Positions 1-64,000 of a stretch of 64,000 nucleotides of DNA are shown here, in pieces. Within the stretch, counting starts at the first letter, position 1. Every line of letters starts with the position of its first letter. A program made the position numbers and the translations under genes. The notes beneath the pieces were generated by a model. It was given only the letters and a program-made list of their open reading frames with translations. It searched no databases and had not been told where the DNA came from. The DNA is taken from assembly GCA_963850305.1 (NCBI GenBank), contig CAWKKR010000008.1, forward strand, positions 512,001 to 576,000, written 5' to 3'. This DNA comes from an uncultured delta proteobacterium. GTDB lineage: Bacteria; Myxococcota_A; Polyangia; Polyangiales; Polyangiaceae.

Positions 1-592
1 CCACGGAGTCGGCGATCTCCCGGAACCTGGGAAAGTCGAGCACCCGCGGATACGCGGTCGTGCCGGCCCAGATGATCTTCGGTCTGTATTCCCTCGCGAG
101 CGCCGCGACTTCGTCGAAGTCGATGCGGTGATCGTCGCGACGCACGCCGTAGCCGTGGCTCGCGAAGAATTTCCCCGTGATGCTCACGTTCCAGCCGTGC
201 GTCAGATGTCCACCCGCGGGAAGCGCGAGCCCCATGATCGGATCGTGCGGCTCGCAGAAGGCCAGGTATACGGCGAGGTTCGCCGGACTCCCGCTGTACG
301 GCTGCACGTTCACGTGCTCGGCGCCGAAGAGCGCCTTCAGCCGGCTCACGGCGAGCTCTTCGAGTGGATCGATGTTCTGCTGCCCCTCGTAGTAGCGTTT
401 GCCCGCGTAGCCCTCGGAATACTTGTTGGTCAGAACCGAACCGCTCGCCTGGAGGACCGCGCGGGAGACGTAATTCTCGCTCGGAATGAGCCGCAGCTTG
501 TCGTGCTGGCGTCGTTCCTCGGCCGTGATGAGCTCGAAGACTCGCGGGTCGGACACCGAGAGTGACGGATCGCGCTGGGCGGGGTCGGTCAT
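1..592 (-). CDS. glyA: Serine hydroxymethyltransferase, 5' part (runs off the window)
   Basis: Manual minus-strand translation from ATG at 592 gives [38 protein letters not shown] ... [26 protein letters not shown], typical SHMT motifs. Not in the ORF track because it is open-ended. Confidence 0.95.
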
Positions 593-736
593 GCGCGGAG
601 ACTACCGATGGGCGTCCGCCATCGCCAGCAGCCGATTCCGAATCCGTAACATCCTGGAATCATTAGCCATCGAAATTTCGGTTCGCACGGGTCTCGACGT
701 GGTGCGTCAAATCGACGATAGACTTCACTCACGCGA

Positions 737-3700
737 ATGGCCCCCCGCAGGACCCAAGATCGGCCCACTTCACCGACCATCCAGGTCGGTTCGGTCCCGG
801 CCATGGGAAGCGGGGCCGGACTCCCGCGAGTGCGGCGCGGGACGGACGACCAAGAAGTGGATAGCATCGTCGAGATCGAACCGGATCCCGACAGCGCTCC
901 GCCGAGCATCCCATCGGCCGCCGCGGCGAGCGCCCCGGGCGCAGTGCCGGCACAGCCCATTTTGCCGGGCCACGTGATCGCGGAGCGGTACGAAATCATC
1001 AACGTCCTCGGCGAGGGCGGGATGGGCATCGTCTATCGCTGCCGGGACCAGTCGACCGGGGATCTCGTCGCGCTGAAGCGCGTGATCTTGCCCGAACAGC
1101 AGCTCGCGGCCGAGTACATCGGCTGGTTTTACAAGGAGTCGCGGGCCCTGGCAGCGCTCGCGCACCCGGGCATCGTCCGCGCTCGCGACTTCGGGCTCCT
1201 CGCTGACGGCTCGCCGTTCCTGGCGATGGATCTCGTCACCGGGGTCTCTCTGCACGACCTCTCGCAATCCCGGCTCAGCTTCCCGATCACCTGGTCCATC
1301 GTGGACGGCGTGCTCGGCGCCCTCGCTCATGCGCACGCTCGAGGCGTCATCCACGGCGATCTGAAGCCTTCCAATGTCATCGTCGAGCAGCGCGTCGACC
1401 AGGCGCCCCGGATCCACATCCTGGACTTCGGGCTCGCGTGGCTCCGCCAGGATCCCCATGACGAGCGCCTCGACGGGGAAAAGTCCATGGAGTTTGCGCC
1501 GCACGCCGGCGCAGGAACGCCCGGGTACATGGCCCCGGAGCAAATCCAGCACGAGATGCACCACGTCCAGGGCGCGACGGACCTCTACGCGCTCGGGTGC
1601 ATCCTCTACAAGCTCCTCACTGGCCGCTCGCCGTTCTCGGGCGACCCGAAGGAACTCCTCAAGCTCCACGCTTATCATCAGCCCCCCGCACCGGAGCTCA
1701 TCGCCGGAGTCCCGCCGGGCGCCGATAAATTCGTCATGCGCCTGCTCGCGAAGCGTCCGTGGGACCGCTGGGAGTTCGCGTCGGAGGCGCGCCGGGCCTG
1801 GCTCAAGTTCGTGCCCGAAAGCATCGACCCGGAGCTACTCAAGTTTCCGAGTGTCGGCGTCCACGAAGACGACGCCAAGACGCCGAGCCGCCGGACCGCG
1901 CCGCGAAAGAGCGCCACGCTTCCGCGCGAACCTCTGGCGGACCGGGCACCGGGCCTTCTGAGCATCCGGCCGAGCCCGATGGTCGGCCGCGACGAGATCC
2001 GGACGCGCTTGCGAGCGGCAGGCGCGGAGATGATCGCCGGCAAAGGACCGCCGCATCGGCTCATCATTCTTCTCGGACCCGCAGGAGTGGGAAAGACGCG
2101 CATCGCCGAGTGGCTCTGCGAGGCCGCGCACGAGGACGGCCGCATGGTGCCCCTCACGGCGCGGTACCGCCCGGTCCGGACGGCGCTCGACGGCATGCTC
2201 GGCGCCGTCACCCAGTATTTCAACTTCGAGCGCGCGGATCGCGACACCGTCGAACGCTCGCTCCTCGATCGGTGGAAGATCGACAAGAACGATCGCAAGG
2301 GGCGATCCTGGGTCGCGGGAGCGGCAGAGTGGCTCCGTCCCATCGCACCGGGCGACGAGCGCGTGGGCCCGAGCGGGGTGCGCTTCACCCTCGACACCCT
2401 CGAGCTCCGCCGCCTCGTCATTCAGTACACCATCCGTCGCGTCGCCGACGGCAAGCCGCTCCTCTTTTTCTTCGATGATCTCCACCACGCCGCGCAGACG
2501 ACGTTCGACGGTCTTCTGAAGATTCATCGCGAGGAGCAAGACCAGCGGATCCTCATGCTCGTCACGGTGCGTTCCGAGGATGTGCAGCTCGGAACCCCCG
2601 CCGCGGAGCGCCTGCGCCAGCTCCGCGAGACGATGGACGGCGAGGTCATCGAAGTCGGACCGATGGATCGTGAAACGACCTGCGCGCTCGTCCGGGCCGC
2701 GCTGCCGCTCGACGAGGAGGCGACGTTGGAAGCCGCCCGCCGGAGCCGCGGTTTCCCGCTGTTCGCCCTGCAGCAGCTCCACTCCTGGGCGCACGCCGGA
2801 AACCTGGAGTTCGTCGGCGGCTCGTATCGCGTACCGCGCGACGTCCTCGCGGTGCGGCCCAAAACGACGGCCGATCTCTGGGACAGCCGCGTTGCCGCGG
2901 TGCCGCGCCAGCTCCGCGTCGCTGCCTATGCCGTCGCGACGCTCGGTACCGACATCCGGCGCGACGTCATGGTCGCGCTCCTGAACGACCTGAAGCTGCC
3001 GGCGGAAGAAGCCATCGCCCAGCTGCAGAAGGCGGAAATTCTGCTGCCGCGCGGGCCGGGTCGCTACGGGTGGCCGCATGCGCTCCTGCAGGAGCATCTC
3101 TTCGGCCGGCTCTCCGAACGCGAGGACGCGCGCCGGATGTTCACGGCGTCGGCGAAGGCCCTCAAGCTGCACCCGCTCGCGAACACGCGTCGCATCGTGC
3201 GCCAGCGCGTGATCAACCTGCTGTACGCGGGGGAGAACGACGTCGCGGCCGATACGTTCTTCGACTTCCTCCAGAGTTCGTGGAACGGCGCCAAGGAGCC
3301 CGCGCCGACGCTCGCGGATCTCGAGCTATTTCAGGGCCGGCTCGCGGGAAGGAGCCTTGCACTCGAGAACCGCTGGCGCGCAGAGGTCCTGCGCCATGTC
3401 GGCCGGACCGAGGAAGCGACGCACTCCGCACAGATGGCGCGCGAGCGCTTCGAACGGCTCGGCGATCGCGAGAACCTCGGGCACTCGTTGCGGCTCCTTG
3501 GACACCTGGCGAGCGAGCAAGGCGACACGGACGAGGGACTGCGGCTCGTCGCGCACGCGCACGACATCTTCGCGCATCTCGGCAACGTGCTTGGGCTCGC
3601 CCAGTGCGAGGCGGTCGCCGCGTGGATCGAATACTTGCTCGGCAACCACGACCGAGCGCGAACGATCGCGCTCGCCGGCGAGGGCCATTTCGCGTCGCTC

Positions 3701-4426
3701 GATCAGCCGCTCGGGCGCGGCCAGTGCCTGCTGGTGCTGTCGTGGATCGATCATCACGAGGGCGCGACGGAGCGCTCGCGCCGGCTCACCACCGAGGCGC
3801 GCGGCGAGTTCGAACGCGCTGGCTACCGACTCGGGCTCGCGCAGACCGACGCCTCGCTCGCGCACATCGAGCACCGGCTCATGAATTACTTCAGCGCCGA
3901 GCAACGCGCCAAGGAGGCCTCGGGGTTGTTCGAAGGCCTCCGCACGCCGCGCGGCCAGGCCGAGTGCGAGCGATTGCTCGCCATGGTCGGCATCGACACG
4001 GACGAGCCCGACGTTGCGGATCTTCGCGCAGACCGCGCGCTCGACATGTACACGAAGATGAGCGACCCCTGGGGCGTCGTGGAAGCCAAGCTGCTGAAGT
4101 GCCAGGCGTCGCTCTCGCGCGGCCGGCTCGACACCGCGCGCTCTCTGCTCGGCGAGATCCAGCGCATCGGCGCGCGCGAGCCCGAGCCGAAGCAACACGC
4201 CCTCCTCACCGAAGCCTGGCTCGCGCTCGAGTCCGGGGACCCGGACGGCGCGACGGCCGCCCTCGACGCGGCCGCGGACGTGTTCAGCGACCGCACCCGG
4301 GTGGGCGATCACACGCCGCACCTCCTCGGCCGCCTCGCCAGATTACCGTGGCCCGCGGACGTGCAGCCGCGCCTCGAGGCCTGGCGCGCGCTCGTGAATG
4401 ACCGTGGGCGGCGCGAACGGACCTAG
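737..4426 (+). CDS. Ser/Thr protein kinase fused to a P-loop ATPase and TPR-like repeats
   Basis: LGEGGMGIVY, VALK, HGDLKPSN, DFG, GTPGYMAPE; Walker A GPAGVGKT; Walker B-like LFFFDDLH; helical repeat C-terminus. Confidence 0.9.
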   Translation: MAPRRTQDRPTSPTIQVGSVPAMGSGAGLPRVRRGTDDQEVDSIVEIEPDPDSAPPSIPSAAAASAPGAVPAQPILPGHVIAERYEIINVLGEGGMGIVYRCRDQSTGDLVALKRVILPEQQLAAEYIGWFYKESRALAALAHPGIVRARDFGLLADGSPFLAMDLVTGVSLHDLSQSRLSFPITWSIVDGVLGALAHAHARGVIHGDLKPSNVIVEQRVDQAPRIHILDFGLAWLRQDPHDERLDGEKSMEFAPHAGAGTPGYMAPEQIQHEMHHVQGATDLYALGCILYKLLTGRSPFSGDPKELLKLHAYHQPPAPELIAGVPPGADKFVMRLLAKRPWDRWEFASEARRAWLKFVPESIDPELLKFPSVGVHEDDAKTPSRRTAPRKSATLPREPLADRAPGLLSIRPSPMVGRDEIRTRLRAAGAEMIAGKGPPHRLIILLGPAGVGKTRIAEWLCEAAHEDGRMVPLTARYRPVRTALDGMLGAVTQYFNFERADRDTVERSLLDRWKIDKNDRKGRSWVAGAAEWLRPIAPGDERVGPSGVRFTLDTLELRRLVIQYTIRRVADGKPLLFFFDDLHHAAQTTFDGLLKIHREEQDQRILMLVTVRSEDVQLGTPAAERLRQLRETMDGEVIEVGPMDRETTCALVRAALPLDEEATLEAARRSRGFPLFALQQLHSWAHAGNLEFVGGSYRVPRDVLAVRPKTTADLWDSRVAAVPRQLRVAAYAVATLGTDIRRDVMVALLNDLKLPAEEAIAQLQKAEILLPRGPGRYGWPHALLQEHLFGRLSEREDARRMFTASAKALKLHPLANTRRIVRQRVINLLYAGENDVAADTFFDFLQSSWNGAKEPAPTLADLELFQGRLAGRSLALENRWRAEVLRHVGRTEEATHSAQMARERFERLGDRENLGHSLRLLGHLASEQGDTDEGLRLVAHAHDIFAHLGNVLGLAQCEAVAAWIEYLLGNHDRARTIALAGEGHFASLDQPLGRGQCLLVLSWIDHHEGATERSRRLTTEARGEFERAGYRLGLAQTDASLAHIEHRLMNYFSAEQRAKEASGLFEGLRTPRGQAECERLLAMVGIDTDEPDVADLRADRALDMYTKMSDPWGVVEAKLLKCQASLSRGRLDTARSLLGEIQRIGAREPEPKQHALLTEAWLALESGDPDGATAALDAAADVFSDRTRVGDHTPHLLGRLARLPWPADVQPRLEAWRALVNDRGRRERT

Positions 4427-4462
4427 CGACGGCGCGTGCGCTCTGCGAGGCCAAACGAGTCA

Positions 4463-5368
4463 CTACCGATGTCGGTATGCGAAGCGAGCGCGGTCGACGC
4501 CCTGCTCGAAGGAGCGGCACGCGCCGACGACGACACCGTAGACGAAGCCCAAGCCTGTCGGACGGCTCGCGCGGACTGCGTTCTGAAGGCTTCGTGAACC
4601 GTGGTGGGCGACGAACCTGGCGAGAAGCCCGGCGCTATCCTTGGTCCGCAAACGAACGTGCTTGGCAAACGCGGCCCCCAATCCCACGCCGTAAGCTCGC
4701 ATGAGCTTGGACGCATCGGCCCCGTGTCGAACACCTAGGTGAACGACGGCTATCTCCTTGACATGGAGGACTTTTTCACCGGCTGCGATGACTCGAATCG
4801 TCAAGTCCGTCTCTTCGCCCGCCGGAAATTTTGCGCCGGCGCCGAGAAACGGATCGAAGGTACCGACTTGATCGAACACCCGCCGCCGGAAGGCCATGTT
4901 GGCGCCGATCCCCCAGGGCGCCTCAGGGTCGGGAAAGCTATGCTGATATTGGCGCTGGGTCGGATCGAACGTTGCCGCGTGGCCAGATCCTTGGAGCTCC
5001 TCCGGGAGGACAACGCGCCCGAACGCAAGCGCGGCCTCCGCGTCGTCGGAGAAAAGCTGATGCCACAGCACGACCCAGTTGTCGGGTACGCGACAATCAT
5101 CGTCCGTGAACGCCACGATCGGCGCGTGGGTACTTCCGATGCCGACGTTGCGAGCCGCAGAAAGCCCTCGCGTTTCGCTTCGAATGTAGCGGAGCCGCGG
5201 ATCTCGAAACGCTGCGAGGGCTTTCTCGGTCGCGCGGTCATCGCTCTGATCGACGACAGTGAGATCGAATCCGTCGCCCGGATTGCGCAGAATCGTTTCG
5301 ATGCAGGCCCCTATGTCTCCAACTCGGTTGCGAGTGCACACGATTACCGAGAGGGCCGGCACTGACAT
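4463..5368 (-). CDS. Glycosyltransferase family 2
   Basis: SVIVCTRNR, VVDQS, GLSAARN, AFTDDDC, GANMAFRR, GEETDL; start placed at MSVPAL. Confidence 0.85.
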   Translation of the reverse strand: MSVPALSVIVCTRNRVGDIGACIETILRNPGDGFDLTVVDQSDDRATEKALAAFRDPRLRYIRSETRGLSAARNVGIGSTHAPIVAFTDDDCRVPDNWVVLWHQLFSDDAEAALAFGRVVLPEELQGSGHAATFDPTQRQYQHSFPDPEAPWGIGANMAFRRRVFDQVGTFDPFLGAGAKFPAGEETDLTIRVIAAGEKVLHVKEIAVVHLGVRHGADASKLMRAYGVGLGAAFAKHVRLRTKDSAGLLARFVAHHGSRSLQNAVRASRPTGLGFVYGVVVGACRSFEQGVDRARFAYRHR

Positions 5369-5477
5369 GCGCCGCGACGTTAGCAGCCTTGGCGGCGCTG
5401 CGCTGCATGCCCGAGCAAGGGAGGGGTCGCGCACCCGCAGGCGGCTGCCGCCGAGGATGCGCGGGGGTGGGCAGCCC

Positions 5478-6350
5478 TTATCGCAGCGCCGCGGCCACGG
5501 CGTCGCGCACGGTCGGCCTGAATCTCTCCGAGAGGGGCGTCAGGGGCAAACGGATGCCGGAGCCGATGCGACCCATGACCTCGAGCGCCCATTTGACGGG
5601 GATCGGGTTCGATTCGAGGAAGAGCACCTTGTGGAGCTCGGCGAGCTTCTGGTCCATCGCGCGCGCGGTCGTCGCGTCGCCGGCGACCGCTGCGGCGCAG
5701 ATCGCGTGGAACTCCGCGGGCGCGACGTTGGCCGTGACCGAGATGCAGCCATGTGCTCCAGCGAGCATGAGATCCACGGCGGTCGCGTCGTCACCCGAGT
5801 AGACCGCGAACTCGCTCGAGACGCGGCCGAGAATGTCTTTCGCGCGCTCGACGCTGCCCGTCGCTTCCTTGATGCCGACGATGCGCGGCACCTTCGACAG
5901 CCGCTCCACGGTTTCGGGTAGCAGGTCGCAAGCCGTTCTCCCCGGAACGTTATAGAGGAGCTGCGGCACCGAGACGGCGTCTGCAACGGCCTTGTGGTGC
6001 AAGTAGAGGCCCTCCTGGGTCGGCTTGTTGTAATAGGGCGCGACGAGGAGGCACGCATCACACCCGACATCCTTCGCGGCCTGGGTGAGCTCGATCGCTT
6101 CGCTCGTCGCGTTCGCGCCCGTGCCGCCGATGACCGGTAGCCGCTGTCGCGCTTGCTCGACGATGAAGGCCATCACCTTGCAGTGCTCGTCGAAGGCGAG
6201 GGTCGGCGATTCGCCGGTGGTGCCCACGGCGACGATGCCGTCGGTGCCGGATCGCGCGTGCCAATCGACGAGACCGGCAAGCGCGTCCCAATCGATGTGC
6301 CCGCTCGCGTGCATGGGAGTCACGAGCGCAACCAGACTGCCTTTAATCAT
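5478..6350 (-). CDS. dapA: 4-hydroxy-tetrahydrodipicolinate synthase
   Basis: MIKGSLVALVTP, GTTGESPTL, PYYNKPTQEG, YNVPGRT, GIKEATG, SNPIPVK. Confidence 0.95.
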   Translation of the reverse strand: MIKGSLVALVTPMHASGHIDWDALAGLVDWHARSGTDGIVAVGTTGESPTLAFDEHCKVMAFIVEQARQRLPVIGGTGANATSEAIELTQAAKDVGCDACLLVAPYYNKPTQEGLYLHHKAVADAVSVPQLLYNVPGRTACDLLPETVERLSKVPRIVGIKEATGSVERAKDILGRVSSEFAVYSGDDATAVDLMLAGAHGCISVTANVAPAEFHAICAAAVAGDATTARAMDQKLAELHKVLFLESNPIPVKWALEVMGRIGSGIRLPLTPLSERFRPTVRDAVAAALR

Positions 6351-6572
6351 GAAGGGTTCTATGGGGCTCGAAACGAGCGCGGCACCATAGCGCGGAGACC
6401 GGTCGAATTCACCCGACGCCGCACGGACCGAGGGGGGAGGGCGCCGAGGGGGCAGCGCAACGTCTTCGATCGGGACGCATCGAATGAGAGAAACGACCCC
6501 GGGCGCAGATGACCCCACGGTCGGCACAAAAGCCGTGGTAGGGCGATGCCGGGCGAGATCGGAGCGATCACA

Positions 6573-7904
6573 ATGGGCGAGACGGAAGCCGCCGGAGAAC
6601 AGGGCCTGTCGCGGGAGGACTTGCGCGACGCTTGGGCCGTCCTCTCGGCGGAGGATCGCTGGCGTGGGTTTCGCCTGCTATCCCAGGAAGATCAGGAGGA
6701 ATTTTTCCTCGGACTCCCGTCCAGAAATCAGTCCGCGCTGCTCCTTTCCCTGCCCGCCGGCAACCGGCGCTCCTGGATGCGCATGCTCGCCCCGGACGAC
6801 GCGGCAGATCTCGTCCAGGAAGCACCTGCGCCGGAACGGGAGGGTTTGCTGTCGCTCCTCGACGACCCGACGCGGAAGGAGGTGAACGCGCTCCTCGCCT
6901 ACGCGGAGGACGAAGCGGGCGGCCTCATGAGCACCCGGTACGCGCGGGTGCGCCCCGAGATGACCGTCGACGAGGCCATCTCGTACCTGCGAAAGCAAGC
7001 GCGCGGCAAGCTCGAGACGCTCTACTACGTCTACGTGCTCGACGAGCACCAGAAGCTCCTCGGCGTCGTATCGTTCCGCGAGCTGTTCGCGTCGCAGCCG
7101 AGCACGCGGGTGCGCGACGTCATGCACCGCGAGGTCGTGAGCGTCCGCGCCGACCAGGATCAAGAATCCGTCAGCCGCGTGTTCACCGAGAACGACCTCT
7201 TCGCCATTCCGGTCGTCGACGCCGAAAACCGGATCCAGGGCATCGTCACGTTCGACGACATCGTCGACGTCGTGCAGGAAGAGGCGACCGAGGACATCCA
7301 GAAGCTGGGCGGCATGGAGGCCCTGGACGCGCCGTATCTCTCCGTCGACCTCGCGAAGATGGTGAAGAAGCGTGCCGGCTGGCTCTCCGCGCTGTTTCTC
7401 GGCGAGATGCTCACCGCGAGTGCGATGGCGTATTTCGAAGACGAGATCGCGCGCGCCGTGGTGCTCGCGCTGTTCGTACCACTCATCATCTCCAGCGGCG
7501 GCAACTCCGGCTCGCAAGCGACGACACTCGTCATCCGCGCGATGGCGCTCGGCGAGGTCCGACTCCGTGACTGGTGGCGCGTGGCACGCCGCGAGATCGC
7601 CGCGGGGTTCACCCTGGGCGCCGTGCTCGGCTCGATCGGCTTTTTGCGGATCGTCCTCTGGCAAGCCATCAAGCCGCTCTACGGCCCGCATTACCTTCTC
7701 GTCGCGATGACCGTATCGGGGAGCCTCATCGGCGTCGTCACGTTCGGCACCGTCGCCGGTTCGCTCTTGCCGTTCATCCTTCGCAAGCTCGGCTTCGATC
7801 CGGCGAGTGCCTCGGCGCCGTTCGTGGCGACCCTCGTCGACGTCACGGGCCTCGTCATTTACTTCAGCGTCGCGAGCGCAATCCTTCGCGGAACCCTTCT
7901 TTAG
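6573..7904 (+). CDS. mgtE: Magnesium transporter MgtE
   Basis: N-domain, CBS pair (AGGLM, YYVYVLD), GGNSGSQ, DPASASAPFVATLVDVTG; GGAG upstream of ATG 6573. Confidence 0.95.
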   Translation: MGETEAAGEQGLSREDLRDAWAVLSAEDRWRGFRLLSQEDQEEFFLGLPSRNQSALLLSLPAGNRRSWMRMLAPDDAADLVQEAPAPEREGLLSLLDDPTRKEVNALLAYAEDEAGGLMSTRYARVRPEMTVDEAISYLRKQARGKLETLYYVYVLDEHQKLLGVVSFRELFASQPSTRVRDVMHREVVSVRADQDQESVSRVFTENDLFAIPVVDAENRIQGIVTFDDIVDVVQEEATEDIQKLGGMEALDAPYLSVDLAKMVKKRAGWLSALFLGEMLTASAMAYFEDEIARAVVLALFVPLIISSGGNSGSQATTLVIRAMALGEVRLRDWWRVARREIAAGFTLGAVLGSIGFLRIVLWQAIKPLYGPHYLLVAMTVSGSLIGVVTFGTVAGSLLPFILRKLGFDPASASAPFVATLVDVTGLVIYFSVASAILRGTLL

Positions 7905-8001
7905 GGCGGGCCCCGTCGACCACTCCAGAGGAATGGAACAAGAAGTCGGGAGGTAAGGAAGTGACTCTCCGGCTTCCCGTCGATCTCGCCTGAGCCGTCA
8001 G

Positions 8002-8487
8002 TCAGTACAGAACCTTGTCCCGCTTGTCCCGCCATTCGGCGAAGAGCGCACGACCTTCGGGCAATTCGATCTGCCGTAACGGAAGGGACCGGCGTTCTGG
8101 CGGCGCAGTGAACTCGTCGTACAGGAACGCGTCGTCGAAGCCGACGGCCGCAGCGCCGTCGCGTCCCGTCGCGTAGACGACGGCGTCGATGCGGGCCCAG
8201 TAGATGGCCGCGAGGCACATCGGACACGGCTCGGAGCTCGCGTAGATTATCGTGCCGCGCAGGACGAACGTCGCCAGATTCTTCCCCGCAGCGCGGATGG
8301 CCATCACCTCGGCATGAGCCGTCGGATCGTTCGAGATCGGGACTGAGTTTGCACCCTCGCCCACGATCACGCCGTCTCGCACGACGACCGCGCCGAACGG
8401 CCCGCCGCGGTTCGCTCGAACCGTCTCGGCGCCGAGCTCTATGGCGCGAAGGAGAAAGCCGCGGTCGTCGATTCGGGGACGATACAC
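8002..8487 (-). CDS. Zn-dependent nucleoside/guanine deaminase
   Basis: GGPFGAVVV, DPTAHAE, SEPCPMC, GFDD. Confidence 0.9.
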   Translation of the reverse strand: MYRPRIDDRGFLLRAIELGAETVRANRGGPFGAVVVRDGVIVGEGANSVPISNDPTAHAEVMAIRAAGKNLATFVLRGTIIYASSEPCPMCLAAIYWARIDAVVYATGRDGAAAVGFDDAFLYDEFTAPPERRSLPLRQIELPEGRALFAEWRDKRDKVLY

Positions 8488-8522
8488 GATCCGGCGCTCG
8501 TTCGTGCGCCGTCAGCCGACCG

Positions 8523-9485
8523 TCAGCCGGCGGGCGCGAAGCGATCGGTCGCTAGGATGAGCTCGTGCACGATACCGGGCTCGAACGCGGAGTGACCGGA
8601 GTCGGCCGCGACGCGGAGGTCCGCTTCGGGAAACGCGAGGTGAAGATCCCAGGCGGTCACCATCGGGCAGACGACATCGTAACGACCCTGCACGATCACG
8701 GTCGGAATGTGACGGATCTTCGGTACATCCTCCAGGAGCTGCCCCTCGCGTTCGAAGAACCCCTCGTTCACGAAATAATGGCACTCGATCCTCGCGAACG
8801 CGAGCGCGAACTTGTCTTCGCCCGCGCGCGCAACGTAGTCCGCGTTCACGTAGAGATGACTCGTTGCCGCTTCCCAGATGCTCCACGCTCTCGCGGCCGC
8901 AGCGCGCACCCCTTCATCTTCGCTCGTCAGACGAGCGTGGTAGGCGCGCATCAGATCTCCGCGCTCGGCCGGCGGAATGTGGTCGAAGTACTGCTGCCAC
9001 GCGTCCGGGAAGAGCTCGCTCGTCCCCCACTGATAGAACCAGCGCAGCTCGCGTTTCCGCAACAGGAAGATACCGCGCAACACCAGCTCGGTGACGCGCT
9101 CCGGATGTTTCTCGGCGTACGCGAGCGCGAGCGTGCTTCCCCACGAGCCTCCAAACACCTGCCAGCGCTCGATGCCGAGGTGAACGCGCAGCGTCTCGAT
9201 GTCCGCTACGAGGTGCCACGTCGTGTTGTCCTCGAGCGACGCGTGCGGCGTGCTCCGGCCGCAACCACGCTGATCGAAGAGCACGATCCGATACTTCGAC
9301 GGATCGAAGAAGCGACGCTGCTTGCCGTCGGTGCCGCCGCCCGGACCGCCATGCAGGAACACGACGGGTTTGCCGTCCGGGTTTCCGCTCTCCTCGAAAT
9401 AGAGGGCGTGCGCGCCGCCAACCGGCAACATCCCGGTGCGATAGGGTTCGATGGGCGGATAAAGAACGCGACGATCGGTCGTCAT
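8523..9485 (-). CDS. pip: Proline iminopeptidase
   Basis: LYPPIEPY, LHGGPG, FDQRGCG, GGSWG, GRYDVVC, GHS; start placed at MTTDRR. Confidence 0.92.
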   Translation of the reverse strand: MTTDRRVLYPPIEPYRTGMLPVGGAHALYFEESGNPDGKPVVFLHGGPGGGTDGKQRRFFDPSKYRIVLFDQRGCGRSTPHASLEDNTTWHLVADIETLRVHLGIERWQVFGGSWGSTLALAYAEKHPERVTELVLRGIFLLRKRELRWFYQWGTSELFPDAWQQYFDHIPPAERGDLMRAYHARLTSEDEGVRAAAARAWSIWEAATSHLYVNADYVARAGEDKFALAFARIECHYFVNEGFFEREGQLLEDVPKIRHIPTVIVQGRYDVVCPMVTAWDLHLAFPEADLRVAADSGHSAFEPGIVHELILATDRFAPAG

Positions 9486-9505
9486 TGAGCTCACGGTCGT
9501 CGAGA

Positions 9506-10555
9506 TCACCCGAGACCAAGGCGTTCGCGACGGTAGGTGCCCTCGGTGACGCGGTCGCACCAGGTACGGTTGTCGAGATACCACTCCACCGTCCTTCGGA
9601 TGCCGGCTTCGAAGGTCATCGATGGACGGAAGCCGAGCTCGGCTTTGATCTTCGAGGCGTCGATCGCGTAACGCCTGTCGTGCCCGGGCCGGTCCTTCAC
9701 GAACGTGATCTGTCGCTCGTGGGGGTGCGGCGTCGGTCGAAGTTCGTCCAGCACCCGGCAGATCGTCTGCACGACCTCGAGATTGGTTCGTTCCGAATTT
9801 CCCCCGACGTTGTAGGTTTCACCAGGGGTTCCACGCTCTGCGGCGAGTAACAGCGCCGCGCAGTGGTCGTCCACCCACAACCAGTCCCGTACGTTCTTCC
9901 CATCGCCGTAGACGGGCAGCGGCTTCCCTTCCGCCGCGTTCAGGGTGACGAGGGGGATCAACTTCTCGGGGAACTGATACGGCCCGTAGTTATTGGAACA
10001 ATTGGTCGTCACCACGGGCAACCCGTACGTATGAAAGTAGGCGCGCGCAATGTGATCGGCGCCGGCCTTGGACGCCGAGTACGGTGAGTTCGGGCGGTAC
10101 CGCGACTCCTCGGTGAAGAACCCCGTCGGCCCCAGGGAACCGAACACCTCGTCCGTCGAGACGTGCAGGAACCGCGGCGACGACACGTTCTCCGATTCGC
10201 GGCTCAGGGACAGCGCCGCGTCGAGCATCTGAAACGTCCCGATGACGTTCGTTTGCATGAAGAGCGCCGGACCGTCGATGGACCGATCGACGTGCGACTC
10301 CGCGGCGAGGTTGAAAATGACGTCGGGCTTCACGCGCCGGAGCGTGGCGCGGACGAGCTCCCGATCGCAAAGGTCGCCCTCCACGAACTCGAACCCGGCG
10401 CGCTTCGCGACGGGCTCCAGGTTGTCCAGATTCCCGGCGTACGTGAGCTTGTCGAACACGACGACGCGCGCCCCCGGGCGGGCCGCGACGAGATGATGAA
10501 CGAGGTTCGCCCCGATGAACCCGGCGCCGCCGGTGACGAGGTAAGTGTGGGCCAT
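9506..10555 (-). CDS. rfbB: dTDP-glucose 4,6-dehydratase
   Basis: VTGGAGFIG, DKLTYAGN, AAESHVDRSI, HVSTDEV, YSASK, NCSNNYGPYQFPEKLIP, DRPGHDRRYAID. Confidence 0.95.
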   Translation of the reverse strand: MAHTYLVTGGAGFIGANLVHHLVAARPGARVVVFDKLTYAGNLDNLEPVAKRAGFEFVEGDLCDRELVRATLRRVKPDVIFNLAAESHVDRSIDGPALFMQTNVIGTFQMLDAALSLSRESENVSSPRFLHVSTDEVFGSLGPTGFFTEESRYRPNSPYSASKAGADHIARAYFHTYGLPVVTTNCSNNYGPYQFPEKLIPLVTLNAAEGKPLPVYGDGKNVRDWLWVDDHCAALLLAAERGTPGETYNVGGNSERTNLEVVQTICRVLDELRPTPHPHERQITFVKDRPGHDRRYAIDASKIKAELGFRPSMTFEAGIRRTVEWYLDNRTWCDRVTEGTYRRERLGLG

Positions 10556-10644
10556 CCCGGCGGAACGTAATGGAGCCCGGCGAGCCACGCCACCCTGCCG
10601 GGGGACCCATGGAAATGTGGCGGCTCCCGGGATACCCTGAGCGG

Positions 10645-10974
10645 ATGCTCGAACGCCTCGATCGGCCCACGCGACTCCAGCTCCTGCGCGTGCTCGCCGC
10701 GGCGGCCTGGGTCGACGGCGAGGTGCAAGATCACGAGCGCGCATTCGTCGGGAGGATCCTGGACAAGCTCCCCATCGACGAGGAAGAGCGGGAGACGGCG
10801 CTCGGCTACCTGGACACGCCACCCCACCCGGCACAGACGGATCCGCGAAAGATTCCGCCCGAGTACCGCGAAGCGCTCGTGAAGCTCGTCTGGCAGCTCA
10901 TCGGCGCGGACGGACAGGTGAGCGAGGACGAGCTGCAAGCCGTGAAGGATCTCGAAGAGCTTCTGCTCGACTGA
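10645..10974 (+). CDS. TerB-like (DjlA N-terminal-like) protein
   Basis: Two half-motifs: AAWVDGEVQDHER and GADGQVSEDE. Confidence 0.7.
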   Translation: MLERLDRPTRLQLLRVLAAAAWVDGEVQDHERAFVGRILDKLPIDEEERETALGYLDTPPHPAQTDPRKIPPEYREALVKLVWQLIGADGQVSEDELQAVKDLEELLLD

Positions 10975-10983
10975 GCCCGTCGG

Positions 10984-12534
10984 TCAACGACGGGACAGAG
11001 CGCTCTTCTGAATCTTGCCGCTGGGGTTCTTCGGAAGGTCTGCCGCGATCTCGACGCGGCGCGGACACTTGTAGCCGGAGAGCAAGGTGCGCGCGAGCGC
11101 GTCGAGCTCGTCACTCGTGATCGTCGCACCGGGTCGGGGTACGACATACGCGACGACGACCTCGCCCCAGTCCGGGTGCGGTTCGCCAACGACGGCAGCC
11201 TCGAGCACGCCGGGGTGAGTGGCGAGGGCCGCCTCCACCTCGGCCGCGTAGACGTTGAAGCCGCCACTGATGACGACGTCTTTCTGTCGTCCGACGATGT
11301 AGACGTACCCGTCCGCGTCCTTTTTTCCGATATCGCCGGTGGCGAGCCAGCCGTCGCGCAGCACTTCACGGGTCGTGTCGTCGTCGTCGAAATAGCCGCT
11401 CATGACGTTTCGTCCGCGCACCTGGATCTCGCCGACTTCGTCGGGGCCGAGCTCGCGTCGCTCGGCATCCGCGATCCGGACTCTGCAAACCGCCGTCTCC
11501 TTGCCGACAGAGCCGAGACGCGGGCCCAGAACCAAATGATCTTCGGGGCCGAGTCGAGTGATCGGCCAGGGCGCTTCCGTCATTCCATAGATCTGGTGAA
11601 GGGCCTGCCCGACCTTCTGGATCGCCGCGCGGAGCTGCGCGTCGGGCATGGGCGCTCCGCCGTAAATGAGCGCCCGCAAGCTCGAGAGATCATGCAAGGT
11701 CCAGCGCGGCGACGAGACGAGACGCGATAGCATCGTCGGAACGGTGAACATGAGGGTCACGCGCCACCGTTCGATGCCCGCGAGCACTTCTTCGACGCCG
11801 AAGTGACGGACGAGAACGTTCGTGCCGCCCGCGAACAGCGTCGGATAAAGAAGTGCACCGGAGCCATGCGTGAGCGGCGCAGCGTGAAGCGAGCAATCTT
11901 GCTCGGTCACGGGCGCGAGTTCATGCAGCAAGTTGTCGAGCGACGCGTGATAAACGCGGTGCGGGAGCACGGCCGCTTTCGCGCTGCCGGTCGTGCCGGA
12001 CGTGTAGCGAAGCCGCGCCGGCTCCTCGAGCCCCACGTGAACGTCGGGGCGCGCGGGCGAGTGCATCGCGAGGAGCGCTTCGTACGAAACCGCGTCCGCG
12101 GGGAACCGCGCATTCTTCGCGTCTCCCGTCACGACGAGAGCTGGCAAAGAATCGAACGGTAGAGTTTCGACGCCCGCGGCGATCTTGGCGGCGCCCTCTG
12201 GGTCGGTCACGATGAGGCGCGGCTCGCACGAGGCAAGGACGCCACGTACTTCAGGCCAGGTGAGTCGCGCGGTGAGCGTGATCCACACCATGCCGGACGC
12301 GAGAACGGCAAGCTCGCACTCGACCGCTTCGTGAACGTTGGGCAGGAACGCGAGCACCGCCTCGCCGCGGCGAAGGCCAAGCGAGACGAACGCCGCTGAC
12401 AGGCGATCCACGCGGCCGAAGAGCTCCGCGTAGGTGAAGCACGCGTCACCGTCGACGAGGGCGCTGCGCGACGCGAACGCAGTTGCGTGGTCTCGGACTC
12501 GATCTACGACCGTGTTCGTCAATGCGCCTCGCAT
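10984..12534 (-). CDS. AMP-dependent acyl-CoA synthetase/ligase
   Basis: YTSGTTG, YGMTE, TGD, GRQKDVVISGGFNVY, PKNPSGK. Confidence 0.9.
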   Translation of the reverse strand: MRGALTNTVVDRVRDHATAFASRSALVDGDACFTYAELFGRVDRLSAAFVSLGLRRGEAVLAFLPNVHEAVECELAVLASGMVWITLTARLTWPEVRGVLASCEPRLIVTDPEGAAKIAAGVETLPFDSLPALVVTGDAKNARFPADAVSYEALLAMHSPARPDVHVGLEEPARLRYTSGTTGSAKAAVLPHRVYHASLDNLLHELAPVTEQDCSLHAAPLTHGSGALLYPTLFAGGTNVLVRHFGVEEVLAGIERWRVTLMFTVPTMLSRLVSSPRWTLHDLSSLRALIYGGAPMPDAQLRAAIQKVGQALHQIYGMTEAPWPITRLGPEDHLVLGPRLGSVGKETAVCRVRIADAERRELGPDEVGEIQVRGRNVMSGYFDDDDTTREVLRDGWLATGDIGKKDADGYVYIVGRQKDVVISGGFNVYAAEVEAALATHPGVLEAAVVGEPHPDWGEVVVAYVVPRPGATITSDELDALARTLLSGYKCPRRVEIAADLPKNPSGKIQKSALSRR

Positions 12535-12845
12535 GGTGCCACGGAGCCGCCGACACCTCGCGACGGGACGAACCAATCCGGGGAGCGGTTGCGGCCCGCA
12601 CCTCCGGGCCGCAGGAATCCCACGACGTTTTCATGTTTCGATGGGAGCGGTTAGACCGACTCGACGCTCGCGGGTCCTCGGAAAACACCGCGAATGCGCA
12701 AGGTTCGTACAGGGCGAGGCGCGGTGTCCCGCTGGACGGGCACGCTCGTCAACGCTGCGCTTCGCGACGCGATGGCCACGAGAACGAAACGCGGGCGTGC
12801 GGGCGGGCGTGCGTAGAAGTTCCATGACCAAGAGAAAAAACTCAC

Positions 12846-12873
12846 AGCGGTGTCACCGCTCGCTTGCTATAAC
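12846..12873 (+). promoter_or_regulatory. Palindrome AGCGGTG-T-CACCGCT followed by an extended -10-like TGcTATAAC upstream of wcaJ
   Basis: Perfect 7-1-7 inverted repeat at 12846-12860; TATAAC about 42 bp upstream of ATG 12915. Confidence 0.45.
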
Positions 12874-12914
12874 GCGGACAGTCAGAACTGTGACCAGACG
12901 GAGAGTAATCGGTA

Positions 12915-14330
12915 ATGCCTGAAACGCCCGATCGGGGGCTTCTACGGACCTACGAGTCGGTAGTCGCGCTGATCCAGCGACTCGCCGATGCCGGCTGGAT
13001 CGTGTTGGCGCAGTACGTCGCGTGCTGGCTCTATCCGGAGGAGTGGAAGCAATCGAACACGGTCGCCGCGCTCGTCGCGATGATCGCGTTCCATCTCGTC
13101 GCCGAGGTCAACGGCCTCTACCGTTCCTGGCGCGGCGCGCCGCTCAAGCACGAGGCGTTTCAAGCCCTGGCGACCTGGACGATCGCCGCGCCCGTCATCC
13201 TCTTCGTCGCGTTCATCACCAAGACCACGACTCAGTACTCGCGTTTCATCACGACCGTCTGGTTCGTCCTCGTCCCGGTCTTCGTGGTCTCGTGGCGGCT
13301 CGCCTTGCGGTTCGCGCTGATGGAGCTCCGTCGTCACGGCCGGAACTCCCGTACGGTCGCCATCGCCGGCCTCACGCCCATGGCTCAGCGCATCGCGCAG
13401 CGGATCGCGGCGGATCCGTACTCGGGGATGAAGATCCTCGGCTTCTACGACGATCGCAAGCCGGGGCGCCGCCACATCTTGCCGGACCTGTACGGCCCGC
13501 TCGTCGGCGATCTCGACCAGCTCGTCATCGACGCGCGGGACAGCAAGATCGATCGCATCTACATCACGTTGCCGCTCAAGGCCGAACCACGCATCAACTC
13601 GATCGTCCGAAAGCTGGCCGACACGACCGCGACCGTCTTCGTCGTGGCCGACTTCCTGGTGTTCGATCTGCTCCACGCCCAGTGGAGCCAGGTGGGTGAC
13701 ATCCCGGTCGTCAGCATCTTCGACACGCCGTTCCACGGCCTCGGCGGCTGGCTCAAGCGGCTCGAGGACATCGCGTTGAGCCTGCTGATTCTGACGATCA
13801 TCGCGATACCGCTCGCGCTCATCTCGATCGGCGTGAAGCTATCTTCCAGGGGCCCGGTGTTCTTCAAGCAGCGCCGCTACGGGCTGAACGGCAAGGAAAT
13901 CCGCGTCCTCAAGTTCCGGAGCATGACCGTCTGCGAAGACGGGCCCGTCGTCACGCAGGCGACCAAGCATGACGAGCGCGTGACGCGATTCGGCGCGTTC
14001 CTCAGACAGACGTCGCTCGACGAGCTCCCGCAGTTTCTCCAGGTGCTCACCGGGGAAATGAGCATCGTCGGCCCGCGTCCGCACGCCGTCGCCCACAACG
14101 AGCTGTATCGCGGCAAGATCCACGGTTACATGCTGCGCCACAAGGTGAAGCCGGGCATCACCGGCTGGGCGCAGGTGAACGGTTGGCGCGGCGAAACCGA
14201 CACCGTCGACAAGATGGAGAAGCGCGTCGAACACGATCTCGAATACATCCGGAATTGGGGACTGATCTGGGATCTGAAGATCATCATGCTGACCGTCTTC
14301 GGCGCAAAAAAGAGCGAGAACGCGTATTAG
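12915..14330 (+). CDS. wcaJ: Undecaprenyl-phosphate glucose phosphotransferase (priming glycosyltransferase)
   Basis: N-terminal TM segments; KRLEDI, GPVFFKQRRYG, KFRSM, SLDELPQ, GPRPHA, KPGITGWAQVNGWRGETD. Confidence 0.93.
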   Translation: MPETPDRGLLRTYESVVALIQRLADAGWIVLAQYVACWLYPEEWKQSNTVAALVAMIAFHLVAEVNGLYRSWRGAPLKHEAFQALATWTIAAPVILFVAFITKTTTQYSRFITTVWFVLVPVFVVSWRLALRFALMELRRHGRNSRTVAIAGLTPMAQRIAQRIAADPYSGMKILGFYDDRKPGRRHILPDLYGPLVGDLDQLVIDARDSKIDRIYITLPLKAEPRINSIVRKLADTTATVFVVADFLVFDLLHAQWSQVGDIPVVSIFDTPFHGLGGWLKRLEDIALSLLILTIIAIPLALISIGVKLSSRGPVFFKQRRYGLNGKEIRVLKFRSMTVCEDGPVVTQATKHDERVTRFGAFLRQTSLDELPQFLQVLTGEMSIVGPRPHAVAHNELYRGKIHGYMLRHKVKPGITGWAQVNGWRGETDTVDKMEKRVEHDLEYIRNWGLIWDLKIIMLTVFGAKKSENAY

Positions 14331-14366
14331 CAGGACCGCCGTCGTCTCCAGCGGGGCTCGGGGGCC

Positions 14367-15065
14367 GTGACTGCCCGGCTGCTCGAAGGTCTCCTCGACC
14401 CGTGCGTGGAAACGGAAGAAGTCGATCCGTTCCGGGATCCGATCGACGAGCTCTTGCCGGAGGAGGCGCATACGATCGCGAATGGTCGCGACGCGCGACT
14501 CCTGGAGTTCCGCGCCGGTCGTCACTGTGCGCGGACGGCGCTTGGGCGGCTCGGGGCACCGGCGGGTCCGCTCCTCAGATCGGAGGATAGATCGCCGATC
14601 TGGCCGGCGGGATTCGTCGGCTCGATCACCCACACGCGCGGCGGCGCTCGCGCCTTCTGCGGCGCGGCCGTCGCGCGTTCGAGCGAGGTGCACGCGCTCG
14701 GAATCGATGCAGAATTCGACACGCCGCTCGAGCGCGCGCTCTTTCGCCGGATCTTGACGGAGGTCGAGCGCGCGTGGATCTCGGACGCAGCGGAGAGCGA
14801 CCAGCCGGTGCTCGCGAAGCGCGTCTTCAGCGCGAAGGAAGCCGTGTACAAGTGTCAGTACCCGCTTTCGCGCACGTTCCTGGAATTCGCCGACGTCGAG
14901 CTCGCGCCGTTCACCGGGACGACCTTCACGGCGATGCTTCGAAAGCGCGCGCCGCCGTTCGGAGAGGGGCACACGTTCACGGGTCGGCAAGCTTTGCGCA
15001 GCGGCCTCGTCGTCAGCGCCGTCGCGATCGCAGCTCGAACGAGCGTCACGTCCGCGGGGCGCTGA
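14367..15065 (+). CDS. 4'-phosphopantetheinyl transferase (EntD/Sfp type)
   Basis: GRHCARTAL, PIWPAGFVGSITH, GIDAE, FSAKEAVYK. Confidence 0.9.
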   Translation: MTARLLEGLLDPCVETEEVDPFRDPIDELLPEEAHTIANGRDARLLEFRAGRHCARTALGRLGAPAGPLLRSEDRSPIWPAGFVGSITHTRGGARAFCGAAVARSSEVHALGIDAEFDTPLERALFRRILTEVERAWISDAAESDQPVLAKRVFSAKEAVYKCQYPLSRTFLEFADVELAPFTGTTFTAMLRKRAPPFGEGHTFTGRQALRSGLVVSAVAIAARTSVTSAGR

Positions 15066-15143
15066 CGACACGCGGGCCGGTCGACACGCTTTGCAGATCC
15101 TCGCGCGCATCCCTACATCCAAGTCTCTAACGGGCTGGGGCCA

Positions 15144-16524
15144 TTGGAGAGCGCCAATCTCGTCGCCTACGTTGCTTTGATCGTGTTCGCGCCGGTCGCC
15201 GTCGCGATCTACGGCGTGGTGCGCCCGACGCTCGCGACGGCCGCCGTACTCCTGGGCGCCGTGATGTATCTGCCCGAGCGAGTGAACTTCGATCCGCCCG
15301 GCCTTCCCCCGTTCGACAAGGCAACGATCGGCGGGCTCGCCGCTCTGGTCGGCAGCGCACTGGTCGCTCGACGAACGCTCACGAGCGCGCGGCCGGGCCG
15401 CGGATTCGATCTGTTCGCCCTGTTGCTCATCGCGGGCACGCTCGGCACCGCGCTCACGAACCCGGACGCATTGACTTATGGGTCGTCGTCGCATCCAGGC
15501 ACTGACTCCCTATGACGCCGTGTCGGACACCATCCGGGACTTGCTTTATCTGGTGTTCCCCTTCTTCCTCGGTCGCGCGCTCTACCGCAGCGCACGGGAT
15601 CTGAGAGATCTCATGGGCGTCGTGGTCATGGGCGCGCTCCTGTATTCGCCCCTGGTGCTCATCGAGCTCTGGCTGAGTCCGCAGCTTCACCGCTGGATCT
15701 ACGGCTTCCATCAGCACGACTTCTCGCAGGTGCTCCGGGACGGCGGATACCGGCCGATGGTCTTCATGGAAAACGGTCTCGCACTGGCACGGCTTCTGCT
15801 GACCGCGGCGCTCTTCGCCGCAACGCTCGCGCGGGCGCGCGAGAAGCTTCCCTTCTCGATCCCTCCGGCGCCGGTCGCCGCCTTTCTGACCGTGCTGTTG
15901 CTCGCGTGTCACAGCATGGGCGCCGCCGTGTACCTCCTCGTCTGTCTGCCCCTCCTGATCCTCGCTCGCCCGCGAGTCCACGTGCGCGTGGGAGCAATGC
16001 TCGCGACCGTCGTGCTCGCTTATCCCGTTCTCCGCGCCGCGGATCTGTTCCCCGTGAAACCCCTGCTCGATGTCTTCGCGAGGTTCAGCCAAGACCGGGC
16101 GGATTCGCTCGCCTTCCGCTTCGACAACGAGGCACAGCTCGTCCAGAAAGCGCTCGAGCGAGTCGTGTTCGGTTGGGGTGGGTTCGCGCGGGCCCACATT
16201 TTCGGGGAGTGGGGGAAGGACATCTCCGTCACGGACGGTCAGTGGATCATCGCCTTCGGAGATACGGGCGCGGTGGGCTTCCTGGGTTTGTTCGGGATGC
16301 TCGTGGGGCCCGTCGTGCTCGCCTGGCGGCGCATCACCGCCATCCCACGCGGGCCGACGCGCGTCCTGGTCGCGGGCATGGCGCTCACGACGGCGCTGAA
16401 CGTCGTGGACCTGTTGCCGAACGGGCTCTACTCGGCCCTGCCGCTCTTTTACGCAGGCGCTCTCGCAGGCGTCACGTGCGCACTTTCGAACGATTACGCG
16501 CTCGAAGGAGGAGTCGCCGAATGA
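15144..16524 (+). CDS. Wzy polymerase / O-antigen ligase-like membrane protein, frameshifted near 15480
   Basis: Two overlapping hydrophobic ORFs (15144-15515, 15478-16524) join if one G is removed at TATGGGTCG; YRPMVF, SLAFRFDNE, FGWGG, TDGQWII; lies in a polysaccharide operon. Confidence 0.7.
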
Positions 16525-17517
16525 GCCGAGTGGGCTGCGTCGTCATCGGTCGAAACGAAGCGTCGCGCCTCGGCCGGTGCCTCGCATCGGTGAAGCCTGA
16601 GTGCGATCGCATCGTCTACGTCGACTCCGCATCCGAGGACGCAAGCGTCGGTGTCGCGGAGCGGATGGGCGTGGAGGCGATCACACTCGACTCGAGCAGT
16701 CGTCTTTCCGCGGCCCGCGGCAGAAACGAAGGGTTTCTACACCTGACACGAACGGCGCCGGAGCTCGAGTTCGTGCAGTTCATCGACGGGGACTCGGAGC
16801 TCTCGCACAGCGTGGATCTCGCACGGGGTGGCGGAACTCGACCGCGACGGGGACGTCGCAGCGGCGTGTGGTCGGATCCGAGAACGGCATCCGCGGGCGT
16901 CCATTTACAACGCCATCAACGACATGGAGTGGGTCCACGGCACCGGAGACGTGGAGTGGTGCGCGGGCACGGCATTGTTCCGCGTCGCGCCGTTCCGGGA
17001 TGCCGAGGGATTCGATCCGACGCTCATCGCCGGTGAAGAGCCGGACCTGTGTGTGCGCCTGCGCGCGCGCGGATTTCGCTTTCGCGCGCTCGATCGGGAG
17101 ATGGCGGTCCACGACGCCGACATGACGCGCTTCTCGGAGTGGTGGACTCGCAACGTCCGTACCGGCCATGCCTACGCGGAAGCCGTCGCCAGGAGACCGG
17201 ACGACCCGGCGATGCACGCCGCCAGTGCCGTCCGGAGTATCGCGATCTGGGGACTCGCGCTGCCGGGGTTCTCCGTCGCGTTGATGCCGCCGACCCTCGG
17301 CGCGAGTCTCCTCGCGCCGTTCACCGCCTACCCGGCGTTGTTCGCCCGCGTGTACCGGACCATGCGCGCGCGCGGCTTTTCCCGCGACGACGCGCTGCTC
17401 TACGCCACGTTCTGCGTCCTGGGAAAGTTCCCGCAAGCGTTCGGACTGCTTCGCTTTCAATGGCTCAAGCGAAAAGGTCAGTCGAGCGATCTCATCGAAT
17501 ACAAGAGGCCCGCATGA
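16521..17517 (+). CDS. Glycosyltransferase family 2, frameshifted near 16805-16812
   Basis: MSRVGCVVIGRNE, VYVDSAS, AARGRN, FIDGD in one frame, continuing as ACGRIRER, GEEPDLC, HDA in the next. Confidence 0.8.
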
Positions 17518-18491
17518 AAGTTTTGGCGATCGTCGTGAACTATCGAACGGCGGAGCGCACGGTCGAAGCGGTCGCGTCGCTCCTCGACGCCCTCACGCAC
17601 CTGGACGGACGCGTGGCCGTCGTCGACAACGACTCGCAGGACGGCTCGCGTGAGCTCCTCGCTCGAACCATCGCGGAACGCGGCTGGAGCTCGCGCGTCG
17701 AACTCCTTTGCTCGCCGGTCAACGGTGGCTTCGGTTATGGCAACAACCTGGCGATCCGCCGGACCTACGACGCGGAGGATGCTCCCGAGTTTTTCTTCAT
17801 GCTGAACCCCGACGCCGTCGCGGAGCCGGACACGATCGCCGCGCTGCTCGAATTCATGGGGGAGACTCCCGACTGCGGCATCGCTGGGAGCCGCATCTTC
17901 GGCTTCGACGGCGAGCGACACGTCTCCGCGTTCCGCTTCCCGAGCCCGCTCGGCGAGCTCGAGGCTGGTCTGAAGCTCGGGCTCGCGACGCGCGTTCTGC
18001 GGCCCTGGGTCGTCGCGCCGCGTCCGCGCCACGCCACGGGAGAGGTCGACTGGGTGGCGGGCGCGAGCTTCATGGTGCGGCGCACGGTGTTCGATCGTGT
18101 CGGCCTCTTCGACGAGAAGTTCTTTCTCTACTTCGAGGAGGTCGATCTCTCTTTGCGGGCGAAGGCGCAAGGCCTCAAGACCTTCTACGTCCACGAAAGT
18201 CGCGTCAGCCACGAAGGGGCCGTGGCGACCGGCTTGAATGACACGAACCAGCCAGTTCCACCGTACTGGTTCGACTCGCGGAAACGGTTTTTCGCGAAGC
18301 ATCACGGCACGACGACCCTTTTGGCGGCAAACGTCTGCTTCACCGTCGGATTTCTTCTCTTTCGAGTACGGCGAAGGATCCAGCAGAAACCCGATCGCGA
18401 CCCGCCCAATCTTCTCTTCGACTTCATCCGGCACAACCTCCCCACACTCCCGGCCGCTCCGCAGGCCGGAGCTGCGGCGCTCGTTCAATGA
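17514..18491 (+). CDS. Glycosyltransferase family 2
   Basis: MKVLAIVVNY, VVDNDS, NGGFGYGNN, LNPD, GASFMVR, FFLYFEEVDL; ATGA overlap with the previous gene. Confidence 0.9.
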   Translation: MKVLAIVVNYRTAERTVEAVASLLDALTHLDGRVAVVDNDSQDGSRELLARTIAERGWSSRVELLCSPVNGGFGYGNNLAIRRTYDAEDAPEFFFMLNPDAVAEPDTIAALLEFMGETPDCGIAGSRIFGFDGERHVSAFRFPSPLGELEAGLKLGLATRVLRPWVVAPRPRHATGEVDWVAGASFMVRRTVFDRVGLFDEKFFLYFEEVDLSLRAKAQGLKTFYVHESRVSHEGAVATGLNDTNQPVPPYWFDSRKRFFAKHHGTTTLLAANVCFTVGFLLFRVRRRIQQKPDRDPPNLLFDFIRHNLPTLPAAPQAGAAALVQ

Positions 18492-19072
18492 ATCGCGCTG
18501 GGCTCATGGTCGTCGCGGCGCTCGCATGTTCGGCCTGCGGAGCGTCCCACCCCTATGTGTGGGTGGATGATCTCCCTCGCTCCGCAACGGCCGAGGTGCC
18601 CCAGATTCGAGCGGGCGATCGACTGTACGTCCTAGTCAAAGGGCAGGATGCGCTGACCGGCGAAGTCCCCGTTCGTCTCGACGGCAACATCGTTCATCCC
18701 GTCTTCGGCGTCGTGGCCGTCGCCGGCACATCGCCTCGCGAGGCAGCGCGACGCATCGAGGCGCGCCTCCGGAACGTCGTACTGGATGCGAACGTCTCGG
18801 TCGCCATCGCGGCGCGCCTTCCATACCAGGTCAGCGTGGTCGGAGAAGTGACGCACCCTGGACCGCTCGAGCTCGAGCCGGGGGAAGGCGTACTGCAGGC
18901 GCTCGCGAGAGCCGGCGGGTTCACCGAGTTCGCGAACAGAAGCGGCATCTACGTCCTTCGCCAGCGCCCCGAGGACGAACGCGTCCGCTTTCGCTACGAC
19001 GATCTCGCGGGCGGCGATGCACGGAGTCTAGGGTTTCGTCTGCACGACGGTGATGTCGTCGTCGTCGAGTAG
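18488..19072 (+). CDS. Short polysaccharide export (OPX/Wza-family) protein
   Basis: Lipoprotein-like signal (LACSAC), IRAGDRL, VRLDGNI, VVGEVTHPG, ALARAGG, LHDGDVVVV; 194 aa with no C-terminal outer-membrane helix. Confidence 0.85.
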   Translation: MNRAGLMVVAALACSACGASHPYVWVDDLPRSATAEVPQIRAGDRLYVLVKGQDALTGEVPVRLDGNIVHPVFGVVAVAGTSPREAARRIEARLRNVVLDANVSVAIAARLPYQVSVVGEVTHPGPLELEPGEGVLQALARAGGFTEFANRSGIYVLRQRPEDERVRFRYDDLAGGDARSLGFRLHDGDVVVVE

Positions 19073-19077
19073 CTATC

Positions 19078-20382
19078 ATGCACTTGGCTCTCGGCGCGCT
19101 CGCTTTCACGCGATTGCTCGGCGCGCTGACCGCGGACGCCGTCGCAGGCGGCCGAACCGAAGTCATGGCCGGCATCGCTCCCGTGCTCCCCGGCGAGTCG
19201 TCCGAGGGCTCCGTCGGCGCGGCGCTCACGCCGTTCGGTGCGCTGCAACTCTCCGAAGAGACGTGGCACCTCGGGCTCAAGTACGCGCCGCGTCTTCTCT
19301 GGCGCGCACCCAACGCCGTCAACGACGGCCGTCCACTGCTGCTGCAGAGCGGCGCGCTCGAACACGAGGCCCTGCTCGGACGTTCGCTCACGCTGACGAC
19401 CGAGGTTCAGGGTAGCGCCGGACGCGTCGACTACAGCATGTACGCCCTTCAGGCGACACCGGGCGGCTCGGTGTCGCCCGCGGGAACCGGCGCTCAACCC
19501 GGGCAGCCTCAGACGACGACACCGGGAACCGCTGCGCCCTCCGCGACGACTGGACAGGCGGGAGTAGCGCCGTCCCAGCTCTCCCTGACGGTCATCGATC
19601 TCTACGACGTGTCGGCGGACACGAAGCTCCAGGCCCACACGGACGCGCGCACGACGCTGACGCTCGGCGCGTCAGGCGGCGACAACGGCCCAATAGGCGC
19701 CGCGAGCGAGAGCTACCCGCGACACACCCGCGCCGCGCTCGAGCCGTCGCTTCGATACCAGCTCTCACCCACCGACAACCTCCGCATGCCGCTCTCGAGC
19801 GAGTACCATCGGGTCAACGGTGTCACCCTCGTGGACGACAGCGCCGAGCTCGAATGGGAGCATCGCTTCCTGCCGCAGACGACACTGCTCCTCGCCGCGG
19901 GCGGCTTGTACGCGAAGCCCCTCGACCCCGCCGGCAACGGCACCTTCTTTCCCTCGGCCGACGCGAGCCTCTCGCACGCCCTCGTGTACGAGCGCGGCTT
20001 GCGGATCCAGGGGACGCTCGATGTCGCTCTTCAGCCGCTCCTGTTCGTGCTCGATGCAGACTTTCGTCCCATCGCGAGCGTGCAAGCGGCGTTCGACATG
20101 ATCGTGCCGCCGCGCCTCCGAGCCGGCCTCCGCGCCTCCTTCTCCACGACGGCCACGGCCAGGCCGTACACACCGGGCGAAGTCGAAACTTACTTCGTCG
20201 CGGAGGCGCCCATCGTCTACGACGTGAGCCCCAACGTCTCGTTCGAGTGCGGCGCGCGGAGCATCTGGAGCGCGCCTCATCTCTCCGAGAGCTTCCAGCT
20301 CGAGAACGCGCAGCTCTGGGGCTACCTCGCGATCACCGCCGTGCTCGGCACGAACGACGATCCGATCGAGATGACGCGGTAA
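19078..20382 (+). CDS. Putative outer-membrane beta-barrel for polysaccharide export (EpsX/Wzp-like)
   Basis: Signal peptide, alternating amphipathic strand pattern, directly downstream of a short OPX gene. Confidence 0.55.
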   Translation: MHLALGALAFTRLLGALTADAVAGGRTEVMAGIAPVLPGESSEGSVGAALTPFGALQLSEETWHLGLKYAPRLLWRAPNAVNDGRPLLLQSGALEHEALLGRSLTLTTEVQGSAGRVDYSMYALQATPGGSVSPAGTGAQPGQPQTTTPGTAAPSATTGQAGVAPSQLSLTVIDLYDVSADTKLQAHTDARTTLTLGASGGDNGPIGAASESYPRHTRAALEPSLRYQLSPTDNLRMPLSSEYHRVNGVTLVDDSAELEWEHRFLPQTTLLLAAGGLYAKPLDPAGNGTFFPSADASLSHALVYERGLRIQGTLDVALQPLLFVLDADFRPIASVQAAFDMIVPPRLRAGLRASFSTTATARPYTPGEVETYFVAEAPIVYDVSPNVSFECGARSIWSAPHLSESFQLENAQLWGYLAITAVLGTNDDPIEMTR

Positions 20383-20734
20383 GAAAGCCTGGGCGGCCTC
20401 GGAGGGCACTACCGCCTTCCACGAGGGCTGGAGGCTTGGGCTGGCGAGCGAAACGCTCGAACCCGATCCCCGGCGGTCCCTCGCGACCGAAGGCGACGAC
20501 ATCCTTGCCCTCCGCCGAGACGGTGGACGTTTGCACACCGGTGCTCGTCGCGCTGCAGGACGAGGCCCGTGGTCCGATGGACGCGCCGCGCCCCTGCCAG
20601 GTGGGGGGCCGCTGCGCAACTCTGGGGTTACGTTGCGATCACCGCCGTGCTCGGCACGAACGACGATCCAATCGAAATGACGCGGTGAGAAGGCCTGGGC
20701 GGCCTCAGAGGGCACTACCGCCTTCCACGAGGGC
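20308..20734 (+). repeat. 121-bp direct repeat (20308-20428 and 20614-20734) duplicating the 3' end of the beta-barrel gene
   Basis: Manual alignment: 112/121 identical, offset 306 bp. Confidence 0.95.
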
Positions 20735-20781
20735 GTGTCGAGGTTGAGGTCGATAGCTGCGACGACTGGCGCGAGCCCGCA

Positions 20782-21212
20782 CGCTCGAGACGTGCCTCTC
20801 GACGCTCGAGACGTGCCTCTCGACGCTCGAGACGTGCCTCTCGACGCTCGAGACGTGCCTCTCGACGCTCGAGACGTGCCTCTCGACGCTCGAGACGTGC
20901 CTCTCGACGCTCGAGACGTGCCTCTCGACGCTCGAGACGTGCCTCTCGACGCTCGAGACGTGCCTCTCGACGCTCGAGACGTGCCTCTCGACGCTCGAGA
21001 CGTGCCTCTCGACGCTCGAGACGTGCCTCTCGACGCTCGAGACGTGCCTCTCGACGCTCGAGACGTGCCTCTCGACGCCGACGGACGCATCCTCGCGCCG
21101 CGTGATGCGCCTCTCGACGCTCGAGACGTGCCTCTCGACGCTCGAGACGTGCCTCTCGACGCCGACGGACGCGCCCTCGCGCCGCGTGAGCTGGCTCTCG
21201 ACGCCGACGGAC
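20782..21212. repeat. 21-bp tandem array (CGCTCGAGACGTGCCTCTCGA): 14 perfect copies, then degenerate and 2 further perfect units
   Basis: 20782-21075 is 14 x 21 bp; 42-bp variant blocks at 21076-21117 and 21160-21201; 2 perfect units at 21118-21159. Confidence 0.97.
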
Positions 21213-21284
21213 CCTATCGTTCCATTCAGGGTCGACGTAGCGCGGAGCGCTTACTCACTCGCGCAATGCGCGGCGCAGCGCGCC

Positions 21285-21620
21285 CTAGGGCACTTGGAAG
21301 TCTTGGCGGACCGTGAGACCGCAGGAGACGTACTCCGCCTCGAGAGGGGGATGCTTGCTCGCTAGATCGCCATCTAGGTCGCAGAAGATGAGCTCCCGCT
21401 CTCCCGCTGAGTAGAGGTCGGTCGCTTTCGAGAGAACCGCTCCCAGGACCATCTCGTCGAACGGCTTGAGGGACTTCACGGTGAAGACTTTCAGCGTCCG
21501 AGCGACTACGGCGGGTGACGGATTTATCCGCTCCATCGCACCTACGGCGGTCTGGACCTGCTGTTCGAGTGTCGAAAGCGCTGTCTTTCGATCGGCGTCG
21601 GCGAGGTCGCTCAGCTCATC
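21285..21620 (-). pseudogene. 3' remnant of a probable PIN-like domain gene
   Basis: Protein-like stretch LKPFDEMVLGAVLSKA...ELIFCDLDGDL ending at a stop; no plausible full-length 5' part or start. Confidence 0.4.
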
Positions 21621-21687
21621 GCGGGTTCGCCGCGAACGGGTCCGGGCATTCGACGACCCTGCCGACGTCTGCGAGCAAGGGCGCGCC

Positions 21688-23466
21688 TCAGAATTCATTT
21701 TCGCGGACGTATCTTCGGAGCTCGACGAACGCGATGAGCAAGGTCGCCAGGAGCAAACCAAGCACCGAGCCAATGCCGGACCGCAAGAAGACGGTCCGGC
21801 GAAGCGGCGGGGTCGTGGGTTCCGTCGGGGACGTGATCTGGTAGCGCGCGGCGGCCAGGGCTTTCTCGAGATCGAGGTCGAGCTCGCTCGCCTTGTAGCG
21901 GGCGAAGAGCTTGGCATGAAGCTCTTTGGTGCCGGCATACGTGCGCGTGAGCTCGGCGTATTGCGCTTCGACGTCCGGGAGTTCGCGAGCGGCTCGGTCG
22001 AGCTCCGCGAGGTCTCCACTCACGCGTGCCAGCTCTCTCGATGCGGCATTCTTCGATACCCGAAGGTCCGCGATGCGATCGTTCAAGGCGCGGAGCGCGG
22101 GATCGGCGCGGCGCTCGGTGTCCGTGATGGCGCCCTGAACGGTTTGCCTGGAGAGCCGTTCGAGTTCCTGCTCTTGCCGTTCGAGATGCTGGACCTCGGG
22201 ATGCTCGTCACCCAGCCCGGAAGCGCGTGCTTGACCGAGCTTCTGCTTCACGTCGACGAGAGCCGTCTCGTAAGGCGCCGCGGCCTCCACCTTGTGCGAG
22301 AAGAGCGGATCGTCGGCCGTGATCTTGTTTCGCTCGGCGGCGAGCGCGAGGGTCGAGCGCTCCACCTCCGCAGCCAGATCCGTCTGACGCGCCTTGAGCG
22401 ACAGGCGCGCCGTGAACTCCTCTTTTGCCTGGTCGGGGAGACCATCGGGGTGTCGCTCCTTGAAGTCCCGGAGCGACGATTCCATCTTCGTGAGCTCGGC
22501 GTCGTTCGTGTCGAGCTGGCCTCTCAGGAACGTCACCTCCGCACTCATCACGTGCAGCGTCTTCTCGACCTCGAACGCGACGAACTCCTTCGACTGCTGC
22601 TCGAGAAAGCGCGTCGCGTCGCGCGTGCTGCGGTCCGTGAACGTCGCGCGGTAGGTCCCGAGTGCGATCCCGTCGAATTGGAGGCGGTTCCGCGCGGAGA
22701 CGACCTCTTCCCGCGTCGGAGGACGCGGCGAGAGAGCGGTCAGCGTGCGACCGATGAGTTCCGGACTCCTGAAATCCATCTCCGCGGCGGAGAAGAACCT
22801 GTCGTCGGACTGTGTCCCGGGGTTGTCGGAGGGTTTCGGAGTGAGCCGGATCTCGAATGCGGCGCGACCTTGCGGCGGTTTCACCCGCACGCTCGCGGCG
22901 CCGGCGAAGCTTGCCGCGAACACACATCCGGCAATCAATGGGTGATACGGGCGAAGGAAACGTCCGCCGCGAATGATGCCGCCCACGACGTCGTGGAGCG
23001 TGAGTCCCTCGTCACCCGCACGAAACTGCAGGTCGCGATTCTGACCCGGGAACTTCGCGAGGGACCGCACGCCCTGGTGCGTGATCGCGTCGATCGGGAC
23101 GTGGGAGATGGCGATCGTCGACGGGCGGCCCGGATCCTCGGGCTGCGAGAGAAAGCTCATCACGGTCTCGCCGACGCGGAGCACGTCACCGGCGCGCAGC
23201 AACCCGTCGGCGGTGACCCGTTCACCGTTCACGAAGGTGCCGTTGGTGGACTTGAGATCGACGACGCGATGCTCCCCGTTCACGAGAATGAGCCTCGCGT
23301 GGCGTTGCGACACCGACGCTTGGTCTAGCCGGATGTCTGCATCTCTCGCACGCCCGATGACATACTCGCCGGGCCTCAGCGGAAATATGGACCCGGGGCG
23401 CGCGCCCGCTAGCACGAGCAGGAACCCGCCGTCGCCGAAGTCCGCACGGTCCGAAAGCGGCCCCAT
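21688..23466 (-). CDS. FHA domain fused to a polysaccharide co-polymerase (Wzc/GumC-like periplasmic coiled coil)
   Basis: FHA motifs IGR, SVSQRH, STNGTFVNG; TM segment; coiled coil with FKERH, GLGDEHPEV, ELPDVEAQYAELTR; Pro-rich motif before C-terminal TM; no BY-kinase domain. Confidence 0.8.
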   Translation of the reverse strand: MGPLSDRADFGDGGFLLVLAGARPGSIFPLRPGEYVIGRARDADIRLDQASVSQRHARLILVNGEHRVVDLKSTNGTFVNGERVTADGLLRAGDVLRVGETVMSFLSQPEDPGRPSTIAISHVPIDAITHQGVRSLAKFPGQNRDLQFRAGDEGLTLHDVVGGIIRGGRFLRPYHPLIAGCVFAASFAGAASVRVKPPQGRAAFEIRLTPKPSDNPGTQSDDRFFSAAEMDFRSPELIGRTLTALSPRPPTREEVVSARNRLQFDGIALGTYRATFTDRSTRDATRFLEQQSKEFVAFEVEKTLHVMSAEVTFLRGQLDTNDAELTKMESSLRDFKERHPDGLPDQAKEEFTARLSLKARQTDLAAEVERSTLALAAERNKITADDPLFSHKVEAAAPYETALVDVKQKLGQARASGLGDEHPEVQHLERQEQELERLSRQTVQGAITDTERRADPALRALNDRIADLRVSKNAASRELARVSGDLAELDRAARELPDVEAQYAELTRTYAGTKELHAKLFARYKASELDLDLEKALAAARYQITSPTEPTTPPLRRTVFLRSGIGSVLGLLLATLLIAFVELRRYVRENEF

Positions 23467-23501
23467 CTACGGTTTCTAAGACTCGTGAGGCCGCGTTGGG
23501 A

Positions 23502-24566
23502 CTAGGCCGTCGCCTGCACCGCGGACGTCACGAGGTCGACCGGCTCCGGCGTCGCGGCGCAGCTGTCGGCGCGAGACGCGAGCGCGCTGCCATCGGCCGT
23601 GCCGCACTGCCCCGCGCTTCCCGTCGCGAGGCGCCGGGCCTCGAGCTCCGGACCGAAGGTCTCCCGCACCCACCGTCCGACGTCGCTCGGAGGCGCCAGG
23701 AGTTCGGCAGACATCGCGACCGCGTGCAAGTCTCGGATCATGTCTTCGGCGGACCGGTACCGAGCCCGGACGTCGTGCTCCAGAGCTCGGAGGCACACCC
23801 CATCCAGACAGCGGGGCGGCGCGAGACCCAAGCTGCTCGGCGCCGGAGCCGGAGTGGTCTGCAGGCGCGCGAGCATGTCTTCGTAGGTCGATGCGTCGAC
23901 GAGTTCCTGACCGGTGAGTGCGTTCCACAGAATGACCCCAGCCCAGAAAACGTCGGACACCAGACCGCCACCGGCGAGCCCGATACGGGACATTCGGCAC
24001 GTGCCGTCGAGTCCAACGAGCAGGTTGCGCGGAGACAGGTCGCGAGAAGGCAGGTCGATGACCCTGGGGGCGTCCCGTACGAGGTGATGGGCCGCGCGGA
24101 GACCGCCGAGCGCGTCGAGGACGATGGGAACGATGAGCCGCGGCGGGCGGTACGTCGGGTGCCGCGACAGGAGGTCGTGGAAGCTGCCCCCGTGGACGTA
24201 GTCCATGACGACGTAAGGCTGCTCCCGGTAAAAGCCGGTATCGACGACGCCGAGGACGCGCGGGTCCGAGATGGTGCCGGCGATTCGCGCTTCTTCGAGG
24301 AGCGCGCGCGCCATCGCGCGGTCGCTCGCGAGGCTCTTTCTGAGCATCTTCAAGGCGAACAGGCGCTCGAATCCACCCTCTCCCCTCGCTCGAACGAGAT
24401 AGACGATGGTGACCGGGCCCCGCGCGATGCGGCCTAGAACCTCGTATCTGCCGAGCGTCTGCACTCCGGCGGCCCCGAGCGAACGTAATGTTGGCTGGTT
24501 GCCGAGAACGGCCCGGTCGTCGGCGTGACCGGTCGGCCCTGCGTCTTCAGTGATGGAGGTGGACAT
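23502..24566 (-). CDS. Degenerate Hanks-type Ser/Thr kinase (pseudokinase)
   Basis: GRYEVL, FALK, EEAR, VVMDYVHG, RDLSPRN present; Gly loop altered, DFG replaced, activation segment and APE missing. Confidence 0.75.
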   Translation of the reverse strand: MSTSITEDAGPTGHADDRAVLGNQPTLRSLGAAGVQTLGRYEVLGRIARGPVTIVYLVRARGEGGFERLFALKMLRKSLASDRAMARALLEEARIAGTISDPRVLGVVDTGFYREQPYVVMDYVHGGSFHDLLSRHPTYRPPRLIVPIVLDALGGLRAAHHLVRDAPRVIDLPSRDLSPRNLLVGLDGTCRMSRIGLAGGGLVSDVFWAGVILWNALTGQELVDASTYEDMLARLQTTPAPAPSSLGLAPPRCLDGVCLRALEHDVRARYRSAEDMIRDLHAVAMSAELLAPPSDVGRWVRETFGPELEARRLATGSAGQCGTADGSALASRADSCAATPEPVDLVTSAVQATA

Positions 24567-25950
24567 TCGGCAAGTACCGATCGAGCCCGATCTTGAGGAC
24601 CAGACCGAGCGCCGCTCCGACGCCGGCCGCGACCGGGGCGATCAATTCGCGCGAGATACGGAGCAGCCCGAAGCGACGGAATGCGAACCAGAACACGACG
24701 AGCATCGGCAGCTCGCTCACGGTCGTTCCCCACAGCACGCCTTTGAGGTGGCCCAGGTACCAACCGAGCGGGATGCCGATCCAGACGGCGATGAACCGTC
24801 CTGCGTTGGCGATCAGGTGAAAGCGCGGATGCCCGAGGGCGATGATGCACACGCCGCACGGATACAAGATGCACTGAAGCCCCACCCGCACGCACAGAAA
24901 CTGGAGCATGTACCCCGCGGCGCGATATCGCGGGTCATACAGGAGGCGAACGACGTTCGGGCCGAGCACGACGAGGGCGCCAAGCGCCGGCATCGCCAGC
25001 AAGTCGAGCTTGAGGCGTGCAGCGTAATAGTGACGCCCGACCTCGGCGGGCCGCTCCCGGACGACTTGACTGAACAGCCCGAAGAAGACGGCGTACGTGA
25101 GCCTGTTCACGACCTGTCCCACCGCCGAGCCGAGCATGCCGGCGACGCTGTAGACACCGAGCGTCGCCATCGTGAGGAAGCGCCCGAGCAGGATCCGGTC
25201 GCCCTCGCCAGCGAGAAAGGTGAAGAGACTCGAGCCGAAGATCCATTTTCCGAAATTGGTGATCGTCCGCGCCGCAGTCTTGTCCCACCGGAATCGATTC
25301 ACGTAGCCAGTGGGCAACAGGTGACTCCCGACGACCTCGAGGACCGATTGCGTCATGCCGCCGGCGATGAGCGCCCACACGGTCGGGGACAGCTTCGCCC
25401 AGACGAACATGACGATCATGGCCGCCACCTTCGACGTGACCTCGACGACGAGAAGCGGACCGCGGCGCACGTGGCGGGCGAGCGTATCGAGCTTCGTCGA
25501 GCCGAACCCGTGGATCACGAGCGCGAACGACGCGACGGTGATCATCGCGAAGAGCCGTGGCTCGTGATAGAGCAACGACACCGGGTACGCGAGCGCGATC
25601 GCCGCGCCCCACAGCATGAATCCACGAATCACCTGGATGGTCCATGCTGTGTTCAGGAAGTCGAGGTCGTCCCCATGCTCGCTGGAGATGATGCTGTCCT
25701 TGAGCCCGACGTCCGTCAGCATGCCCAGCGCGACCATGAACACCGTGACGATCGCCGTCAGCCCGTACGCCGCGGGGAAGAGCAGACGCGACAGGATCAA
25801 GTTCGTCGCCAGACGGAGCCCCTGACTCAGCAGATACCCGATGATCTCGATGACGGAGCCGCGAACGACGAGGCGCCGCAGCCGATTCGAATGCTCCGCG
25901 GTGTCTGCGGCGGCTGCGCGAATCGGGTGAACGACGCCGGTGTCGGTCAT
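24547..25950 (-). CDS. wzx: Wzx oligosaccharide flippase
   Basis: Multi-TM PST family pattern: LSRLLFPAAYGL, DVGL, NTAWT, FGKWIF, DRILLGRF, LGVYS, LLYDPRY. Confidence 0.88.
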   Translation of the reverse strand: MTDTGVVHPIRAAAADTAEHSNRLRRLVVRGSVIEIIGYLLSQGLRLATNLILSRLLFPAAYGLTAIVTVFMVALGMLTDVGLKDSIISSEHGDDLDFLNTAWTIQVIRGFMLWGAAIALAYPVSLLYHEPRLFAMITVASFALVIHGFGSTKLDTLARHVRRGPLLVVEVTSKVAAMIVMFVWAKLSPTVWALIAGGMTQSVLEVVGSHLLPTGYVNRFRWDKTAARTITNFGKWIFGSSLFTFLAGEGDRILLGRFLTMATLGVYSVAGMLGSAVGQVVNRLTYAVFFGLFSQVVRERPAEVGRHYYAARLKLDLLAMPALGALVVLGPNVVRLLYDPRYRAAGYMLQFLCVRVGLQCILYPCGVCIIALGHPRFHLIANAGRFIAVWIGIPLGWYLGHLKGVLWGTTVSELPMLVVFWFAFRRFGLLRISRELIAPVAAGVGAALGLVLKIGLDRYLPNVHLHH

Positions 25951-25953
25951 CGG

Positions 25954-28900
25954 TCACGTCGCGAAGTTCGAAGTACTCGAGCGCTCGACCGTGGGGACAT
26001 CGCCCGGCGGGGCGGCCGCGAACTCGGCGGGCGGAGCGTCGTCGAGATCGGCCCTGGGCGCAAACAGCTTCCGCACGCCGGACCGCGGCACCCGGGCCGT
26101 TGCGAGCACGTTCGAGAGACACGTGGACGTCAGTTCCGCATGTTCTTCGCTCACGAAGCTCGTGTGACCACCGCTCACCTCTACGACGAAGAGTTCGCCC
26201 AGCACCACCGGGCCCCAGCCGTTGCGAGGGTCGAAAATCTTCGTGTCGCGTTCGCGAGACCGAAGCAAGAAGACCGTGCCGGGGTACGGCTGCGGCTCGT
26301 AGCGGCTCTGCATGTCGGTCCACGCTGCCGCCACGGCCTCGTTCCGGAACTCGTACGGAAACCACCGAGACAAGCGCGAAAGCACGGACACTCGCAAATC
26401 CTGCCCGCGACGCAGGAGTCCCTCACCGAACGCCGTCAGCGCGTAGGAGACGCCATCGGACCGAACGCGAGTCGAATGGTATGCGACCCTTTCCGCGAGC
26501 GACCACATGGGGATCTGCGGATTCACGGCATCCAGCAGGACGAGCGCGCCAATCTGCTCGCCGCTCGCTCGAAGCTGCATCGCCATCTCGAGCGCCGCGG
26601 TCCCTCCCCCGGAGAAGCCCCCCAGGAAATAGGGGCCGTGCGGTTGCACCTCGCGCATGTCCTCGATGAACTCGCGAGCCATCTCCTCGACGGAGGTATG
26701 AGGAGCCCGTAGTCCGTCGACGCCGCGATGCTGAAGCCCGTAGAAGGGTTGATCGTCCCCGAGCTTCGCCGCCACCGGGCGGAGATTCATCGGATTGCCG
26801 CCTCGGCCCGCGACGCAGAAGAACGGGGGCAGCGACCCTTCGGGCTTCATCGGCACGACGGTCGACCAGGAACGCGACGCCCGTCCCTCGGCCCGCGTCG
26901 CGACGGTCATCTCCTGTCGAACGCGGACCGCCATCCTTTCGACTGTCGGAGCTTCGAACAGCGCGGACAGCGACAGGCGCACGCCGAACTCCTGGCGAAC
27001 CCGCGAAAGCAACCGGACCCCGAGCAGGGAGTGCCCGCCAAGCGCGAAGAAGTCGTCGGAAAGGCCCACATCGGGAATCTCGAGACTCGTCTGCCAGACA
27101 GCGACGAGTCGCCGTTCGACCTCATCGCGGGGCTCGTGGCGCGGTTCGGCGGACCCGAGGCTCCGGACCGGCGCCGGCAGGGCGTTCCGATCGATCTTGC
27201 CGCTCGGCGTGAGCGGCAGTGCGTCCATTCGCACGAACGCAGCCGGAACCATGTGGATCGGCAAGTACCGCCTCGCGTGTTCGCGGAGCGCGGAGGTATC
27301 GAGCGAGATCCCGGCGCGAGGCACGAGGTAGGCGACAAGTTCGAAGGAGCTGTCAGGCCGCGCGACGACCACGGCCTCCTTCACCGTCCGGTGCCCGGCG
27401 AGCACGGCCTCGATCTCACCGAGCTCGACGCGGTGCCCGCGCACTTTCACCTGATGGTCGTTTCGCCCCAGGTACTCGAACACACCGCCGGCAGCGATCC
27501 GGACGAGGTCGCCGGTTCGATACATCCTTGCGCCGGACACGAATGGGTCATCGAGAAATCGCTCCCGGGTGAGCTCCGGACGCGCGTGGTACCCGCGCGC
27601 CACCGACGGCCCGGCGATGTGGAGCTCACCCGCGGCGCCGATGGGTCTCTGACGGAGCTCCGGATCGAGCACGTAAAATCGCGTGTTCGCGATCGGACGC
27701 CCGATCGGCACGGGCCCCGGCTGGGCCTGGACAGCATGTGCGCTCGACCAGACGGTAGTCTCCGTGGGGCCGTACGCGTTCACGATCTGTCCTCGAATGA
27801 CCTTCGAGAGCTCCAGAACGAGCGTCTCGGAGAGCGCCTCGCCGGCGAGAATCAGCTGCCGGAGTCGACCGAGCGCGCTGCGCGTTTCCGGATCCTCGAT
27901 GAGCGTCGCGATCTGCGAAGGCGTACACTGAAAATGGGTTATGCCGAAACGTTCGATGAGTCTCGCGATCCCGAAGTCGGACCGACGCGCGTCGCCGAGC
28001 AGCTGATCTCCGAGCAGGACCACCGTGAGCCCGTGGGTGAGCGAACCGAGGATCTCGAGCACGCTGATGTCGAACGACACGCTCGTGCCGGCAAGCCAGA
28101 CGCCGTGGTCACGGAGATCGACGATGTCCTCCATGCCCCGAAAGAACGCGATGACGTTCCGGTGCTCGACCAGCACTCCTTTGGGTTTGCCCGTGGAGCC
28201 CGAGGTGTAGATGGAATAAGCGAGCTGATCCGGCGCTCCCGGTACGTCGAGAGGCTCCGCACTCTCGCGCAAGATGCTCGCCCGTGTGTGGTCGTCGTCG
28301 AGCACGAGCCGCTCCACGGGAGACTCGACGAGATCCATCGTCGAGGTCTCCGCGACGAGAAAGCGCGCCCCCGAGTCGGCGAGCATGAAGGACAGTCGCT
28401 CGCGCGGGTACGATGGATCGAGCGGGAGGTATCCACCGCCGGCGGTATGGACGGCAAGGAGCGCAACGACGAGGTCGAGCGATCTGTGCAGACAGACGCC
28501 GACCGGCGCGTCTCGCTTCACCCCCAGGGACCGGAGCGCACGAGCCAGCCTGTTCACCCGCACCCGCAGCTCTCGGTAAGTGACGCTGTGGCCCTCGAAC
28601 CAGACCGCGATCTTCTCCGGCCTCCGATCGACCTGCTTCTCGAAGAAGTGATGCACCAGAGCGTCCCGGGCAAGCGGTGGCTGCGCCGCGTTCCACTCGA
28701 GAAGCTCGGCACGCTGCGCGTACAGACCGTCGAGATCCCCGATGCGCGTCTCCGGCGCGGTGGCGACCTCGGAAAGGAGCTCTTGAAAGCACGCGACGAA
28801 GCGCCGGGCCGTCGCTTCCTCGAACAGATCGAGCGCGTACTCGAGGGCCCCAGAAACGGTCGCACCGTCATCGCGAACGTAGAGCGCCAGATCGGTGAGC

Positions 28901-31900
28901 GAACTCCCCGCATGGACCTCGACTTCCCGAAGGTCGAGGCCGGAAGCGATCGGGGTCACCTGGCGAAACGCGAAGAAAACCTGAAAGAGCGGCGTCCGGC
29001 TGCGGTCGCGCACCGGTCGGAGCGCCTCCACTACTTGCTCGAAGGGGATTCTTCGATGCTCGTACGCGCCGATACACGTCTCGCGCACGGCGGCGAGGAG
29101 CACCGGAAACGGCGCCGTATCGTCCAGCTTCGTGCGGAGGACCAGGGTGTTCACGAAGAGGCCGATCGCGTCCTTCAACTCGGGTCGAACGCGCTCGTCG
29201 ATCGCCGTCCCCACGACGAGGTCCCGCTCGCCCGTGTACCGGTACAGAGCGACGTTCAGCACGGCGAGCAGAACCATCTGGAGGGTGGTGCCTTCCGTTT
29301 TACCGAGATCCCGCAGGCGGGAGAGAACGTCCGCGGGAACTGCGAACGGCACGACGCTGCCGCGATAGCTCATCTGCGCAGGTCGCCTTCCGTCGAGCGG
29401 CAGCTCCAGGTTCGCGGGGATGCCTTCGAGGTTCCGGATCCAGTAGTCGAGCTCTCGCCTTCGCGTTGCGTCGTCGCGCGACGAGAGCTCCCACTCGACG
29501 TAATCGGCGTAGCTGACCTGCACGGGCGGCAGCGGGGATTCGCCTCCCTTCGCAAAGGCGTCGTAAAGCACCCGAAACTCGCGCTCGAACAGCTCGAAGG
29601 AAACGCCGTCCCAGATCAGGTGGCTCGCGACGAACCAGAGCACCTTATCTCCCTCGGCTAGTGTCGCGATGCCGGCGCGCCACGCCGGACCGTGTTCGGG
29701 GTCGAGCGGGCGAGCCAACCACGGAAAGAGCCGCTCTTCGATCGGAGGCTCGCGACCGGGCCACGAAGAGAGATCGTCGAGCTCCAGGTTCACCTCGATC
29801 GAATCGTGAGCGAGCTGCTTCGGCCCGGTATCGTCTTGAACGATCGACGTCCGCAAGACATCGTGTCGCCGGACGATCTCGCCGAGCACGCGTCGCGCGA
29901 TCTCTACGTCGAATTCACCGCGGATCCTGAACGCGCAGGGGAGGTTCAAGAAAGACGTACCGGGAAGCAACGCGTCCATGAACCACAGGCGCTGCTGTGA
30001 GGGCGACAGCGCAGCGGGACCCGCGTGCGTCCTCGGAATGATGGGATTCTCGGCAGATGGCTGAACACTTCCCTGCTCGACGTATCTGGCAAGGGCCTCT
30101 ACGGTCGGTTTACGAAAGAACCGCGCGAGCCCGACGTCGACACCCGAGGACTCGCCGACTCGGGCGAGCATGCGCGCCGCAAGCATGGAGTGTCCCCCCA
30201 TGGCAAAGAAGTCCTCGTCCACCCCGACGCGCTCGACCCCGAACAGTGTGCTCCAGATTCCGGCGACGATTCGCTCCGATTCACTCCGCGGGAGCACACG
30301 CTCCCGCGCCGACTCACCGGATGCGTCCGGCAGTGGCAAGCCGTTCCGATCGATCTTCTGGTTTGGCGTGCGAGGAAGCTCGGAAAGCACGACGAAGTGC
30401 TGCGGGATCATGTAACCAGGCAGGCTTTGCTCGACTCGCGCCCGAAGCTCGGGTGGCTTGACGGGACCGGAACTCGCCACGTATGCGACGATCCTTCGAT
30501 CGCCTGGAACGTCCTCGCGCACCACGACCGTGCACTCGCGAACGCGAGGGTCTTCGGCGATCACGCTCTCGATCTCGCCGAGCTCGATCCGGTAGCCGCG
30601 CACTTTGACTTGATTGTCGGCGCGCCGCGAGAAGAGCAGCGTGCCGTCTCGACGCCAGTGAACCAGGTCACCGGTTCGATAAAACACGCCGCTACCGATA
30701 TCGGCCCTCGAGATCGTGATGAAACGTTCTCGGGTGAGCTCCGGACGACCTAGATAACCGCGCGCGACGCCTTCGCCACCGATGTAGAGCTCGCCGAGCA
30801 CCCCGACGGGAACCCTCTCGCGGCGCTCATCGAGAACCAGAAGACGAGTGCCGGCGATCGGTCGTCCGATCGGCACCGAGCCTGGGACGTTTTCGACGCG
30901 ATGGCACGTCGACCATACGGTGGCCTCGGTCGGCCCGTACATGTTCCAGACGCTCCCGCACCTCTCGACCATGGCGAGCGCGAGCTCTCGAGGGAGGGTC
31001 TCGCCCCCGATGAGTGCCTTGAAGCGCGCGCCGAAGGGGAAGCGGGCCTCGACGAGCAACCGGAAGGTCGACGGGGTGGCTTGCAGGAATGTCACGCCAA
31101 ACCGAACGAGCAGTTCCGCGAGCGCACGCCCGTCCATGCCGACCTCGCGCGGGATCACGACCACCTGGGCCCCGACGGTGAGGGGCAAGAACAGTTCGAG
31201 CACGGAAATGTCGAATGACAGCGTCGTCACGGCGCCGACGACGTCGTCCGGCGAAAGCCCGGGTTCGCGCGCCATCGCGGCGAGGAAATTCGCGATGGAG
31301 CCGTTCGCGACGAGTACACCCTTGGGTTTGCCCGTCGATCCGGACGTGTGGAGCACGTAGGCGATCTGCTCCGCGTCGTCTTCGCGGGGTGGCCGTTCGG
31401 ACGAGCATGCAGCGATCCGGTCGGCGTGCGCATCGAGAACGACGCGCGTCTCGACTTGCAGAGGCGTGTCGTCGAGCGACGCTTCGGTCACGAGCGCGCT
31501 AAGCCCCGCATCGTTCGCGATGAACGCGAGGCGCGACGCGGGAAACTCCGGATCGAGCGGCACGTAGGTTGCTCCGGCCTTCAGCACGCCGAGCAACGCC
31601 ACGAGGAGCTCCGTTCCGCGACCGAGCGAGATACCGACGCGGTCCGCCGGTTTCACGCCGAGGGCGACGAGATGCCGGGCGAGGCGATTTGCTCGCTCGT
31701 CGAGCTCGCGATACGTGACCGCGGCGGTGAGAGAACGCGCGGCAACGGCATCCGGCGTCCGGCTCGCCTGTGCCTCGAAGAGCCCGGCGATCGTCCTCAC
31801 GGGCGGAGATCCGGGCGCGGCAGTTTCCCACGATTCGAGGAGCGAACACTCGCGAGGGGGAATCAGGGGCAGCTCACCCAGACGTTGAGACGAGTCACGA

Positions 31901-33228
31901 GCCACACCGTCGAGGAGGACCGTGAACTCCTCGAGACGCAGTCGCACCGTTTCGCGGTCGAAGAGATTCGTATTGAAGCTCGCTTCCAGAACGACGTCTT
32001 CGGAGCTCTCGCTCACGCTGAGAAAAAGCTCGAAATTCTCGTATGCCCTGGGATTGAACGTGCGCGATACGTCGAGCCGCGCAAATTCGGGAACCTTGCC
32101 CGCACGATCTACGTTGAACAAAACGGGGACCAGCGGAATGCGCGACGGGTCACGCACGACGGAGAGCCGCTTCAGCAATGTTCCGAACGTGAATCGTTGA
32201 TGATCGAATGCGTCGAGCAGCTCCTTTCTCACCTGCCGGGCGAAGTCGATGAAGGAGAGCTCCGGGTCGACGACCGCCGGGATCGGCAAGGTGTGCACAC
32301 AATGACCGACCAGACCAGGCTCGCCGGCAAACGGTTGTCCCGCCGCCGGCATACCGACGGCGAAGGTGGGCTCCCCTGAAATCCGGAAGATGAACGCCTC
32401 GAACGCAGCCAGCAGAGTTCCTGCGAAGCCGACGTTGGTGCGCTTCCCGAACGCGCGCAGAGCGCGGACGAGATCTCGGTCCAGAACGTAATTCTCGCGG
32501 GCGGCGTCGAACGTTCGCTCGGGAGGTCGCACCCGATCCGTTGGCAGGTCGAACGCGCGAGCGCATCCCGAAAAGCGCGAAACCCAGAACCGCTCGTTTC
32601 GCTGAATCTCCTCGGAACCGGCGGAGTCCCGCTCGTGGGTCGCGTAATCACCGAAGCGAGGCGCCGCCTGCAGCTTCGGACTCTCTTCGCAGACCTCGCT
32701 CGAATAGAGGATCCCCAGCTCCGAAAGGACGATGTCCGCGGACCATCCATCGCACACCAGATGGTGGGCGGTGAAGAGCAACTCGTGACGGTCTTGGCCG
32801 AGACGAAACAGGCGAAACCGCACCAGCGGCCCACGCTCGAGGTCGAATTCCGTGCGTGCCTCGCGCTCCCGCGCAGAAGAGAGGAGGGCCGCCTGCTCAT
32901 CCCTTGTTCTTGCCGAGACGTCGTCCTCCTCGAAGGGGGCGCTCACCGACGCGAGTACGCAGAGCGTGGCGCCATCGCGACTGAACGTGATCCGGAGCGC
33001 ATCGTGCCGCAAAAGGAGGCGGTCTACCGCTCGGCGGAGCGCACTCGCATCGAGAGCCCCTCGCATCGCGAGCGACAGGGACTGATTGTACGACAGGTTC
33101 GCGGATGTCCCGCCGAGCTGGATCGCGGCCCAGATCTCTTGCTGAGCTTCGGTCGCCGGAGCCGTGCGTTCGATCTCGCCGGCGCCGAAGGGATTGAACT
33201 CGACGGGAACGACGGTTCCGGCGCTCAT
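25954..33228 (-). CDS. NRPS, C-A-T-C-A-T-TE
   Basis: C motifs HHLVCDG and SHLIWDG; two A domains (TSGSTGKPKG, YGPTE, YRTGD); T motifs GGHSM and GGHSL; TE GFSGG; start MSAGTVVP overlaps the upstream stop (ATGA). Confidence 0.93.
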   Translation of the reverse strand: MSAGTVVPVEFNPFGAGEIERTAPATEAQQEIWAAIQLGGTSANLSYNQSLSLAMRGALDASALRRAVDRLLLRHDALRITFSRDGATLCVLASVSAPFEEDDVSARTRDEQAALLSSAREREARTEFDLERGPLVRFRLFRLGQDRHELLFTAHHLVCDGWSADIVLSELGILYSSEVCEESPKLQAAPRFGDYATHERDSAGSEEIQRNERFWVSRFSGCARAFDLPTDRVRPPERTFDAARENYVLDRDLVRALRAFGKRTNVGFAGTLLAAFEAFIFRISGEPTFAVGMPAAGQPFAGEPGLVGHCVHTLPIPAVVDPELSFIDFARQVRKELLDAFDHQRFTFGTLLKRLSVVRDPSRIPLVPVLFNVDRAGKVPEFARLDVSRTFNPRAYENFELFLSVSESSEDVVLEASFNTNLFDRETVRLRLEEFTVLLDGVARDSSQRLGELPLIPPRECSLLESWETAAPGSPPVRTIAGLFEAQASRTPDAVAARSLTAAVTYRELDERANRLARHLVALGVKPADRVGISLGRGTELLVALLGVLKAGATYVPLDPEFPASRLAFIANDAGLSALVTEASLDDTPLQVETRVVLDAHADRIAACSSERPPREDDAEQIAYVLHTSGSTGKPKGVLVANGSIANFLAAMAREPGLSPDDVVGAVTTLSFDISVLELFLPLTVGAQVVVIPREVGMDGRALAELLVRFGVTFLQATPSTFRLLVEARFPFGARFKALIGGETLPRELALAMVERCGSVWNMYGPTEATVWSTCHRVENVPGSVPIGRPIAGTRLLVLDERRERVPVGVLGELYIGGEGVARGYLGRPELTRERFITISRADIGSGVFYRTGDLVHWRRDGTLLFSRRADNQVKVRGYRIELGEIESVIAEDPRVRECTVVVREDVPGDRRIVAYVASSGPVKPPELRARVEQSLPGYMIPQHFVVLSELPRTPNQKIDRNGLPLPDASGESARERVLPRSESERIVAGIWSTLFGVERVGVDEDFFAMGGHSMLAARMLARVGESSGVDVGLARFFRKPTVEALARYVEQGSVQPSAENPIIPRTHAGPAALSPSQQRLWFMDALLPGTSFLNLPCAFRIRGEFDVEIARRVLGEIVRRHDVLRTSIVQDDTGPKQLAHDSIEVNLELDDLSSWPGREPPIEERLFPWLARPLDPEHGPAWRAGIATLAEGDKVLWFVASHLIWDGVSFELFEREFRVLYDAFAKGGESPLPPVQVSYADYVEWELSSRDDATRRRELDYWIRNLEGIPANLELPLDGRRPAQMSYRGSVVPFAVPADVLSRLRDLGKTEGTTLQMVLLAVLNVALYRYTGERDLVVGTAIDERVRPELKDAIGLFVNTLVLRTKLDDTAPFPVLLAAVRETCIGAYEHRRIPFEQVVEALRPVRDRSRTPLFQVFFAFRQVTPIASGLDLREVEVHAGSSLTDLALYVRDDGATVSGALEYALDLFEEATARRFVACFQELLSEVATAPETRIGDLDGLYAQRAELLEWNAAQPPLARDALVHHFFEKQVDRRPEKIAVWFEGHSVTYRELRVRVNRLARALRSLGVKRDAPVGVCLHRSLDLVVALLAVHTAGGGYLPLDPSYPRERLSFMLADSGARFLVAETSTMDLVESPVERLVLDDDHTRASILRESAEPLDVPGAPDQLAYSIYTSGSTGKPKGVLVEHRNVIAFFRGMEDIVDLRDHGVWLAGTSVSFDISVLEILGSLTHGLTVVLLGDQLLGDARRSDFGIARLIERFGITHFQCTPSQIATLIEDPETRSALGRLRQLILAGEALSETLVLELSKVIRGQIVNAYGPTETTVWSSAHAVQAQPGPVPIGRPIANTRFYVLDPELRQRPIGAAGELHIAGPSVARGYHARPELTRERFLDDPFVSGARMYRTGDLVRIAAGGVFEYLGRNDHQVKVRGHRVELGEIEAVLAGHRTVKEAVVVARPDSSFELVAYLVPRAGISLDTSALREHARRYLPIHMVPAAFVRMDALPLTPSGKIDRNALPAPVRSLGSAEPRHEPRDEVERRLVAVWQTSLEIPDVGLSDDFFALGGHSLLGVRLLSRVRQEFGVRLSLSALFEAPTVERMAVRVRQEMTVATRAEGRASRSWSTVVPMKPEGSLPPFFCVAGRGGNPMNLRPVAAKLGDDQPFYGLQHRGVDGLRAPHTSVEEMAREFIEDMREVQPHGPYFLGGFSGGGTAALEMAMQLRASGEQIGALVLLDAVNPQIPMWSLAERVAYHSTRVRSDGVSYALTAFGEGLLRRGQDLRVSVLSRLSRWFPYEFRNEAVAAAWTDMQSRYEPQPYPGTVFLLRSRERDTKIFDPRNGWGPVVLGELFVVEVSGGHTSFVSEEHAELTSTCLSNVLATARVPRSGVRKLFAPRADLDDAPPAEFAAAPPGDVPTVERSSTSNFAT

Positions 33229-35297
33229 GACGACAGCTCGACTTGCTGGAACATGCCGGGCCGACTCGGGTCCGGGACGAACCACGCGGGGTTTCCGTTC
33301 GAATCCCGTCCTAGCCGCGCTCCGGGCAGCGGCGGCCGCGCGAGCGCGGCCGGCGAATCTCGTCGCAAGAATCCGCTTTGGGTAAGCTCGGTCACGCTCT
33401 CCTGAAACCGTTCGACCACGAAGTCGACGTCGGAATCCGTGTGCGCGCACGTGAAGAACGATGGACGATGGTCGATCGCGTGCACGCCCTTGTCGCGTAA
33501 GAGCAAGAAGAGCAAATCTCGAAATGGCGTATGCACGGTAAACTCGATGCCGACGACCGAACTGAATCGATGGACCACGAGCGGAGCGCCGGTCCGTTCG
33601 AACCAGGCGTTCATGGCCGTCGCGAAGCGTTCCGCCCTGGCGTCCATCACCTCGTGCGCGGACGCGCCGAGAGCTCGGAGGTGCTCGAGCACGGCCTTTG
33701 CCGCCGCGAGCCCGAGCGGGTGGCGCGCCAGGGAACCCACGAAGTAAGTGACGCCGGCTTCCGGCATCGAATCGTCGCCATATTGCCAGTTGCCGCCGTC
33801 GAAGACGTCCATGTACGCGCGCCTGCCCGCGATGGCGCCGATGGGCAGCCCGCCGCCAAGCGCGCCGCCGTATGCCGCGAGGTCGGCCTTCACACCGAAC
33901 TTTTCCTGAGCGCCGCCGGGCGCGCATCGAAAGCCGGTCATGGTTTCGTCGAAGACCAGGGCAACGCCGACCTCCGTGGTCAGAGCCCTGAGGTCGCGCA
34001 CGAATGAACCGAGTTCGTGTTGCAGGCCCTGCAGGGGCTCGACGAGGACGGCCGCGATGTCGCGATGCCGCGCTCGAATCGTATCGAGCGCAGCCGGGTC
34101 TCCTTGCGACAGGATCGAGACGTTTTCGATGGCCGACCGCGCGACGCCGATGGCGGCGGGGATCGCGCGTGATCCGCGCCCGCGGCGCACCACGACCTCG
34201 TCGAACGCGCCGTGATACGCGCCATCGAAGACGACGAGCCCCTGACGTCCCGTCACCGCACGAGCAGCACGAATGGCACCCTGCATCGCCTCGGCGCCCG
34301 TGCTGCAGAAGAACACGCGCTCCATCCCGGTGGCGTCGCAGAAGAGACCGGAAACATCCTCGACGAGTGGATGTTGCGACCCGGTCTCGACGCCTCGATC
34401 GAGCTGCGTGAGGAGCGCCTCCTTCAAGAATGCAGGCGAATATCCGAAGAAGCTCTCGCCGTGCGCCGAGACCAGGTCGACGTACTCATTCCCGTCGAGG
34501 TCCCAGAATCGACACCCCGAGGAACGACTGGCCACGATCGGATAGGTGACCTCCTTGAGCTCCCTGCTGAAGCCACGCGCCGCGCGCGGGTCCGCCAGGT
34601 GCGCGCGGTTCTTCTGGGTGAACGCCTTCGATGACCTGGTCTTTTCGACGTAGCGCTCGACGAGGCTCGCGACGTATCGCTCCTGTTCGGCGGTCAGCGC
34701 AGCCGCGCGTTCGCGAGACGAGAAGACCGCGAAGCGCCGCCCAATCGAGAGCGGGGCGGATTCTGGGGCCCGCGCGCGTTCGGACGGACCCGCGTCCAGA
34801 GCGAGCGCGTCGCGCGTCCGCTCGATGGCCGAGGACAACGCCGAGACGACGACCGAGGACGAGGCGTCTCCGATCGCCGTCAAGATCTCGAGCTGCCGCG
34901 CCATCACTCCGAGCTGACGACCGACCACGTGTGCGGCGAAACCGGCGGGCACGAGGGTGTCTCGTTGGTTCGCGAGCGGAGGGTGGAGAAGTCTCTCCGT
35001 CGGCTCACCCTCGTCGACGGGCAACGTCGCGTCGAGATGCTCCGCGAGCGCTCCCACCGACGATAGGTCTTCGAGCAAACGGCGCAGCTTGAGAGAAACG
35101 CCGAATTTCGCGGAGACCTGCTGCGCAATCTGCGTCAAGAGCAACGAGTCGAAGCCGAGCTCCACGAACGTTGCCGGTACGTCGCGTTCGGCGATCGGCT
35201 CCCCCGAGGTGCGAAGGACGAGCTCGCACAGTTCCGCCACGAGCCGCTCGCGTCGGGGCTGTCGCGACACGTCATCAGGACGATCCGTGGTCAGCAT
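33225..35297 (-). CDS. ACP plus class III aminotransferase-like domain (PKS-associated)
   Basis: ACP LGFDSLL; WDLDGNEYVD, GAYHG, LVEP, FDETMTGFR; the YGK lysine position reads G. Confidence 0.88.
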   Translation of the reverse strand: MLTTDRPDDVSRQPRRERLVAELCELVLRTSGEPIAERDVPATFVELGFDSLLLTQIAQQVSAKFGVSLKLRRLLEDLSSVGALAEHLDATLPVDEGEPTERLLHPPLANQRDTLVPAGFAAHVVGRQLGVMARQLEILTAIGDASSSVVVSALSSAIERTRDALALDAGPSERARAPESAPLSIGRRFAVFSSRERAAALTAEQERYVASLVERYVEKTRSSKAFTQKNRAHLADPRAARGFSRELKEVTYPIVASRSSGCRFWDLDGNEYVDLVSAHGESFFGYSPAFLKEALLTQLDRGVETGSQHPLVEDVSGLFCDATGMERVFFCSTGAEAMQGAIRAARAVTGRQGLVVFDGAYHGAFDEVVVRRGRGSRAIPAAIGVARSAIENVSILSQGDPAALDTIRARHRDIAAVLVEPLQGLQHELGSFVRDLRALTTEVGVALVFDETMTGFRCAPGGAQEKFGVKADLAAYGGALGGGLPIGAIAGRRAYMDVFDGGNWQYGDDSMPEAGVTYFVGSLARHPLGLAAAKAVLEHLRALGASAHEVMDARAERFATAMNAWFERTGAPLVVHRFSSVVGIEFTVHTPFRDLLFLLLRDKGVHAIDHRPSFFTCAHTDSDVDFVVERFQESVTELTQSGFLRRDSPAALARPPLPGARLGRDSNGNPAWFVPDPSRPGMFQQVELSS

Positions 35298-35307
35298 TCG
35301 AGGTACC

Positions 35308-38300
35308 TCATGCGATCTCCTCGGGCATGGCGCTCGCTCGGCTGAGCCGAGAAACTGCGTCGAGCTCCCGGGTCATCCGATCGAGCTGGTCTAGAACGAG
35401 TCGCTCGATGTCCGCGCCGCGTGCCGTCGCGACGAACGAGGCGCCGGGGCTCTCTTGCCGTGGCGCTGGCTCGAGAAAGTGACGATCGCGGGCGAAGGGA
35501 TACGAGGGGAGCGAGACGACCCGCCGAGGAGCCGCCGCCTGCGCAGCCTCCCAGTCGATCGAAACGTGAGACAACCAGAGCTCGCCGAGCGCGGCCTGGA
35601 ACGCAGCTTCCTCGCGCTCGGGTGCATCGCCGAGAGTGCTCACTGCGATTTGCTGCGTACGCCCGGTTGCGACTCGACGAGCGAGCGCCGAGCAGGTGCG
35701 ACCGGGGCCCACTTCGAGGACGAGCCGTGCGGGGTCGACGAACAGCGTCTCGAGTGCGTCGTGGAAGCGCACCGGCAATCGAAGATGCCTTGCCCAATAA
35801 TGCGGATCGCACGCTTCTTCCCCCGTGAGAAGCGCGCCCGTGGCCGTGGACACCACGGGGATCTTCGGTGGAGACATGCGCACGCGTCGCACCGACTCCG
35901 TGAAAGGGGCGATGACGGGGTCCATCATGCTGGAGTGGAACGCGTGGGAGGTCTTGAGCAGACGCACGGGCAGGCCCTCCCTCTCGAGGTCCGCAGCGAA
36001 CGCGGCCACCGACTCCCGCAAACCCGAGACGACGCACGAACTCGGCCCGTTCACGGCGGCGAGGGAGACTCCGGCCGGCAATCTGGCCTGGAGAGCCGTG
36101 GCGGGCGCTCGCGTGGCAAGCATCGCTCCGGGTGGCAGCGCTTGCATCAGACGGCCGCGCTCTGCCACGAGCAACGCGGCGTCTTCCAGCGAGAAGACGC
36201 CGGCGAGACAGGCCGCGACGAACTCGCCGACGCTGTGCCCTGCGAGCGCCCGCGGTTCGACCCCCAGGCTCCTCAGCGAGGACGACAGCGCATACTCGAT
36301 CGCGAAGAGCGCCGGCTGCGTGAACAGCGTCTGCTGGAGGTTCGCTTCCGCATCGCCGTCGTCGCCGCCACCGAAAAACATGACCTCGCGGAGCTCGCAA
36401 CCCAGAGCCTGCGTCAGGAGTTCGGAACATTGATCGATGCCCCGGCGAAACACCGGATCGACGGCGTAGAGGCCGCGACCCATGCCCGCGTACTGCGCAC
36501 CCTGGCCGGGAAAGACGAAGGCCAGCGCGGGCTCGGACGAACTCGTCGCGCACGACGCCCCGCGGGAGGCACGTAGAGCCGAAACTGCACTTTCTCGATC
36601 CGCTGCGACGACCGCGCGACGCCGCGAAAAATGAACGCGTCGCGATTGGAGCACATGGGCCACGTCGCCCAGGTCGACCCGTGGATGCGCATCGAGGAAC
36701 GCCGCGAGCTCCTCGGTAGACCGAGCGACTGCGTCGTCCGTCTTCGCCGACAGCAGAAGGAGGTGCGCGCCGCGCTGGTGGCCCTCCCGGACGGGAACCG
36801 GCGCTTCCTCGACGATCACGTGCGCGTTCGTTCCACCGACGCCGAAGGAGCTGACCCCGGCGATCCGCGGCTGCCCGTCGGGGACGTGCCAGGGGGCGAG
36901 CGACGTCTGGACGAAAAATGGCGTCTTCGGAAAATCGATATTCGGGTTCGGCGCGTCGAAGAACAGGCTCGGCGGGAGCGTCCGGTGGTAAAGCGCGAGC
37001 GCGGTCTTGATGAGCCCGGCCACGCCGGACGCCGCCGTCAGGTGCCCGAGGTTGCTCTTGACGGATCCAAGCGCGCAAAATCCGGCCTCCTCGGTGCGAG
37101 CTCGAAACGCGCGGGTCAAAGCCTCGACCTCGACGGGGTCGCCGATCGGCGTCGCCGTCCCATGAGCCTCGACGTAGGAGATCATCCGCGGGTCGACGTC
37201 CGCGTCAGCGTGCGCCATTTCGATCACGGCGACCTGACCGGCCACGCTCGGCGCCGTGTAGCTGGCTTTGCATCCGCCGTCGTTGTTGACGGCCGTTCCG
37301 CGGATCACCGCATACACCCGATCTCCATCCCGCTTCGCGTCGGAGAGTCGCTTGAGCACGACCATGGCGGCGCCGTCGCTGAACACCGTCCCGGTCGCGC
37401 TCGCGTCGAAGGGGCGCGTATGACCGTCGGCGCTCAGCATCGCGCCTTCCGTGTGCACGTGTCCGGACCGCTGCGGCACGGTGACGGACGCCGCGCCCGC
37501 GAGAGCCACGTCGCACTCGCGGTTGAAGAGGCTCCGAACCGCCTGGCAGACTGCGACGAGCGACGTCGAGCACGCCGTGTGAACGGAGACGGCGGGGCCC
37601 GTGAGATCGAGCTTGTGGGCGATGCGCGTCGCGACGAAGTCCTTGTCGTTCCCGAGCAGGACGCCAAACTCCCCCACTGCGTCCACGCGATCGCGCCGCG
37701 TAACGACGTTCCTCAGGAGATATGTGTTGTGTCCGGTTCCCGCGAACACACCGACGGGCCCGGCCGTCTTTCCAGGGACGATGGCCGCGTCTTCGAGCGC
37801 GGCCCACGCGACCTCGAGGAGAACTCGCTGCTGCGGATCCAGAATCTCGGCGTTCGAACCGGTCTCGCCGAAGAACGCGGCGTCGAACCGGTCCGCGTCC
37901 TCGACGATCCCTCGCGCCTTCACGTAATTCGGACTCGATGCGTCCACCGATTCGTCGAGCTCGCCGTCGCCGAAAAACCGTACCGACTCGACTCCAGCGC
38001 AGAGATTTTCCCAGAAGACGCCGACGTCGTTCGCTCCAGGGAACTTGCCGGCCATGCCGACGATGGCGACCGGTTCGCGCAGCGGGGGGCGACGCACGAC
38101 ACGCGCGCGGTCCACCGCGGGCTGGTTGCTCCCCAGAGCGAGCGCGACTCCGCGGACAGTGGGTCGCTCGAAGAAGGTGACGACGGAGACGGTGCGGCCC
38201 AGCTCGCGACCAAGCGCGAGGAGGCTCTCGACCGCCAGCAACGAAGAGCCACCTAGATCGAAGAATGCGTCGTCGCGCCCGACGCGCTCGACACGAAGAA

Positions 38301-39942
38301 TCCGACACCACACGTTCGCGACGGCGATCTCCAGGGCTCCCTGCGGCTCGCGGTACTCCGTGTCGAGAGCAGGTCTCGCTGCAGAAGGCGCCGGGAGGGC
38401 ACGGCGGTCCACTTTTCCGTTTTCGGTGAGCGGTAGCTTGTCGAGGAGGACGATGGCGGACGGAATCATGTAGTCCGGCAGCCGCCTCTTGCAGCGCGCG
38501 TGCAGCTCCTCACGAAGTTGCGGATTCGGTGCCGAGGCGGAAACGTACGCGACGAGTCGCTTGTCACCTGGCGCGTCCTCGCGCGCCACGACCACGACTT
38601 CACCGACGCCCCGGTGCTCCGCCAGAAGGGACTCGATCTCACCGAGCTCGATCCTGAATCCCCGGATCTTGACCTGCTGATCGATGCGTCCGAGATATTC
38701 CATGTCGCCCGAGGGCAAGCGACGAGCGGAGTCGCCGCTCCGGTAGAGCCGGCGAAGGACGCCGCCGATCTCCTTGTCGATGAAGCGCGCAGCAGTCAGT
38801 TCCGGACGGTTCAGGTAGCCGCGCGCCAGACCGGGCCCTTCCACGAAGATCTCGCCAGGCTCGCCGTCTTTCACCTCGGTCAGGGCGTCGTCGAGGAGAT
38901 GGACGCGAAGATCGGGGATCGGCAGGCCGATGAGACTCCCCTGCCTCCCGTTCAAATCACTTCGCGTGACTGGCCGGTAAGTCACGTGAACGGTGGTCTC
39001 GGTGATACCGTACATGTTCACGAGCCGTGGGCGCTCGTCGCCGAAGCGCTCGATCCAGGGGCGAAGGCTCTGGAAGTCGAGAGCCTCCCCGGCGAACACG
39101 ATGCTCCGGAGCGAGAGCTGCGGATCCCGCGTCTCGGCGGTCACGGCCATCGAAAACTGTCGGAAGGCGGACGGGGTCTGACTGAGGACGGTCACGTGCT
39201 CTCGCGCGAGAAGGTCGCGAAAGTCGGTCGGGGAACGACTGACCGCGTACGGCACGACAACCAGCGTTGCGCCGTGAAGCAACGCGCCCCACATCTCCCA
39301 GACGGACACGTCGAACGCGTACGAATGAAACAGGCAGAAGACGTCCGCCGGACCGAAGGCGAACCAGTTCGCGGTCGACTCGAACAGGCGAACGACGTTC
39401 GAGTGCGCAATCGGTACGCCCTTGGGACGACCCGTGGACCCGGACGTATAGATGACGTACGCGAGATCCCCTGCCTTCACTCCGGACACGACGCGATCAG
39501 CGGACTCGACATCCGTATCTTCGATGAACACGGTCCGGAGGTGCACGGGGCTCGGCACGTCGATGAGACCGCGGTGCGTGACCAGCACGGGCGCAGCCGA
39601 GTCCTCGAGCATGAAGCCGGCCCGCTCTCGCGGATACGCCGGATCGAGGGGAACGTAAGCACCACCGGCCTTGAGGATGCCGACGATCCCGATGACGACG
39701 TCGGGCGAACGATCGACCGCCAGCCCGACGAGCGAACCGGGTCCTACGCCGTGTCTCGTCAGGCGCTGCGCGAGGCGATTGGCGCGTCGATCGAGCTCTC
39801 CGTAACTGAGCCTGTGACCTTCGAATACGACGGCCGTCGCGTCGGGCGCCTCGTCCACGCGGCGTTCGAAGATCTCGTGCAAGCCACGTTCTGTGGCCGC
39901 CGCTGACCACGGTTCTTGCGAGCGATGGGGGGCCCTCTGCAC
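35308..39942 (-). CDS. Hybrid NRPS/PKS, A-T-KS-AT
   Basis: A: YTSGSTGRPKG, YGITETT; T: LGGSS; KS: TACSTS, HGTAT, KSNLGH; AT: GHSVG, HAFHS (malonyl-type); start uncertain (GTG). Confidence 0.92.
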   Translation of the reverse strand: MQRAPHRSQEPWSAAATERGLHEIFERRVDEAPDATAVVFEGHRLSYGELDRRANRLAQRLTRHGVGPGSLVGLAVDRSPDVVIGIVGILKAGGAYVPLDPAYPRERAGFMLEDSAAPVLVTHRGLIDVPSPVHLRTVFIEDTDVESADRVVSGVKAGDLAYVIYTSGSTGRPKGVPIAHSNVVRLFESTANWFAFGPADVFCLFHSYAFDVSVWEMWGALLHGATLVVVPYAVSRSPTDFRDLLAREHVTVLSQTPSAFRQFSMAVTAETRDPQLSLRSIVFAGEALDFQSLRPWIERFGDERPRLVNMYGITETTVHVTYRPVTRSDLNGRQGSLIGLPIPDLRVHLLDDALTEVKDGEPGEIFVEGPGLARGYLNRPELTAARFIDKEIGGVLRRLYRSGDSARRLPSGDMEYLGRIDQQVKIRGFRIELGEIESLLAEHRGVGEVVVVAREDAPGDKRLVAYVSASAPNPQLREELHARCKRRLPDYMIPSAIVLLDKLPLTENGKVDRRALPAPSAARPALDTEYREPQGALEIAVANVWCRILRVERVGRDDAFFDLGGSSLLAVESLLALGRELGRTVSVVTFFERPTVRGVALALGSNQPAVDRARVVRRPPLREPVAIVGMAGKFPGANDVGVFWENLCAGVESVRFFGDGELDESVDASSPNYVKARGIVEDADRFDAAFFGETGSNAEILDPQQRVLLEVAWAALEDAAIVPGKTAGPVGVFAGTGHNTYLLRNVVTRRDRVDAVGEFGVLLGNDKDFVATRIAHKLDLTGPAVSVHTACSTSLVAVCQAVRSLFNRECDVALAGAASVTVPQRSGHVHTEGAMLSADGHTRPFDASATGTVFSDGAAMVVLKRLSDAKRDGDRVYAVIRGTAVNNDGGCKASYTAPSVAGQVAVIEMAHADADVDPRMISYVEAHGTATPIGDPVEVEALTRAFRARTEEAGFCALGSVKSNLGHLTAASGVAGLIKTALALYHRTLPPSLFFDAPNPNIDFPKTPFFVQTSLAPWHVPDGQPRIAGVSSFGVGGTNAHVIVEEAPVPVREGHQRGAHLLLLSAKTDDAVARSTEELAAFLDAHPRVDLGDVAHVLQSRRVHFSRRRAVVAADRESAVSALRASRGASCATSSSEPALAFVFPGQGAQYAGMGRGLYAVDPVFRRGIDQCSELLTQALGCELREVMFFGGGDDGDAEANLQQTLFTQPALFAIEYALSSSLRSLGVEPRALAGHSVGEFVAACLAGVFSLEDAALLVAERGRLMQALPPGAMLATRAPATALQARLPAGVSLAAVNGPSSCVVSGLRESVAAFAADLEREGLPVRLLKTSHAFHSSMMDPVIAPFTESVRRVRMSPPKIPVVSTATGALLTGEEACDPHYWARHLRLPVRFHDALETLFVDPARLVLEVGPGRTCSALARRVATGRTQQIAVSTLGDAPEREEAAFQAALGELWLSHVSIDWEAAQAAAPRRVVSLPSYPFARDRHFLEPAPRQESPGASFVATARGADIERLVLDQLDRMTRELDAVSRLSRASAMPEEIA

Positions 39943-40044
39943 GCGCGATCCGTCGCGCCGAGATCCTGTGACGTCAATGTGAGCGCGACTCCAAACACAC
40001 GTGCGCTCTTAGATTGCGAGGCCGACGCGCACGACGCGCGCCGA

Positions 40045-40608
40045 TCACTTACCCGCGCGATAAAATCCTGCGCCGGATGCGTAGAGGACCGTGGGCGCAT
40101 TCTTCGGAGTCAGCTTGAGCGCCTCGGCTGCCTCCGTATCCAGATAAAGACCGGGGCCCCAACCCTCCGGCTGATCTTCGTCGACGCGGGAAGCGGCATC
40201 CGCATAGAGAGCGCGACGGAGCGGCTCGCTTGGATTCGACAGCGTGACGACCGCAGCTTCGCCGACGAACTCACTCGAAACGGACGACTCTCGGTCTTCG
40301 ACCCAGCGGCCACCGTGCGTGACCGCTCCGACGGTCGGAAAACCTCCTTCGTCGAGCCGCGTCCGTACGAAGCGAGCCCACCGAACAGGGTTTTCGGTCT
40401 CCGCGCCCTCGGCGACTTCGGCGTAATGAGCGTGGCCGAAGTCGAGGATATTCACGTCGCGACCGAGTGGAAGGTCGCGAACGCACCCGCGCACGATCTC
40501 GCGAAAGGCCCGGAACCTGGTCACGAACTGGTCGCGTTCGAGACCGTATTCATCATCCTCAACGTGGAAGTACGACAGCCAGATCCCATACGCGTTCTCG
40601 TCGATCAT
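40045..40608 (-). CDS. Hypothetical protein, possibly nucleotide-cyclase-like fold
   Basis: 187-aa ORF with natural composition; only weak motif resemblance. Confidence 0.55.
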   Translation of the reverse strand: MIDENAYGIWLSYFHVEDDEYGLERDQFVTRFRAFREIVRGCVRDLPLGRDVNILDFGHAHYAEVAEGAETENPVRWARFVRTRLDEGGFPTVGAVTHGGRWVEDRESSVSSEFVGEAAVVTLSNPSEPLRRALYADAASRVDEDQPEGWGPGLYLDTEAAEALKLTPKNAPTVLYASGAGFYRAGK

Positions 40609-40965
40609 GAAGGTGTTGCCTGCAGGGCGTTCCGAGCATCGATGCGCCTCGGCCGATCCTCGGGTTTGGCCGGGCGGAAGCGACTCGCTAGAGCGGACCG
40701 TGAGCAGCGATGGCGGGCTGCCTGATCCGTGCCGTGTTGACGGGTGTTCGGGCGATCACGGAACTCGACCGCGTCGCAGTCTACGCGACCACAATTTCAT
40801 TCGGTCGTCCGAGATCACGAGAGGGCCTCCAGAAGAGAAGCGCCGACGGTATCACTTTTCGGCGCGACCGGAGCCGACCGCCTTCGCGCCACTCGCAAGC
40901 GGGAGGGCACTCACTCGGACCGGGCCGTTGCCGAGGAGGCGCGGGCCACGGTACGCTGCTTTCCC

Positions 40966-42291
40966 ATGGAACTCCTTTCGCCGGGCATCGTTCTTGCGGC
41001 GTACGCCGAACCTCTGCTCGAAGGTCGCCGGGTCGTCGTCTTCGGGGACGGCACGTCGGCCCTTTCGGCCGAACTCGTGGAGAGGGGTGCGCGCACGGTC
41101 CACGTCTACGATCCGGAGACCTCCCGCGCGGCGGTCGCCGCCGGCAGAAATCGCTCGAAGCAGATATCGGTGGTGCCCCTCGACGAGGCGGACGTCGCGA
41201 TCCGTGACGGCGCGTTCGACGTCGCAATCGTCGAAGACCTCTGCGACGCAACGGAACCTGCCGCTCTCCTGAAGCGCGTTCGTCGCGCCCTGTCGCAGCG
41301 AGGCGTCGCGATCGTGGCGTCGCCGAACGCGGAGGCACGGCGCGCCCTCGTGCCTCGAACGGGCGCCGGACGTGGCGCCAGCATCGGATATTACGAACTC
41401 TATGACGCCGTCGCCGCGGAATTCCCGGAAGTGCGCATGCTCGGCCAGACGCCTTTCGTGGGGTACGCCATCGTGGACTTTGCCCCCGAGGGCGAACCGG
41501 ACGTGCGCATCGACAGCGGATTGGTGCCCGGTGGCGCCGAGGAGCCGGAGTGGTTCGTCGCGCTGGCAAGCCGCCACCCGGTCGAGTGCGACGCCTTTGG
41601 ACTCGTGCAGCTACCTTCGGCGCGCGTGCTCGGCCGGCGCGAAGTGGACGAGGAACTCGCCGCGGAGCTGAGAGCGGCACGAGCCAACGAGGCGCGCCTG
41701 GTCGATCGCGTCGCGGTCCTGGAACGCTCGCAGCTCGACGCGAGCGCGAAGGCCGCCACGCTCGACGGGTCGACAGCGAGGATCGCCGCGCTGGAAGCCG
41801 AGCTCGCAGGCGCGACCGAACGCTTCGAACGAGAGCTTCGTCACGTCCGCGGAGAAAGCGAGTCATCGTTGAATCGGATCCGCGCGCTGAGTCTCGAAAA
41901 GCAAGCCCTCGAAGAGACGCTCGCGACCGAACGGACCGCCCAGGTAGAGCTCGCCGCCGCGGTCGCTCGAAAAAGCGAGGAACTCACGCACCTCAGGGCC
42001 ACGGCGTCTCCGCCGGAGGACGAGGAGATTGCGCGCCTGGAATCCAATCTGAAGGAGCGTGGAGAGCGCGTTCGAGAGCTCGAAACGGATCTGCGCGAGT
42101 CGGAACGATTGGGGCACGAGCTCATCCGCGAACTCGCGAAGCATCGCGGTGAGACGGATCGAGCGGGCGTGTCGGGGACGGACGTGCTGGCAACGCAAAA
42201 TGCCCGACTTCTCGCCGATCTCGAAGCGGCGGGGTGGACCATCCAGGAGCTGGAAGAGCGCCTCTCACGAACCGCCACGGCCGCGCGTTGA
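40966..42291 (+). CDS. Methyltransferase-like domain plus long coiled coil
   Basis: RRVVVFGDG, DGAFDVAIV, RALSQRGVAIV, then an E/L/R-rich heptad region. Confidence 0.6.
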   Translation: MELLSPGIVLAAYAEPLLEGRRVVVFGDGTSALSAELVERGARTVHVYDPETSRAAVAAGRNRSKQISVVPLDEADVAIRDGAFDVAIVEDLCDATEPAALLKRVRRALSQRGVAIVASPNAEARRALVPRTGAGRGASIGYYELYDAVAAEFPEVRMLGQTPFVGYAIVDFAPEGEPDVRIDSGLVPGGAEEPEWFVALASRHPVECDAFGLVQLPSARVLGRREVDEELAAELRAARANEARLVDRVAVLERSQLDASAKAATLDGSTARIAALEAELAGATERFERELRHVRGESESSLNRIRALSLEKQALEETLATERTAQVELAAAVARKSEELTHLRATASPPEDEEIARLESNLKERGERVRELETDLRESERLGHELIRELAKHRGETDRAGVSGTDVLATQNARLLADLEAAGWTIQELEERLSRTATAAR

Positions 42292-42345
42292 CAGGCTCGC
42301 GGGGCGACTTAGCTTCAGGCGGCATTGTAGCCGCCGACAGCCAGC

Positions 42346-43446
42346 ATGACCGACAAGCGCGACTATTATGAGGTGTTGGGCGTCTCCCGGGACGCTGCAG
42401 AAGACGACATCCGCCGGGCGTACAAGCAAGCGGCGCTCAAGCATCACCCGGATCGAAATCCCGGAGACACCGCCGCGGAACACAAGTTCAAGGAAGCGAC
42501 GGAGGCGTACAGCGTTCTATCGAGCCAAGAGAAGCGCTCGACGTATGACCGGTTCGGTCACGCAGGGCTCGATGGGCGCAGCGATTTTCAGGGAGCGGGC
42601 ATCGGGGACATCCTGAGCCACTTCCAGGATCTGTTTTCGGATTTTTTTGGTGGAGGGTTCGGCGGGGGGTTCGCGGGGCAGAGCCGGCGCGGCCCACCGC
42701 GGGGCGCGGACGTCCGGGTCGACGCCACCATCACGCTCGAGGACACGATCGTCGGCTGCAAGCACGAGGTGACCATCCAGGGCAACGCTCCGTGCGAAGA
42801 CTGCGGCGGCAGCGGCGCGAAACCCGGCACCAAGCCGGAGAAGTGCCCGCAATGCGGTGGCGCGGGTCAGGTCGGAACACAGCGCGGGTTCGTCATGTTC
42901 ACGACCGCCTGCTCGCGCTGTCGCGGGAACGGCCAGCTCATTCAAAGCCCGTGCGCAGGGTGCGAGGGTTCGGGCAGCGTCAGCAAGAAGCGGAAGGTCG
43001 TGGTGAGTTTCCCGGCGGGCATCGACGCGGGGCAACGGCTACGCGTGCCGGGCCAGGGAATGCCGGGACCCGCAGGAGCTGCGGCGGGCGATCTGTACGT
43101 CGACGTCGACATCGAGCCGCACCCGCGGTTCGAGCGACAGGGCTACGATCTCGTCACGAAGGAGCGGATTTCATTTCCGCAGGCGACGCTCGGGACCGAG
43201 CTGTCGATCGAATTGCCCGGCGGCGGCCCGATGACGGCGAAGGTACCTGCGGGGACGCAACCCGGAGCGGTTCTGTCGCTTCGCGGAAAAGGCATTCCTC
43301 ATCTGGATCGCGGAGCGCGCGGCAACGTTCATGTCGTCATCGAGGTCGAGGTTCCGAAGCGACTCAGCAAGAACGCAAAGCGTCTGCTCGAGGAGCTCCA
43401 GGCGGAGCTCGGTGAAACTGCTCGCGCACGCACGGAAGCGCCCTGA
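42346..43446 (+). CDS. dnaJ: Molecular chaperone DnaJ
   Basis: J domain with HPD, G/F region, four CxxCxGxG repeats, C-terminal domain. Confidence 0.95.
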   Translation: MTDKRDYYEVLGVSRDAAEDDIRRAYKQAALKHHPDRNPGDTAAEHKFKEATEAYSVLSSQEKRSTYDRFGHAGLDGRSDFQGAGIGDILSHFQDLFSDFFGGGFGGGFAGQSRRGPPRGADVRVDATITLEDTIVGCKHEVTIQGNAPCEDCGGSGAKPGTKPEKCPQCGGAGQVGTQRGFVMFTTACSRCRGNGQLIQSPCAGCEGSGSVSKKRKVVVSFPAGIDAGQRLRVPGQGMPGPAGAAAGDLYVDVDIEPHPRFERQGYDLVTKERISFPQATLGTELSIELPGGGPMTAKVPAGTQPGAVLSLRGKGIPHLDRGARGNVHVVIEVEVPKRLSKNAKRLLEELQAELGETARARTEAP

Positions 43447-43475
43447 AACTGTCGCGCCCCCACTTCGGTATCGCT

Positions 43476-44057
43476 TCAACCCTTGAGGCGCGACTGGAAC
43501 CGCGCCTCTGCCGCCGTTCCGAGCGCCGCCGCCACCGTTGCAATGAGCGATCGTTCTGCGACGCTGACCGATCTGCCGAAGCCGAACAGGCTGCCGCTCG
43601 CCTCCGCGACTCTCGCGCATAGATCGACGACGTTGGCCGTGTCGGCGCCCGTCCTCTCCGCGAGATCCCGAACGAGCATGAGTGACTGCGCCATGAAGCT
43701 GTCCGAGGGGCGCTGCTCGAGGAGCGTCTCCATGAGGATGCCAGCATCGCTCTCGGCATCGATCCCGCGCTCCCGGACGATCGACAGGATCTGCGCCCGC
43801 TCGGCCCGCTGGATCTTGCCGTCCGCCCACGCGACGTGAACGAGCGGCAGGAGGTCCACCACCTTGACGGACTCCCTCGTGAACCCGAGCTGTTCGAGGC
43901 GGTCGATGATCGACGTGTCGTCGGTGCCCGCGGCTTCGGCCAGCGCCCGGCGCTGCGCAATACGGTCGGCCGCAGCGTCGATCTTCAAACGGAGCTCTTC
44001 GCGACGGCGAAGCGTGGCCGCAAGAAAAGGGTTCTTCTCGTCGATGGAGGCGCTCAT
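43476..44057 (-). CDS. TerB-like protein
   Basis: LPLVHVAWADGKIQRAER, VAEASG...VSVAER; start placed at MSASID. Confidence 0.65.
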   Translation of the reverse strand: MSASIDEKNPFLAATLRRREELRLKIDAAADRIAQRRALAEAAGTDDTSIIDRLEQLGFTRESVKVVDLLPLVHVAWADGKIQRAERAQILSIVRERGIDAESDAGILMETLLEQRPSDSFMAQSLMLVRDLAERTGADTANVVDLCARVAEASGSLFGFGRSVSVAERSLIATVAAALGTAAEARFQSRLKG

Positions 44058-44121
44058 CGGTCCGACAGGCGTAGCATGAACGTCCGAAAAACCGCCATGG
44101 CGGCGCGGCCGAAGCGAAAAA

Positions 44122-45138
44122 TCAGCGGCGCGTGACCGTCCCGTCGGAGGCGATCTCGACCGCGACGGACCGTCCCCCCGTGGCGGCCGCAGACAGCGAC
44201 GCGCGGAGGTTGCCGTCGGTCGTCGGGTCGACGACGACGCGGGCGAGCGGGTCGAGCGTCTTCCCCGGCAGGCGAACGAGCGACAAGGGGCCTGGCCACA
44301 CGGGCCGTCCGTCGGGCGACCAGCGGCTCGCAAAGACATACCCCGGCGAACCGGGAGCGCCGCTCTCTCCGAGCCGGAACATCATGAGGCTGTCCGGCGT
44401 GTCGAGGCCGAACGAAGGCGGTGCCGCGGTCGGCCAGGTCCAGGGCAACGCAACTCCGTCGCTACCCCACGTTCGCTCGCCGTTCTCGTTCAGCAGCTGG
44501 AGGGTCGCGCCACCCGGGTACCCGACCGCAAGAACCCACCCGCGGCGCGGCCAGTAGAGAACGGACAGCGTCTGGCAAGCATCGACGTGAAGCGCGTCGT
44601 AGTCGGCGAATGCACCGCCGTCGTCGGCCCAGCGACGGAAAGCGACGCTGTCGGTCGAACCGTTGCACCAGGCGAGCCCCACGTGCCCGTCGGGACCCGG
44701 GACGAGCGTCGGCTCCATGACGCCGGGATTCACGCCGCCGACGGGGTGCTCCTTGCTCCAGATGACGGTCCCCTGACCGTCGAGAAGCCAGACGAGCGGG
44801 TGGGCGTCGCCGCGCGTGGCCTGAAGAAGGACTGCCGCGCGTCCGTCGTCGACCGATGCCACCTGAAAGGCGAGCGGATACGGAACAGGGGTGCCGAAAT
44901 GTGCTTCGAGCCTCGGTCGGTTGCGCTCCAGAATCGCGTCCGGGCGTGCCACGACACCGCGACGGGCTTCGACGCGGAGATCGAGCGCCGCGATCGCCGA
45001 TGAAACGGTCACGAACGAAGGCGAAGCTACCGCGACGGCCGCAACGACGCTCGGAACCGGACGCACGTTCTCCGCTGCCGCCCGTCCGCGGCAGCCAGCC
45101 AGCGCCACGACGCCCGCGAGCACGGCGAACCCCTTCAC
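44122..45138 (-). CDS. Hypothetical lipoprotein, beta-rich
   Basis: Lipobox LAGC after a hydrophobic leader. Confidence 0.65.
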   Translation of the reverse strand: MKGFAVLAGVVALAGCRGRAAAENVRPVPSVVAAVAVASPSFVTVSSAIAALDLRVEARRGVVARPDAILERNRPRLEAHFGTPVPYPLAFQVASVDDGRAAVLLQATRGDAHPLVWLLDGQGTVIWSKEHPVGGVNPGVMEPTLVPGPDGHVGLAWCNGSTDSVAFRRWADDGGAFADYDALHVDACQTLSVLYWPRRGWVLAVGYPGGATLQLLNENGERTWGSDGVALPWTWPTAAPPSFGLDTPDSLMMFRLGESGAPGSPGYVFASRWSPDGRPVWPGPLSLVRLPGKTLDPLARVVVDPTTDGNLRASLSAAATGGRSVAVEIASDGTVTRR

Positions 45139-46565
45139 GCGATCCTCGGCAAGGGCACCGAGCGATCCGCGAGACGCCGGAGAGCGGCCGCAGCGAGGAT
45201 CGTGAACGCCGGAGTCACGACGAGGTGATATCGATCGTCACCGAAAAACACGGCGTGGGTCAGCGCCGTGACGAACACCCAGCCGAGCAGAAATCGCTCC
45301 ACGGTGGACGCGGGCGGTGCACCGGGCAGCGGCAAGAATCCCACGATGGGGAGCGCCACGACGAGGAGCCAGAATGGATGAAGGTCGCCGATCGCCGCGT
45401 AGACCGCGAATCCGAGGATAGCGAGCAGCAGGGTGGATTGAACCGCCGTTCCGACCCCGCCCACGCGCCGTGGCGACGGGAGCGCAACGAGACTGAGAGC
45501 CGCCGCGACCAACAAGATCTGATGAAACACCGTGAGCAGCGCGCGCCCCGCGACCCGACGCGACTCCGGCCAGCCCCCCGGATCGGCCTCGTGCAGGTAC
45601 TCGATCGGAAAAGACTCGTGATCGAAGGTCTGCGCGAGCTTCTTCGGGATCATCTCGACCCATCTCAGCGGATTGCTCGCGATCGTTTCCGCGCCGACCC
45701 CCGCCCAGCAACGGTCCTGCTGCACCTGGCCCGTCACGACGGCGCAGCCGTCCGTTGCATGGATGGCGTAAAAGCGCCCTGTCGGAGTGAGTGCGCCGAT
45801 CGCGAGGTTCCAGCCGCCGTTGGTCGACACGAGAGCACAGCCATCCATCACGCGACAGTTGCGATACGACCAGGGCACGACGGTGAGCAACGCGACGAGT
45901 GACACGACGGTGCCGCGAACCAGCGCGCGGGTCTTCGACAACGGGAGGAGCAATGCGGCAAGCGGCGCAGCGAGCAGCGCGGACGGGCGTACCAGGGCCG
46001 CGAGGCCGAACGCGATGCCCGCGAGAATCGTGCTCGACCAGCGGAGACTTCGCGCCGCGATCCACGCGCCGGTGAGCACCAGGAGCGCGCACGGGATCTC
46101 GCTCATCAGGACGGCTGAGTACACGATGAGGCCTGGGTGGAGCGCGGTGAGCGTCGCGGCGATACGGGCCCGGTTCACGGTCACGGCGCGGAGCGCCAAT
46201 CGGTGGACGACGACGACGAGGAGAGTGCCAATCACCGCGTTGACGATGGGCGCCACGAGTAGGCCGCTCCCGAAGATCCGATAGGCACCCGCCAGGAGCG
46301 CGCTGTACCCGACGGGATAGTGCGCCCATGGGTGCCACGTCCGGACGCCGTTCACGAAGACGTCGTCCGAATAGCCGAATCCCTCTGCGATGCGCGTCGC
46401 GCCGAAATGATAGTAGTGCCCGTCCCAGACGGGCTCACGCGACCATGCCAGCGCGACGAACAGGCGAGGCAAGAACGCCACTACGGCAACGACGGCTGTG
46501 AAGGCCACGTCCACGCCCCCTCGCCAGCTTTGCCCCTGCTCCGTGACCGGACCGGCGACGGTCAC
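45135..46565 (-). CDS. GT-C membrane glycosyltransferase (ArnT/PMT family 39-like)
   Basis: PVWDGHYY, HYPVGY, MSE, LVRP, STNGGWN, RYH; many TM segments; GTGA overlap with the upstream stop. Confidence 0.7.
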   Translation of the reverse strand: MTVAGPVTEQGQSWRGGVDVAFTAVVAVVAFLPRLFVALAWSREPVWDGHYYHFGATRIAEGFGYSDDVFVNGVRTWHPWAHYPVGYSALLAGAYRIFGSGLLVAPIVNAVIGTLLVVVVHRLALRAVTVNRARIAATLTALHPGLIVYSAVLMSEIPCALLVLTGAWIAARSLRWSSTILAGIAFGLAALVRPSALLAAPLAALLLPLSKTRALVRGTVVSLVALLTVVPWSYRNCRVMDGCALVSTNGGWNLAIGALTPTGRFYAIHATDGCAVVTGQVQQDRCWAGVGAETIASNPLRWVEMIPKKLAQTFDHESFPIEYLHEADPGGWPESRRVAGRALLTVFHQILLVAAALSLVALPSPRRVGGVGTAVQSTLLLAILGFAVYAAIGDLHPFWLLVVALPIVGFLPLPGAPPASTVERFLLGWVFVTALTHAVFFGDDRYHLVVTPAFTILAAAALRRLADRSVPLPRIA

Positions 46566-48150
46566 CGCGGCCCCTGGCTCTCCGTGGCGCGCAGCCACTC
46601 GCGGAATCGTCGGAGATAGGTGCGAGTGACTTGCGTGGGATCGAGGTTCAGGCAGCGAGCAACCTCGTGCACGAAGCCCCGCGCATAGACGAACGCGGGC
46701 AGGCCGCCGAAATCCTCGCTCTCGATGGCCCGCAGATAAGGCAAGGAAATTTTCGTTCGCGCCGCGATTTCCTCGAGCTCGGTGCCCAGCGATTCGCGCA
46801 CCTTGCGCAGCAGCGGGCCAGTGAACTCCGTCTCCGCGTTGATCTCTCTGGCGAGCTCGGCCCGCAGCATCGCGCGCTCGGCCTCGACCGCCGCGTCCAC
46901 GGCGGGATTGCGAGGGACGGACGCTTCGTCGTCCTGGGGAAACGTGGAGACGTCGTAGGCTCGACGCCGGAGCGGGTCGAGCAGGGTGTCGTGCGCCTCG
47001 TCGATGCGCGCCTGCTCGGCGCGGAGCGCCTCTTCCGTGAGGAGCGACGTGAGCGACAGGCTCCCGCTCTGGTAGATCTCGCGCTGTCTCTTGTGGGCCC
47101 GACGGAGCTCGTCGTCCGTCGCGCTCCTGTGCGTGAGGAGCACGTCGTAGAGGTTCGGCTCGTCGGCCACGAGGGGAATCAGTGCCGCCTCGCGCGCCTC
47201 GGCGCGATTCGTCGCGAGCGCGAGCACGCGCCGCGCGATCCGTTCGATGTTGCGTGCGCTCTTGCTCGTCGGGCTGTCGACGAGGAGCGGTCTGCTCCGA
47301 ACGACGCTGAGCCACACGGCGTCGTCCTGTTCGACATGACCCACGTAGTCGAACGAGACGCCCAGATGGCGACGCGCCATATCGACCATCGCCGAACCGA
47401 GATCGGCGTCCGGGCGCAGGCGGGCGCCGTTGACGACCAGGCGCGGGCGGAGCTGTGACAGCTCCATCGCGGCGAGCTCGCCCAGCCCGATTTCATAACG
47501 CGCGAGCGCGCGAACAATCTCCTGAGGCTCCGCAAGGGGGGGTAAGTCCGCGTACGCCCTCTCCGCGAGACGGCTCTTGAAGCGGTCCTTGACGAGAACG
47601 CGACGAAGTTTGCGCTGAAAGAGCGCGCGGGCGAACCGGTACGCACCCTCGACGCTCGGCGGCTCGGGGGTGGCGACGAGAAGACCGATGTCCGCTCCGA
47701 GAAAAAGATCGAGCGCCGACGGCGCCGTCCCCGCTCCGAGATCGAGCAGCACGTAGTCGACATCCAGCGACCGGACTCCCCTCACCCACCTCGGCTTGCG
47801 GCCGGGGCGGACCGGAACCGTCGAGCCCACAGCGTACCGCTGCGGGAGCAGGCGGAGGCCCGGGACGGGCGTCGGCACCAGCTCGAGCCCCTCGTCGCCT
47901 CCCTCGACCTCGTGCAACCCGGGTCCGAGGGAGAGACCCAGCATCGTGTGGAGCTGAGCGCCCGAGACGTCCGCGTCCACCAACACCACGCGCCGTCCGA
48001 GCTGGGCGAGGTAAACGGCGAGGTTCACCGCAGTTACGCTGACCCCGACGCCGCCACGACCGCCCGCGACGGCAATGACGTGGCGCGCGCCCCCGGGGGG
48101 GACAGGCCCCGTAGGTCGCCCGCCGGGTCGCGGAGCTCGGCGTCCGACAT
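46562..48150 (-). CDS. MinD/FlhG-like P-loop domain plus J-like domain plus RodZ-type HTH; probable frameshift near 48095
   Basis: VIAVAGGRGGVGVS, VLVDAD, LLDLGAG; NLYDVL J-like domain; LRKVRESLG...YLRAIE...YARGF HTH; ATG at 48150 is out of frame across a homopolymer run. Confidence 0.7.
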
Positions 48151-48236
48151 CGGTGACGCCGTGTACCTTACCGTGACCAGGGTCGCTCGCCCGAAGATCT
48201 GTCGCCGAATCGCGAAGTGTGATTTAGGCTCGCGTC

Positions 48237-49235
48237 ATGCCCTTCTGGAGAAGCGTCGGGAACACCGTCGCCCTCACCCTGGTGAACCTGAACGTGGCCA
48301 CCTGCCGGTCCCCCGCGGAGGAGGGCGGGCATGACCAGGCCGCTGTCGACGAGCCCCAGATAGTGAAGCTCGACGGCGTGGACACCTCGGCGCTGACGCC
48401 GCGGGAACAAAAGGAGTGGTCCACCTACGTGTCCGAGTTGCTGGCGCCCTGCTCGGACCAGCCCGTGAGCATCGCTCAGTGCATCAAGGAATCGCGGCCG
48501 TGCTCTCTCTGCCTGCCCGCGGCGAAGTTCCTCGTCTCCCGCGTGACCCGGGGCGGAACGCGGTCGCAGGTCGAGACAGCGTTCCGCCTGCGGTTCGCGT
48601 CGGATCAGGTCAAGACCGTCGACGAAGGGGACTCGCCCTCGAAGGGTCCGAAGGATGCGCCCGTGGTCGTCGTCGAGTGGGCGGATTTCCAGTGTCCTTA
48701 TTGCGGCGCCGCGTCGCCCGTCTTGAACAAGCTGGTCGAGCAGTACCCGGACAGCGTTCGTCTGGTGTTCAAGAATTATCCGCTGTCGAGCCATGAACAC
48801 TCGGAAATCGCGGCCCGCGCCGCCCTCGCCGCGATGAAGCAGGGTAAGTTCTGGGAGATGCACGACGCGCTCTTCGCCGACCAGCAGAGCGGACTCGACC
48901 GCGACGAAATCCTGCGCCTCGCAAGAGAGCTGGGTCTGGACGAGAAGAAGTTCGTCGCCGACATGGACAGTGAAGCCGTCGCGGACGCGGTGAACGTGGA
49001 CCGCAAGCAGGCCGAGAAGCTCGACCTGCGCGGGACACCGATGATCTACATCAACGGGCGTCACTTCGATCTCGAGCAGTTCAATCTGCTCGAGGATCTG
49101 AACGACTGGGTGGAGCTGGAGATCGAACAGCGCACGGGGAAGAAAGTGACGGCGAGGGCGGTGGGTGCGCCGGGCGCGGGAGCGCCTGCAAGCTCGGCGA
49201 CGACTCCCCCCGCGGATTCTGTGAAGAAACCATGA
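48237..49235 (+). CDS. DsbA-family thioredoxin-like protein
   Basis: KGPKDAPV, DFQCPYC, QGKFWEMHD, GTP. Confidence 0.85.
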   Translation: MPFWRSVGNTVALTLVNLNVATCRSPAEEGGHDQAAVDEPQIVKLDGVDTSALTPREQKEWSTYVSELLAPCSDQPVSIAQCIKESRPCSLCLPAAKFLVSRVTRGGTRSQVETAFRLRFASDQVKTVDEGDSPSKGPKDAPVVVVEWADFQCPYCGAASPVLNKLVEQYPDSVRLVFKNYPLSSHEHSEIAARAALAAMKQGKFWEMHDALFADQQSGLDRDEILRLARELGLDEKKFVADMDSEAVADAVNVDRKQAEKLDLRGTPMIYINGRHFDLEQFNLLEDLNDWVELEIEQRTGKKVTARAVGAPGAGAPASSATTPPADSVKKP

Positions 49236-49973
49236 GGGCCAGTGAAGAGGGGGGTGGCTGCTTTCCGACGGGCCGTCACTATCCCGGCATCGCGCATCTG
49301 CTCAGGATCGTCGCGCAAGGTCTCGCGGACGAGGTCGATGGCTCGTCGTCGATACACGACGTCGTCATGGTGTCGATCGATACGGAAACGACGGGGATGG
49401 ATCCCGCCGTCGATCGCATCGTCGAGCTGGCCGCCGTCGTCTATCACCGCGGCGAAACGATCTCCGCGGCACCGCTGGCTGGTGAATCCCGGGCGCCCGA
49501 TCCCGAAGGAGGCATTCGACGTGCACGGAATCAGCGACGACGCCGTTTCCGGCATGCCACCCTTCGCGGACGTCTGCGGTGAGATCCTGGCCGTGCTCGA
49601 GAGCAAAGTGCCGCTCGCTTATAACGCGGACTTCGATCGCGCGTTCCTGCTCGAGGAACTCGGGCGGGCGAGCGTCGGGGGAAGAGCCCTGCCCCCCGCC
49701 GCTCGTCGTGGCGTGGAATGGGTGGACCCCCTCGTCTGGGCGCGAGAGATCCAGAAGGAGGAGAAGAGCCGGGCCCTCGCGGACGTGGCGGAACGACTCG
49801 GCATCCCGCTCGAGAAGGCACACAGCGCGGTCCATGACGCGGAAGCTGCGGCTCATGTCCTCGGCGCGTTCCTCGCGGACGACCGCGTGCCGGGGACCTA
49901 CGCGGCGTTCATCCAGGAGCAACGCCGCGTCGCGCGGCTCCATGAGGAAGACCGCCCGTACTGGCGCAAGTAG
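49232..49973 (+). CDS. DEDDh 3'-5' exonuclease (DnaQ-like), frameshifted near 49465
   Basis: IDTETTG (Exo I) in ORF 49232; VNPGRPIP, HGI, AYNADFD, AHSAVHDA in ORF 49242. Confidence 0.85.
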
Positions 49974-50006
49974 TTCCGCATCGACGCGCGCACCGTCCCC
50001 GAGGGA

Positions 50007-50207
50007 TCAAAGAGGCGCACAACTTCGCGGCTTCTCGACCGGCTCCTCGCGCTCGGCGTCCACGATGACCTCGACGAGGTCACGGCAGCCGCCGCAGCCG
50101 GTGGTCGCGCCGCAAACCGAGCCGACCGCAGCGGCAGAGTCGGCCCCACGACGTACGGCGTCGCGAATTTCTCTCTCGGTCACGCAATGGCAATGGCAGA
50201 CGAGCAT
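50007..50207 (-). CDS. bfd: Bacterioferritin-associated ferredoxin
   Basis: MLVCHCHCV...CGGC; adjacent to bfr. Confidence 0.88.
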   Translation of the reverse strand: MLVCHCHCVTEREIRDAVRRGADSAAAVGSVCGATTGCGGCRDLVEVIVDAEREEPVEKPRSCAPL

Positions 50208-50228
50208 CGACTTCCCGTGCAACCTAGC

Positions 50229-50251
50229 ATATTGAAATTGACTTTCAATAT
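50229..50251. promoter_or_regulatory. Fur-like box ATATTGAAA-TTGAC-TTTCAATAT
   Basis: Perfect AT-rich 9-5-9 inverted repeat in a GC-rich genome, 21 bp upstream of bfd, between divergent bfd and bfr. Confidence 0.75.
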
Positions 50252-50437
50252 CGACTGACCGAGTTCCTCTAACTCGGGCTCGGGCTCATCCCGACCCGGC
50301 CTCCTCCCGGCGTTCTTCCACGAGTAACCATCGGTAATAACTGCTGTTTACGGCACGCTAGATACGAGCGGGTTGGTTTGGTGTTTTGACGGGGACCGAT
50401 TCCCGGCGACGGCACTAGAGTCAACGGAGAGGACGAT

Positions 50438-50908
50438 TTGAAGGGCGATCCCGAAGTCATCGAAGTGCTGAACGCGGTCCTCACGTCCGAGCTCACCGCC
50501 ATCAACCAGTATTTCATCCATCACAAGATGTGTGAGAACTGGGGCTACGAGAGGCTCGCCGCGAACAAGCGTAAGGAGTCCATCGACGAGATGAAGCATG
50601 CCGATCGCGTTATCGAGCGAATCCTCTTCCTCGACGGAGTACCGAACATGCAGCGATTGAGCCCTGTTCGGGTCGGCGAAGATCCGGTCGAGCAGCACCG
50701 GCTGGATCTCGCGCTCGAGCTCGACGCCGTGGAACGCCTGAACCAGGGCATCGCCCTCTGCGTCGCGAAGGGCGACAACGGCTCACGCGAACTGCTCGAA
50801 TCGATCTTGAAGGAAGAGGAGAGCGGGATCGACTGGCTCGAGGCGCAGCTCTACCTCGTCTCTCAGCTGGGTGCAGAACGGTACCTGGCCGAGCAGATCC
50901 ACGACTGA
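50438..50908 (+). CDS. bfr: Bacterioferritin
   Basis: MKGD, ELTAINQY, ESIDEMKHAD, ERILFLDG; GGAGAGGA RBS before the TTG start. Confidence 0.95.
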   Translation: MKGDPEVIEVLNAVLTSELTAINQYFIHHKMCENWGYERLAANKRKESIDEMKHADRVIERILFLDGVPNMQRLSPVRVGEDPVEQHRLDLALELDAVERLNQGIALCVAKGDNGSRELLESILKEEESGIDWLEAQLYLVSQLGAERYLAEQIHD

Positions 50909-50914
50909 CTCGGG

Positions 50915-51742
50915 CTACCGCCTTCTTCCCGAGACGGCCCCGTGGACAGTCGATCCCGTCGTATCGACGCGCGCATTGTCCGATGTGTGGACCGCGATGT
51001 GACGGCCCGCGACGGAGGAGTCGTGGATCCGGGCGCTCGCATTCCCGGTGGCCACGACGGTGGTCTCGCCGCTGAGGCGAGCGCTCCCGGACACGTCGAG
51101 CTCGGCATTGTCGGAGAGCACGACCGCGGGCCCGATGCCCGTCACGCTGCCTCCCTCGATCGTCAGGTGCGCGTTGTTTCTCGCGGTGATCGCGGTCGTG
51201 CCGCTGATCTCGCATGCGACGAGACGGAGCACGCAGTTCCCGGACGCGATGACCGGGACGCCAGACGGCATCGACAGATTCTTCCCCGTGATCGTCGCAA
51301 CCTGATTTCCGCTGCAGACCACCGGGATCGAGTCGCCTAGATCTCCGGTCATTGCAGACAGCGTCTGGTTCATCGTCCGCTTCAGCGTTCCCGATTGATC
51401 GAGCGCAGAGAGCGCCGCGTTCCCAGTCGCTCGGCCTATCGTGGACAGAACCCGCCATGAAGCGAATCCGCCGAAGCAGATCGTTGCTACGAACGCGAAC
51501 CACAGCCCGCGAAATACGGTTCTGACGACGGCCGCGGGTCGATACGCGAGTGGCACCCGCGGAAGCGAGGAGCCCTCGGGCGGAGTCCAGGCCGGCGGCG
51601 GCGACCAATCCGGCGGCGTCTGCTGAGCGACGGTCCGGAAGCGCGCAACCTGCGACTCCTGGCCGCAATAGTGGCATCTGGCCGCCGTCGCGCCGTCCGC
51701 GACGTCGAGCGGCGCCCCGCAATTGTGGCACTCGAGCAGCAT
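50915..51742 (-). CDS. Zinc ribbon plus TM plus beta-helix-like hypothetical protein
   Basis: CHNC...CHYC, hydrophobic segment, repetitive small-residue C-terminus (ASGN, ARNNA, SDNA). Confidence 0.6.
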   Translation of the reverse strand: MLLECHNCGAPLDVADGATAARCHYCGQESQVARFRTVAQQTPPDWSPPPAWTPPEGSSLPRVPLAYRPAAVVRTVFRGLWFAFVATICFGGFASWRVLSTIGRATGNAALSALDQSGTLKRTMNQTLSAMTGDLGDSIPVVCSGNQVATITGKNLSMPSGVPVIASGNCVLRLVACEISGTTAITARNNAHLTIEGGSVTGIGPAVVLSDNAELDVSGSARLSGETTVVATGNASARIHDSSVAGRHIAVHTSDNARVDTTGSTVHGAVSGRRR

Positions 51743-51863
51743 GGACTCCGGGAGCCTATCACCTCAGTCGTGGTCGTTTCCATGGGCCCGTTGACCCTCC
51801 GTTGACCCCTCCGTTGACCCCCTTGTTTCACGCTATAAGGTCGACCGAGAAAGCGAGATCCGC

Positions 51864-52796
51864 GTGAGCTTTTCCAGCTTCGACATGAATACGTTCGGCG
51901 ACCTTTCATCGCAGACCATCGTCATCACCGGAGCGAACAGCGGCATCGGCTTTGCCGCAGCGATGCTGCTCGCCCGAAGTGGCGCTCGCGTCGTTCTCGG
52001 GTGCAGGGACGCTGAACGCGGCGAATCGGCCGCGTCCCGGATTCGAGCGGCTGCACCGCGCGGAACAGTGGACCTGCTCGCCCTCGACCTAGCGTCGCTC
52101 GCCTCGATTCGCGCGGCGGCCACGACCGTCCTCGACCGGTACCCGACGGTCGACGTGCTGATCAACAATGCGGGGGTCATGGCCATTCCGCGGCGTGTCA
52201 CCGCGGACGGCTTCGAGATGCAACTCGGCACGAACCACCTCGGGCACTTTGCGCTGACGGGGTTGGTGCTCCCGTCCCTGCTCAGGGCAAAGAGCGCGCG
52301 GGTCGTGAGCGTCTCGAGCGCGCTCCACGCGCGAGGTCGAATGGACTTCGACGATCTGCAGGGTGAACGTCACTACGACAAGTGGGCCGCGTACAGCCAA
52401 TCGAAGCTTGCCAATTTGCTCTTCGCTTATGAGCTCGAGCGCCGCCTCCGCCGCGCGAACACCACCGTATCGAGTCTCGGATGCCACCCGGGCTACGCCG
52501 CGACGGAGCTCCAGCACCGCGGTCCGAGCATGGAAGGCTCGGTGCTGATGAGCGCAATCATGACGATCGGAAATCGACTCTTGGCGCAGTCCGCGGAAGC
52601 TGGCGCGTGGCCGACCGTCTTCGCGGCGGTCTCCCCCGAGGCCACCGGGGGCGACTACATCGGCCCGATGGGTCTCAGGAACATGCGCGGGCGTCCCGGT
52701 CGTCAGCGCTCGACTCGACGCTCCCACGACGAGGGGCAAGCGAAGCAGCTATGGGAGCGGTCGGAGCAGCTCACGAAGGTGAGCTTCCCGCTCTGA
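51864..52796 (+). CDS. Short-chain dehydrogenase/reductase
   Basis: TGANSGIG, NNAG, NHLGHF, YSQSK, HPG. Confidence 0.92.
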   Translation: MSFSSFDMNTFGDLSSQTIVITGANSGIGFAAAMLLARSGARVVLGCRDAERGESAASRIRAAAPRGTVDLLALDLASLASIRAAATTVLDRYPTVDVLINNAGVMAIPRRVTADGFEMQLGTNHLGHFALTGLVLPSLLRAKSARVVSVSSALHARGRMDFDDLQGERHYDKWAAYSQSKLANLLFAYELERRLRRANTTVSSLGCHPGYAATELQHRGPSMEGSVLMSAIMTIGNRLLAQSAEAGAWPTVFAAVSPEATGGDYIGPMGLRNMRGRPGRQRSTRRSHDEGQAKQLWERSEQLTKVSFPL

Positions 52797-52811
52797 ATCA
52801 CTTCGCCAGGT

Positions 52812-55157
52812 TCAAGCCACGGGACTCGGGTCTCCGGGAGAGCTCGCCCCGACCGCTCCCGGTGCACCCGGCCGCCAGGCGTCGCGGGCCAGCGCGACGA
52901 AGATCACGAGATACCCGATGAGCGCACCCCAGCTCCATTGCGCGTAGCGCTCGTCGACCCCCAGCGCATCGAACCCCCAGTACTCGCTCACGCAGATGGC
53001 GAGCACGACGGCCGAGACGAGCCCCCATAGCTTCTGGTTCCGCCGGTCGTCCGTGTAGTCAACCATGAGCGGCAGCACGAACACGTAGTGGAGATAATAG
53101 TTCGAGGGGTAAAAGTAGATTGGGATCATCATCATCCCGATGAGCGCCGCCTGCCTGAGGTCCCGCAGCCGCGCTGCGGCCAGCGCGAGCGCCGTGAACA
53201 TGGCGATGATCAGGATGTAGAGGGGACGCCTGTCGATGAAGGTCTGAATCTGGTCCGCCGACCAGTCGCCGCCGGTTCGAGACAGCGCACGCAAGGTCTT
53301 CGACGGATCGAACTGGATCAGGGTGCGCAGACCGACGTGATTGATGTTCGGCTGCACGGAGTGGAGCGCGATCTTGTGGCTCCAGTCACCCCACGAATGC
53401 GAAAATCCGAAGACGGCACCCGATAGCCCGAAGAGTACGGCGACACATGCAGCGGCGCCGCCGACGGCCTTGAGCAGGGGACCGGAGCCGGCCACCAGCG
53501 CGTGCATGTCGAGCTTCTCCCCCTTCTTGCGCTTCTCGGCGACGGCGACCAGCAGGGGCGCCACGAGAAAGAAGACGGAGACCGCAGGAAACGCGCGAAT
53601 CATGGCGCCTCCGGCAAGCAGCACTCCACCGAGCACCCAGCGCTCCTTCTTGAGCGCACACACTCCGAGCCCCACCAGCACCATCCAGTCGTTGCGGAGC
53701 GTCGAGCCGGCCCAGTTCGACCCGAACCAAGGGAACGTGCTCGACCCGTACACGATCACGCAGACGAGCGCGGTGCGAAGACCGAACGTCCTCCACGCGG
53801 TGACGAAGAATCCGGCGAGCAACAGCGGATCGAGCAGCGCCGCCCAGAGCAGGGCATTTTCCGACGCCACCGTGTGGCGGAACATCAGAAAGGGCAACAG
53901 GAGCCATGCCGGCGTCGCGTTCCCGCCATGGTCCCGCAGGCTACCGAGGTAACCGCCGGAGCCCATGGTCTGCCAGAAGTAAGACATGTCCCGCTTGAAA
54001 AGCTTCCAGCGCTCGGGCGAAAAGCGGTCCTTGATCGTCGCGACCTGATCTCGAACGGCGTCGACCGTCGTCATGTCGTACGTGCGAAGATCGCGGATCT
54101 CGACGTTCGCGATGCGCCGTTCCGTCGCGCCCGGCGCGTCTTCGAGGTACGCAGCGACGCTCGCGAGATACAATCCGTCGAAGCCGAGTTCGTGGAAGTA
54201 CTTCGCCGTCGGGAAGTAGACACGCATGTCCCACGTGTGGACCCAGGTTTGCCTGCCGTCCTTCACGTCGTCGAACTGCGGCTGCCACATGTTGTAGAAC
54301 GTGGTCATCGCAAGGAACGCCATCGCCGCGAGCGCGCCCGTGATGAACCGGGGACTCGCGTCCTCGGGCCGCCACGCGAGACGGATCACCGCCGCGGCCG
54401 CAACGAACGCCGAGATCGCGCGGAGCGCGTCGATCACGGGTTGCCCGGGAGGCCACCCATTCATCACCGTGCCATACGCCCAGAAGGCGAGCGCTATCGG
54501 GGCCCCGAAGCAAAGCGTTCTCGCCCAGCCCGGAAGCGTCGTGCTGTGAACCAAAAGGGCGAGCGCGGCGACGAATCCGAAGATCAAGCTCTCGACCTCG
54601 CCTGGAAGCAGCGGCCGACGCCCGTCGAGGACGCGAAGAGCCGGCGGCCACACCGATGGCACGCTCTCGAACACTTCGAGCTCGCTCGCGCTCACCGCGG
54701 CGTCGCCACCGTGCGCGGTGAGTTTCAGGTAACGCGCCGTCGCGTCCAGACTTTGACTCTCTCTCGCCCGCATGCCGGCGCCGCGCACGTTCCCCGCCGT
54801 CCAGAGCACGCGGTAGTGCGTGCCGTCGTCGGAGATCGAGAGAAAGAAGTCGTCGTTGTTGTCGCCTTGAAGGTACGCGGCGTGGATGTGCACCGGCCGC
54901 CCGAGATCCCACTCGACCGAGGCGAGCGGAGTCTTGAAGACCGAGGAGAGATCCGTCTGCCAGAAATCTCCGGGCTGGGCGATCGCCCCATCCGTGAGAC
55001 GCAAGGGGTCCGTCACGTCCGAAACGCGAAGCGGCGCGCGCCCGAAAAGCACGTTGCCCGGAATGTTCAGTCCGCCGCGAGAGCACCCCACCGCCACGAG
55101 ACACGCCGCAAGGACGGCAACGACGAGCGCGATCCGGCGTGGCCCCGAGGATGGCAT
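52812..55157 (-). CDS. Discoidin/F5-8-like domain plus GT-C type multi-TM protein
   Basis: N-terminal LTDG, WDLG, ARYLKL, ELEVF; then many TM segments with WDMRVY, DHGGNATP, RAFP. Confidence 0.6.
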   Translation of the reverse strand: MPSSGPRRIALVVAVLAACLVAVGCSRGGLNIPGNVLFGRAPLRVSDVTDPLRLTDGAIAQPGDFWQTDLSSVFKTPLASVEWDLGRPVHIHAAYLQGDNNDDFFLSISDDGTHYRVLWTAGNVRGAGMRARESQSLDATARYLKLTAHGGDAAVSASELEVFESVPSVWPPALRVLDGRRPLLPGEVESLIFGFVAALALLVHSTTLPGWARTLCFGAPIALAFWAYGTVMNGWPPGQPVIDALRAISAFVAAAAVIRLAWRPEDASPRFITGALAAMAFLAMTTFYNMWQPQFDDVKDGRQTWVHTWDMRVYFPTAKYFHELGFDGLYLASVAAYLEDAPGATERRIANVEIRDLRTYDMTTVDAVRDQVATIKDRFSPERWKLFKRDMSYFWQTMGSGGYLGSLRDHGGNATPAWLLLPFLMFRHTVASENALLWAALLDPLLLAGFFVTAWRTFGLRTALVCVIVYGSSTFPWFGSNWAGSTLRNDWMVLVGLGVCALKKERWVLGGVLLAGGAMIRAFPAVSVFFLVAPLLVAVAEKRKKGEKLDMHALVAGSGPLLKAVGGAAACVAVLFGLSGAVFGFSHSWGDWSHKIALHSVQPNINHVGLRTLIQFDPSKTLRALSRTGGDWSADQIQTFIDRRPLYILIIAMFTALALAAARLRDLRQAALIGMMMIPIYFYPSNYYLHYVFVLPLMVDYTDDRRNQKLWGLVSAVVLAICVSEYWGFDALGVDERYAQWSWGALIGYLVIFVALARDAWRPGAPGAVGASSPGDPSPVA

Positions 55158-55223
55158 GCGAGCTCGCGGGTTTTGGCCTGCCCCGGGGGGCAACGTCAAG
55201 CGCCGGGGTCGAAGAGGGGAAGG

Positions 55224-56609
55224 TCAGGGGGTCGACGGGTCCATCAAGCTCGGCGTGGGCTCGCCCTCGGGATGCGTGATTTTGGGCCGCGCGATGTTCA
55301 TTTTCACGTCCAGGAGCACCGTTTCGCCGGGCTCGAGTGTCACGGTGCGACGTTCCGCGGGTGCGTTGGGGTGTTCGAGTCGCACGTAGTGCACGCCCGC
55401 GGGCAGGGCGATCGCCTCGGCGAAGGGAGTCGTGTCCACCTCTTCACCATCGACGATCACATGCGCCCACGGGTCCACCACGACGCGCAAATACCCGGCG
55501 TGAGGCGGCACCAGCTCGAGACGTGCCTCGCCCCCGGAGGCCCGCTCTCGACGTGCGACGGCCGACGAGTGCTGGATCGCGGTGCCCCCCGCGACGATGA
55601 GACCGAGCGCGACGAGCTGCCCCGCGAGCGCGGTCCGTACCGTCAGGGGCCGAACGCGATTCGCAGCGACACGCAACGAACCGGGCCGGGCGGGCGTGAT
55701 CGTCGGGTCCGCGACGAGCCCGAGTCGAACGAGCTCGGCCCGAACGGCTTCCGTCGGCGAGCCGAACCCCGCTTCGCCGAGCTCTGCCGCGAGCACCCGC
55801 GCGAGCTCGGCGGCAGTCGAGTGCCGGTCGCCCGGCATCTTCGCGAGACACCTGCGCACGGCACGGTCGAGGGATGCGGACGCACCCGCGACAATCCGGC
55901 CCGGCGGCAACGCCGAATCACGACGCCCCCTGCGAACCCCACGGCCTTCGCCGTCGAAGGGACGCTGTCCGGTCAGCATCTCGAAGAGCACGATTCCGAG
56001 TGAGTAGAGATCACTTCGGGCGTCCTCGGGTTCGCCCAGGAGCTGCTCCGGGGACATGTACGCTGGCGTGCCGAAGCCGGCGCTGCCCTCGAGTAGCTCC
56101 GGCGCCGTCGGCAAACGCTCATCGGCCGCGGCGGCGAAGTTGGCCAGCTTGACGACTCCCGCCTGCGAGACGAGCACGTTATGAGGCTGCAGATCGCGAT
56201 GCACGACGCCGTGCGCGTGAGCGTGACCGAGCGCCTCCGCGACGGACAGCGCGATCGCGACGGCGCCGGCGAGCGAGAGCCTTCCCTTCGCTGCCAGGAT
56301 CTCGTCGAGGGAGAAGCCGTCGACGTACTCGAGGACGAGCCACATCGAAGCCTCGTCGCGCACGAAATCGAGCACCCGGATGACGTTGGGGTGATCGAGC
56401 GCCGTCAGCAGCTTCGCCTCTCTCTCGAGTGCCGACGCGAACGGGGACGTCGGGAGGATGCCGCGGCCGAGAGCTTTGATGAACACCACCCGGCCCAGCG
56501 GCACCTGTTCGGCGCGATAGAAATCCGTCACCGGGCCCGCGCGAAGCTTCGCCTGCACGCGATAGCGCCCGAAATCGGGCTCATCGGTCGGATTCGAAGG
56601 CGGGGTCAT
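55224..56609 (-). CDS. Membrane Ser/Thr kinase-like protein with C-terminal PEGA-like domain, DFG altered
   Basis: HPNV, LEYVDG, HRDLQPHN, ANFA, GTPAYMSPE; TM; PWAHVIVDG...TTP...LPAGVH. Confidence 0.8.
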   Translation of the reverse strand: MTPPSNPTDEPDFGRYRVQAKLRAGPVTDFYRAEQVPLGRVVFIKALGRGILPTSPFASALEREAKLLTALDHPNVIRVLDFVRDEASMWLVLEYVDGFSLDEILAAKGRLSLAGAVAIALSVAEALGHAHAHGVVHRDLQPHNVLVSQAGVVKLANFAAAADERLPTAPELLEGSAGFGTPAYMSPEQLLGEPEDARSDLYSLGIVLFEMLTGQRPFDGEGRGVRRGRRDSALPPGRIVAGASASLDRAVRRCLAKMPGDRHSTAAELARVLAAELGEAGFGSPTEAVRAELVRLGLVADPTITPARPGSLRVAANRVRPLTVRTALAGQLVALGLIVAGGTAIQHSSAVARRERASGGEARLELVPPHAGYLRVVVDPWAHVIVDGEEVDTTPFAEAIALPAGVHYVRLEHPNAPAERRTVTLEPGETVLLDVKMNIARPKITHPEGEPTPSLMDPSTP

Positions 56610-56674
56610 GAGCGCCGGGAGACTATATCCGTTCCAGAGTCCGCACTTTTGAACTAACCCTCCCTACCTGAGCG

Positions 56675-58576
56675 ATGGACTCCGAGGCGGTTCCGAAGCG
56701 CCCGTCGCGCAAGTTCTCCGATCGGGCACGCGCGGTCGCCGCGAAGGTCGCAGGGTACTTTGCCCATCGCGATCCGACCGTGCGCGACGCGTTCGGGCCG
56801 GCCCTCGTCGTCTCCATGCTCCTCTTCCTTCGGAGCCCGGCGAGCAACTACATCTTCGACGAGCAGGAAGCGCTGCTCGCGAACCCGTTCGTCAACGGCA
56901 AGGTTCCGTTCAGGGACATCCTCTCGCGCGACTTCTGGGGCTTGCCGCACGACCGAAGTATCGGGTCCTACCGGCCATTGCCGAACCTCGTGTGGCGGGC
57001 GCTCTGGCAGCTGGGTCCGGTCTTCCAGCACCCGTGGACCTTACACTTCGTCAATATCCTCGTGCACGCGCTGAACGCGGCGTGCGTCGCGCGGATCGCG
57101 TTCGGTCTGACGCGGCAACGTTCCGCGTCGTGGCTCGCCGGTGCGGCGTTCGTCACGTTCGCGGTCCTGACCGAAGCCGTCACGGGTGTCGTCGGCATCG
57201 CGGACGTGTTCGGCGCGCTGGGCCTCTTGCTTGCCGTGCTCGCTCTCGAAAAGTCGCTGCCGACGATGACCGTTGCCGTGTTCGCGTCGGTCTCGCTCGG
57301 ACTCTTCAGCAAGGAGAGCACGCTCGTCGCGCTGCCGATCGTCGCCTGGGTCGCCCTCGTCGCGGCGCCGATACACCACCGCGAGCGTCCGCTCCGCGTC
57401 GCGCGCAGTCTCGCAGCGTTCGTGGCGGCGGCGCTCGCGCTCGTCTTGTACGCGGAGACGCGACGGCACTTCTTCCCGAGCGAGCCGCCCGCGGCTCTGG
57501 GGCCCGGGGGGCAGGCGTCGCGGATCGCTCGCGGGTTCCACGCGTTCCTGAAGTGGTTCGACCAACCGAAGCTGCCTCAGGATCCAGTGAACAACCCTTT
57601 CATCCTGGCGGACCTGCCGCATCGAGTGGCCGGCGCACTCCGCGTGTACGCGAGCGGCGTGGGCCAGGTATTTCTCCCCCTGACGCTGAGCGGCGATTAC
57701 TCCTACGCCGCGGAACCCGTCCCCACCCGTCTCTTCACGGCGCGTTCGATCGCGGGCGGCCTGCTGCTGCTCGGGCCTCCGCTCGTCGGCGTGGGAGCGT
57801 GGCTCTCGGCGCTGGTCTCGGAGTACCGCGGCGTGCTCGGCGGCGCGCGCACGCGGCTGATCGTGGCAATCGCCTGCGTCTGGGCGCCCGTCGCTTACTT
57901 TCCGCACTCGAACATCCCCGTGACGCTCCCGACCGTCCGCGCGGAGCGCTTCTGGTACTTGCCCGCCGTCGGCGTCGCGCTCGCGCTCGGGGTCCTGTTC
58001 GCGAATCTGGTCCGCAGATCGCGCTTCTTCGGCGTTCCACGTGGCGGGCTGGCGGTCGTCACGGCGTTCCTGTGCTTCCAGGCGACGCGGGCCCGCATGC
58101 ACGCGTGCGACTACTCGAACGATCTCGTATTCTGGAGAGCAACGGCGCGAGCGGCGCCGCGAAGCGCGAAGGCCCACCTCAACTACGGCGTCATGCTCGG
58201 CGCCCGCGGCGAGCTCGAACCGCGCCTGGTGGAGAATCGACTTGCGATGGAGATCGCGCCGTCGTGGCCCATGGCACACGTGTATTACGCGGACACGCTC
58301 TGTCGCCTGAATCGCACGGACGAGGCCTGGCCACACTACTTGACGGGCATCCGGCTCGCGCCGAACGATCGCAACCTCATCGCGCTTTCGCTCCAGTGTC
58401 TGTGGGAACATCACGCCATCGAGTCGCGGGCCCAGGAACTCATGGACGAGGCGGACGAGCACCCCGGAACGTGGCTATCATACCTGTTCCGCGACATCGT
58501 CGCGAACGGCAAGGAGAACGGCGGCGTGCCGAAGAAGTACCGCCCGCGCGCCTACGACGAAGGTCCGTCGGAGTGA
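56675..58576 (+). CDS. TMTC-like membrane glycosyltransferase with TPR tail
   Basis: FDE, RDFWG, SYRPL, HFVNILVH, SKES, NNPF, LSGDYS, AERFWYLP, then TPR-like helices. Confidence 0.75.
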   Translation: MDSEAVPKRPSRKFSDRARAVAAKVAGYFAHRDPTVRDAFGPALVVSMLLFLRSPASNYIFDEQEALLANPFVNGKVPFRDILSRDFWGLPHDRSIGSYRPLPNLVWRALWQLGPVFQHPWTLHFVNILVHALNAACVARIAFGLTRQRSASWLAGAAFVTFAVLTEAVTGVVGIADVFGALGLLLAVLALEKSLPTMTVAVFASVSLGLFSKESTLVALPIVAWVALVAAPIHHRERPLRVARSLAAFVAAALALVLYAETRRHFFPSEPPAALGPGGQASRIARGFHAFLKWFDQPKLPQDPVNNPFILADLPHRVAGALRVYASGVGQVFLPLTLSGDYSYAAEPVPTRLFTARSIAGGLLLLGPPLVGVGAWLSALVSEYRGVLGGARTRLIVAIACVWAPVAYFPHSNIPVTLPTVRAERFWYLPAVGVALALGVLFANLVRRSRFFGVPRGGLAVVTAFLCFQATRARMHACDYSNDLVFWRATARAAPRSAKAHLNYGVMLGARGELEPRLVENRLAMEIAPSWPMAHVYYADTLCRLNRTDEAWPHYLTGIRLAPNDRNLIALSLQCLWEHHAIESRAQELMDEADEHPGTWLSYLFRDIVANGKENGGVPKKYRPRAYDEGPSE

Positions 58577-58579
58577 CGT

Positions 58580-59542
58580 TCAGCCCGTGCGCATCAGCCA
58601 CACGAGCCCCGCGACGCTGAGCGCGAGCACGATGACGGCGAGCAGCGCGACCAGCACGTCGGTCGGCGTCCATCCCCCGGGCTCTCCCCCCCCCGAGCGT
58701 ATGCGTTCCCCCACGCGCACGTTGCGCGAGGCCGGCGCAGGTCGCGATGCAGGAGCGCTGGCCGCGAGCGGAGGCGAGTTCGGCGGTTCGACGAGCTCGT
58801 TCTCCTTCATGCGCTCGTCTGCCGCGCTCTCGAGCTGGTCCAGGGCCTCGCCGACGGGGTCTTCGTAGACGAGCCGGCTCTTGCCGATGAACACCGATTC
58901 GCCGCGCGGCCACGGGGCCTCTTCCCTGGCGTCGAGCTTGCGCTGGCCGAGCTGCGTTCCATTCTTCGAGCCAAGATCCTTCACCATCACGCGATCGCCA
59001 CGCCTCGAGATCTCGAGATGACGTCGCGATAGATCCGGGTCATCGACGTTCAAGTCGATGTTCGGCGATCGCCCGACCACGTACTCGCGATTCGGCGCGT
59101 CCAGCACCAGCTCCGCGCCCGCTCCTGGGCCCTCGACGACCTCGACGCGCAGCGCGGAGCGCGAGCCTTCCGCGGCGAGCCCGTCCGCCACGAGCGCGAG
59201 CGCGATTTCGCGCGTCGCCATGGGCCCGTTCGCCGTCGGCAGCGCTTGCTCCAGCAGCACCTCGAGCCACACGCGACCGACGCGGACTAGGTCGCCGCTC
59301 TTCACGATGCGCGGCGCCTGCGCGGACAGGCGCACCGGTCCGACGAACGTGCCGTTCGAGCTCCCCTCGTCCATCACGATGTACTCGGAGCCGCGCTGCC
59401 GGAACGATGCATGTCGATGACTCACGCTCGGGTCCGGCAATCGGACCTCGCATCCCTCGCCGCGTCCGACGACGATGCGAGGCGCGTCGAACGTGACGCG
59501 GAGGTTGCCTTCGCCCGAGCGGACGAGGAGGGTGAGAGCCAT
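58580..59542 (-). CDS. Double-FHA domain protein with C-terminal TM
   Basis: VGR...SVSHRH...SSNGT and VGR...LSRRH...SKNGT. Confidence 0.85.
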   Translation of the reverse strand: MALTLLVRSGEGNLRVTFDAPRIVVGRGEGCEVRLPDPSVSHRHASFRQRGSEYIVMDEGSSNGTFVGPVRLSAQAPRIVKSGDLVRVGRVWLEVLLEQALPTANGPMATREIALALVADGLAAEGSRSALRVEVVEGPGAGAELVLDAPNREYVVGRSPNIDLNVDDPDLSRRHLEISRRGDRVMVKDLGSKNGTQLGQRKLDAREEAPWPRGESVFIGKSRLVYEDPVGEALDQLESAADERMKENELVEPPNSPPLAASAPASRPAPASRNVRVGERIRSGGGEPGGWTPTDVLVALLAVIVLALSVAGLVWLMRTG

Positions 59543-59723
59543 GCGGGGGCGGAAGGATTGCCGACCCGCGAGCGTTCTGACAAATCCTCTTGTTTTTGGG
59601 GCACCTCCCGCGTCGCGCGGCGTACCTCGACAGAGGCCTCGAAAGTTGGCCCGGAGGGGGGCTTCGCCTTAGTCGAAAGCCGAGCGGGCTCCCTCGAAAT
59701 GAGGCGGCCCGCCGGAGGAATTC

Positions 59724-61589
59724 ATGGCCGAGACACAGGATCGCCGGGCCCCCGGCGTAAACCGAGTCACCGTCACCCGATCCGTCGACATCTGCGGGCG
59801 CGACGCCACCGTTCCGGCCTTCGAGGCCGAATCCGTCGAGCTCTCCGGCCGCGGCATGCACGTCCGCACGCCGTACTTGCCGCGCCTCGGCGCGCCGCTC
59901 GTCTGCCGCCTCGAGGAAGACGGTCGCGAGATCGTCGTAGAAGGCGTCGTCGCGTGGCAGCGCGACCGCGAGGGCGGCGGCGAGTTCGGAATCCAGTTCA
60001 CCGCGCTCGACAGCGGCAGCGTCGAGGCCCTGAAGGGGATGTGCGGCCTCGACGACGACGCGCGTCCCGGCGCGCCCGCCGCGGCGGAGACCCTGCCGGC
60101 CGCAGCGCCGCCGGCCCCCGCCGGGATGCCCGTGAAGCTTCACATCGACGGCCTCGGCGCGCCGATGAAGGCGCGCGTTCGCGCGGGGAGCACGCGCAAG
60201 GTCCAGGTCGGTTCGAACCTCGAGTTTCTCAAGGTCGGCCGGGGGCTCGAGATCGAGGACGTCGAGCAAGGCGACCGCCGCGGCGCGCGCATCGACGCCG
60301 TCTCGATCGCGATCGACCCCGAGACGCAGGTCCCGCAGCTCGTCGTCGCGCTCCGCTACGACGGCGAGGACGCCACCCCCGAACCGAGCGTCATCGGCGA
60401 CGAGGACGCTTCCGGCGTGGCGCCCATCGAAGCGAGCGAAGCCGCACCGCCCGTGCGCGTCGATGATGATGACGACGACGGTGACGGCGCGGACGACGAG
60501 GAAGAGCCGGCCCTCCGCGGCAAGGTCGACGCTTTCGCCGTGTCCGTCGGAAAGGCCGCGAAGAACACCGGCGAGAAGCTCGCCGGCGCGGGCGGCTCGG
60601 CCGCCGCCGGCTTCGCGAAGTGGGCGAAGGCGAGCGGTTCGAAGCTCGCCGAGCTCGCCGCGCGGCGCAACACGAACAAGCGTCGCTCGACGTCCAGGGC
60701 CGTCTCGGCGGCGCCATCGACGCAGCGACTCCGCCCGCAAAACGGCGAGCGCGAGGCCGCCGAAGCGGGCCCGAGCCGGCGCCAGAAGCTCGTCGCGGGA
60801 GCGAGCGCGAGCGCCATCCTGGTCGTTGCGGTCGGCGCCTTCGCGCTCACCGGGCATTCGAAACACCCGACGCCCCAAGGGACGCCCGCCGCAGCGCCTC
60901 CACCCCTCGCGGTCCTCACTCCGCCGGCAGCTCCCGGTGCCGTCGCGGCAGCCACGCCCGTCCCCGGGACGCCCGTGGTTCCCGGCGCGGTGCCTGGCGC
61001 CGCGCCCGCGGTGAACGCCGCGGGGCCGCACGCCGGCGTCGTCGCGAACGTGCCGCTCTTCGGCCCGACCCCGATGGCGACCCTCGAGCCCGCGCCCCTC
61101 GGTCCCGCGCCGGACGAGATCGCCGCTGCGGCGCCGAAGCCGGCACACGCGACCGAAGAGCGGATGGACGACGACGAGCCCAAATCGTCGAAAGACGAAG
61201 CCTTCAGCGACTCCTCGAGCAAGGATGACGACAAGGCCGAAAAGTCCGAAAAATCGGCCGATGCCAAGGCGGAGAGTGTATCGCCCTGGGGTCAGGGCAA
61301 ACTCCATCTGCCCATCGTTCACCGCATCAAGCTCGACCGACCCGGCGCGGCCATCGAAGGCAAACACGAGGCGGCTGGCTTCAGCATCGTGATCCCGGAC
61401 CGCAAGGTCGAAGGTAGCGGCCTCTCCATCACGAAGCGCGACGACCGCATCTCCGACGTGCGATTCAAGAATGGCCCTTCCGGCGCGCGCATCACCTTCG
61501 TGTTCCGGAGCCGGGTCCCCGGATACAAGGTCCGTCTCCGCAAGAGCTACGTCGAAGTGCTCGTCAGCTCGCCGGGCAGCGCGAAGTAG
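59724..61589 (+). CDS. PilZ-like domain membrane protein with Pro/Ala linker and AMIN-like C-terminus
   Basis: DRR...NR, ELSGRGM, GVVAW, FGIQF; acidic linker; TM; P/A-rich stretch; beta-rich terminal domain. Confidence 0.6.
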   Translation: MAETQDRRAPGVNRVTVTRSVDICGRDATVPAFEAESVELSGRGMHVRTPYLPRLGAPLVCRLEEDGREIVVEGVVAWQRDREGGGEFGIQFTALDSGSVEALKGMCGLDDDARPGAPAAAETLPAAAPPAPAGMPVKLHIDGLGAPMKARVRAGSTRKVQVGSNLEFLKVGRGLEIEDVEQGDRRGARIDAVSIAIDPETQVPQLVVALRYDGEDATPEPSVIGDEDASGVAPIEASEAAPPVRVDDDDDDGDGADDEEEPALRGKVDAFAVSVGKAAKNTGEKLAGAGGSAAAGFAKWAKASGSKLAELAARRNTNKRRSTSRAVSAAPSTQRLRPQNGEREAAEAGPSRRQKLVAGASASAILVVAVGAFALTGHSKHPTPQGTPAAAPPPLAVLTPPAAPGAVAAATPVPGTPVVPGAVPGAAPAVNAAGPHAGVVANVPLFGPTPMATLEPAPLGPAPDEIAAAAPKPAHATEERMDDDEPKSSKDEAFSDSSSKDDDKAEKSEKSADAKAESVSPWGQGKLHLPIVHRIKLDRPGAAIEGKHEAAGFSIVIPDRKVEGSGLSITKRDDRISDVRFKNGPSGARITFVFRSRVPGYKVRLRKSYVEVLVSSPGSAK

Positions 61590-61599
61590 GCGAGAGCGC

Positions 61600-62298
61600 T
61601 CAGCGGCGCTTCAAGGCTTCGATCTCGGCCGCCAGACGCTCGGCCCGCTCGGTCTCGGCCCTGGCCCAAGCCACTTCGGCCTTGAATGCCTCGGACGGCA
61701 TGGGTAACGCCACGCCGTCTCCGTCGATCCATCGAAGCCACGGCGCTTCGACGCTCCACAGAGAAGAAGAGATTGGCGCCAGGGACAGCCCGAGCGCCTC
61801 GCAGCGGAGCCGTCCCTGTTCGTCGAGCGACTTTCTCCGATAGCGTCCGTGCGGCGCGTCGAGCTCGTAACCCTCGAGAACGGCGGAGAACGGATTGTAC
61901 AAGAAGTACTCCCCGACCCTGAGCCGGGCGTAGACGCGCATCTTCTCCCCCCGGTCGACGTGCTCCGTCTGCTCGGAAAGGAGCTCGATGACGACGTCCG
62001 GCACCTGGCCGTTCTCTTCCCAGACGACCCACGCACGCCGTTCCCGTCGCGTCGTGTTCATGACGACGAAGACGTCCGGGCCGCGGAAATCATTGTTCCG
62101 GGCCTGCGTCTCGCTGAAGTAAAGAAACATGTTCCCGCCGACGTAGAAGTCGTCGCGGTCCTGCCAGGCGTACTCGAGTGACTCGATGAGCACGGTCATC
62201 ATCTGGCGGTGCCGCGCCGATTCCATCGGCTCACCGTCGTCGTAAATGAGCTCGTCCGAAGCGGGCGGCCGGACCGGCAATCCGAGCGGTAGCGACAT
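61600..62298 (-). CDS. Uma2 (DUF820) family endonuclease-like protein
   Basis: DDGEPMES, GPDVFVV, PDVVIELLS, EYFLYNP, LRW, coiled tail. Confidence 0.9.
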   Translation of the reverse strand: MSLPLGLPVRPPASDELIYDDGEPMESARHRQMMTVLIESLEYAWQDRDDFYVGGNMFLYFSETQARNNDFRGPDVFVVMNTTRRERRAWVVWEENGQVPDVVIELLSEQTEHVDRGEKMRVYARLRVGEYFLYNPFSAVLEGYELDAPHGRYRRKSLDEQGRLRCEALGLSLAPISSSLWSVEAPWLRWIDGDGVALPMPSEAFKAEVAWARAETERAERLAAEIEALKRR

Positions 62299-62670
62299 GG
62301 CTGCTCCTCATCGTAGCTCACCCCCATCGGTCCCGCGACAAGCCTGGTTTCGAGATTTGGGATGGCGTCGGGGCGGCGCTCACGCCACGGACGCGGCGCT
62401 CTCCACGGATTGCGACGCGACCCGCGTTCGACGTCGCGTGGCGACGAGAGCTCGCGCGCACGGCGCAATGACGTCCCCGACGACACGCCGGCCGTGCGTA
62501 CGATCTCGAGCGACCAGGCGACGCTCGTGCCAGGCACGTGACACGGAAATCTGACCGAATCTGGCCCCGAATGACAGGCAGTGGCACATCGTTGTGCCAC
62601 ACTGCCCTCATGGCGGATGGAGCGTGCGGAGCAACGGCCGGCGCGCCGCGGCGCGGCTAGGATGCGCGGC

Positions 62671-63159
62671 ATGGACCCTGAACCGGTCTCCTTCGACGCC
62701 GAGTTTCTCGCGGATCTCCCCTACGACCCCGAGGTCTTGCTGTTCGACGCGATCGTCGCGCTCGACCGCGACGCGAGCCGCGTGACGTGCCGCATGCCGA
62801 CGCTCGAGTCGCTGCCGTTCACGCGGAGCCAGCGGACGCACCCGGTGTTCCACCCGCGCCACGTCGCCGGCGCCGTCTTCGTACACGCGACGGGCATGCT
62901 CGGCTTCGTCCACGCCTACTACGTGCTCGGGTTACGTCATCGCGAAGGCTGGGTCGGGTACGGCGCCCGGATCCACTCCGCGGCCTTCCGCAAGCTGGTC
63001 CCGCCCGGCACTCCCGTCCTGGCCGACTGCAAGGCGACGACCGTCCGCTCGAGAAAAGCGCGCCACGTCGTCCGTTACGAATTTCGTTTCACCCACGACG
63101 GCGAGACTTGCTACGAGGGCGACCAGACCGCCATGTGGATGAGGGTTCAGGAAAGCTAA
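62671..63159 (+). CDS. Hotdog-fold protein (FabZ/FabA-like)
   Basis: LPYDPEVLLFD, HVAG, FRKLVPPG; start placed at MDPEPV. Confidence 0.6.
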   Translation: MDPEPVSFDAEFLADLPYDPEVLLFDAIVALDRDASRVTCRMPTLESLPFTRSQRTHPVFHPRHVAGAVFVHATGMLGFVHAYYVLGLRHREGWVGYGARIHSAAFRKLVPPGTPVLADCKATTVRSRKARHVVRYEFRFTHDGETCYEGDQTAMWMRVQES

Positions 63160-63163
63160 GGTC

Positions 63164-63907
63164 TTGGAATCCCTCGACGCGAGTCTGTTCCGGCGCTGTA
63201 GCACCTGCAAGGATCCGATCCCGTTCGACACGGCGTACTTCCGGTGCAGCGTCTCGACGTGCAACCGAAAGAAGATGATGCTCGTCTTCTGTTCGCTTTC
63301 TTGCTGGGACGCTCATCAAGCCGATGTGCGGCACAGAGACGCCGGGGCCGAGGAAGCTCGTTCACCGACAGCCGCGGCGTGGGCCCTGGAGCTCGCGGAA
63401 CAAAAAAGGGAATCTGCAAGAGCGGACGCGGCGCCCGTCGAGATGCGGCGCGTCGCGGGCACGGCGTCGCTCGACATCCTCGTCGTGGCCGCGAAGCTGA
63501 AGGACTACATCCGCACGCGCGCCGGCATGAGCACGTCCGATCGTGCCCTGGGCATGCTGTCGGATCACCTGCGCGAGCTCTCGGATCGTGCGATCGCGAG
63601 TGCCGGAGCGGATGGACGCAAGACCGTGCTCGAGCGGGACATCGCGCCGCTCGTCGCGCGCGGGCTCGCGTCGCTCGCAAGTGGCGCGACCGAAACCGAC
63701 GACCGTGACGGCGAAGTGCTCGTCGTCGCCTCGAAGCTCAAGGCGTACGTGAAGGCACGCGCCGGCATGAGCACGTCCGACGCCGTCATCCCGCTCCTCT
63801 CGACGCACCTGCGACGCCTCGCACGAGGCGCGATCCGTCACGCCGGGACCGACGACCGCAAGACCGTCCTCGACCGAGACTTCGTCGCGGCCGTCGCGAA
63901 GTGGTGA
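63164..63907 (+). CDS. Zinc-finger (ZZ-like) protein with two tandem bacterial histone folds
   Basis: CSTC...CSVSTC...CSLSCWDAH; two repeats of (I/V)LVVAxKLKxY...GMSTSD...RKTVLxRD. Confidence 0.85.
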   Translation: MESLDASLFRRCSTCKDPIPFDTAYFRCSVSTCNRKKMMLVFCSLSCWDAHQADVRHRDAGAEEARSPTAAAWALELAEQKRESARADAAPVEMRRVAGTASLDILVVAAKLKDYIRTRAGMSTSDRALGMLSDHLRELSDRAIASAGADGRKTVLERDIAPLVARGLASLASGATETDDRDGEVLVVASKLKAYVKARAGMSTSDAVIPLLSTHLRRLARGAIRHAGTDDRKTVLDRDFVAAVAKW

Positions 63908-64000
63908 AATGTCGATCGACGGTCCGGGCCTGGCGACGAACGCTCTTAGGCCTGCGAAGGTCCGATGATAAACCCCTCCGGCTCGCCACTACGAGCACTC

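Follow-up and report, generated by a model that had tools for sequence, protein, structure and literature searches.

In assembly-line modules of the iturin/mycosubtilin and microcystin type, KS-AT-ACP-AMT is followed by a C domain, and the aminotransferase (AMT) acts on an ACP-bound beta-keto intermediate; such lines begin with a fatty acyl or polyketide starter, and their products are free cyclic lipopeptides. The locus described here lies in a window of 64,000 nucleotides (the whole stretch of DNA that was analyzed) from what appears to be a soil MAG and shares with them the beta-amination logic of a class-III aminotransferase and the hand-on to an NRPS C domain, but it has an amino-acid-type starter A domain (TIGR01733), glycan neighbors and, past the ketide step, only three building blocks in its chain.

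Envelope glycopolymers are decorated via carriers in the Dlt D-alanylation of teichoic acids and the AlmEFG glycylation of lipid A, both single-step systems with dedicated transferases (DltB/DltD, AlmG), and the tetronate side chain of the Vibrio cholerae O1 O-antigen is also a carrier-protein-dependent decoration. The likeness to our locus, as we suggest below, is that adenylation and a phosphopantetheinylated carrier serve to bring an acyl or aminoacyl group to a glycoconjugate of the cell surface, whereas the window has three A domains, a KS, an AMT and a TE. Related loci contain simple A-domain or ACP cassettes: a sister genome (G003) carries an AcpS-like PPTase, an ACP, an ACAD-like and a class-II aaRS-like protein, and loci L123 and L125 have stand-alone A-domain enzymes next to PGT, rmlB and wzx.

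The mycobacterial glycopeptidolipids are assembly-line products ending on sugars, and the Pks13 TE, which transfers mycolate to trehalose, is a precedent for a TE as acyl transferase onto a sugar. In both cases, to our knowledge, the sugars join a small-molecule lipid or peptide and there is no Und-PP/Wzx/Wzy polymer route. In comparisons with PDB entries, the window TE matches ordinary NRPS TEs (best match 7crn, 4e-21) at least as closely as it does the Pks13 TE (1e-11), and its similarity is that of an ordinary NRPS TE.

The carenaemins of Collimonas arenae Cal35 are made by cplA-K, a hybrid PKS/NRPS with KS/AT and aminotransferase, its own PPTase and a TE, and their production depends genetically on a PGT/GT/Wzx/Wzy locus (PMC8313283). 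The authors of that work propose, as a hypothesis, that a lipid-linked sugar unit receives the peptide and is then flipped (PMC8313283); besides this hypothesis, the excerpts of the literature that we covered yielded no other printed precedent for a peptide-ketide on a lipid-linked sugar. With cpl compared by its published description, the likeness to the window comprises a PKS/NRPS with KS/AT and AMT, the PPTase, the TE and the Wzy-type locus. According to the same excerpts, the two Collimonas loci are separated by a long chromosomal distance and give a diffusible antifungal of small size, whereas in the window the genes of the two sets are interleaved within a single variable locus, along with those for PCP, OPX and barrel.

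The Wzx/Wzy pathways of Myxococcus xanthus use a composite OPX/beta-barrel translocon, EpsY/EpsX (PMC9601211, PMC9603273). As far as the excerpted accounts describe it, the EpsY/EpsX pathway resembles the window in its WcaJ-type PGT, Wzx, Wzy and PCP, and in a short OPX without outer-membrane-spanning part, after which comes an EpsX-like barrel gene; the window differs in the FHA domain of its PCP and in the Ser/Thr-kinase-like gene that accompanies this PCP. We know of no NRPS/PKS part in the described M. xanthus loci.

Organization of the Locus

The locus consists of a plus-strand operon and a minus-strand string of genes, which are convergent. The left flank, the plus operon (assigned by Pfam and NCBIfam) and the region between both sets contain, in order:

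9506..10834, minus strand: rmlB, dTDP-glucose 4,6-dehydratase (TIGR01181, 471 bits), conserved left-flank gene
10984..12576, minus strand: acyl-CoA ligase (AMP-binding and AMP-binding_C; NF004837, 414 bits, below its cut-off)
12915..14330, plus strand: wcaJ-type undecaprenyl-phosphate hexose-1-phosphate transferase (PGT; Bac_transf and CoA_binding_3)
14367..15065, plus strand: Sfp-type 4'-phosphopantetheinyl transferase (PPTase; 4PPT_N and ACPS)
15144..16524, plus strand: wzy-like polymerase (Wzy_C/O-antigen-ligase family; Wzy_C E=7e-5, below cut-off)
16521..17517, plus strand: first GT2-family glycosyltransferase (Glycos_transf_2 and Glyco_trans_2_3)
about 17520..18491, plus strand: second GT2-family glycosyltransferase (Glycos_transf_2, E=7e-13)
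18488..19072, plus strand: short OPX, EpsY-like (Poly_export and SLBB), without the outer-membrane helix part
19078..20382, plus strand: EpsX-like predicted outer-membrane beta-barrel of 434 aa, OPX partner (ESM Atlas features)
20781..21162, no strand: 21-nt tandem repeat, about 18 copies (TRF score 667), between both convergent operons

The true start of rmlB is probably ATG 10555, and the gene shares 69-80% nt identity with its copies in same-genus genomes; rmlA, rmlC and rmlD are located elsewhere in the genome. The acyl-CoA ligase, divergent from wcaJ, is a conserved flank gene as well (64% aa identity to G003). WcaJ scores 532 bits with TIGR03023 (cut-off 410.75) and shares 80-83% aa identity within the genus. 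The PPTase starts 36 nt past wcaJ, and its place as second gene of this operon was correctly read in the original prediction.

The wzy gene is split over two frames (+1 change) near 15508-15512, and thus the window polymerase may be broken; its pieces share 42% and 33% identity with the Wzy of genome G032, there one 476-aa ORF. The first GT2 gene is also split over two frames (+1 change within 16803-16812), its pieces being 47% and 42% identical to an Ideonella GT2, and L123 has intact homologues. In soil-metagenome run X1, a 151-nt contig that spans this site and not the wzy site is identical to 16683-16834 save one letter missing at 16809, and therefore the GT2 break is probably an assembly error or a strain variant. 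Homologues of the second GT2 adjoin the Ideonella and Pedobacter lines. The best NCBIfam match of the OPX is EpsY (NF041843, 158 bits, below its cut-off), and it is 39% identical to its homologue in locus L092. The barrel protein has no Pfam or NCBIfam match; it shares 25% identity with the OPX-adjoining gene of L092, and its ESM Atlas features (0.98; 220/256 in common with the EpsX cluster, PF28089) offer a lead to an EpsX-like function. Related copies of the 21-nt repeat occur at other sites in the genome.

The minus string comprises, in order of transcription:

35308..39942, minus strand: hybrid A-T-KS-AT (Pfam; amino-acid-type A domain)
33225..35297, minus strand: stand-alone ACP plus class-III aminotransferase (PP-binding and Aminotran_3)
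25954..33228, minus strand: NRPS C-A-T-C-A-T-TE (Pfam; likely start ATG 33228)
24547..25950, minus strand: Wzx flippase of the MOP/PST family (Polysacc_synt_3, E=1e-46)
23502..24566, minus strand: Ser/Thr-protein-kinase-like gene (Pkinase E=2e-9, partial, profile positions 1-145 of 263)
21688..23466, minus strand: FHA domain (E=1e-18) fused to a PCP-like chain-length/co-polymerase part

All intergenic gaps of this string are 35 nt or less. The PKS and AMT genes are 10 nt apart, the AMT stop overlaps the likely NRPS start as ATGA, the NRPS stop codon (25954-25956) is separated by 3 nt from the wzx ATG (25950), as had been noted before, wzx overlaps the kinase-like gene, and 35 nt precede the FHA-PCP gene. 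The earlier description of PKS, AMT, NRPS and wzx genes in one string is retained, while its co-polymerase turned out to be an FHA-PCP fusion, with a kinase-like gene between it and wzx. The FHA-PCP reaches 82.5 bits with TIGR03007, under the cut-off of 278.85, and is 33% identical over 600 aa to its L092 homologue; the kinase-like protein is 36% and 42% identical to the L092 and L109 kinases, both with full domains.

The catalytic motifs of the assembly line are intact (AT GHSVG and HAFH; KS TACSTS, HGTAT and NLGH; NRPS HHLVCDG, SHLIWDG, GFSGG and GGH). The A-T-KS-AT protein is 51% identical to the Ideonella line, and ACP-AMT is 42-49% identical to 80 loci across phyla, cyanobacterial lipopeptide-type loci being distant members of the same AMT family. 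The first A domain is no fatty-acyl ligase but belongs to the amino-acid type (TIGR01733, 434 bits). Both of the Condensation domains that were found in the genome belong to this NRPS, the one NRPS found, and a PF01648 search of the genome gave two matches, the Sfp-type PPTase, the only one of its type found, and an AcpS-like one in a 134-aa frame on contig C4.

A Variable Region Between Conserved Flanks

Within the genus, the conserved left flank runs through wcaJ-PPTase, and the right one comprises ORF 39916, a methyltransferase and dnaJ. In G003, 24.8 kb of different polysaccharide genes, with no NRPS/PKS among them, lie between these flanks, and in G004 and G005 both flanks directly adjoin. 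Since sister species hold different polysaccharide genes at this site, the NRPS/PKS occupies the variable, strain-specific middle of a polysaccharide locus whose flanks are conserved, and in this middle part every called gene of this genome belongs to glycan machinery or NRPS/PKS (Pfam, NCBIfam).

The PPTase shares merely 46-53% aa identity with same-genus copies. The wcaJ-PPTase pair is kept in 6/6 same-genus genomes and in G032, where it includes the sole PPTase found, all without this NRPS/PKS. The pair, judged by this distribution, predates the NRPS and is no proof of coupling, because it also occurs in relatives without any NRPS. Of the claim that each operon holds parts that the other needs, the PPTase half is therefore weak. 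The wzx and PCP genes, required by the plus operon, are present in this genome only behind the NRPS genes.

Proposed Pathway

It is quite possible, and we propose it tentatively as the preferred reading, that a peptide-ketide is put on an undecaprenyl-linked sugar repeat before flipping, polymerization and export. The domain order suggests that the line likely makes a short diamino-acyl peptide. A1 would load an amino acid, to which KS and AT would add malonate, the ACP of the ACP-AMT protein serving as the carrier; the AMT would convert the beta-keto group to an amine, yielding a 3,4-diamino acyl unit, and two C-A-T modules would append two amino acids. The Sfp-type PPTase beside wcaJ would prime all four carrier domains. 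In the cytoplasm, the TE or another transferase would pass the chain to the Und-PP-oligosaccharide built by WcaJ and the GT2 enzymes, at an amine or hydroxyl group of this oligosaccharide. Wzx would then flip the decorated unit and Wzy polymerize it, with FHA-PCP and the kinase-like protein controlling the process and export occurring via the EpsY-like OPX and the EpsX-like barrel.

Coupling is supported by the operon junctions, the variable-locus position, the Wzx and TE of L109, the AMT lines embedded in other glycan clusters, PGT enrichment and the carrier-protein cassettes, and we also count in its favor the single NRPS and single Sfp-type PPTase found in the genome and the dependence of the carenaemin line on a Wzy-type locus. 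Against it stand the PGT-poor homologues, the scattered PGT label, the older wcaJ-PPTase pair, the ordinary TE and the frame change in wzy. No dedicated peptide-to-sugar transferase was found, and Pfam scans of selected window ORFs gave no DltB/DltD- or AlmG-type family. In addition, flexible regions of genomes tend to collect both polysaccharide and secondary-metabolite genes, which makes their co-location more probable.

Related Loci and Alternative Explanations

The first alternative, which we consider somewhat unlikely, is that there are two independent products, an ordinary free-molecule NRPS/PKS having settled in a recombination-prone variable polysaccharide region, with co-transcription meaning co-regulation at most. 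Homologous lines that mostly lack polysaccharide neighbors, which the original prediction had named as evidence against itself, are indeed what was found: 38/47 genomes (about 80%; many contigs are short) have no PGT on the contig of the line up to 30 kb away, 4/6 family or order relatives have none within 20 kb, and in L017, a single-scaffold Burkholderiales genome, the PGTs are more than 500 kb from the AMT line. On the AMT tree the PGT label is scattered (5 changes, no clustering), and an exporter is missing at 33/41 homologous loci, glycan genes near or not. The independence of the wcaJ-PPTase pair and the ordinary TE also fit two products.

However, the same nesting occurs in at least five lineages. 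Ideonella oryzae has, in this order, PGT, PKS-NRPS-PPTase, GT2/hexapeptide/GT2, WecG, Wzz, Wzy, Wzx and GTs. A Terracidiphilus MAG has NusG-like, WecG, GT2, OPX and, further on, PGT and Wzx, followed by A-T, KS-AT-ACP-AMT-C-A-T, C-T-TE, GT4, GT4 and GT2, all on one strand from PGT onward. In the Acidobacteriota MAG L011 a homologous line lies inside or beside a complete glycan cluster, and that of a Polyangiaceae MAG has WcaJ (56%), kinase, FHA-PCP, OPX and barrel homologues in common with the window. The window Wzx, the sole Wzx-family match among the Pfam-scanned cluster ORFs, has its nearest relative found in L109 (65% identity), also downstream of an NRPS TE gene and in an operon with GT4 genes (C-A-T-TE, GT4, wzx, GT4, kinase; gaps of 24 and 11 nt). 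The TEs of both loci group together (47% identity, SH-aLRT 99), and a TE-wzx-kinase block is conserved between them. In Terracidiphilus and L109 glycan genes lie on both sides of the line in a co-directional array. AMT-type lines are within 30 kb of a PGT of the same contig in 9/47 genomes versus about 1.7 expected, a hand-made sum over the 47 genomes, that is, about five times expectation, and the position of wzx and PCP only behind the NRPS genes also argues against two products.

We regard as improbable the alternative that, as in the carenaemin system, a small diffusible peptide-ketide borrows the lipid-linked route merely to gain one or a few sugars and to pass the inner membrane via Wzx, and is released as a low-mass glycopeptide outside any polymer. 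In its favor, the cpl PKS/NRPS, with KS/AT and AMT at its start, gives a product of about 835-850 m/z that, in the excerpted account, needs a Wzy-dependent locus (PMC8313283), and in Bacteroidota relatives only GT2 pairs and a PPTase adjoin the line, and a PGT is absent within 38 kb. The lack of a separate exporter, already remarked upon in the original prediction, was confirmed for ABC, MFS, RND and MATE types in Pfam scans of selected ORFs from the rest of the window. Nevertheless, Wzy, PCP and OPX adjoin the line in the window, the Polyangiaceae MAG, Ideonella, Terracidiphilus and L011, and the first two also hold the EpsX-like barrel homologue.

Finally, it is very improbable that the MOP-family Wzx exports the peptide-ketide itself, or that the latter serves polysaccharide production as a signal or regulator and not as a building block: directly after the TE gene, both the window and the Polyangiaceae MAG do have a flippase-like gene (in the MAG it encodes a MatE-like MOP member, which BLASTP does not relate to the window Wzx), but the window protein matches Polysacc_synt_3, its orthologues at 35-44% identity are located in plain polysaccharide loci, and the wcaJ/wzy/OPX pathway needs a Wzx.

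Returning to the decoration of a lipid-linked sugar repeat, the linkage recurs in four other named lineages and L109, and most homologous lines are without it. The proposed coupling is partly supported, in that the linkage is more than one chance adjacency, given the variable-locus position, the Wzx after the TE in L109 and the AMT lines in four other lineages. The arrangement of a complete peptide/polyketide line in one gene string with a sugar flippase is seen again among distant bacteria, in other phyla too.

Organization of the locus

Genes in the window were called from ORF lists and third-position G+C and were named by Pfam and NCBIfam. The source genome, apparently a MAG (6.26 Mb, 11 contigs, 66% G+C), contains here two convergent gene strings, one on each strand.

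Features of the two gene strings (window coordinates)
12915-14330, plus: wcaJ (TIGR03023, 532 bits)
14367-15065, plus: Sfp-type PPTase (Pfam)
15144-16524, plus: wzy-like gene (Wzy_C below cut-off)
16521-17517, plus: first GT2
about 17520-18491, plus: second GT2
18488-19072, plus: short outer-membrane export protein (OPX); top NCBIfam match EpsY of Myxococcus, below its cut-off
19078-20382, plus: 434-aa putative barrel, no family match; placed by ESM Atlas beside an EpsX cluster (0.98, a lead only)
21688-23466, minus: FHA domain fused to a co-polymerase (PCP)-like protein
23502-24566, minus: Ser/Thr-kinase-like gene
24547-25950, minus: wzx
25954-33228, minus: C-A-T-C-A-T-TE NRPS
33225-35297, minus: ACP and class-III aminotransferase (ACP-AMT)
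35308-39942, minus: A-T-KS-AT

In the minus string, the PKS gene is followed after 10 nt by the AMT gene, which overlaps the NRPS gene as ATGA; 3 nt separate the NRPS from wzx, wzx overlaps the kinase gene, and 35 nt lie between the latter and the FHA-PCP gene. The layout of both strings in the original prediction is borne out by the ORF, Pfam, NCBIfam and junction data, with corrections on the co-polymerase and the reading frames. A scan of 12400-26200 for promoters and terminators gave nothing above shuffles, and no RNA sequencing run was found.

The 1.3-kb gap separating the convergent operons contains a 21-nt tandem repeat (about 18 copies, 20781-21162), and one copy of a 121-nt direct repeat (20308-20428 and 20614-20734) overlaps the 3' end of the barrel gene. 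The repeat region looks like a dispersed repeat element, since stretches 85-93% identical to it occur on contigs C1, C4, C7, C8 and C11 of the same genome (about 70% on C2).

The wzy-like gene (about 15508-15512) and the first GT2 gene (16803-16812) each contain a +1 frame change, at most 1.4 kb apart, and the 14 kb of NRPS/PKS genes are open. The wzy break is an extra C within a short C run. The GT2 break probably reflects an assembly error or differing strains, since a 151-nt soil-metagenome contig agrees with the window at every position of 16683-16834 apart from one omitted letter at 16809, inside the break. Read support came from two soil-metagenome runs of one study (shares of 0.08 and 0.05), whose coverage was limited to 16034-16184 and 16527-16834. 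Elsewhere in this genome, the match of an RmlA homologue (contig C1, 809441-809857) spans the first 139 of 293 residues, in the one segment reported per match. The assembly may carry scattered indel errors.

The assembly line

All A, T/ACP, KS, AT, C and TE domains were matched by Pfam, and together with the PPTase they describe a modular hybrid type I PKS-NRPS. The line contains the motifs TACSTS, HGTAT, NLGH, GHSVG, HAFH, HHLVCDG, SHLIWDG, GGxS and GFSGG, which we take to be core motifs of the KS, the AT, both C domains, the carrier domains and the TE. The aminotransferase (Aminotran_3, E=7e-39) has an N-terminal PP-binding domain, and the next gene opens with a Condensation domain. This KS-AT-ACP, AMT, C order is that of iturin/microcystin-type beta-amination, but in place of a fatty-acyl (FAAL/acyl-ligase) or polyketide starter there is here an A domain of the amino-acid type (TIGR01733, 434 bits), whose top PDB matches are NRPS A domains. 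The three A domains were aligned with each other, and 1AMU appears only about 19th in the A-domain PDB match list. The two Condensation domains found in the source genome are both in this NRPS, and one other type I PKS is located 1.2 Mb from the line.

The polysaccharide machinery

WcaJ, the phosphoglycosyl transferase (PGT), contains Bac_transf and CoA_binding_3 domains and exceeds the TIGR03023 cut-off of 410.75 bits. Wzx belongs to the MOP/PST family (Polysacc_synt_3, E=1e-46, 159.7 bits against a 23-bit cut-off). The OPX matches Poly_export and SLBB above their cut-offs, and its putative barrel partner is assigned from ESM Atlas features alone. Two papers describe a composite OPX/barrel translocon for Myxococcus (PMC9601211, PMC9603273). 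The wzy-like gene, read in two frames, gives a Wzy_C match of 23 bits, below the 31.7 cut-off of a family that also holds ligases; its product is 42% identical to the Wzy ORF of G032, a genome from another family of the same order.

The putative co-polymerase gene encodes an FHA-PCP fusion with a weak PCP match (TIGR03007, 82.5 bits, cut-off 278.85; no Wzz Pfam match), and the kinase-like gene stands between it and wzx. The PCP-like part shows weak coiled-coil-type matches and a hydrophobic C-terminal end, and a full-length homologue of the fusion adjoins the OPX gene in a Polyangiaceae MAG (L092). The usual partner of a PCP is a BY-kinase; in the window the PCP-like protein with its N-terminal FHA domain is paired with a Ser/Thr-kinase-like gene (21688-24566). 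The pair is kept in the Polyangiaceae MAG (L092:4815-8094), and the kinase is also found in a metagenome contig (L109:12998-13924). This gene pairing suggests Ser/Thr-phosphorylation control of polymer export.

A variable middle between conserved flanks

DNA searches within the genus revealed a conserved left flank (DHDPS, MgtE, deaminase, pip, rmlB, acyl-CoA ligase, wcaJ, PPTase) and a conserved right flank (ORF 39916, methyltransferase, dnaJ), with no conserved stretch between them. All genes called in the variable middle of the source genome belong to glycan machinery or to the NRPS/PKS. In G003, of the same genus, these flanks enclose 24.8 kb of different genes without NRPS/PKS (GT2s, FemAB/GNAT-like, OPX, GtrA-type GT, AcpS-like PPTase, ACP, ACAD-like and class-II aaRS-like). 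In two further members of the genus, G004 and G005, the acyl-CoA ligase gene abuts ORF 39916, and wcaJ-PPTase is found elsewhere with other GT sets. In serotype-variable polysaccharide loci the middle genes specify polymer structure, and the layout observed here is the usual anatomy of such loci.

The G003 insert includes a cassette (L145:3634-6447; G003:C136:23634-26447) of an AcpS-like PPTase, a 99-aa ACP (PP-binding, 29 bits), an ACAD-like protein and a class-II aaRS-like protein (weak tRNA-synt_2b match), which we take to resemble amino-acid:carrier-protein ligase cassettes.

Two PPTases are encoded in the source genome, one AcpS-like and the other of the Sfp type. The wcaJ-PPTase pair is found in all six same-genus genomes (amino acid identity 80-83% for WcaJ and 46-53% for the PPTase) and also in a rhamnose-type polysaccharide locus of G032 that lacks NRPS/PKS, where it includes the only PPTase found in that 100%-complete genome. 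The pair thus predates the assembly line. The PPTase had been proposed as a link between the two pathways; an Sfp-type PPTase does adjoin wcaJ, but as evidence of coupling it is weak, the pair being older than the line. The PPTase diverges far faster than WcaJ and differs among genus members with different variable regions, which fits, without proving, co-variation with the content of the variable region. The single PPTase of the 4.2-Mb G032 genome (L104; G032:C8:590000-609999), of the Sfp type with 4PPT_N, lies between a FemAB-like gene and OPX/wcaJ and presumably serves the fatty-acid ACP too.

Relatives of the line and of the flippase

No protein closely related to ACP-AMT was found: the best 80 loci in a one-genome-per-species GTDB set, which do not include the Collimonas genome, are 26-49% identical and come from many phyla. 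With the window's proteins as queries, a WcaJ-like neighbour was found inside the 10-kb flanks in 4 of the 80. All PF02397 genes and the AMT were located genome-wide for 47 of these loci (L011-L053, L063, L064, L074, L078), and a PGT lies within 30 kb of the AMT on the same contig in at least nine (G041, G046, G060, G062, G064, G067, G073, G080, G084), against about 1.7 expected, a hand sum that uses the PGT numbers listed and genome sizes in rounded form. Because nine PGT matches were not listed, the counts are minimum values. Within the nine, G062 and G064 are kin, and in G073 housekeeping genes separate the line from the PGT. Among the matches listed, seven Pedobacter genomes have a PGT at 38-44 kb.

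The extended gene contexts are stronger evidence for linkage than the PGT counts. Ideonella oryzae encodes a PGT, A-T-KS-AT-ACP-AMT, C-A-T-C-T-TE, a gene without assigned function, a PPTase and GT2/hexapeptide/GT2, and onward WecG-STAS, Wzz, Wzy, Wzx, GT2, a methyltransferase and GT4; identities with the window are 51% for the PKS, 47% for AMT, 47% for WcaJ, and 47% and 42% for the two parts of the first GT2. A Terracidiphilus MAG has NusG-like, WecG-STAS, GT2, OPX, more genes, PGT, Wzx, the whole line, GT4, GT4 and GT2, on a single strand from the PGT onward. In an Acidobacteriota MAG the line is followed by PCP-kinase, GT2, Wzx, GTs, Wzy and PGT. Common to the window and the Polyangiaceae MAG are the line (PKS 45%, AMT 42%), a flippase-like gene directly after the TE gene, WcaJ (56%), the kinase, FHA-PCP (33% over 600 aa), and OPX and barrel homologues.

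The NRPS-linked polysaccharide clusters of Terracidiphilus and Ideonella each contain a WecG/TagA-family glycosyltransferase fused to a STAS domain (L094:1473-2975, L097:866-2083). The NRPS of the Acidobacteriota MAG (L011:12181-19357) is split into many short ORFs bearing pieces of C and A domains, reflecting either a heavily frameshifted assembly or decay. One Variovorax genome carries two AMT-type PKS copies (G053:C34:78218-79684 and G053:C43:58233-59699), both within ORFs of roughly 2475 aa.

Six genomes from the family or order that carry an AMT-type line were compared: G034 has PGT, GT4, PPTase, Wzx and GT2 at 8-14 kb, another has OPX and GT4 at 12-18 kb, and four have none within 20 kb. 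In a single-scaffold Burkholderiales genome (L017), over 500 kb separate the line from the PGTs. The predicted linkage recurs in several phyla, above expectation, but most homologous lines lack glycan neighbours.

Wzx was found at E<=1e-75 in 14 of 401 genomes of the phylum, the source genome included, the other 13 at 35-44% identity. None of ten fetched loci of these relatives contains a multimodular NRPS. In two of them a stand-alone A-domain enzyme (34-36% identity with the A domains of the window) has PGT, rmlB and wzx genes as neighbors, together with a homologue of the first GT2 that is intact. The top Wzx homologue in the metagenome collection (65%, L109) lies in the order C-A-T-TE, GT4, wzx, GT4, kinase, with identities to the window of 44% for the last module, 47% for the TE and 42% for the kinase. 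In a tree of 13 fused TE domains, this TE groups as sister to that of the window (SH-aLRT 99), and the tree showed nothing further. The L109 module and the stand-alone A-domain loci indicate that polysaccharide loci of the lineage carry adenylation/carrier cassettes of graded complexity.

Proposed pathway and alternatives

We tentatively favor, as a serious possibility, that the peptide-ketide is put on the lipid-linked repeat unit before flipping, polymerization and export. An amino acid would be loaded by the first A domain and extended with malonate by KS and AT on the ACP of the ACP-AMT protein; the AMT would aminate the beta-keto group, yielding a 3,4-diamino acyl unit, and the two NRPS modules would add two amino acids. 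The TE or another enzyme would off-load the product onto an Und-PP-oligosaccharide made by WcaJ and the GT2s, and the decorated unit would be flipped by Wzx, polymerized and exported via the OPX/barrel pair. Possible analogies are Dlt, AlmEFG, the Vibrio cholerae O1 tetronate genes, glycopeptidolipids and the Pks13 TE. Unlike Dlt/Alm aminoacylation, with its dedicated membrane transferase, no such transferase family (DltB MBOAT with DltD, AlmG) appears in Pfam scans of selected window ORFs. A broader and more doubtful proposal is that multimodular PKS-NRPS lines within Wzx/Wzy loci form an unrecognized multi-phylum class of peptide-ketide-polysaccharide conjugates, in which the TE off-loads directly onto the undecaprenyl-linked repeat unit and the peptide is a serotype-like variable decoration of the secreted polymer.

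That the line and the polysaccharide are unrelated, with independent products, appears rather unlikely given the recurrent linkage. It agrees with the rarity of glycan neighbors among homologous lines, with the ordinary similarity of the TE in PDB comparison and with the scatter of the PGT label on the AMT tree (5 changes, no clustering), a quick tree in which the window stands beside L037 (SH-aLRT 92, unstarred); all three count against coupling. Polysaccharide and assembly-line genes also both tend toward flexible genome regions, which counts likewise. When flanking ORFs of 15 loci were clustered all against all, no dedicated peptide-to-sugar transferase emerged, which also counts against coupling. 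A conserved linker enzyme was rejected, the PGT being the only family common to all glycan-linked loci in this set.

A small glycopeptide like carenaemin is an improbable product. Carenaemin of Collimonas involves a PKS/NRPS with a KS/AT and AMT start that requires a distant Wzy-dependent locus, and in its authors' proposal the product is joined to a lipid-linked sugar unit (PMC8313283). In the window, by comparison, both halves are physically joined in one locus, which also includes genes for polymer export; counterparts of it exist in several phyla. Carenaemin was the only precedent found for an NRPS/PKS coupled to a Wzx/Wzy locus in full-text literature outside subscription journals. The Sphaerotilus/Leptothrix sheath, a peptide-bearing polysaccharide, is a possible product of an Ideonella-type locus; as a known product it was set aside after a limited literature check in which neither NRPS nor such sheath genes were mentioned.

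An exporter or signal role is the least credible reading by far. The reported absence of an exporter held, with no ABC, MFS, RND or MATE exporter in Pfam scans of selected window ORFs. The argument drawn from it was dropped because exporters are rare in the family regardless of glycan neighbors: 8 of 41 clade loci have one (seed tblastn: ABC, RND, MFS, MOP), with no complementary pattern between exporters and glycan genes.

The original prediction of a peptide-ketide attached to, or anchoring, the polysaccharide is sustained in part, by the linkage and the placement in a variable region, but it is weakened by the rarity of glycan neighbors, the weak PPTase argument and the loss of the exporter argument.

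If the peptide-ketide ends on the polysaccharide, two biosynthetic fields that are studied and mined separately would be joined. Besides free metabolites, assembly lines would then yield structural decorations of exopolysaccharides that vary between strains. Genome-mining software that ends a cluster at the edge of the NRPS would overlook the real product. A thioesterase or other transferase would accept a lipid-linked glycan, and the open carenaemin hypothesis could be put to a direct test in cultured carriers, Ideonella oryzae for example. Such a coupling could also explain the recurring carrier-protein cassettes and the Sfp-type PPTase in the polysaccharide loci of this lineage.

Follow-up and report, generated by a model that had tools for sequence, protein, structure and literature searches.

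An FHA-bearing polysaccharide co-polymerase beside a Hanks-type pseudokinase gene and its relatives with intact-looking kinase neighbors

The polysaccharide locus and its FHA-bearing co-polymerase

The 64,000-nucleotide stretch of soil myxobacterial DNA analyzed here (the window) carries a gene cluster predicted from its sequence to encode a Wzx/Wzy polysaccharide pathway. Its forward strand holds an initiating phosphoglycosyl transferase of the WcaJ type (12915..14330; above the TIGR03023 cut-off), a Wzy-like polymerase in two frames (15144..16524; Wzy_C E 7e-5, under the cut-off) and two GT2 glycosyltransferases assigned by domain search, the first of them in two frames (16521..18491). These are followed by a short, EpsY-like D1D2 OPX export protein with Poly_export and SLBB domains (18488..19072; 158 bits against the EpsY model NF041843, under its cut-off) and by a putative outer-membrane beta-barrel assigned from its position as the OPX partner (19078..20382). 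A family search with the latter product returned no match, and homologues of 22–27% identity lie immediately behind the OPX gene in related loci. The split of the Wzy-like frame is probably an assembly indel; both pieces align to a single ORF in loci L179, L213, L214, and L260.

The reverse strand encodes a Wzx flippase (24547..25950; Polysacc_synt_3 E 1e-46), a 354-residue Hanks-type pseudokinase (23502..24566) and a 592-residue FHA-fused polysaccharide co-polymerase (PCP; 21688..23466). The pseudokinase ORF lies 35 bp upstream of the PCP ORF, as the initial annotation had it in calling the gene directly upstream a Hanks-type homologue. The PCP is thus accompanied by Wzx, Wzy-like, and OPX genes, of which the Wzy match is weak. 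Immediately downstream, the PCP is followed by an unrelated, truncated gene and an array of repeats. A small ORF overlapping the PCP stop (21285-21698, reverse strand) could have been what is left of a BY-kinase, or a STAS-like partner; both ideas were rejected because it comprises the last ∼111 residues of a 197-residue PIN-like protein. It is 91% identical to a full-length relative and has no counterpart in the compared flanks.

Pfam, hydropathy, profiles, and an AF2 model define the PCP as an FHA domain, a linker of ∼65 residues, TM1, a long helical periplasmic domain, TM2, and a tail of ∼10 residues, with hydrophobic peaks at residues ∼175–196 (1.73) and ∼558–587 (2.35). The FHA domain (residues 35–99; 23170..23364, reverse strand; Pfam E 1e-18) retains R39, S53, H56, and N75 in the Pfam match, the alignment, and the model, and G38-R39, S53-x-x-H56, and N75-G76 are invariant in 35/35 aligned family members. 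In the AF2 monomer model (pLDDT 85) it superimposes at ∼1 Å on the FHA structures of GarA and OdhI, so that both the pocket and the beta-sandwich fold of a pThr-binding FHA are present, in agreement with the intact FHA first noted on this Wzc-like protein.

A profile of the PCP body without the FHA domain (A5) matched PslE (E 2e-11, profile 85-430) and Wzc (E 8.5e-9), and the AF2 model matched Wzc chains at E 1.5e-8, yet with a low TM-score of 0.25–0.30. The chain-length determinant model TIGR03007 hit all 27 family rows, each under its cut-off, and the EpsV model NF041864 (cut-off 800 bits) reached at best E 5e-6, in 7/27 rows; the window PCP had no NF041864 match in the genome search. With two TM segments around a large helical, Wzz/Wzc-homologous periplasmic domain, the protein belongs to the PCP superfamily, which is marked by octameric rings, as had been proposed; its predicted role is to govern how polysaccharide chains grow and are exported. 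Generic FHA matches dominated the first locus searches, in each of which 1 of the 80 matches listed was full-length. The FHA-PCP family comprises at least 100 sequence clusters, and FHA is found in 104 of the 109 PCP representatives that have an N-terminal extension; none of six same-genus genomes has an FHA-PCP.

The PCP ends ∼10 residues after TM2, and so it carries neither the fused BY-kinase with Walker A/A′/B motifs and Tyr tail of PCP-2a (Wzc) nor the C-terminal BY-(pseudo)kinase-binding extension of PCP-2b (CapA/CapB) and EpsV/EcpK proteins. A BY-kinase profile found no match in window positions 11001-31000 and matched 0/150 PCP representatives; the docking motif [LIV]P[VLI]LG was absent from 150/150 representatives and from 35 inspected tails.

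Hanks-type kinases beside the co-polymerase

Among 43 informative loci, defined as having at least 2.5 kb of upstream sequence, 32 carried a cognate-type kinase, which in 30 of them lay no more than 2.5 kb upstream; a locus that had been retrieved twice entered the count a single time. PCP-kinase adjacency occurs in both orientations. The remaining 11/43 had no cognate-type kinase within the span fetched, and three genomes checked for a kinase held distant ones only. All seven catalytic residues are retained by 34 of the 37 other kinases at these loci; of the other three, two are cut by contig ends and one has a D to N change. A C-terminal TM is present in 33/34 neighbor kinases checked. Most of the relatives' kinases carry the motifs of active Hanks-type kinases and are predicted to be active. 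The copy in the window stands alone rather than in a conserved pseudokinase family of the ActPs3/MviN type, and the suggestion of a pseudokinase partner, read as a property of the family, fails on these counts.

The window kinase, 21 neighbor kinases, and P0068 form one non-RD clade (SH-aLRT 99) that excludes all other 89 kinases of this genome. Distances among PCPs and among kinases were correlated (r 0.82, 32 pairs, omitting L232, L234, L230, L213, L265, and one L179 paralogue), which shows co-inheritance only. Four same-genus genomes gave kinase matches at E 1e-86; these were rejected as cognate orthologues because they are of the RD type, fall outside the clade, and have no match to a polysaccharide gene in their vicinity. 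The FHA-PCP was not found in four genomes (83–95% complete) carrying clade kinases. A kinase match at 1e-85 occurred in 35/41 PCP genomes (reverse, 35/51); this co-occurrence was not used as support because that threshold admits non-clade kinases.

The Pfam Pkinase match spans just residues 41–198 of the window kinase, whose modeled structure has a kinase fold (pTM 0.87). K73, E92, D176, and N181 are retained, but the DFG Asp is Arg, the His is lost, and the APE is deleted. Compared with its closest relative, the catalytically intact P0068 (53% identity), it shows G51P/M52V in the Gly loop, H174S, DFG changed to RIG, and a gap of 29 residues between V203 and S204 that removes activation segment and APE. 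It lacks the relatives' N-terminal DUF4388-like domain and C-terminal TM and ends in T347-S-A-V. Long-read errors were rejected as the source of these lesions because short-read contigs, from one study and possibly the same material, showed 0 differences over the Gly loop (24341-24491) and over the catalytic loop and deletion (23920-24070). No intact clade kinase was found in this genome (94.8% complete), in which the dead, soluble form of the kinase is a derived condition.

A candidate phosphothreonine switch and its alternatives

Ten residues behind the FHA domain lies T117-I-A-I120 (23107..23118, reverse strand), a conserved motif and candidate self-ligand phosphosite. T-x-x-[ILVM], a pattern picked after the data had been seen and in loci that are all related, occurs in 33/35 linkers versus 7/35 in the next segment (shuffle mean 7.0, max 15) and behind 3/35 other FHA domains of this genome. 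It was present in 20/20 held-out loci fetched once the pattern was fixed and in 75/106 wider representatives, missing in 31/106; the close relative P0003 has Ala at the Thr. A similar juxtamembrane motif was counted in the neighbor kinases, L232, L234, L265, and the window copy omitted, in 26/33 versus 11/33 (shuffle mean 6.1), and in 13/44 other TM kinases. Conserved adjacency, a single kinase clade, and these candidate pThr sites together argue for the functional link to the Hanks-type neighbor that the initial annotation had drawn.

In most relatives, the PCP and the intact-looking kinase gene likely constitute an undescribed phosphothreonine switch; the combination of an FHA-PCP with a Hanks kinase was not found in the literature searched. 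The membrane-bound, non-RD kinase with its DUF4388-like N terminus would autophosphorylate a juxtamembrane Thr, which would recruit the FHA domain, and the kinase would then phosphorylate the linker Thr (T117 in the window PCP), to which the FHA would bind. On structural reasoning, a tether of ten residues would probably not span the distance to the pocket, which lies at the opposite end of the domain, and thus binding would be to a neighboring protomer of the PCP ring. This contact between protomers may set the assembly state of the ring, comparable to the Tyr tail of Wzc. The window kinase is incapable of linker phosphorylation, and therefore one of the ∼89 other Hanks kinases would be needed; the pseudokinase would be an adaptor or damper at most. 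From sequence and models, we lean toward the reading that pThr/FHA docking replaces BY-kinase cycling and that, in this genome, another kinase supplies the phosphate. Rv1747 phosphorylation by PknF and the self-binding FHA of DgcB serve as precedents. Weighing against this reading are the dead window kinase in a genome where no intact clade member was found, the loci with no cognate-type kinase, the clade-kinase genomes in which no FHA-PCP was found, the representatives that lack the linker motif, and the degenerate BY-kinase-like genes at two loci. A more tentative proposal, which we hold to be possible but doubtful, adds a fourth way of controlling Wzx/Wzy co-polymerases: a Ser/Thr kinase would place pThr on the linker of each protomer and a neighbor's FHA would read it, with the writer here a dead scaffold and the wider kinase network in its place. 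Such a ring switch would be a convergence with the Wzc Tyr-tail cycle from unrelated parts.

The pseudokinase might instead be the FHA ligand itself, its T347-S-A-V tail phosphorylated by another kinase and docking on the PCP as a scaffold, which was the model of the earlier annotation. Its losses cluster in the active site (6/15 conserved columns versus 6/59 elsewhere, p 0.012, in a region defined in this analysis and with the deletion excluded from the count), its GC3 of 0.81 resembles that of neighboring genes, its fold is confidently modeled, and MviN, which likewise has an activation-loop deletion, offers a precedent (PMC12599244). Only the window copy, and perhaps L238 with its D to N change, is pseudo among 38, however; T347 is not alignable with the relatives' juxtamembrane Thr, and the retained T117 leaves the self-ligand in place. 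We regard this model as unlikely.

The same judgment applies to the kinase gene as a decaying relic, beside a PCP that, in the manner of kinase-free PCPs, operates with no phosphoregulation, or in a fading pathway. Its branch is long (0.53 versus 0.16 for P0068), its TM and N-terminal domain are gone, the PCP is missing from the six same-genus genomes, and the truncated gene and repeat array lie just downstream. A neutral simulation of the frame, which ignored frameshifting indels, gave P(no stop) of 0.08–0.26, and thus the open frame alone is no proof of selection. Against decay stand the intact FHA pocket and T117, the non-random losses, the indels that the simulation passed over, and the wzy and glycosyltransferase splits, which look like assembly indels because the Wzc gene in C5 is split likewise.

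The absence of BY-kinases noted at the outset held for the cluster and the PCP but not for the genome, which has a Wzc with fused BY-kinase (C5) and an EpsV/EcpK-like pair (C8), each in its own cluster. The C5 kinase is an unlikely partner because it forms one protein with another PCP, encoded in a separate cluster. A BY pseudokinase of the EcpK/HfsB type could drive the PCP in trans, with the FHA as an add-on for localization or tuning: ecpK is not adjacent to epsV in Myxococcus xanthus (PMC12004946), and C8 contains, besides its EcpK-like gene (C8:1728899-1729423), another degenerate BY-like domain (C8:1731913-1732473). Further degenerate genes resembling BY-kinases occur within locus L260 and close to L214, and in G353 a clade kinase carries a fused domain of this kind. 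But EcpK binds a 25-residue EpsV tail, whereas the FHA-PCP tail has ∼10 residues and the family lacks the docking motif; the genome's own EpsV-like protein carries both tail and motif and adjoins the EcpK-like gene, and BY-like profiles match at only 1/50 loci. Control in trans therefore appears quite improbable.

Least probable, and to us barely credible, is that Wzx and pseudokinase are one MviN-like fusion split by a one-base assembly error and docking on the FHA: their frames overlap by 20 bases, the kinase frame is open for 24 codons above its ATG, other probable indels occur in this assembly, and a fusion would account for the absence of a TM from the kinase itself, but Wzx ends at about the same place as two homologues, no other locus has a fusion, and the junction, outside short-read coverage, speaks neither way.

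The way in which co-polymerases couple phosphorylation to chain length and export has been studied almost only through BY-kinases. The exchange of the BY module for FHA and a Hanks kinase offers an independent test of whether phosphate simply latches ring assembly on or off, R39, S53, and T117 being the residues for mutation, and the natural dead-kinase copy allows comparison of catalytic and scaffold roles. If true, the phosphothreonine switch would give the many Ser/Thr kinases of myxobacteria a direct tie to the secretion of polysaccharide.

Comparison with known systems

Among solved structures, the best sequence match to the PCP body is Pseudomonas PslE (PDB 9v75), limited to the periplasmic body and TM2. 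The FHA-PCP resembles Escherichia coli Wzc (PCP-2a; PDB 7nhr, 9r62, 9r68) as a two-TM co-polymerase with a homologous periplasmic domain in a Wzx/Wzy/OPX cluster; it differs in having an N-terminal FHA instead of the C-terminal BY-kinase and Tyr tail, a Hanks-type neighbor, and a short D1D2 OPX. EpsV/EcpK of M. xanthus and HfsA/HfsB of Caulobacter (PMC12004946) share a PCP without a BY-kinase domain, a myxobacterial setting, a D1D2 OPX with barrel, and a proposed pseudokinase partner. EcpK is a P-loop-fold BY pseudokinase that binds the EpsV C-tail independently of phosphorylation; the FHA-PCP is without that tail, and its partner has a Hanks fold, intact in most relatives.

The mycobacterial MviN pseudokinase, with its activation-loop deletion, recruits FhaA (PDB 3oun; PMC12599244), a case of pThr-tail FHA docking in glycan pathway control; there the pseudokinase is fused to a flippase throughout its family and FhaA is soluble, whereas the FHA of the present locus belongs to the co-polymerase. 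In DgcB of Bdellovibrio and in GarA/OdhI, FHA switches by pThr on its own polypeptide (PMC6733907), as proposed for T117; the ligand of DgcB is the pT14 of its own tail, recognition being determined by the +3 residue, and these proteins are soluble with the Thr on an N-terminal tail rather than ten residues behind the FHA. As with the FHA-PCP, a membrane Ser/Thr kinase gene, that of PknF in Mycobacterium, adjoins the gene of a transporter, Rv1747, with N-terminal FHA and linker Thr targets. Rv1747 is an ABC transporter with two FHA domains, and phosphorylation of its linker Thr by the same-operon PknF was demonstrated experimentally, whereas that of T117 is predicted. Rv1747 phosphorylation is also tied to oligomerization (PMC8339232).

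Cluster setting and co-polymerase homology

The source genome (6.26 Mb, 66% GC, 94.8% complete) probably belongs to a myxobacterium, judging by its EpsV-like gene, its EpsY-like gene and its roughly 90 Hanks kinases. The FHA-PCP gene (21688–23466, minus strand) lies in a Wzx/Wzy cluster carrying a WcaJ-type PGT, a PPTase, a Wzy-like gene, two GT2 genes, a short OPX and a putative barrel on the plus strand, and NRPS/PKS genes, Wzx, a kinase-like gene (23502–24566) and the FHA protein on the minus strand. The short OPX plus putative barrel corresponds to the composite translocon of M. xanthus, a short OPX with a barrel (10.1101/2022.04.04.486985). NRPS/PKS modules, an aminotransferase and a PPTase recur inside polysaccharide clusters, here (25954–39942, minus; 14367–15065, plus), in loci L081, L214, L215, L230 and L292 and on contig C8 of the source genome (1713258–1719728); the embedded genes possibly decorate the polymer with acyl or peptidyl groups. 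Between the converging operons, a 21-base unit is repeated in 18 copies (20781–21162, 93% matches). A second copy of the final 24 codons of the barrel gene lies near 20614–20685, and a 5'-truncated remnant of a 197-residue PIN-like (DUF4935-type) gene (21285–21698, minus) overlaps the PCP stop codon. The Wzy-like gene (15144–16524), a GT2 gene (16521–17517) and a Wzc gene on contig C5 (265700–267890) read in two frames, probably through assembly indels.

The FHA domain proposed in the initial annotation was recovered at residues 35–99 of the 592-residue protein (E 1e-18). Two hydrophobic segments were present, the second leaving about ten residues to the C-terminus. As a single sequence, FHA-PCP gave no PCP match in Pfam. 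A profile built from 27 family bodies without FHA matched PslE (E 2e-11) and Wzc (E 8.5e-9); all 27 bodies matched the chain-length determinant TIGR03007, each below its cut-off, and where the body matched weakly in genomes, the protein was in most cases a Wzc fused to a BY-kinase. The AF2 model (pLDDT 85, pTM 0.48) placed FHA, disordered linker, TM1, beta/alpha base, long helices and TM2 in order; it matched FHA structures at about 1 Å and Wzc chains with E 1.5e-8, yet TM-scores to the latter were low (0.25–0.30). On sequence grounds, assignment as a PCP by homology is sound, and the protein presumably functions as one. We regard the FHA-PCP as real.

Distribution and neighboring kinases

A family-level search recovered the PCP body from 42 of 383 genomes, spread over 8 of 89 genera, and from none of the six other same-genus genomes. 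An order-level search found it in 25 of 401 genomes, every one within that family, and a phylum-level search in 4 of 401, two belonging to another family. After clustering at 50%, the 150 best representatives, some of which were also in the profile training set, included 109 with an N-terminal extension, and 104 of these carried FHA; none of the 150 matched a BY-kinase profile or had the docking motif of the genome's own EpsV-like tail. FHA pocket residues were invariant (35/35 aligned members). In representatives P0143, P0167 and P0173, an OPX-like domain is fused behind TM2 via a further hydrophobic segment, giving natural fusions of co-polymerase and export protein; P0173 reads FHA-PCP-OPX. 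One FHA-PCP cluster (L180, 8957–12846, minus) contains, judging by sequence appearance, an exosortase-like/CAAX-type membrane protein and a TPR protein. Our literature search, confined mostly to non-subscription papers, found no FHA-fused co-polymerase; cluster tables in supplements of PMC12004946 or OPX papers could list such proteins.

We collected 50 loci, window included, 43 with at least 2.5 kb upstream. A cognate-type kinase occurred in 32 of these 43, co-directional or divergent, and within 2.5 kb in 30. In a quick tree including all 90 kinases of the source genome, 21 neighbor kinases, the window's copy and its closest relative P0068 formed one clade (SH-aLRT 99), with three other nearby kinases outside. 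PCP and kinase distances correlated (r 0.82, 32 pairs), which indicates co-inheritance and not interaction. Four genomes with clade kinases yielded no FHA-PCP, so these kinases must also serve other roles. In L179 (9420–14594, minus), two cognate kinases lie in tandem upstream of a single FHA-PCP. Relatives' kinases are non-RD, usually with a DUF4388-like N-terminus, and 33 of 34 checked have a C-terminal TM.

The initial annotation had paired FHA-PCP with a pseudokinase. This stood for the window's copy but not for the family, as K, E, H, D, N, DFG-D and APE-E were all kept in 34 of 37 relatives' kinases. The window's protein (354 residues, encoded 35 bp upstream of FHA-PCP) keeps K73, E92, D176 and N181; it has lost Gly-loop GM, H174, the DFG Asp and Phe and 29 activation-segment residues, together with the relatives' N-terminal domain and TM. 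It is a pseudokinase by the usual triad-based definition (10.1101/2025.01.12.632604). Short-read contigs confirmed these lesions.

Candidate phosphosites and the proposed latch

T117, a linker Thr ten residues behind FHA, is among the few near-invariant columns outside FHA. The motif T-x-x-[ILVM], picked by eye and counted over kin sequences, lay within 18 residues behind FHA in 33/35 members (7/35 and 5/35 in control windows; shuffle mean 7.0, maximum 15; 3/35 other FHA domains of the source genome), in 20/20 loci fetched afterwards and in 75/106 wider representatives (14/106 in the next window). In the kinases it lay just before the TM in 26/33 versus 11/33 (shuffle mean 6.1; 13/44 other TM kinases). 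The +3 residue is often read by FHA domains (PMC6733907). We lean modestly toward a pThr/FHA latch in the FHA-PCP family: the kinase would dock via its own juxtamembrane pThr and phosphorylate the linker Thr, which FHA would then bind, probably in trans around the ring. In the source genome, the phosphate would have to come from a kinase other than the pseudokinase.

That the pseudokinase is a docking scaffold, by analogy with MviN/FhaA (PMC12599244), seems unlikely, and that it is a relic equally so. The gene may be maintained or decaying: its losses concentrate in the active site (6/15 vs 6/59, p 0.012) and codon use is normal, but a neutrally changing gene would not uncommonly keep its frame open (probability 0.08–0.26, point changes only).

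A BY pseudokinase acting in trans on FHA-PCP is somewhat less likely still. As originally claimed, no BY-kinase lies in the cluster. Elsewhere in the genome, C5 encodes a Wzc that has both Walker A and a Tyr tail and is broken by a probable indel, and C8 an EpsV-like gene with, 3.6 kb away, a gene called EcpK-like from context, size and sequence appearance, with no family match behind the label. EcpK binds a 25-residue EpsV tail (PMC12004946); unlike EpsV, FHA-PCP lacks this tail. Degenerate BY-like membrane proteins, two in L260 and one near L214, count against a clean BY-kinase replacement. A Pro-rich stretch with a C-terminal BY-kinase-like domain without the Walker A lysine motif occurs in L260 (1–1761, minus; 4297–5883, plus), L239 (18546–19598, minus) and C8 (1729741–1732473, plus); those of L260 also contain TM segments and resemble small, degenerate versions of Wzc. 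In genome G353, where no FHA-PCP was found, a TM-less cognate-clade kinase carries a degenerate BY-kinase-like domain at its C-terminal end (L284, 7491–10529, minus), which also speaks against a clean replacement.

That the pseudokinase is a mis-assembled Wzx fusion is very unlikely. The pThr/FHA latch that we favor would work by analogy with PknF/Rv1747 (PMC8339232).
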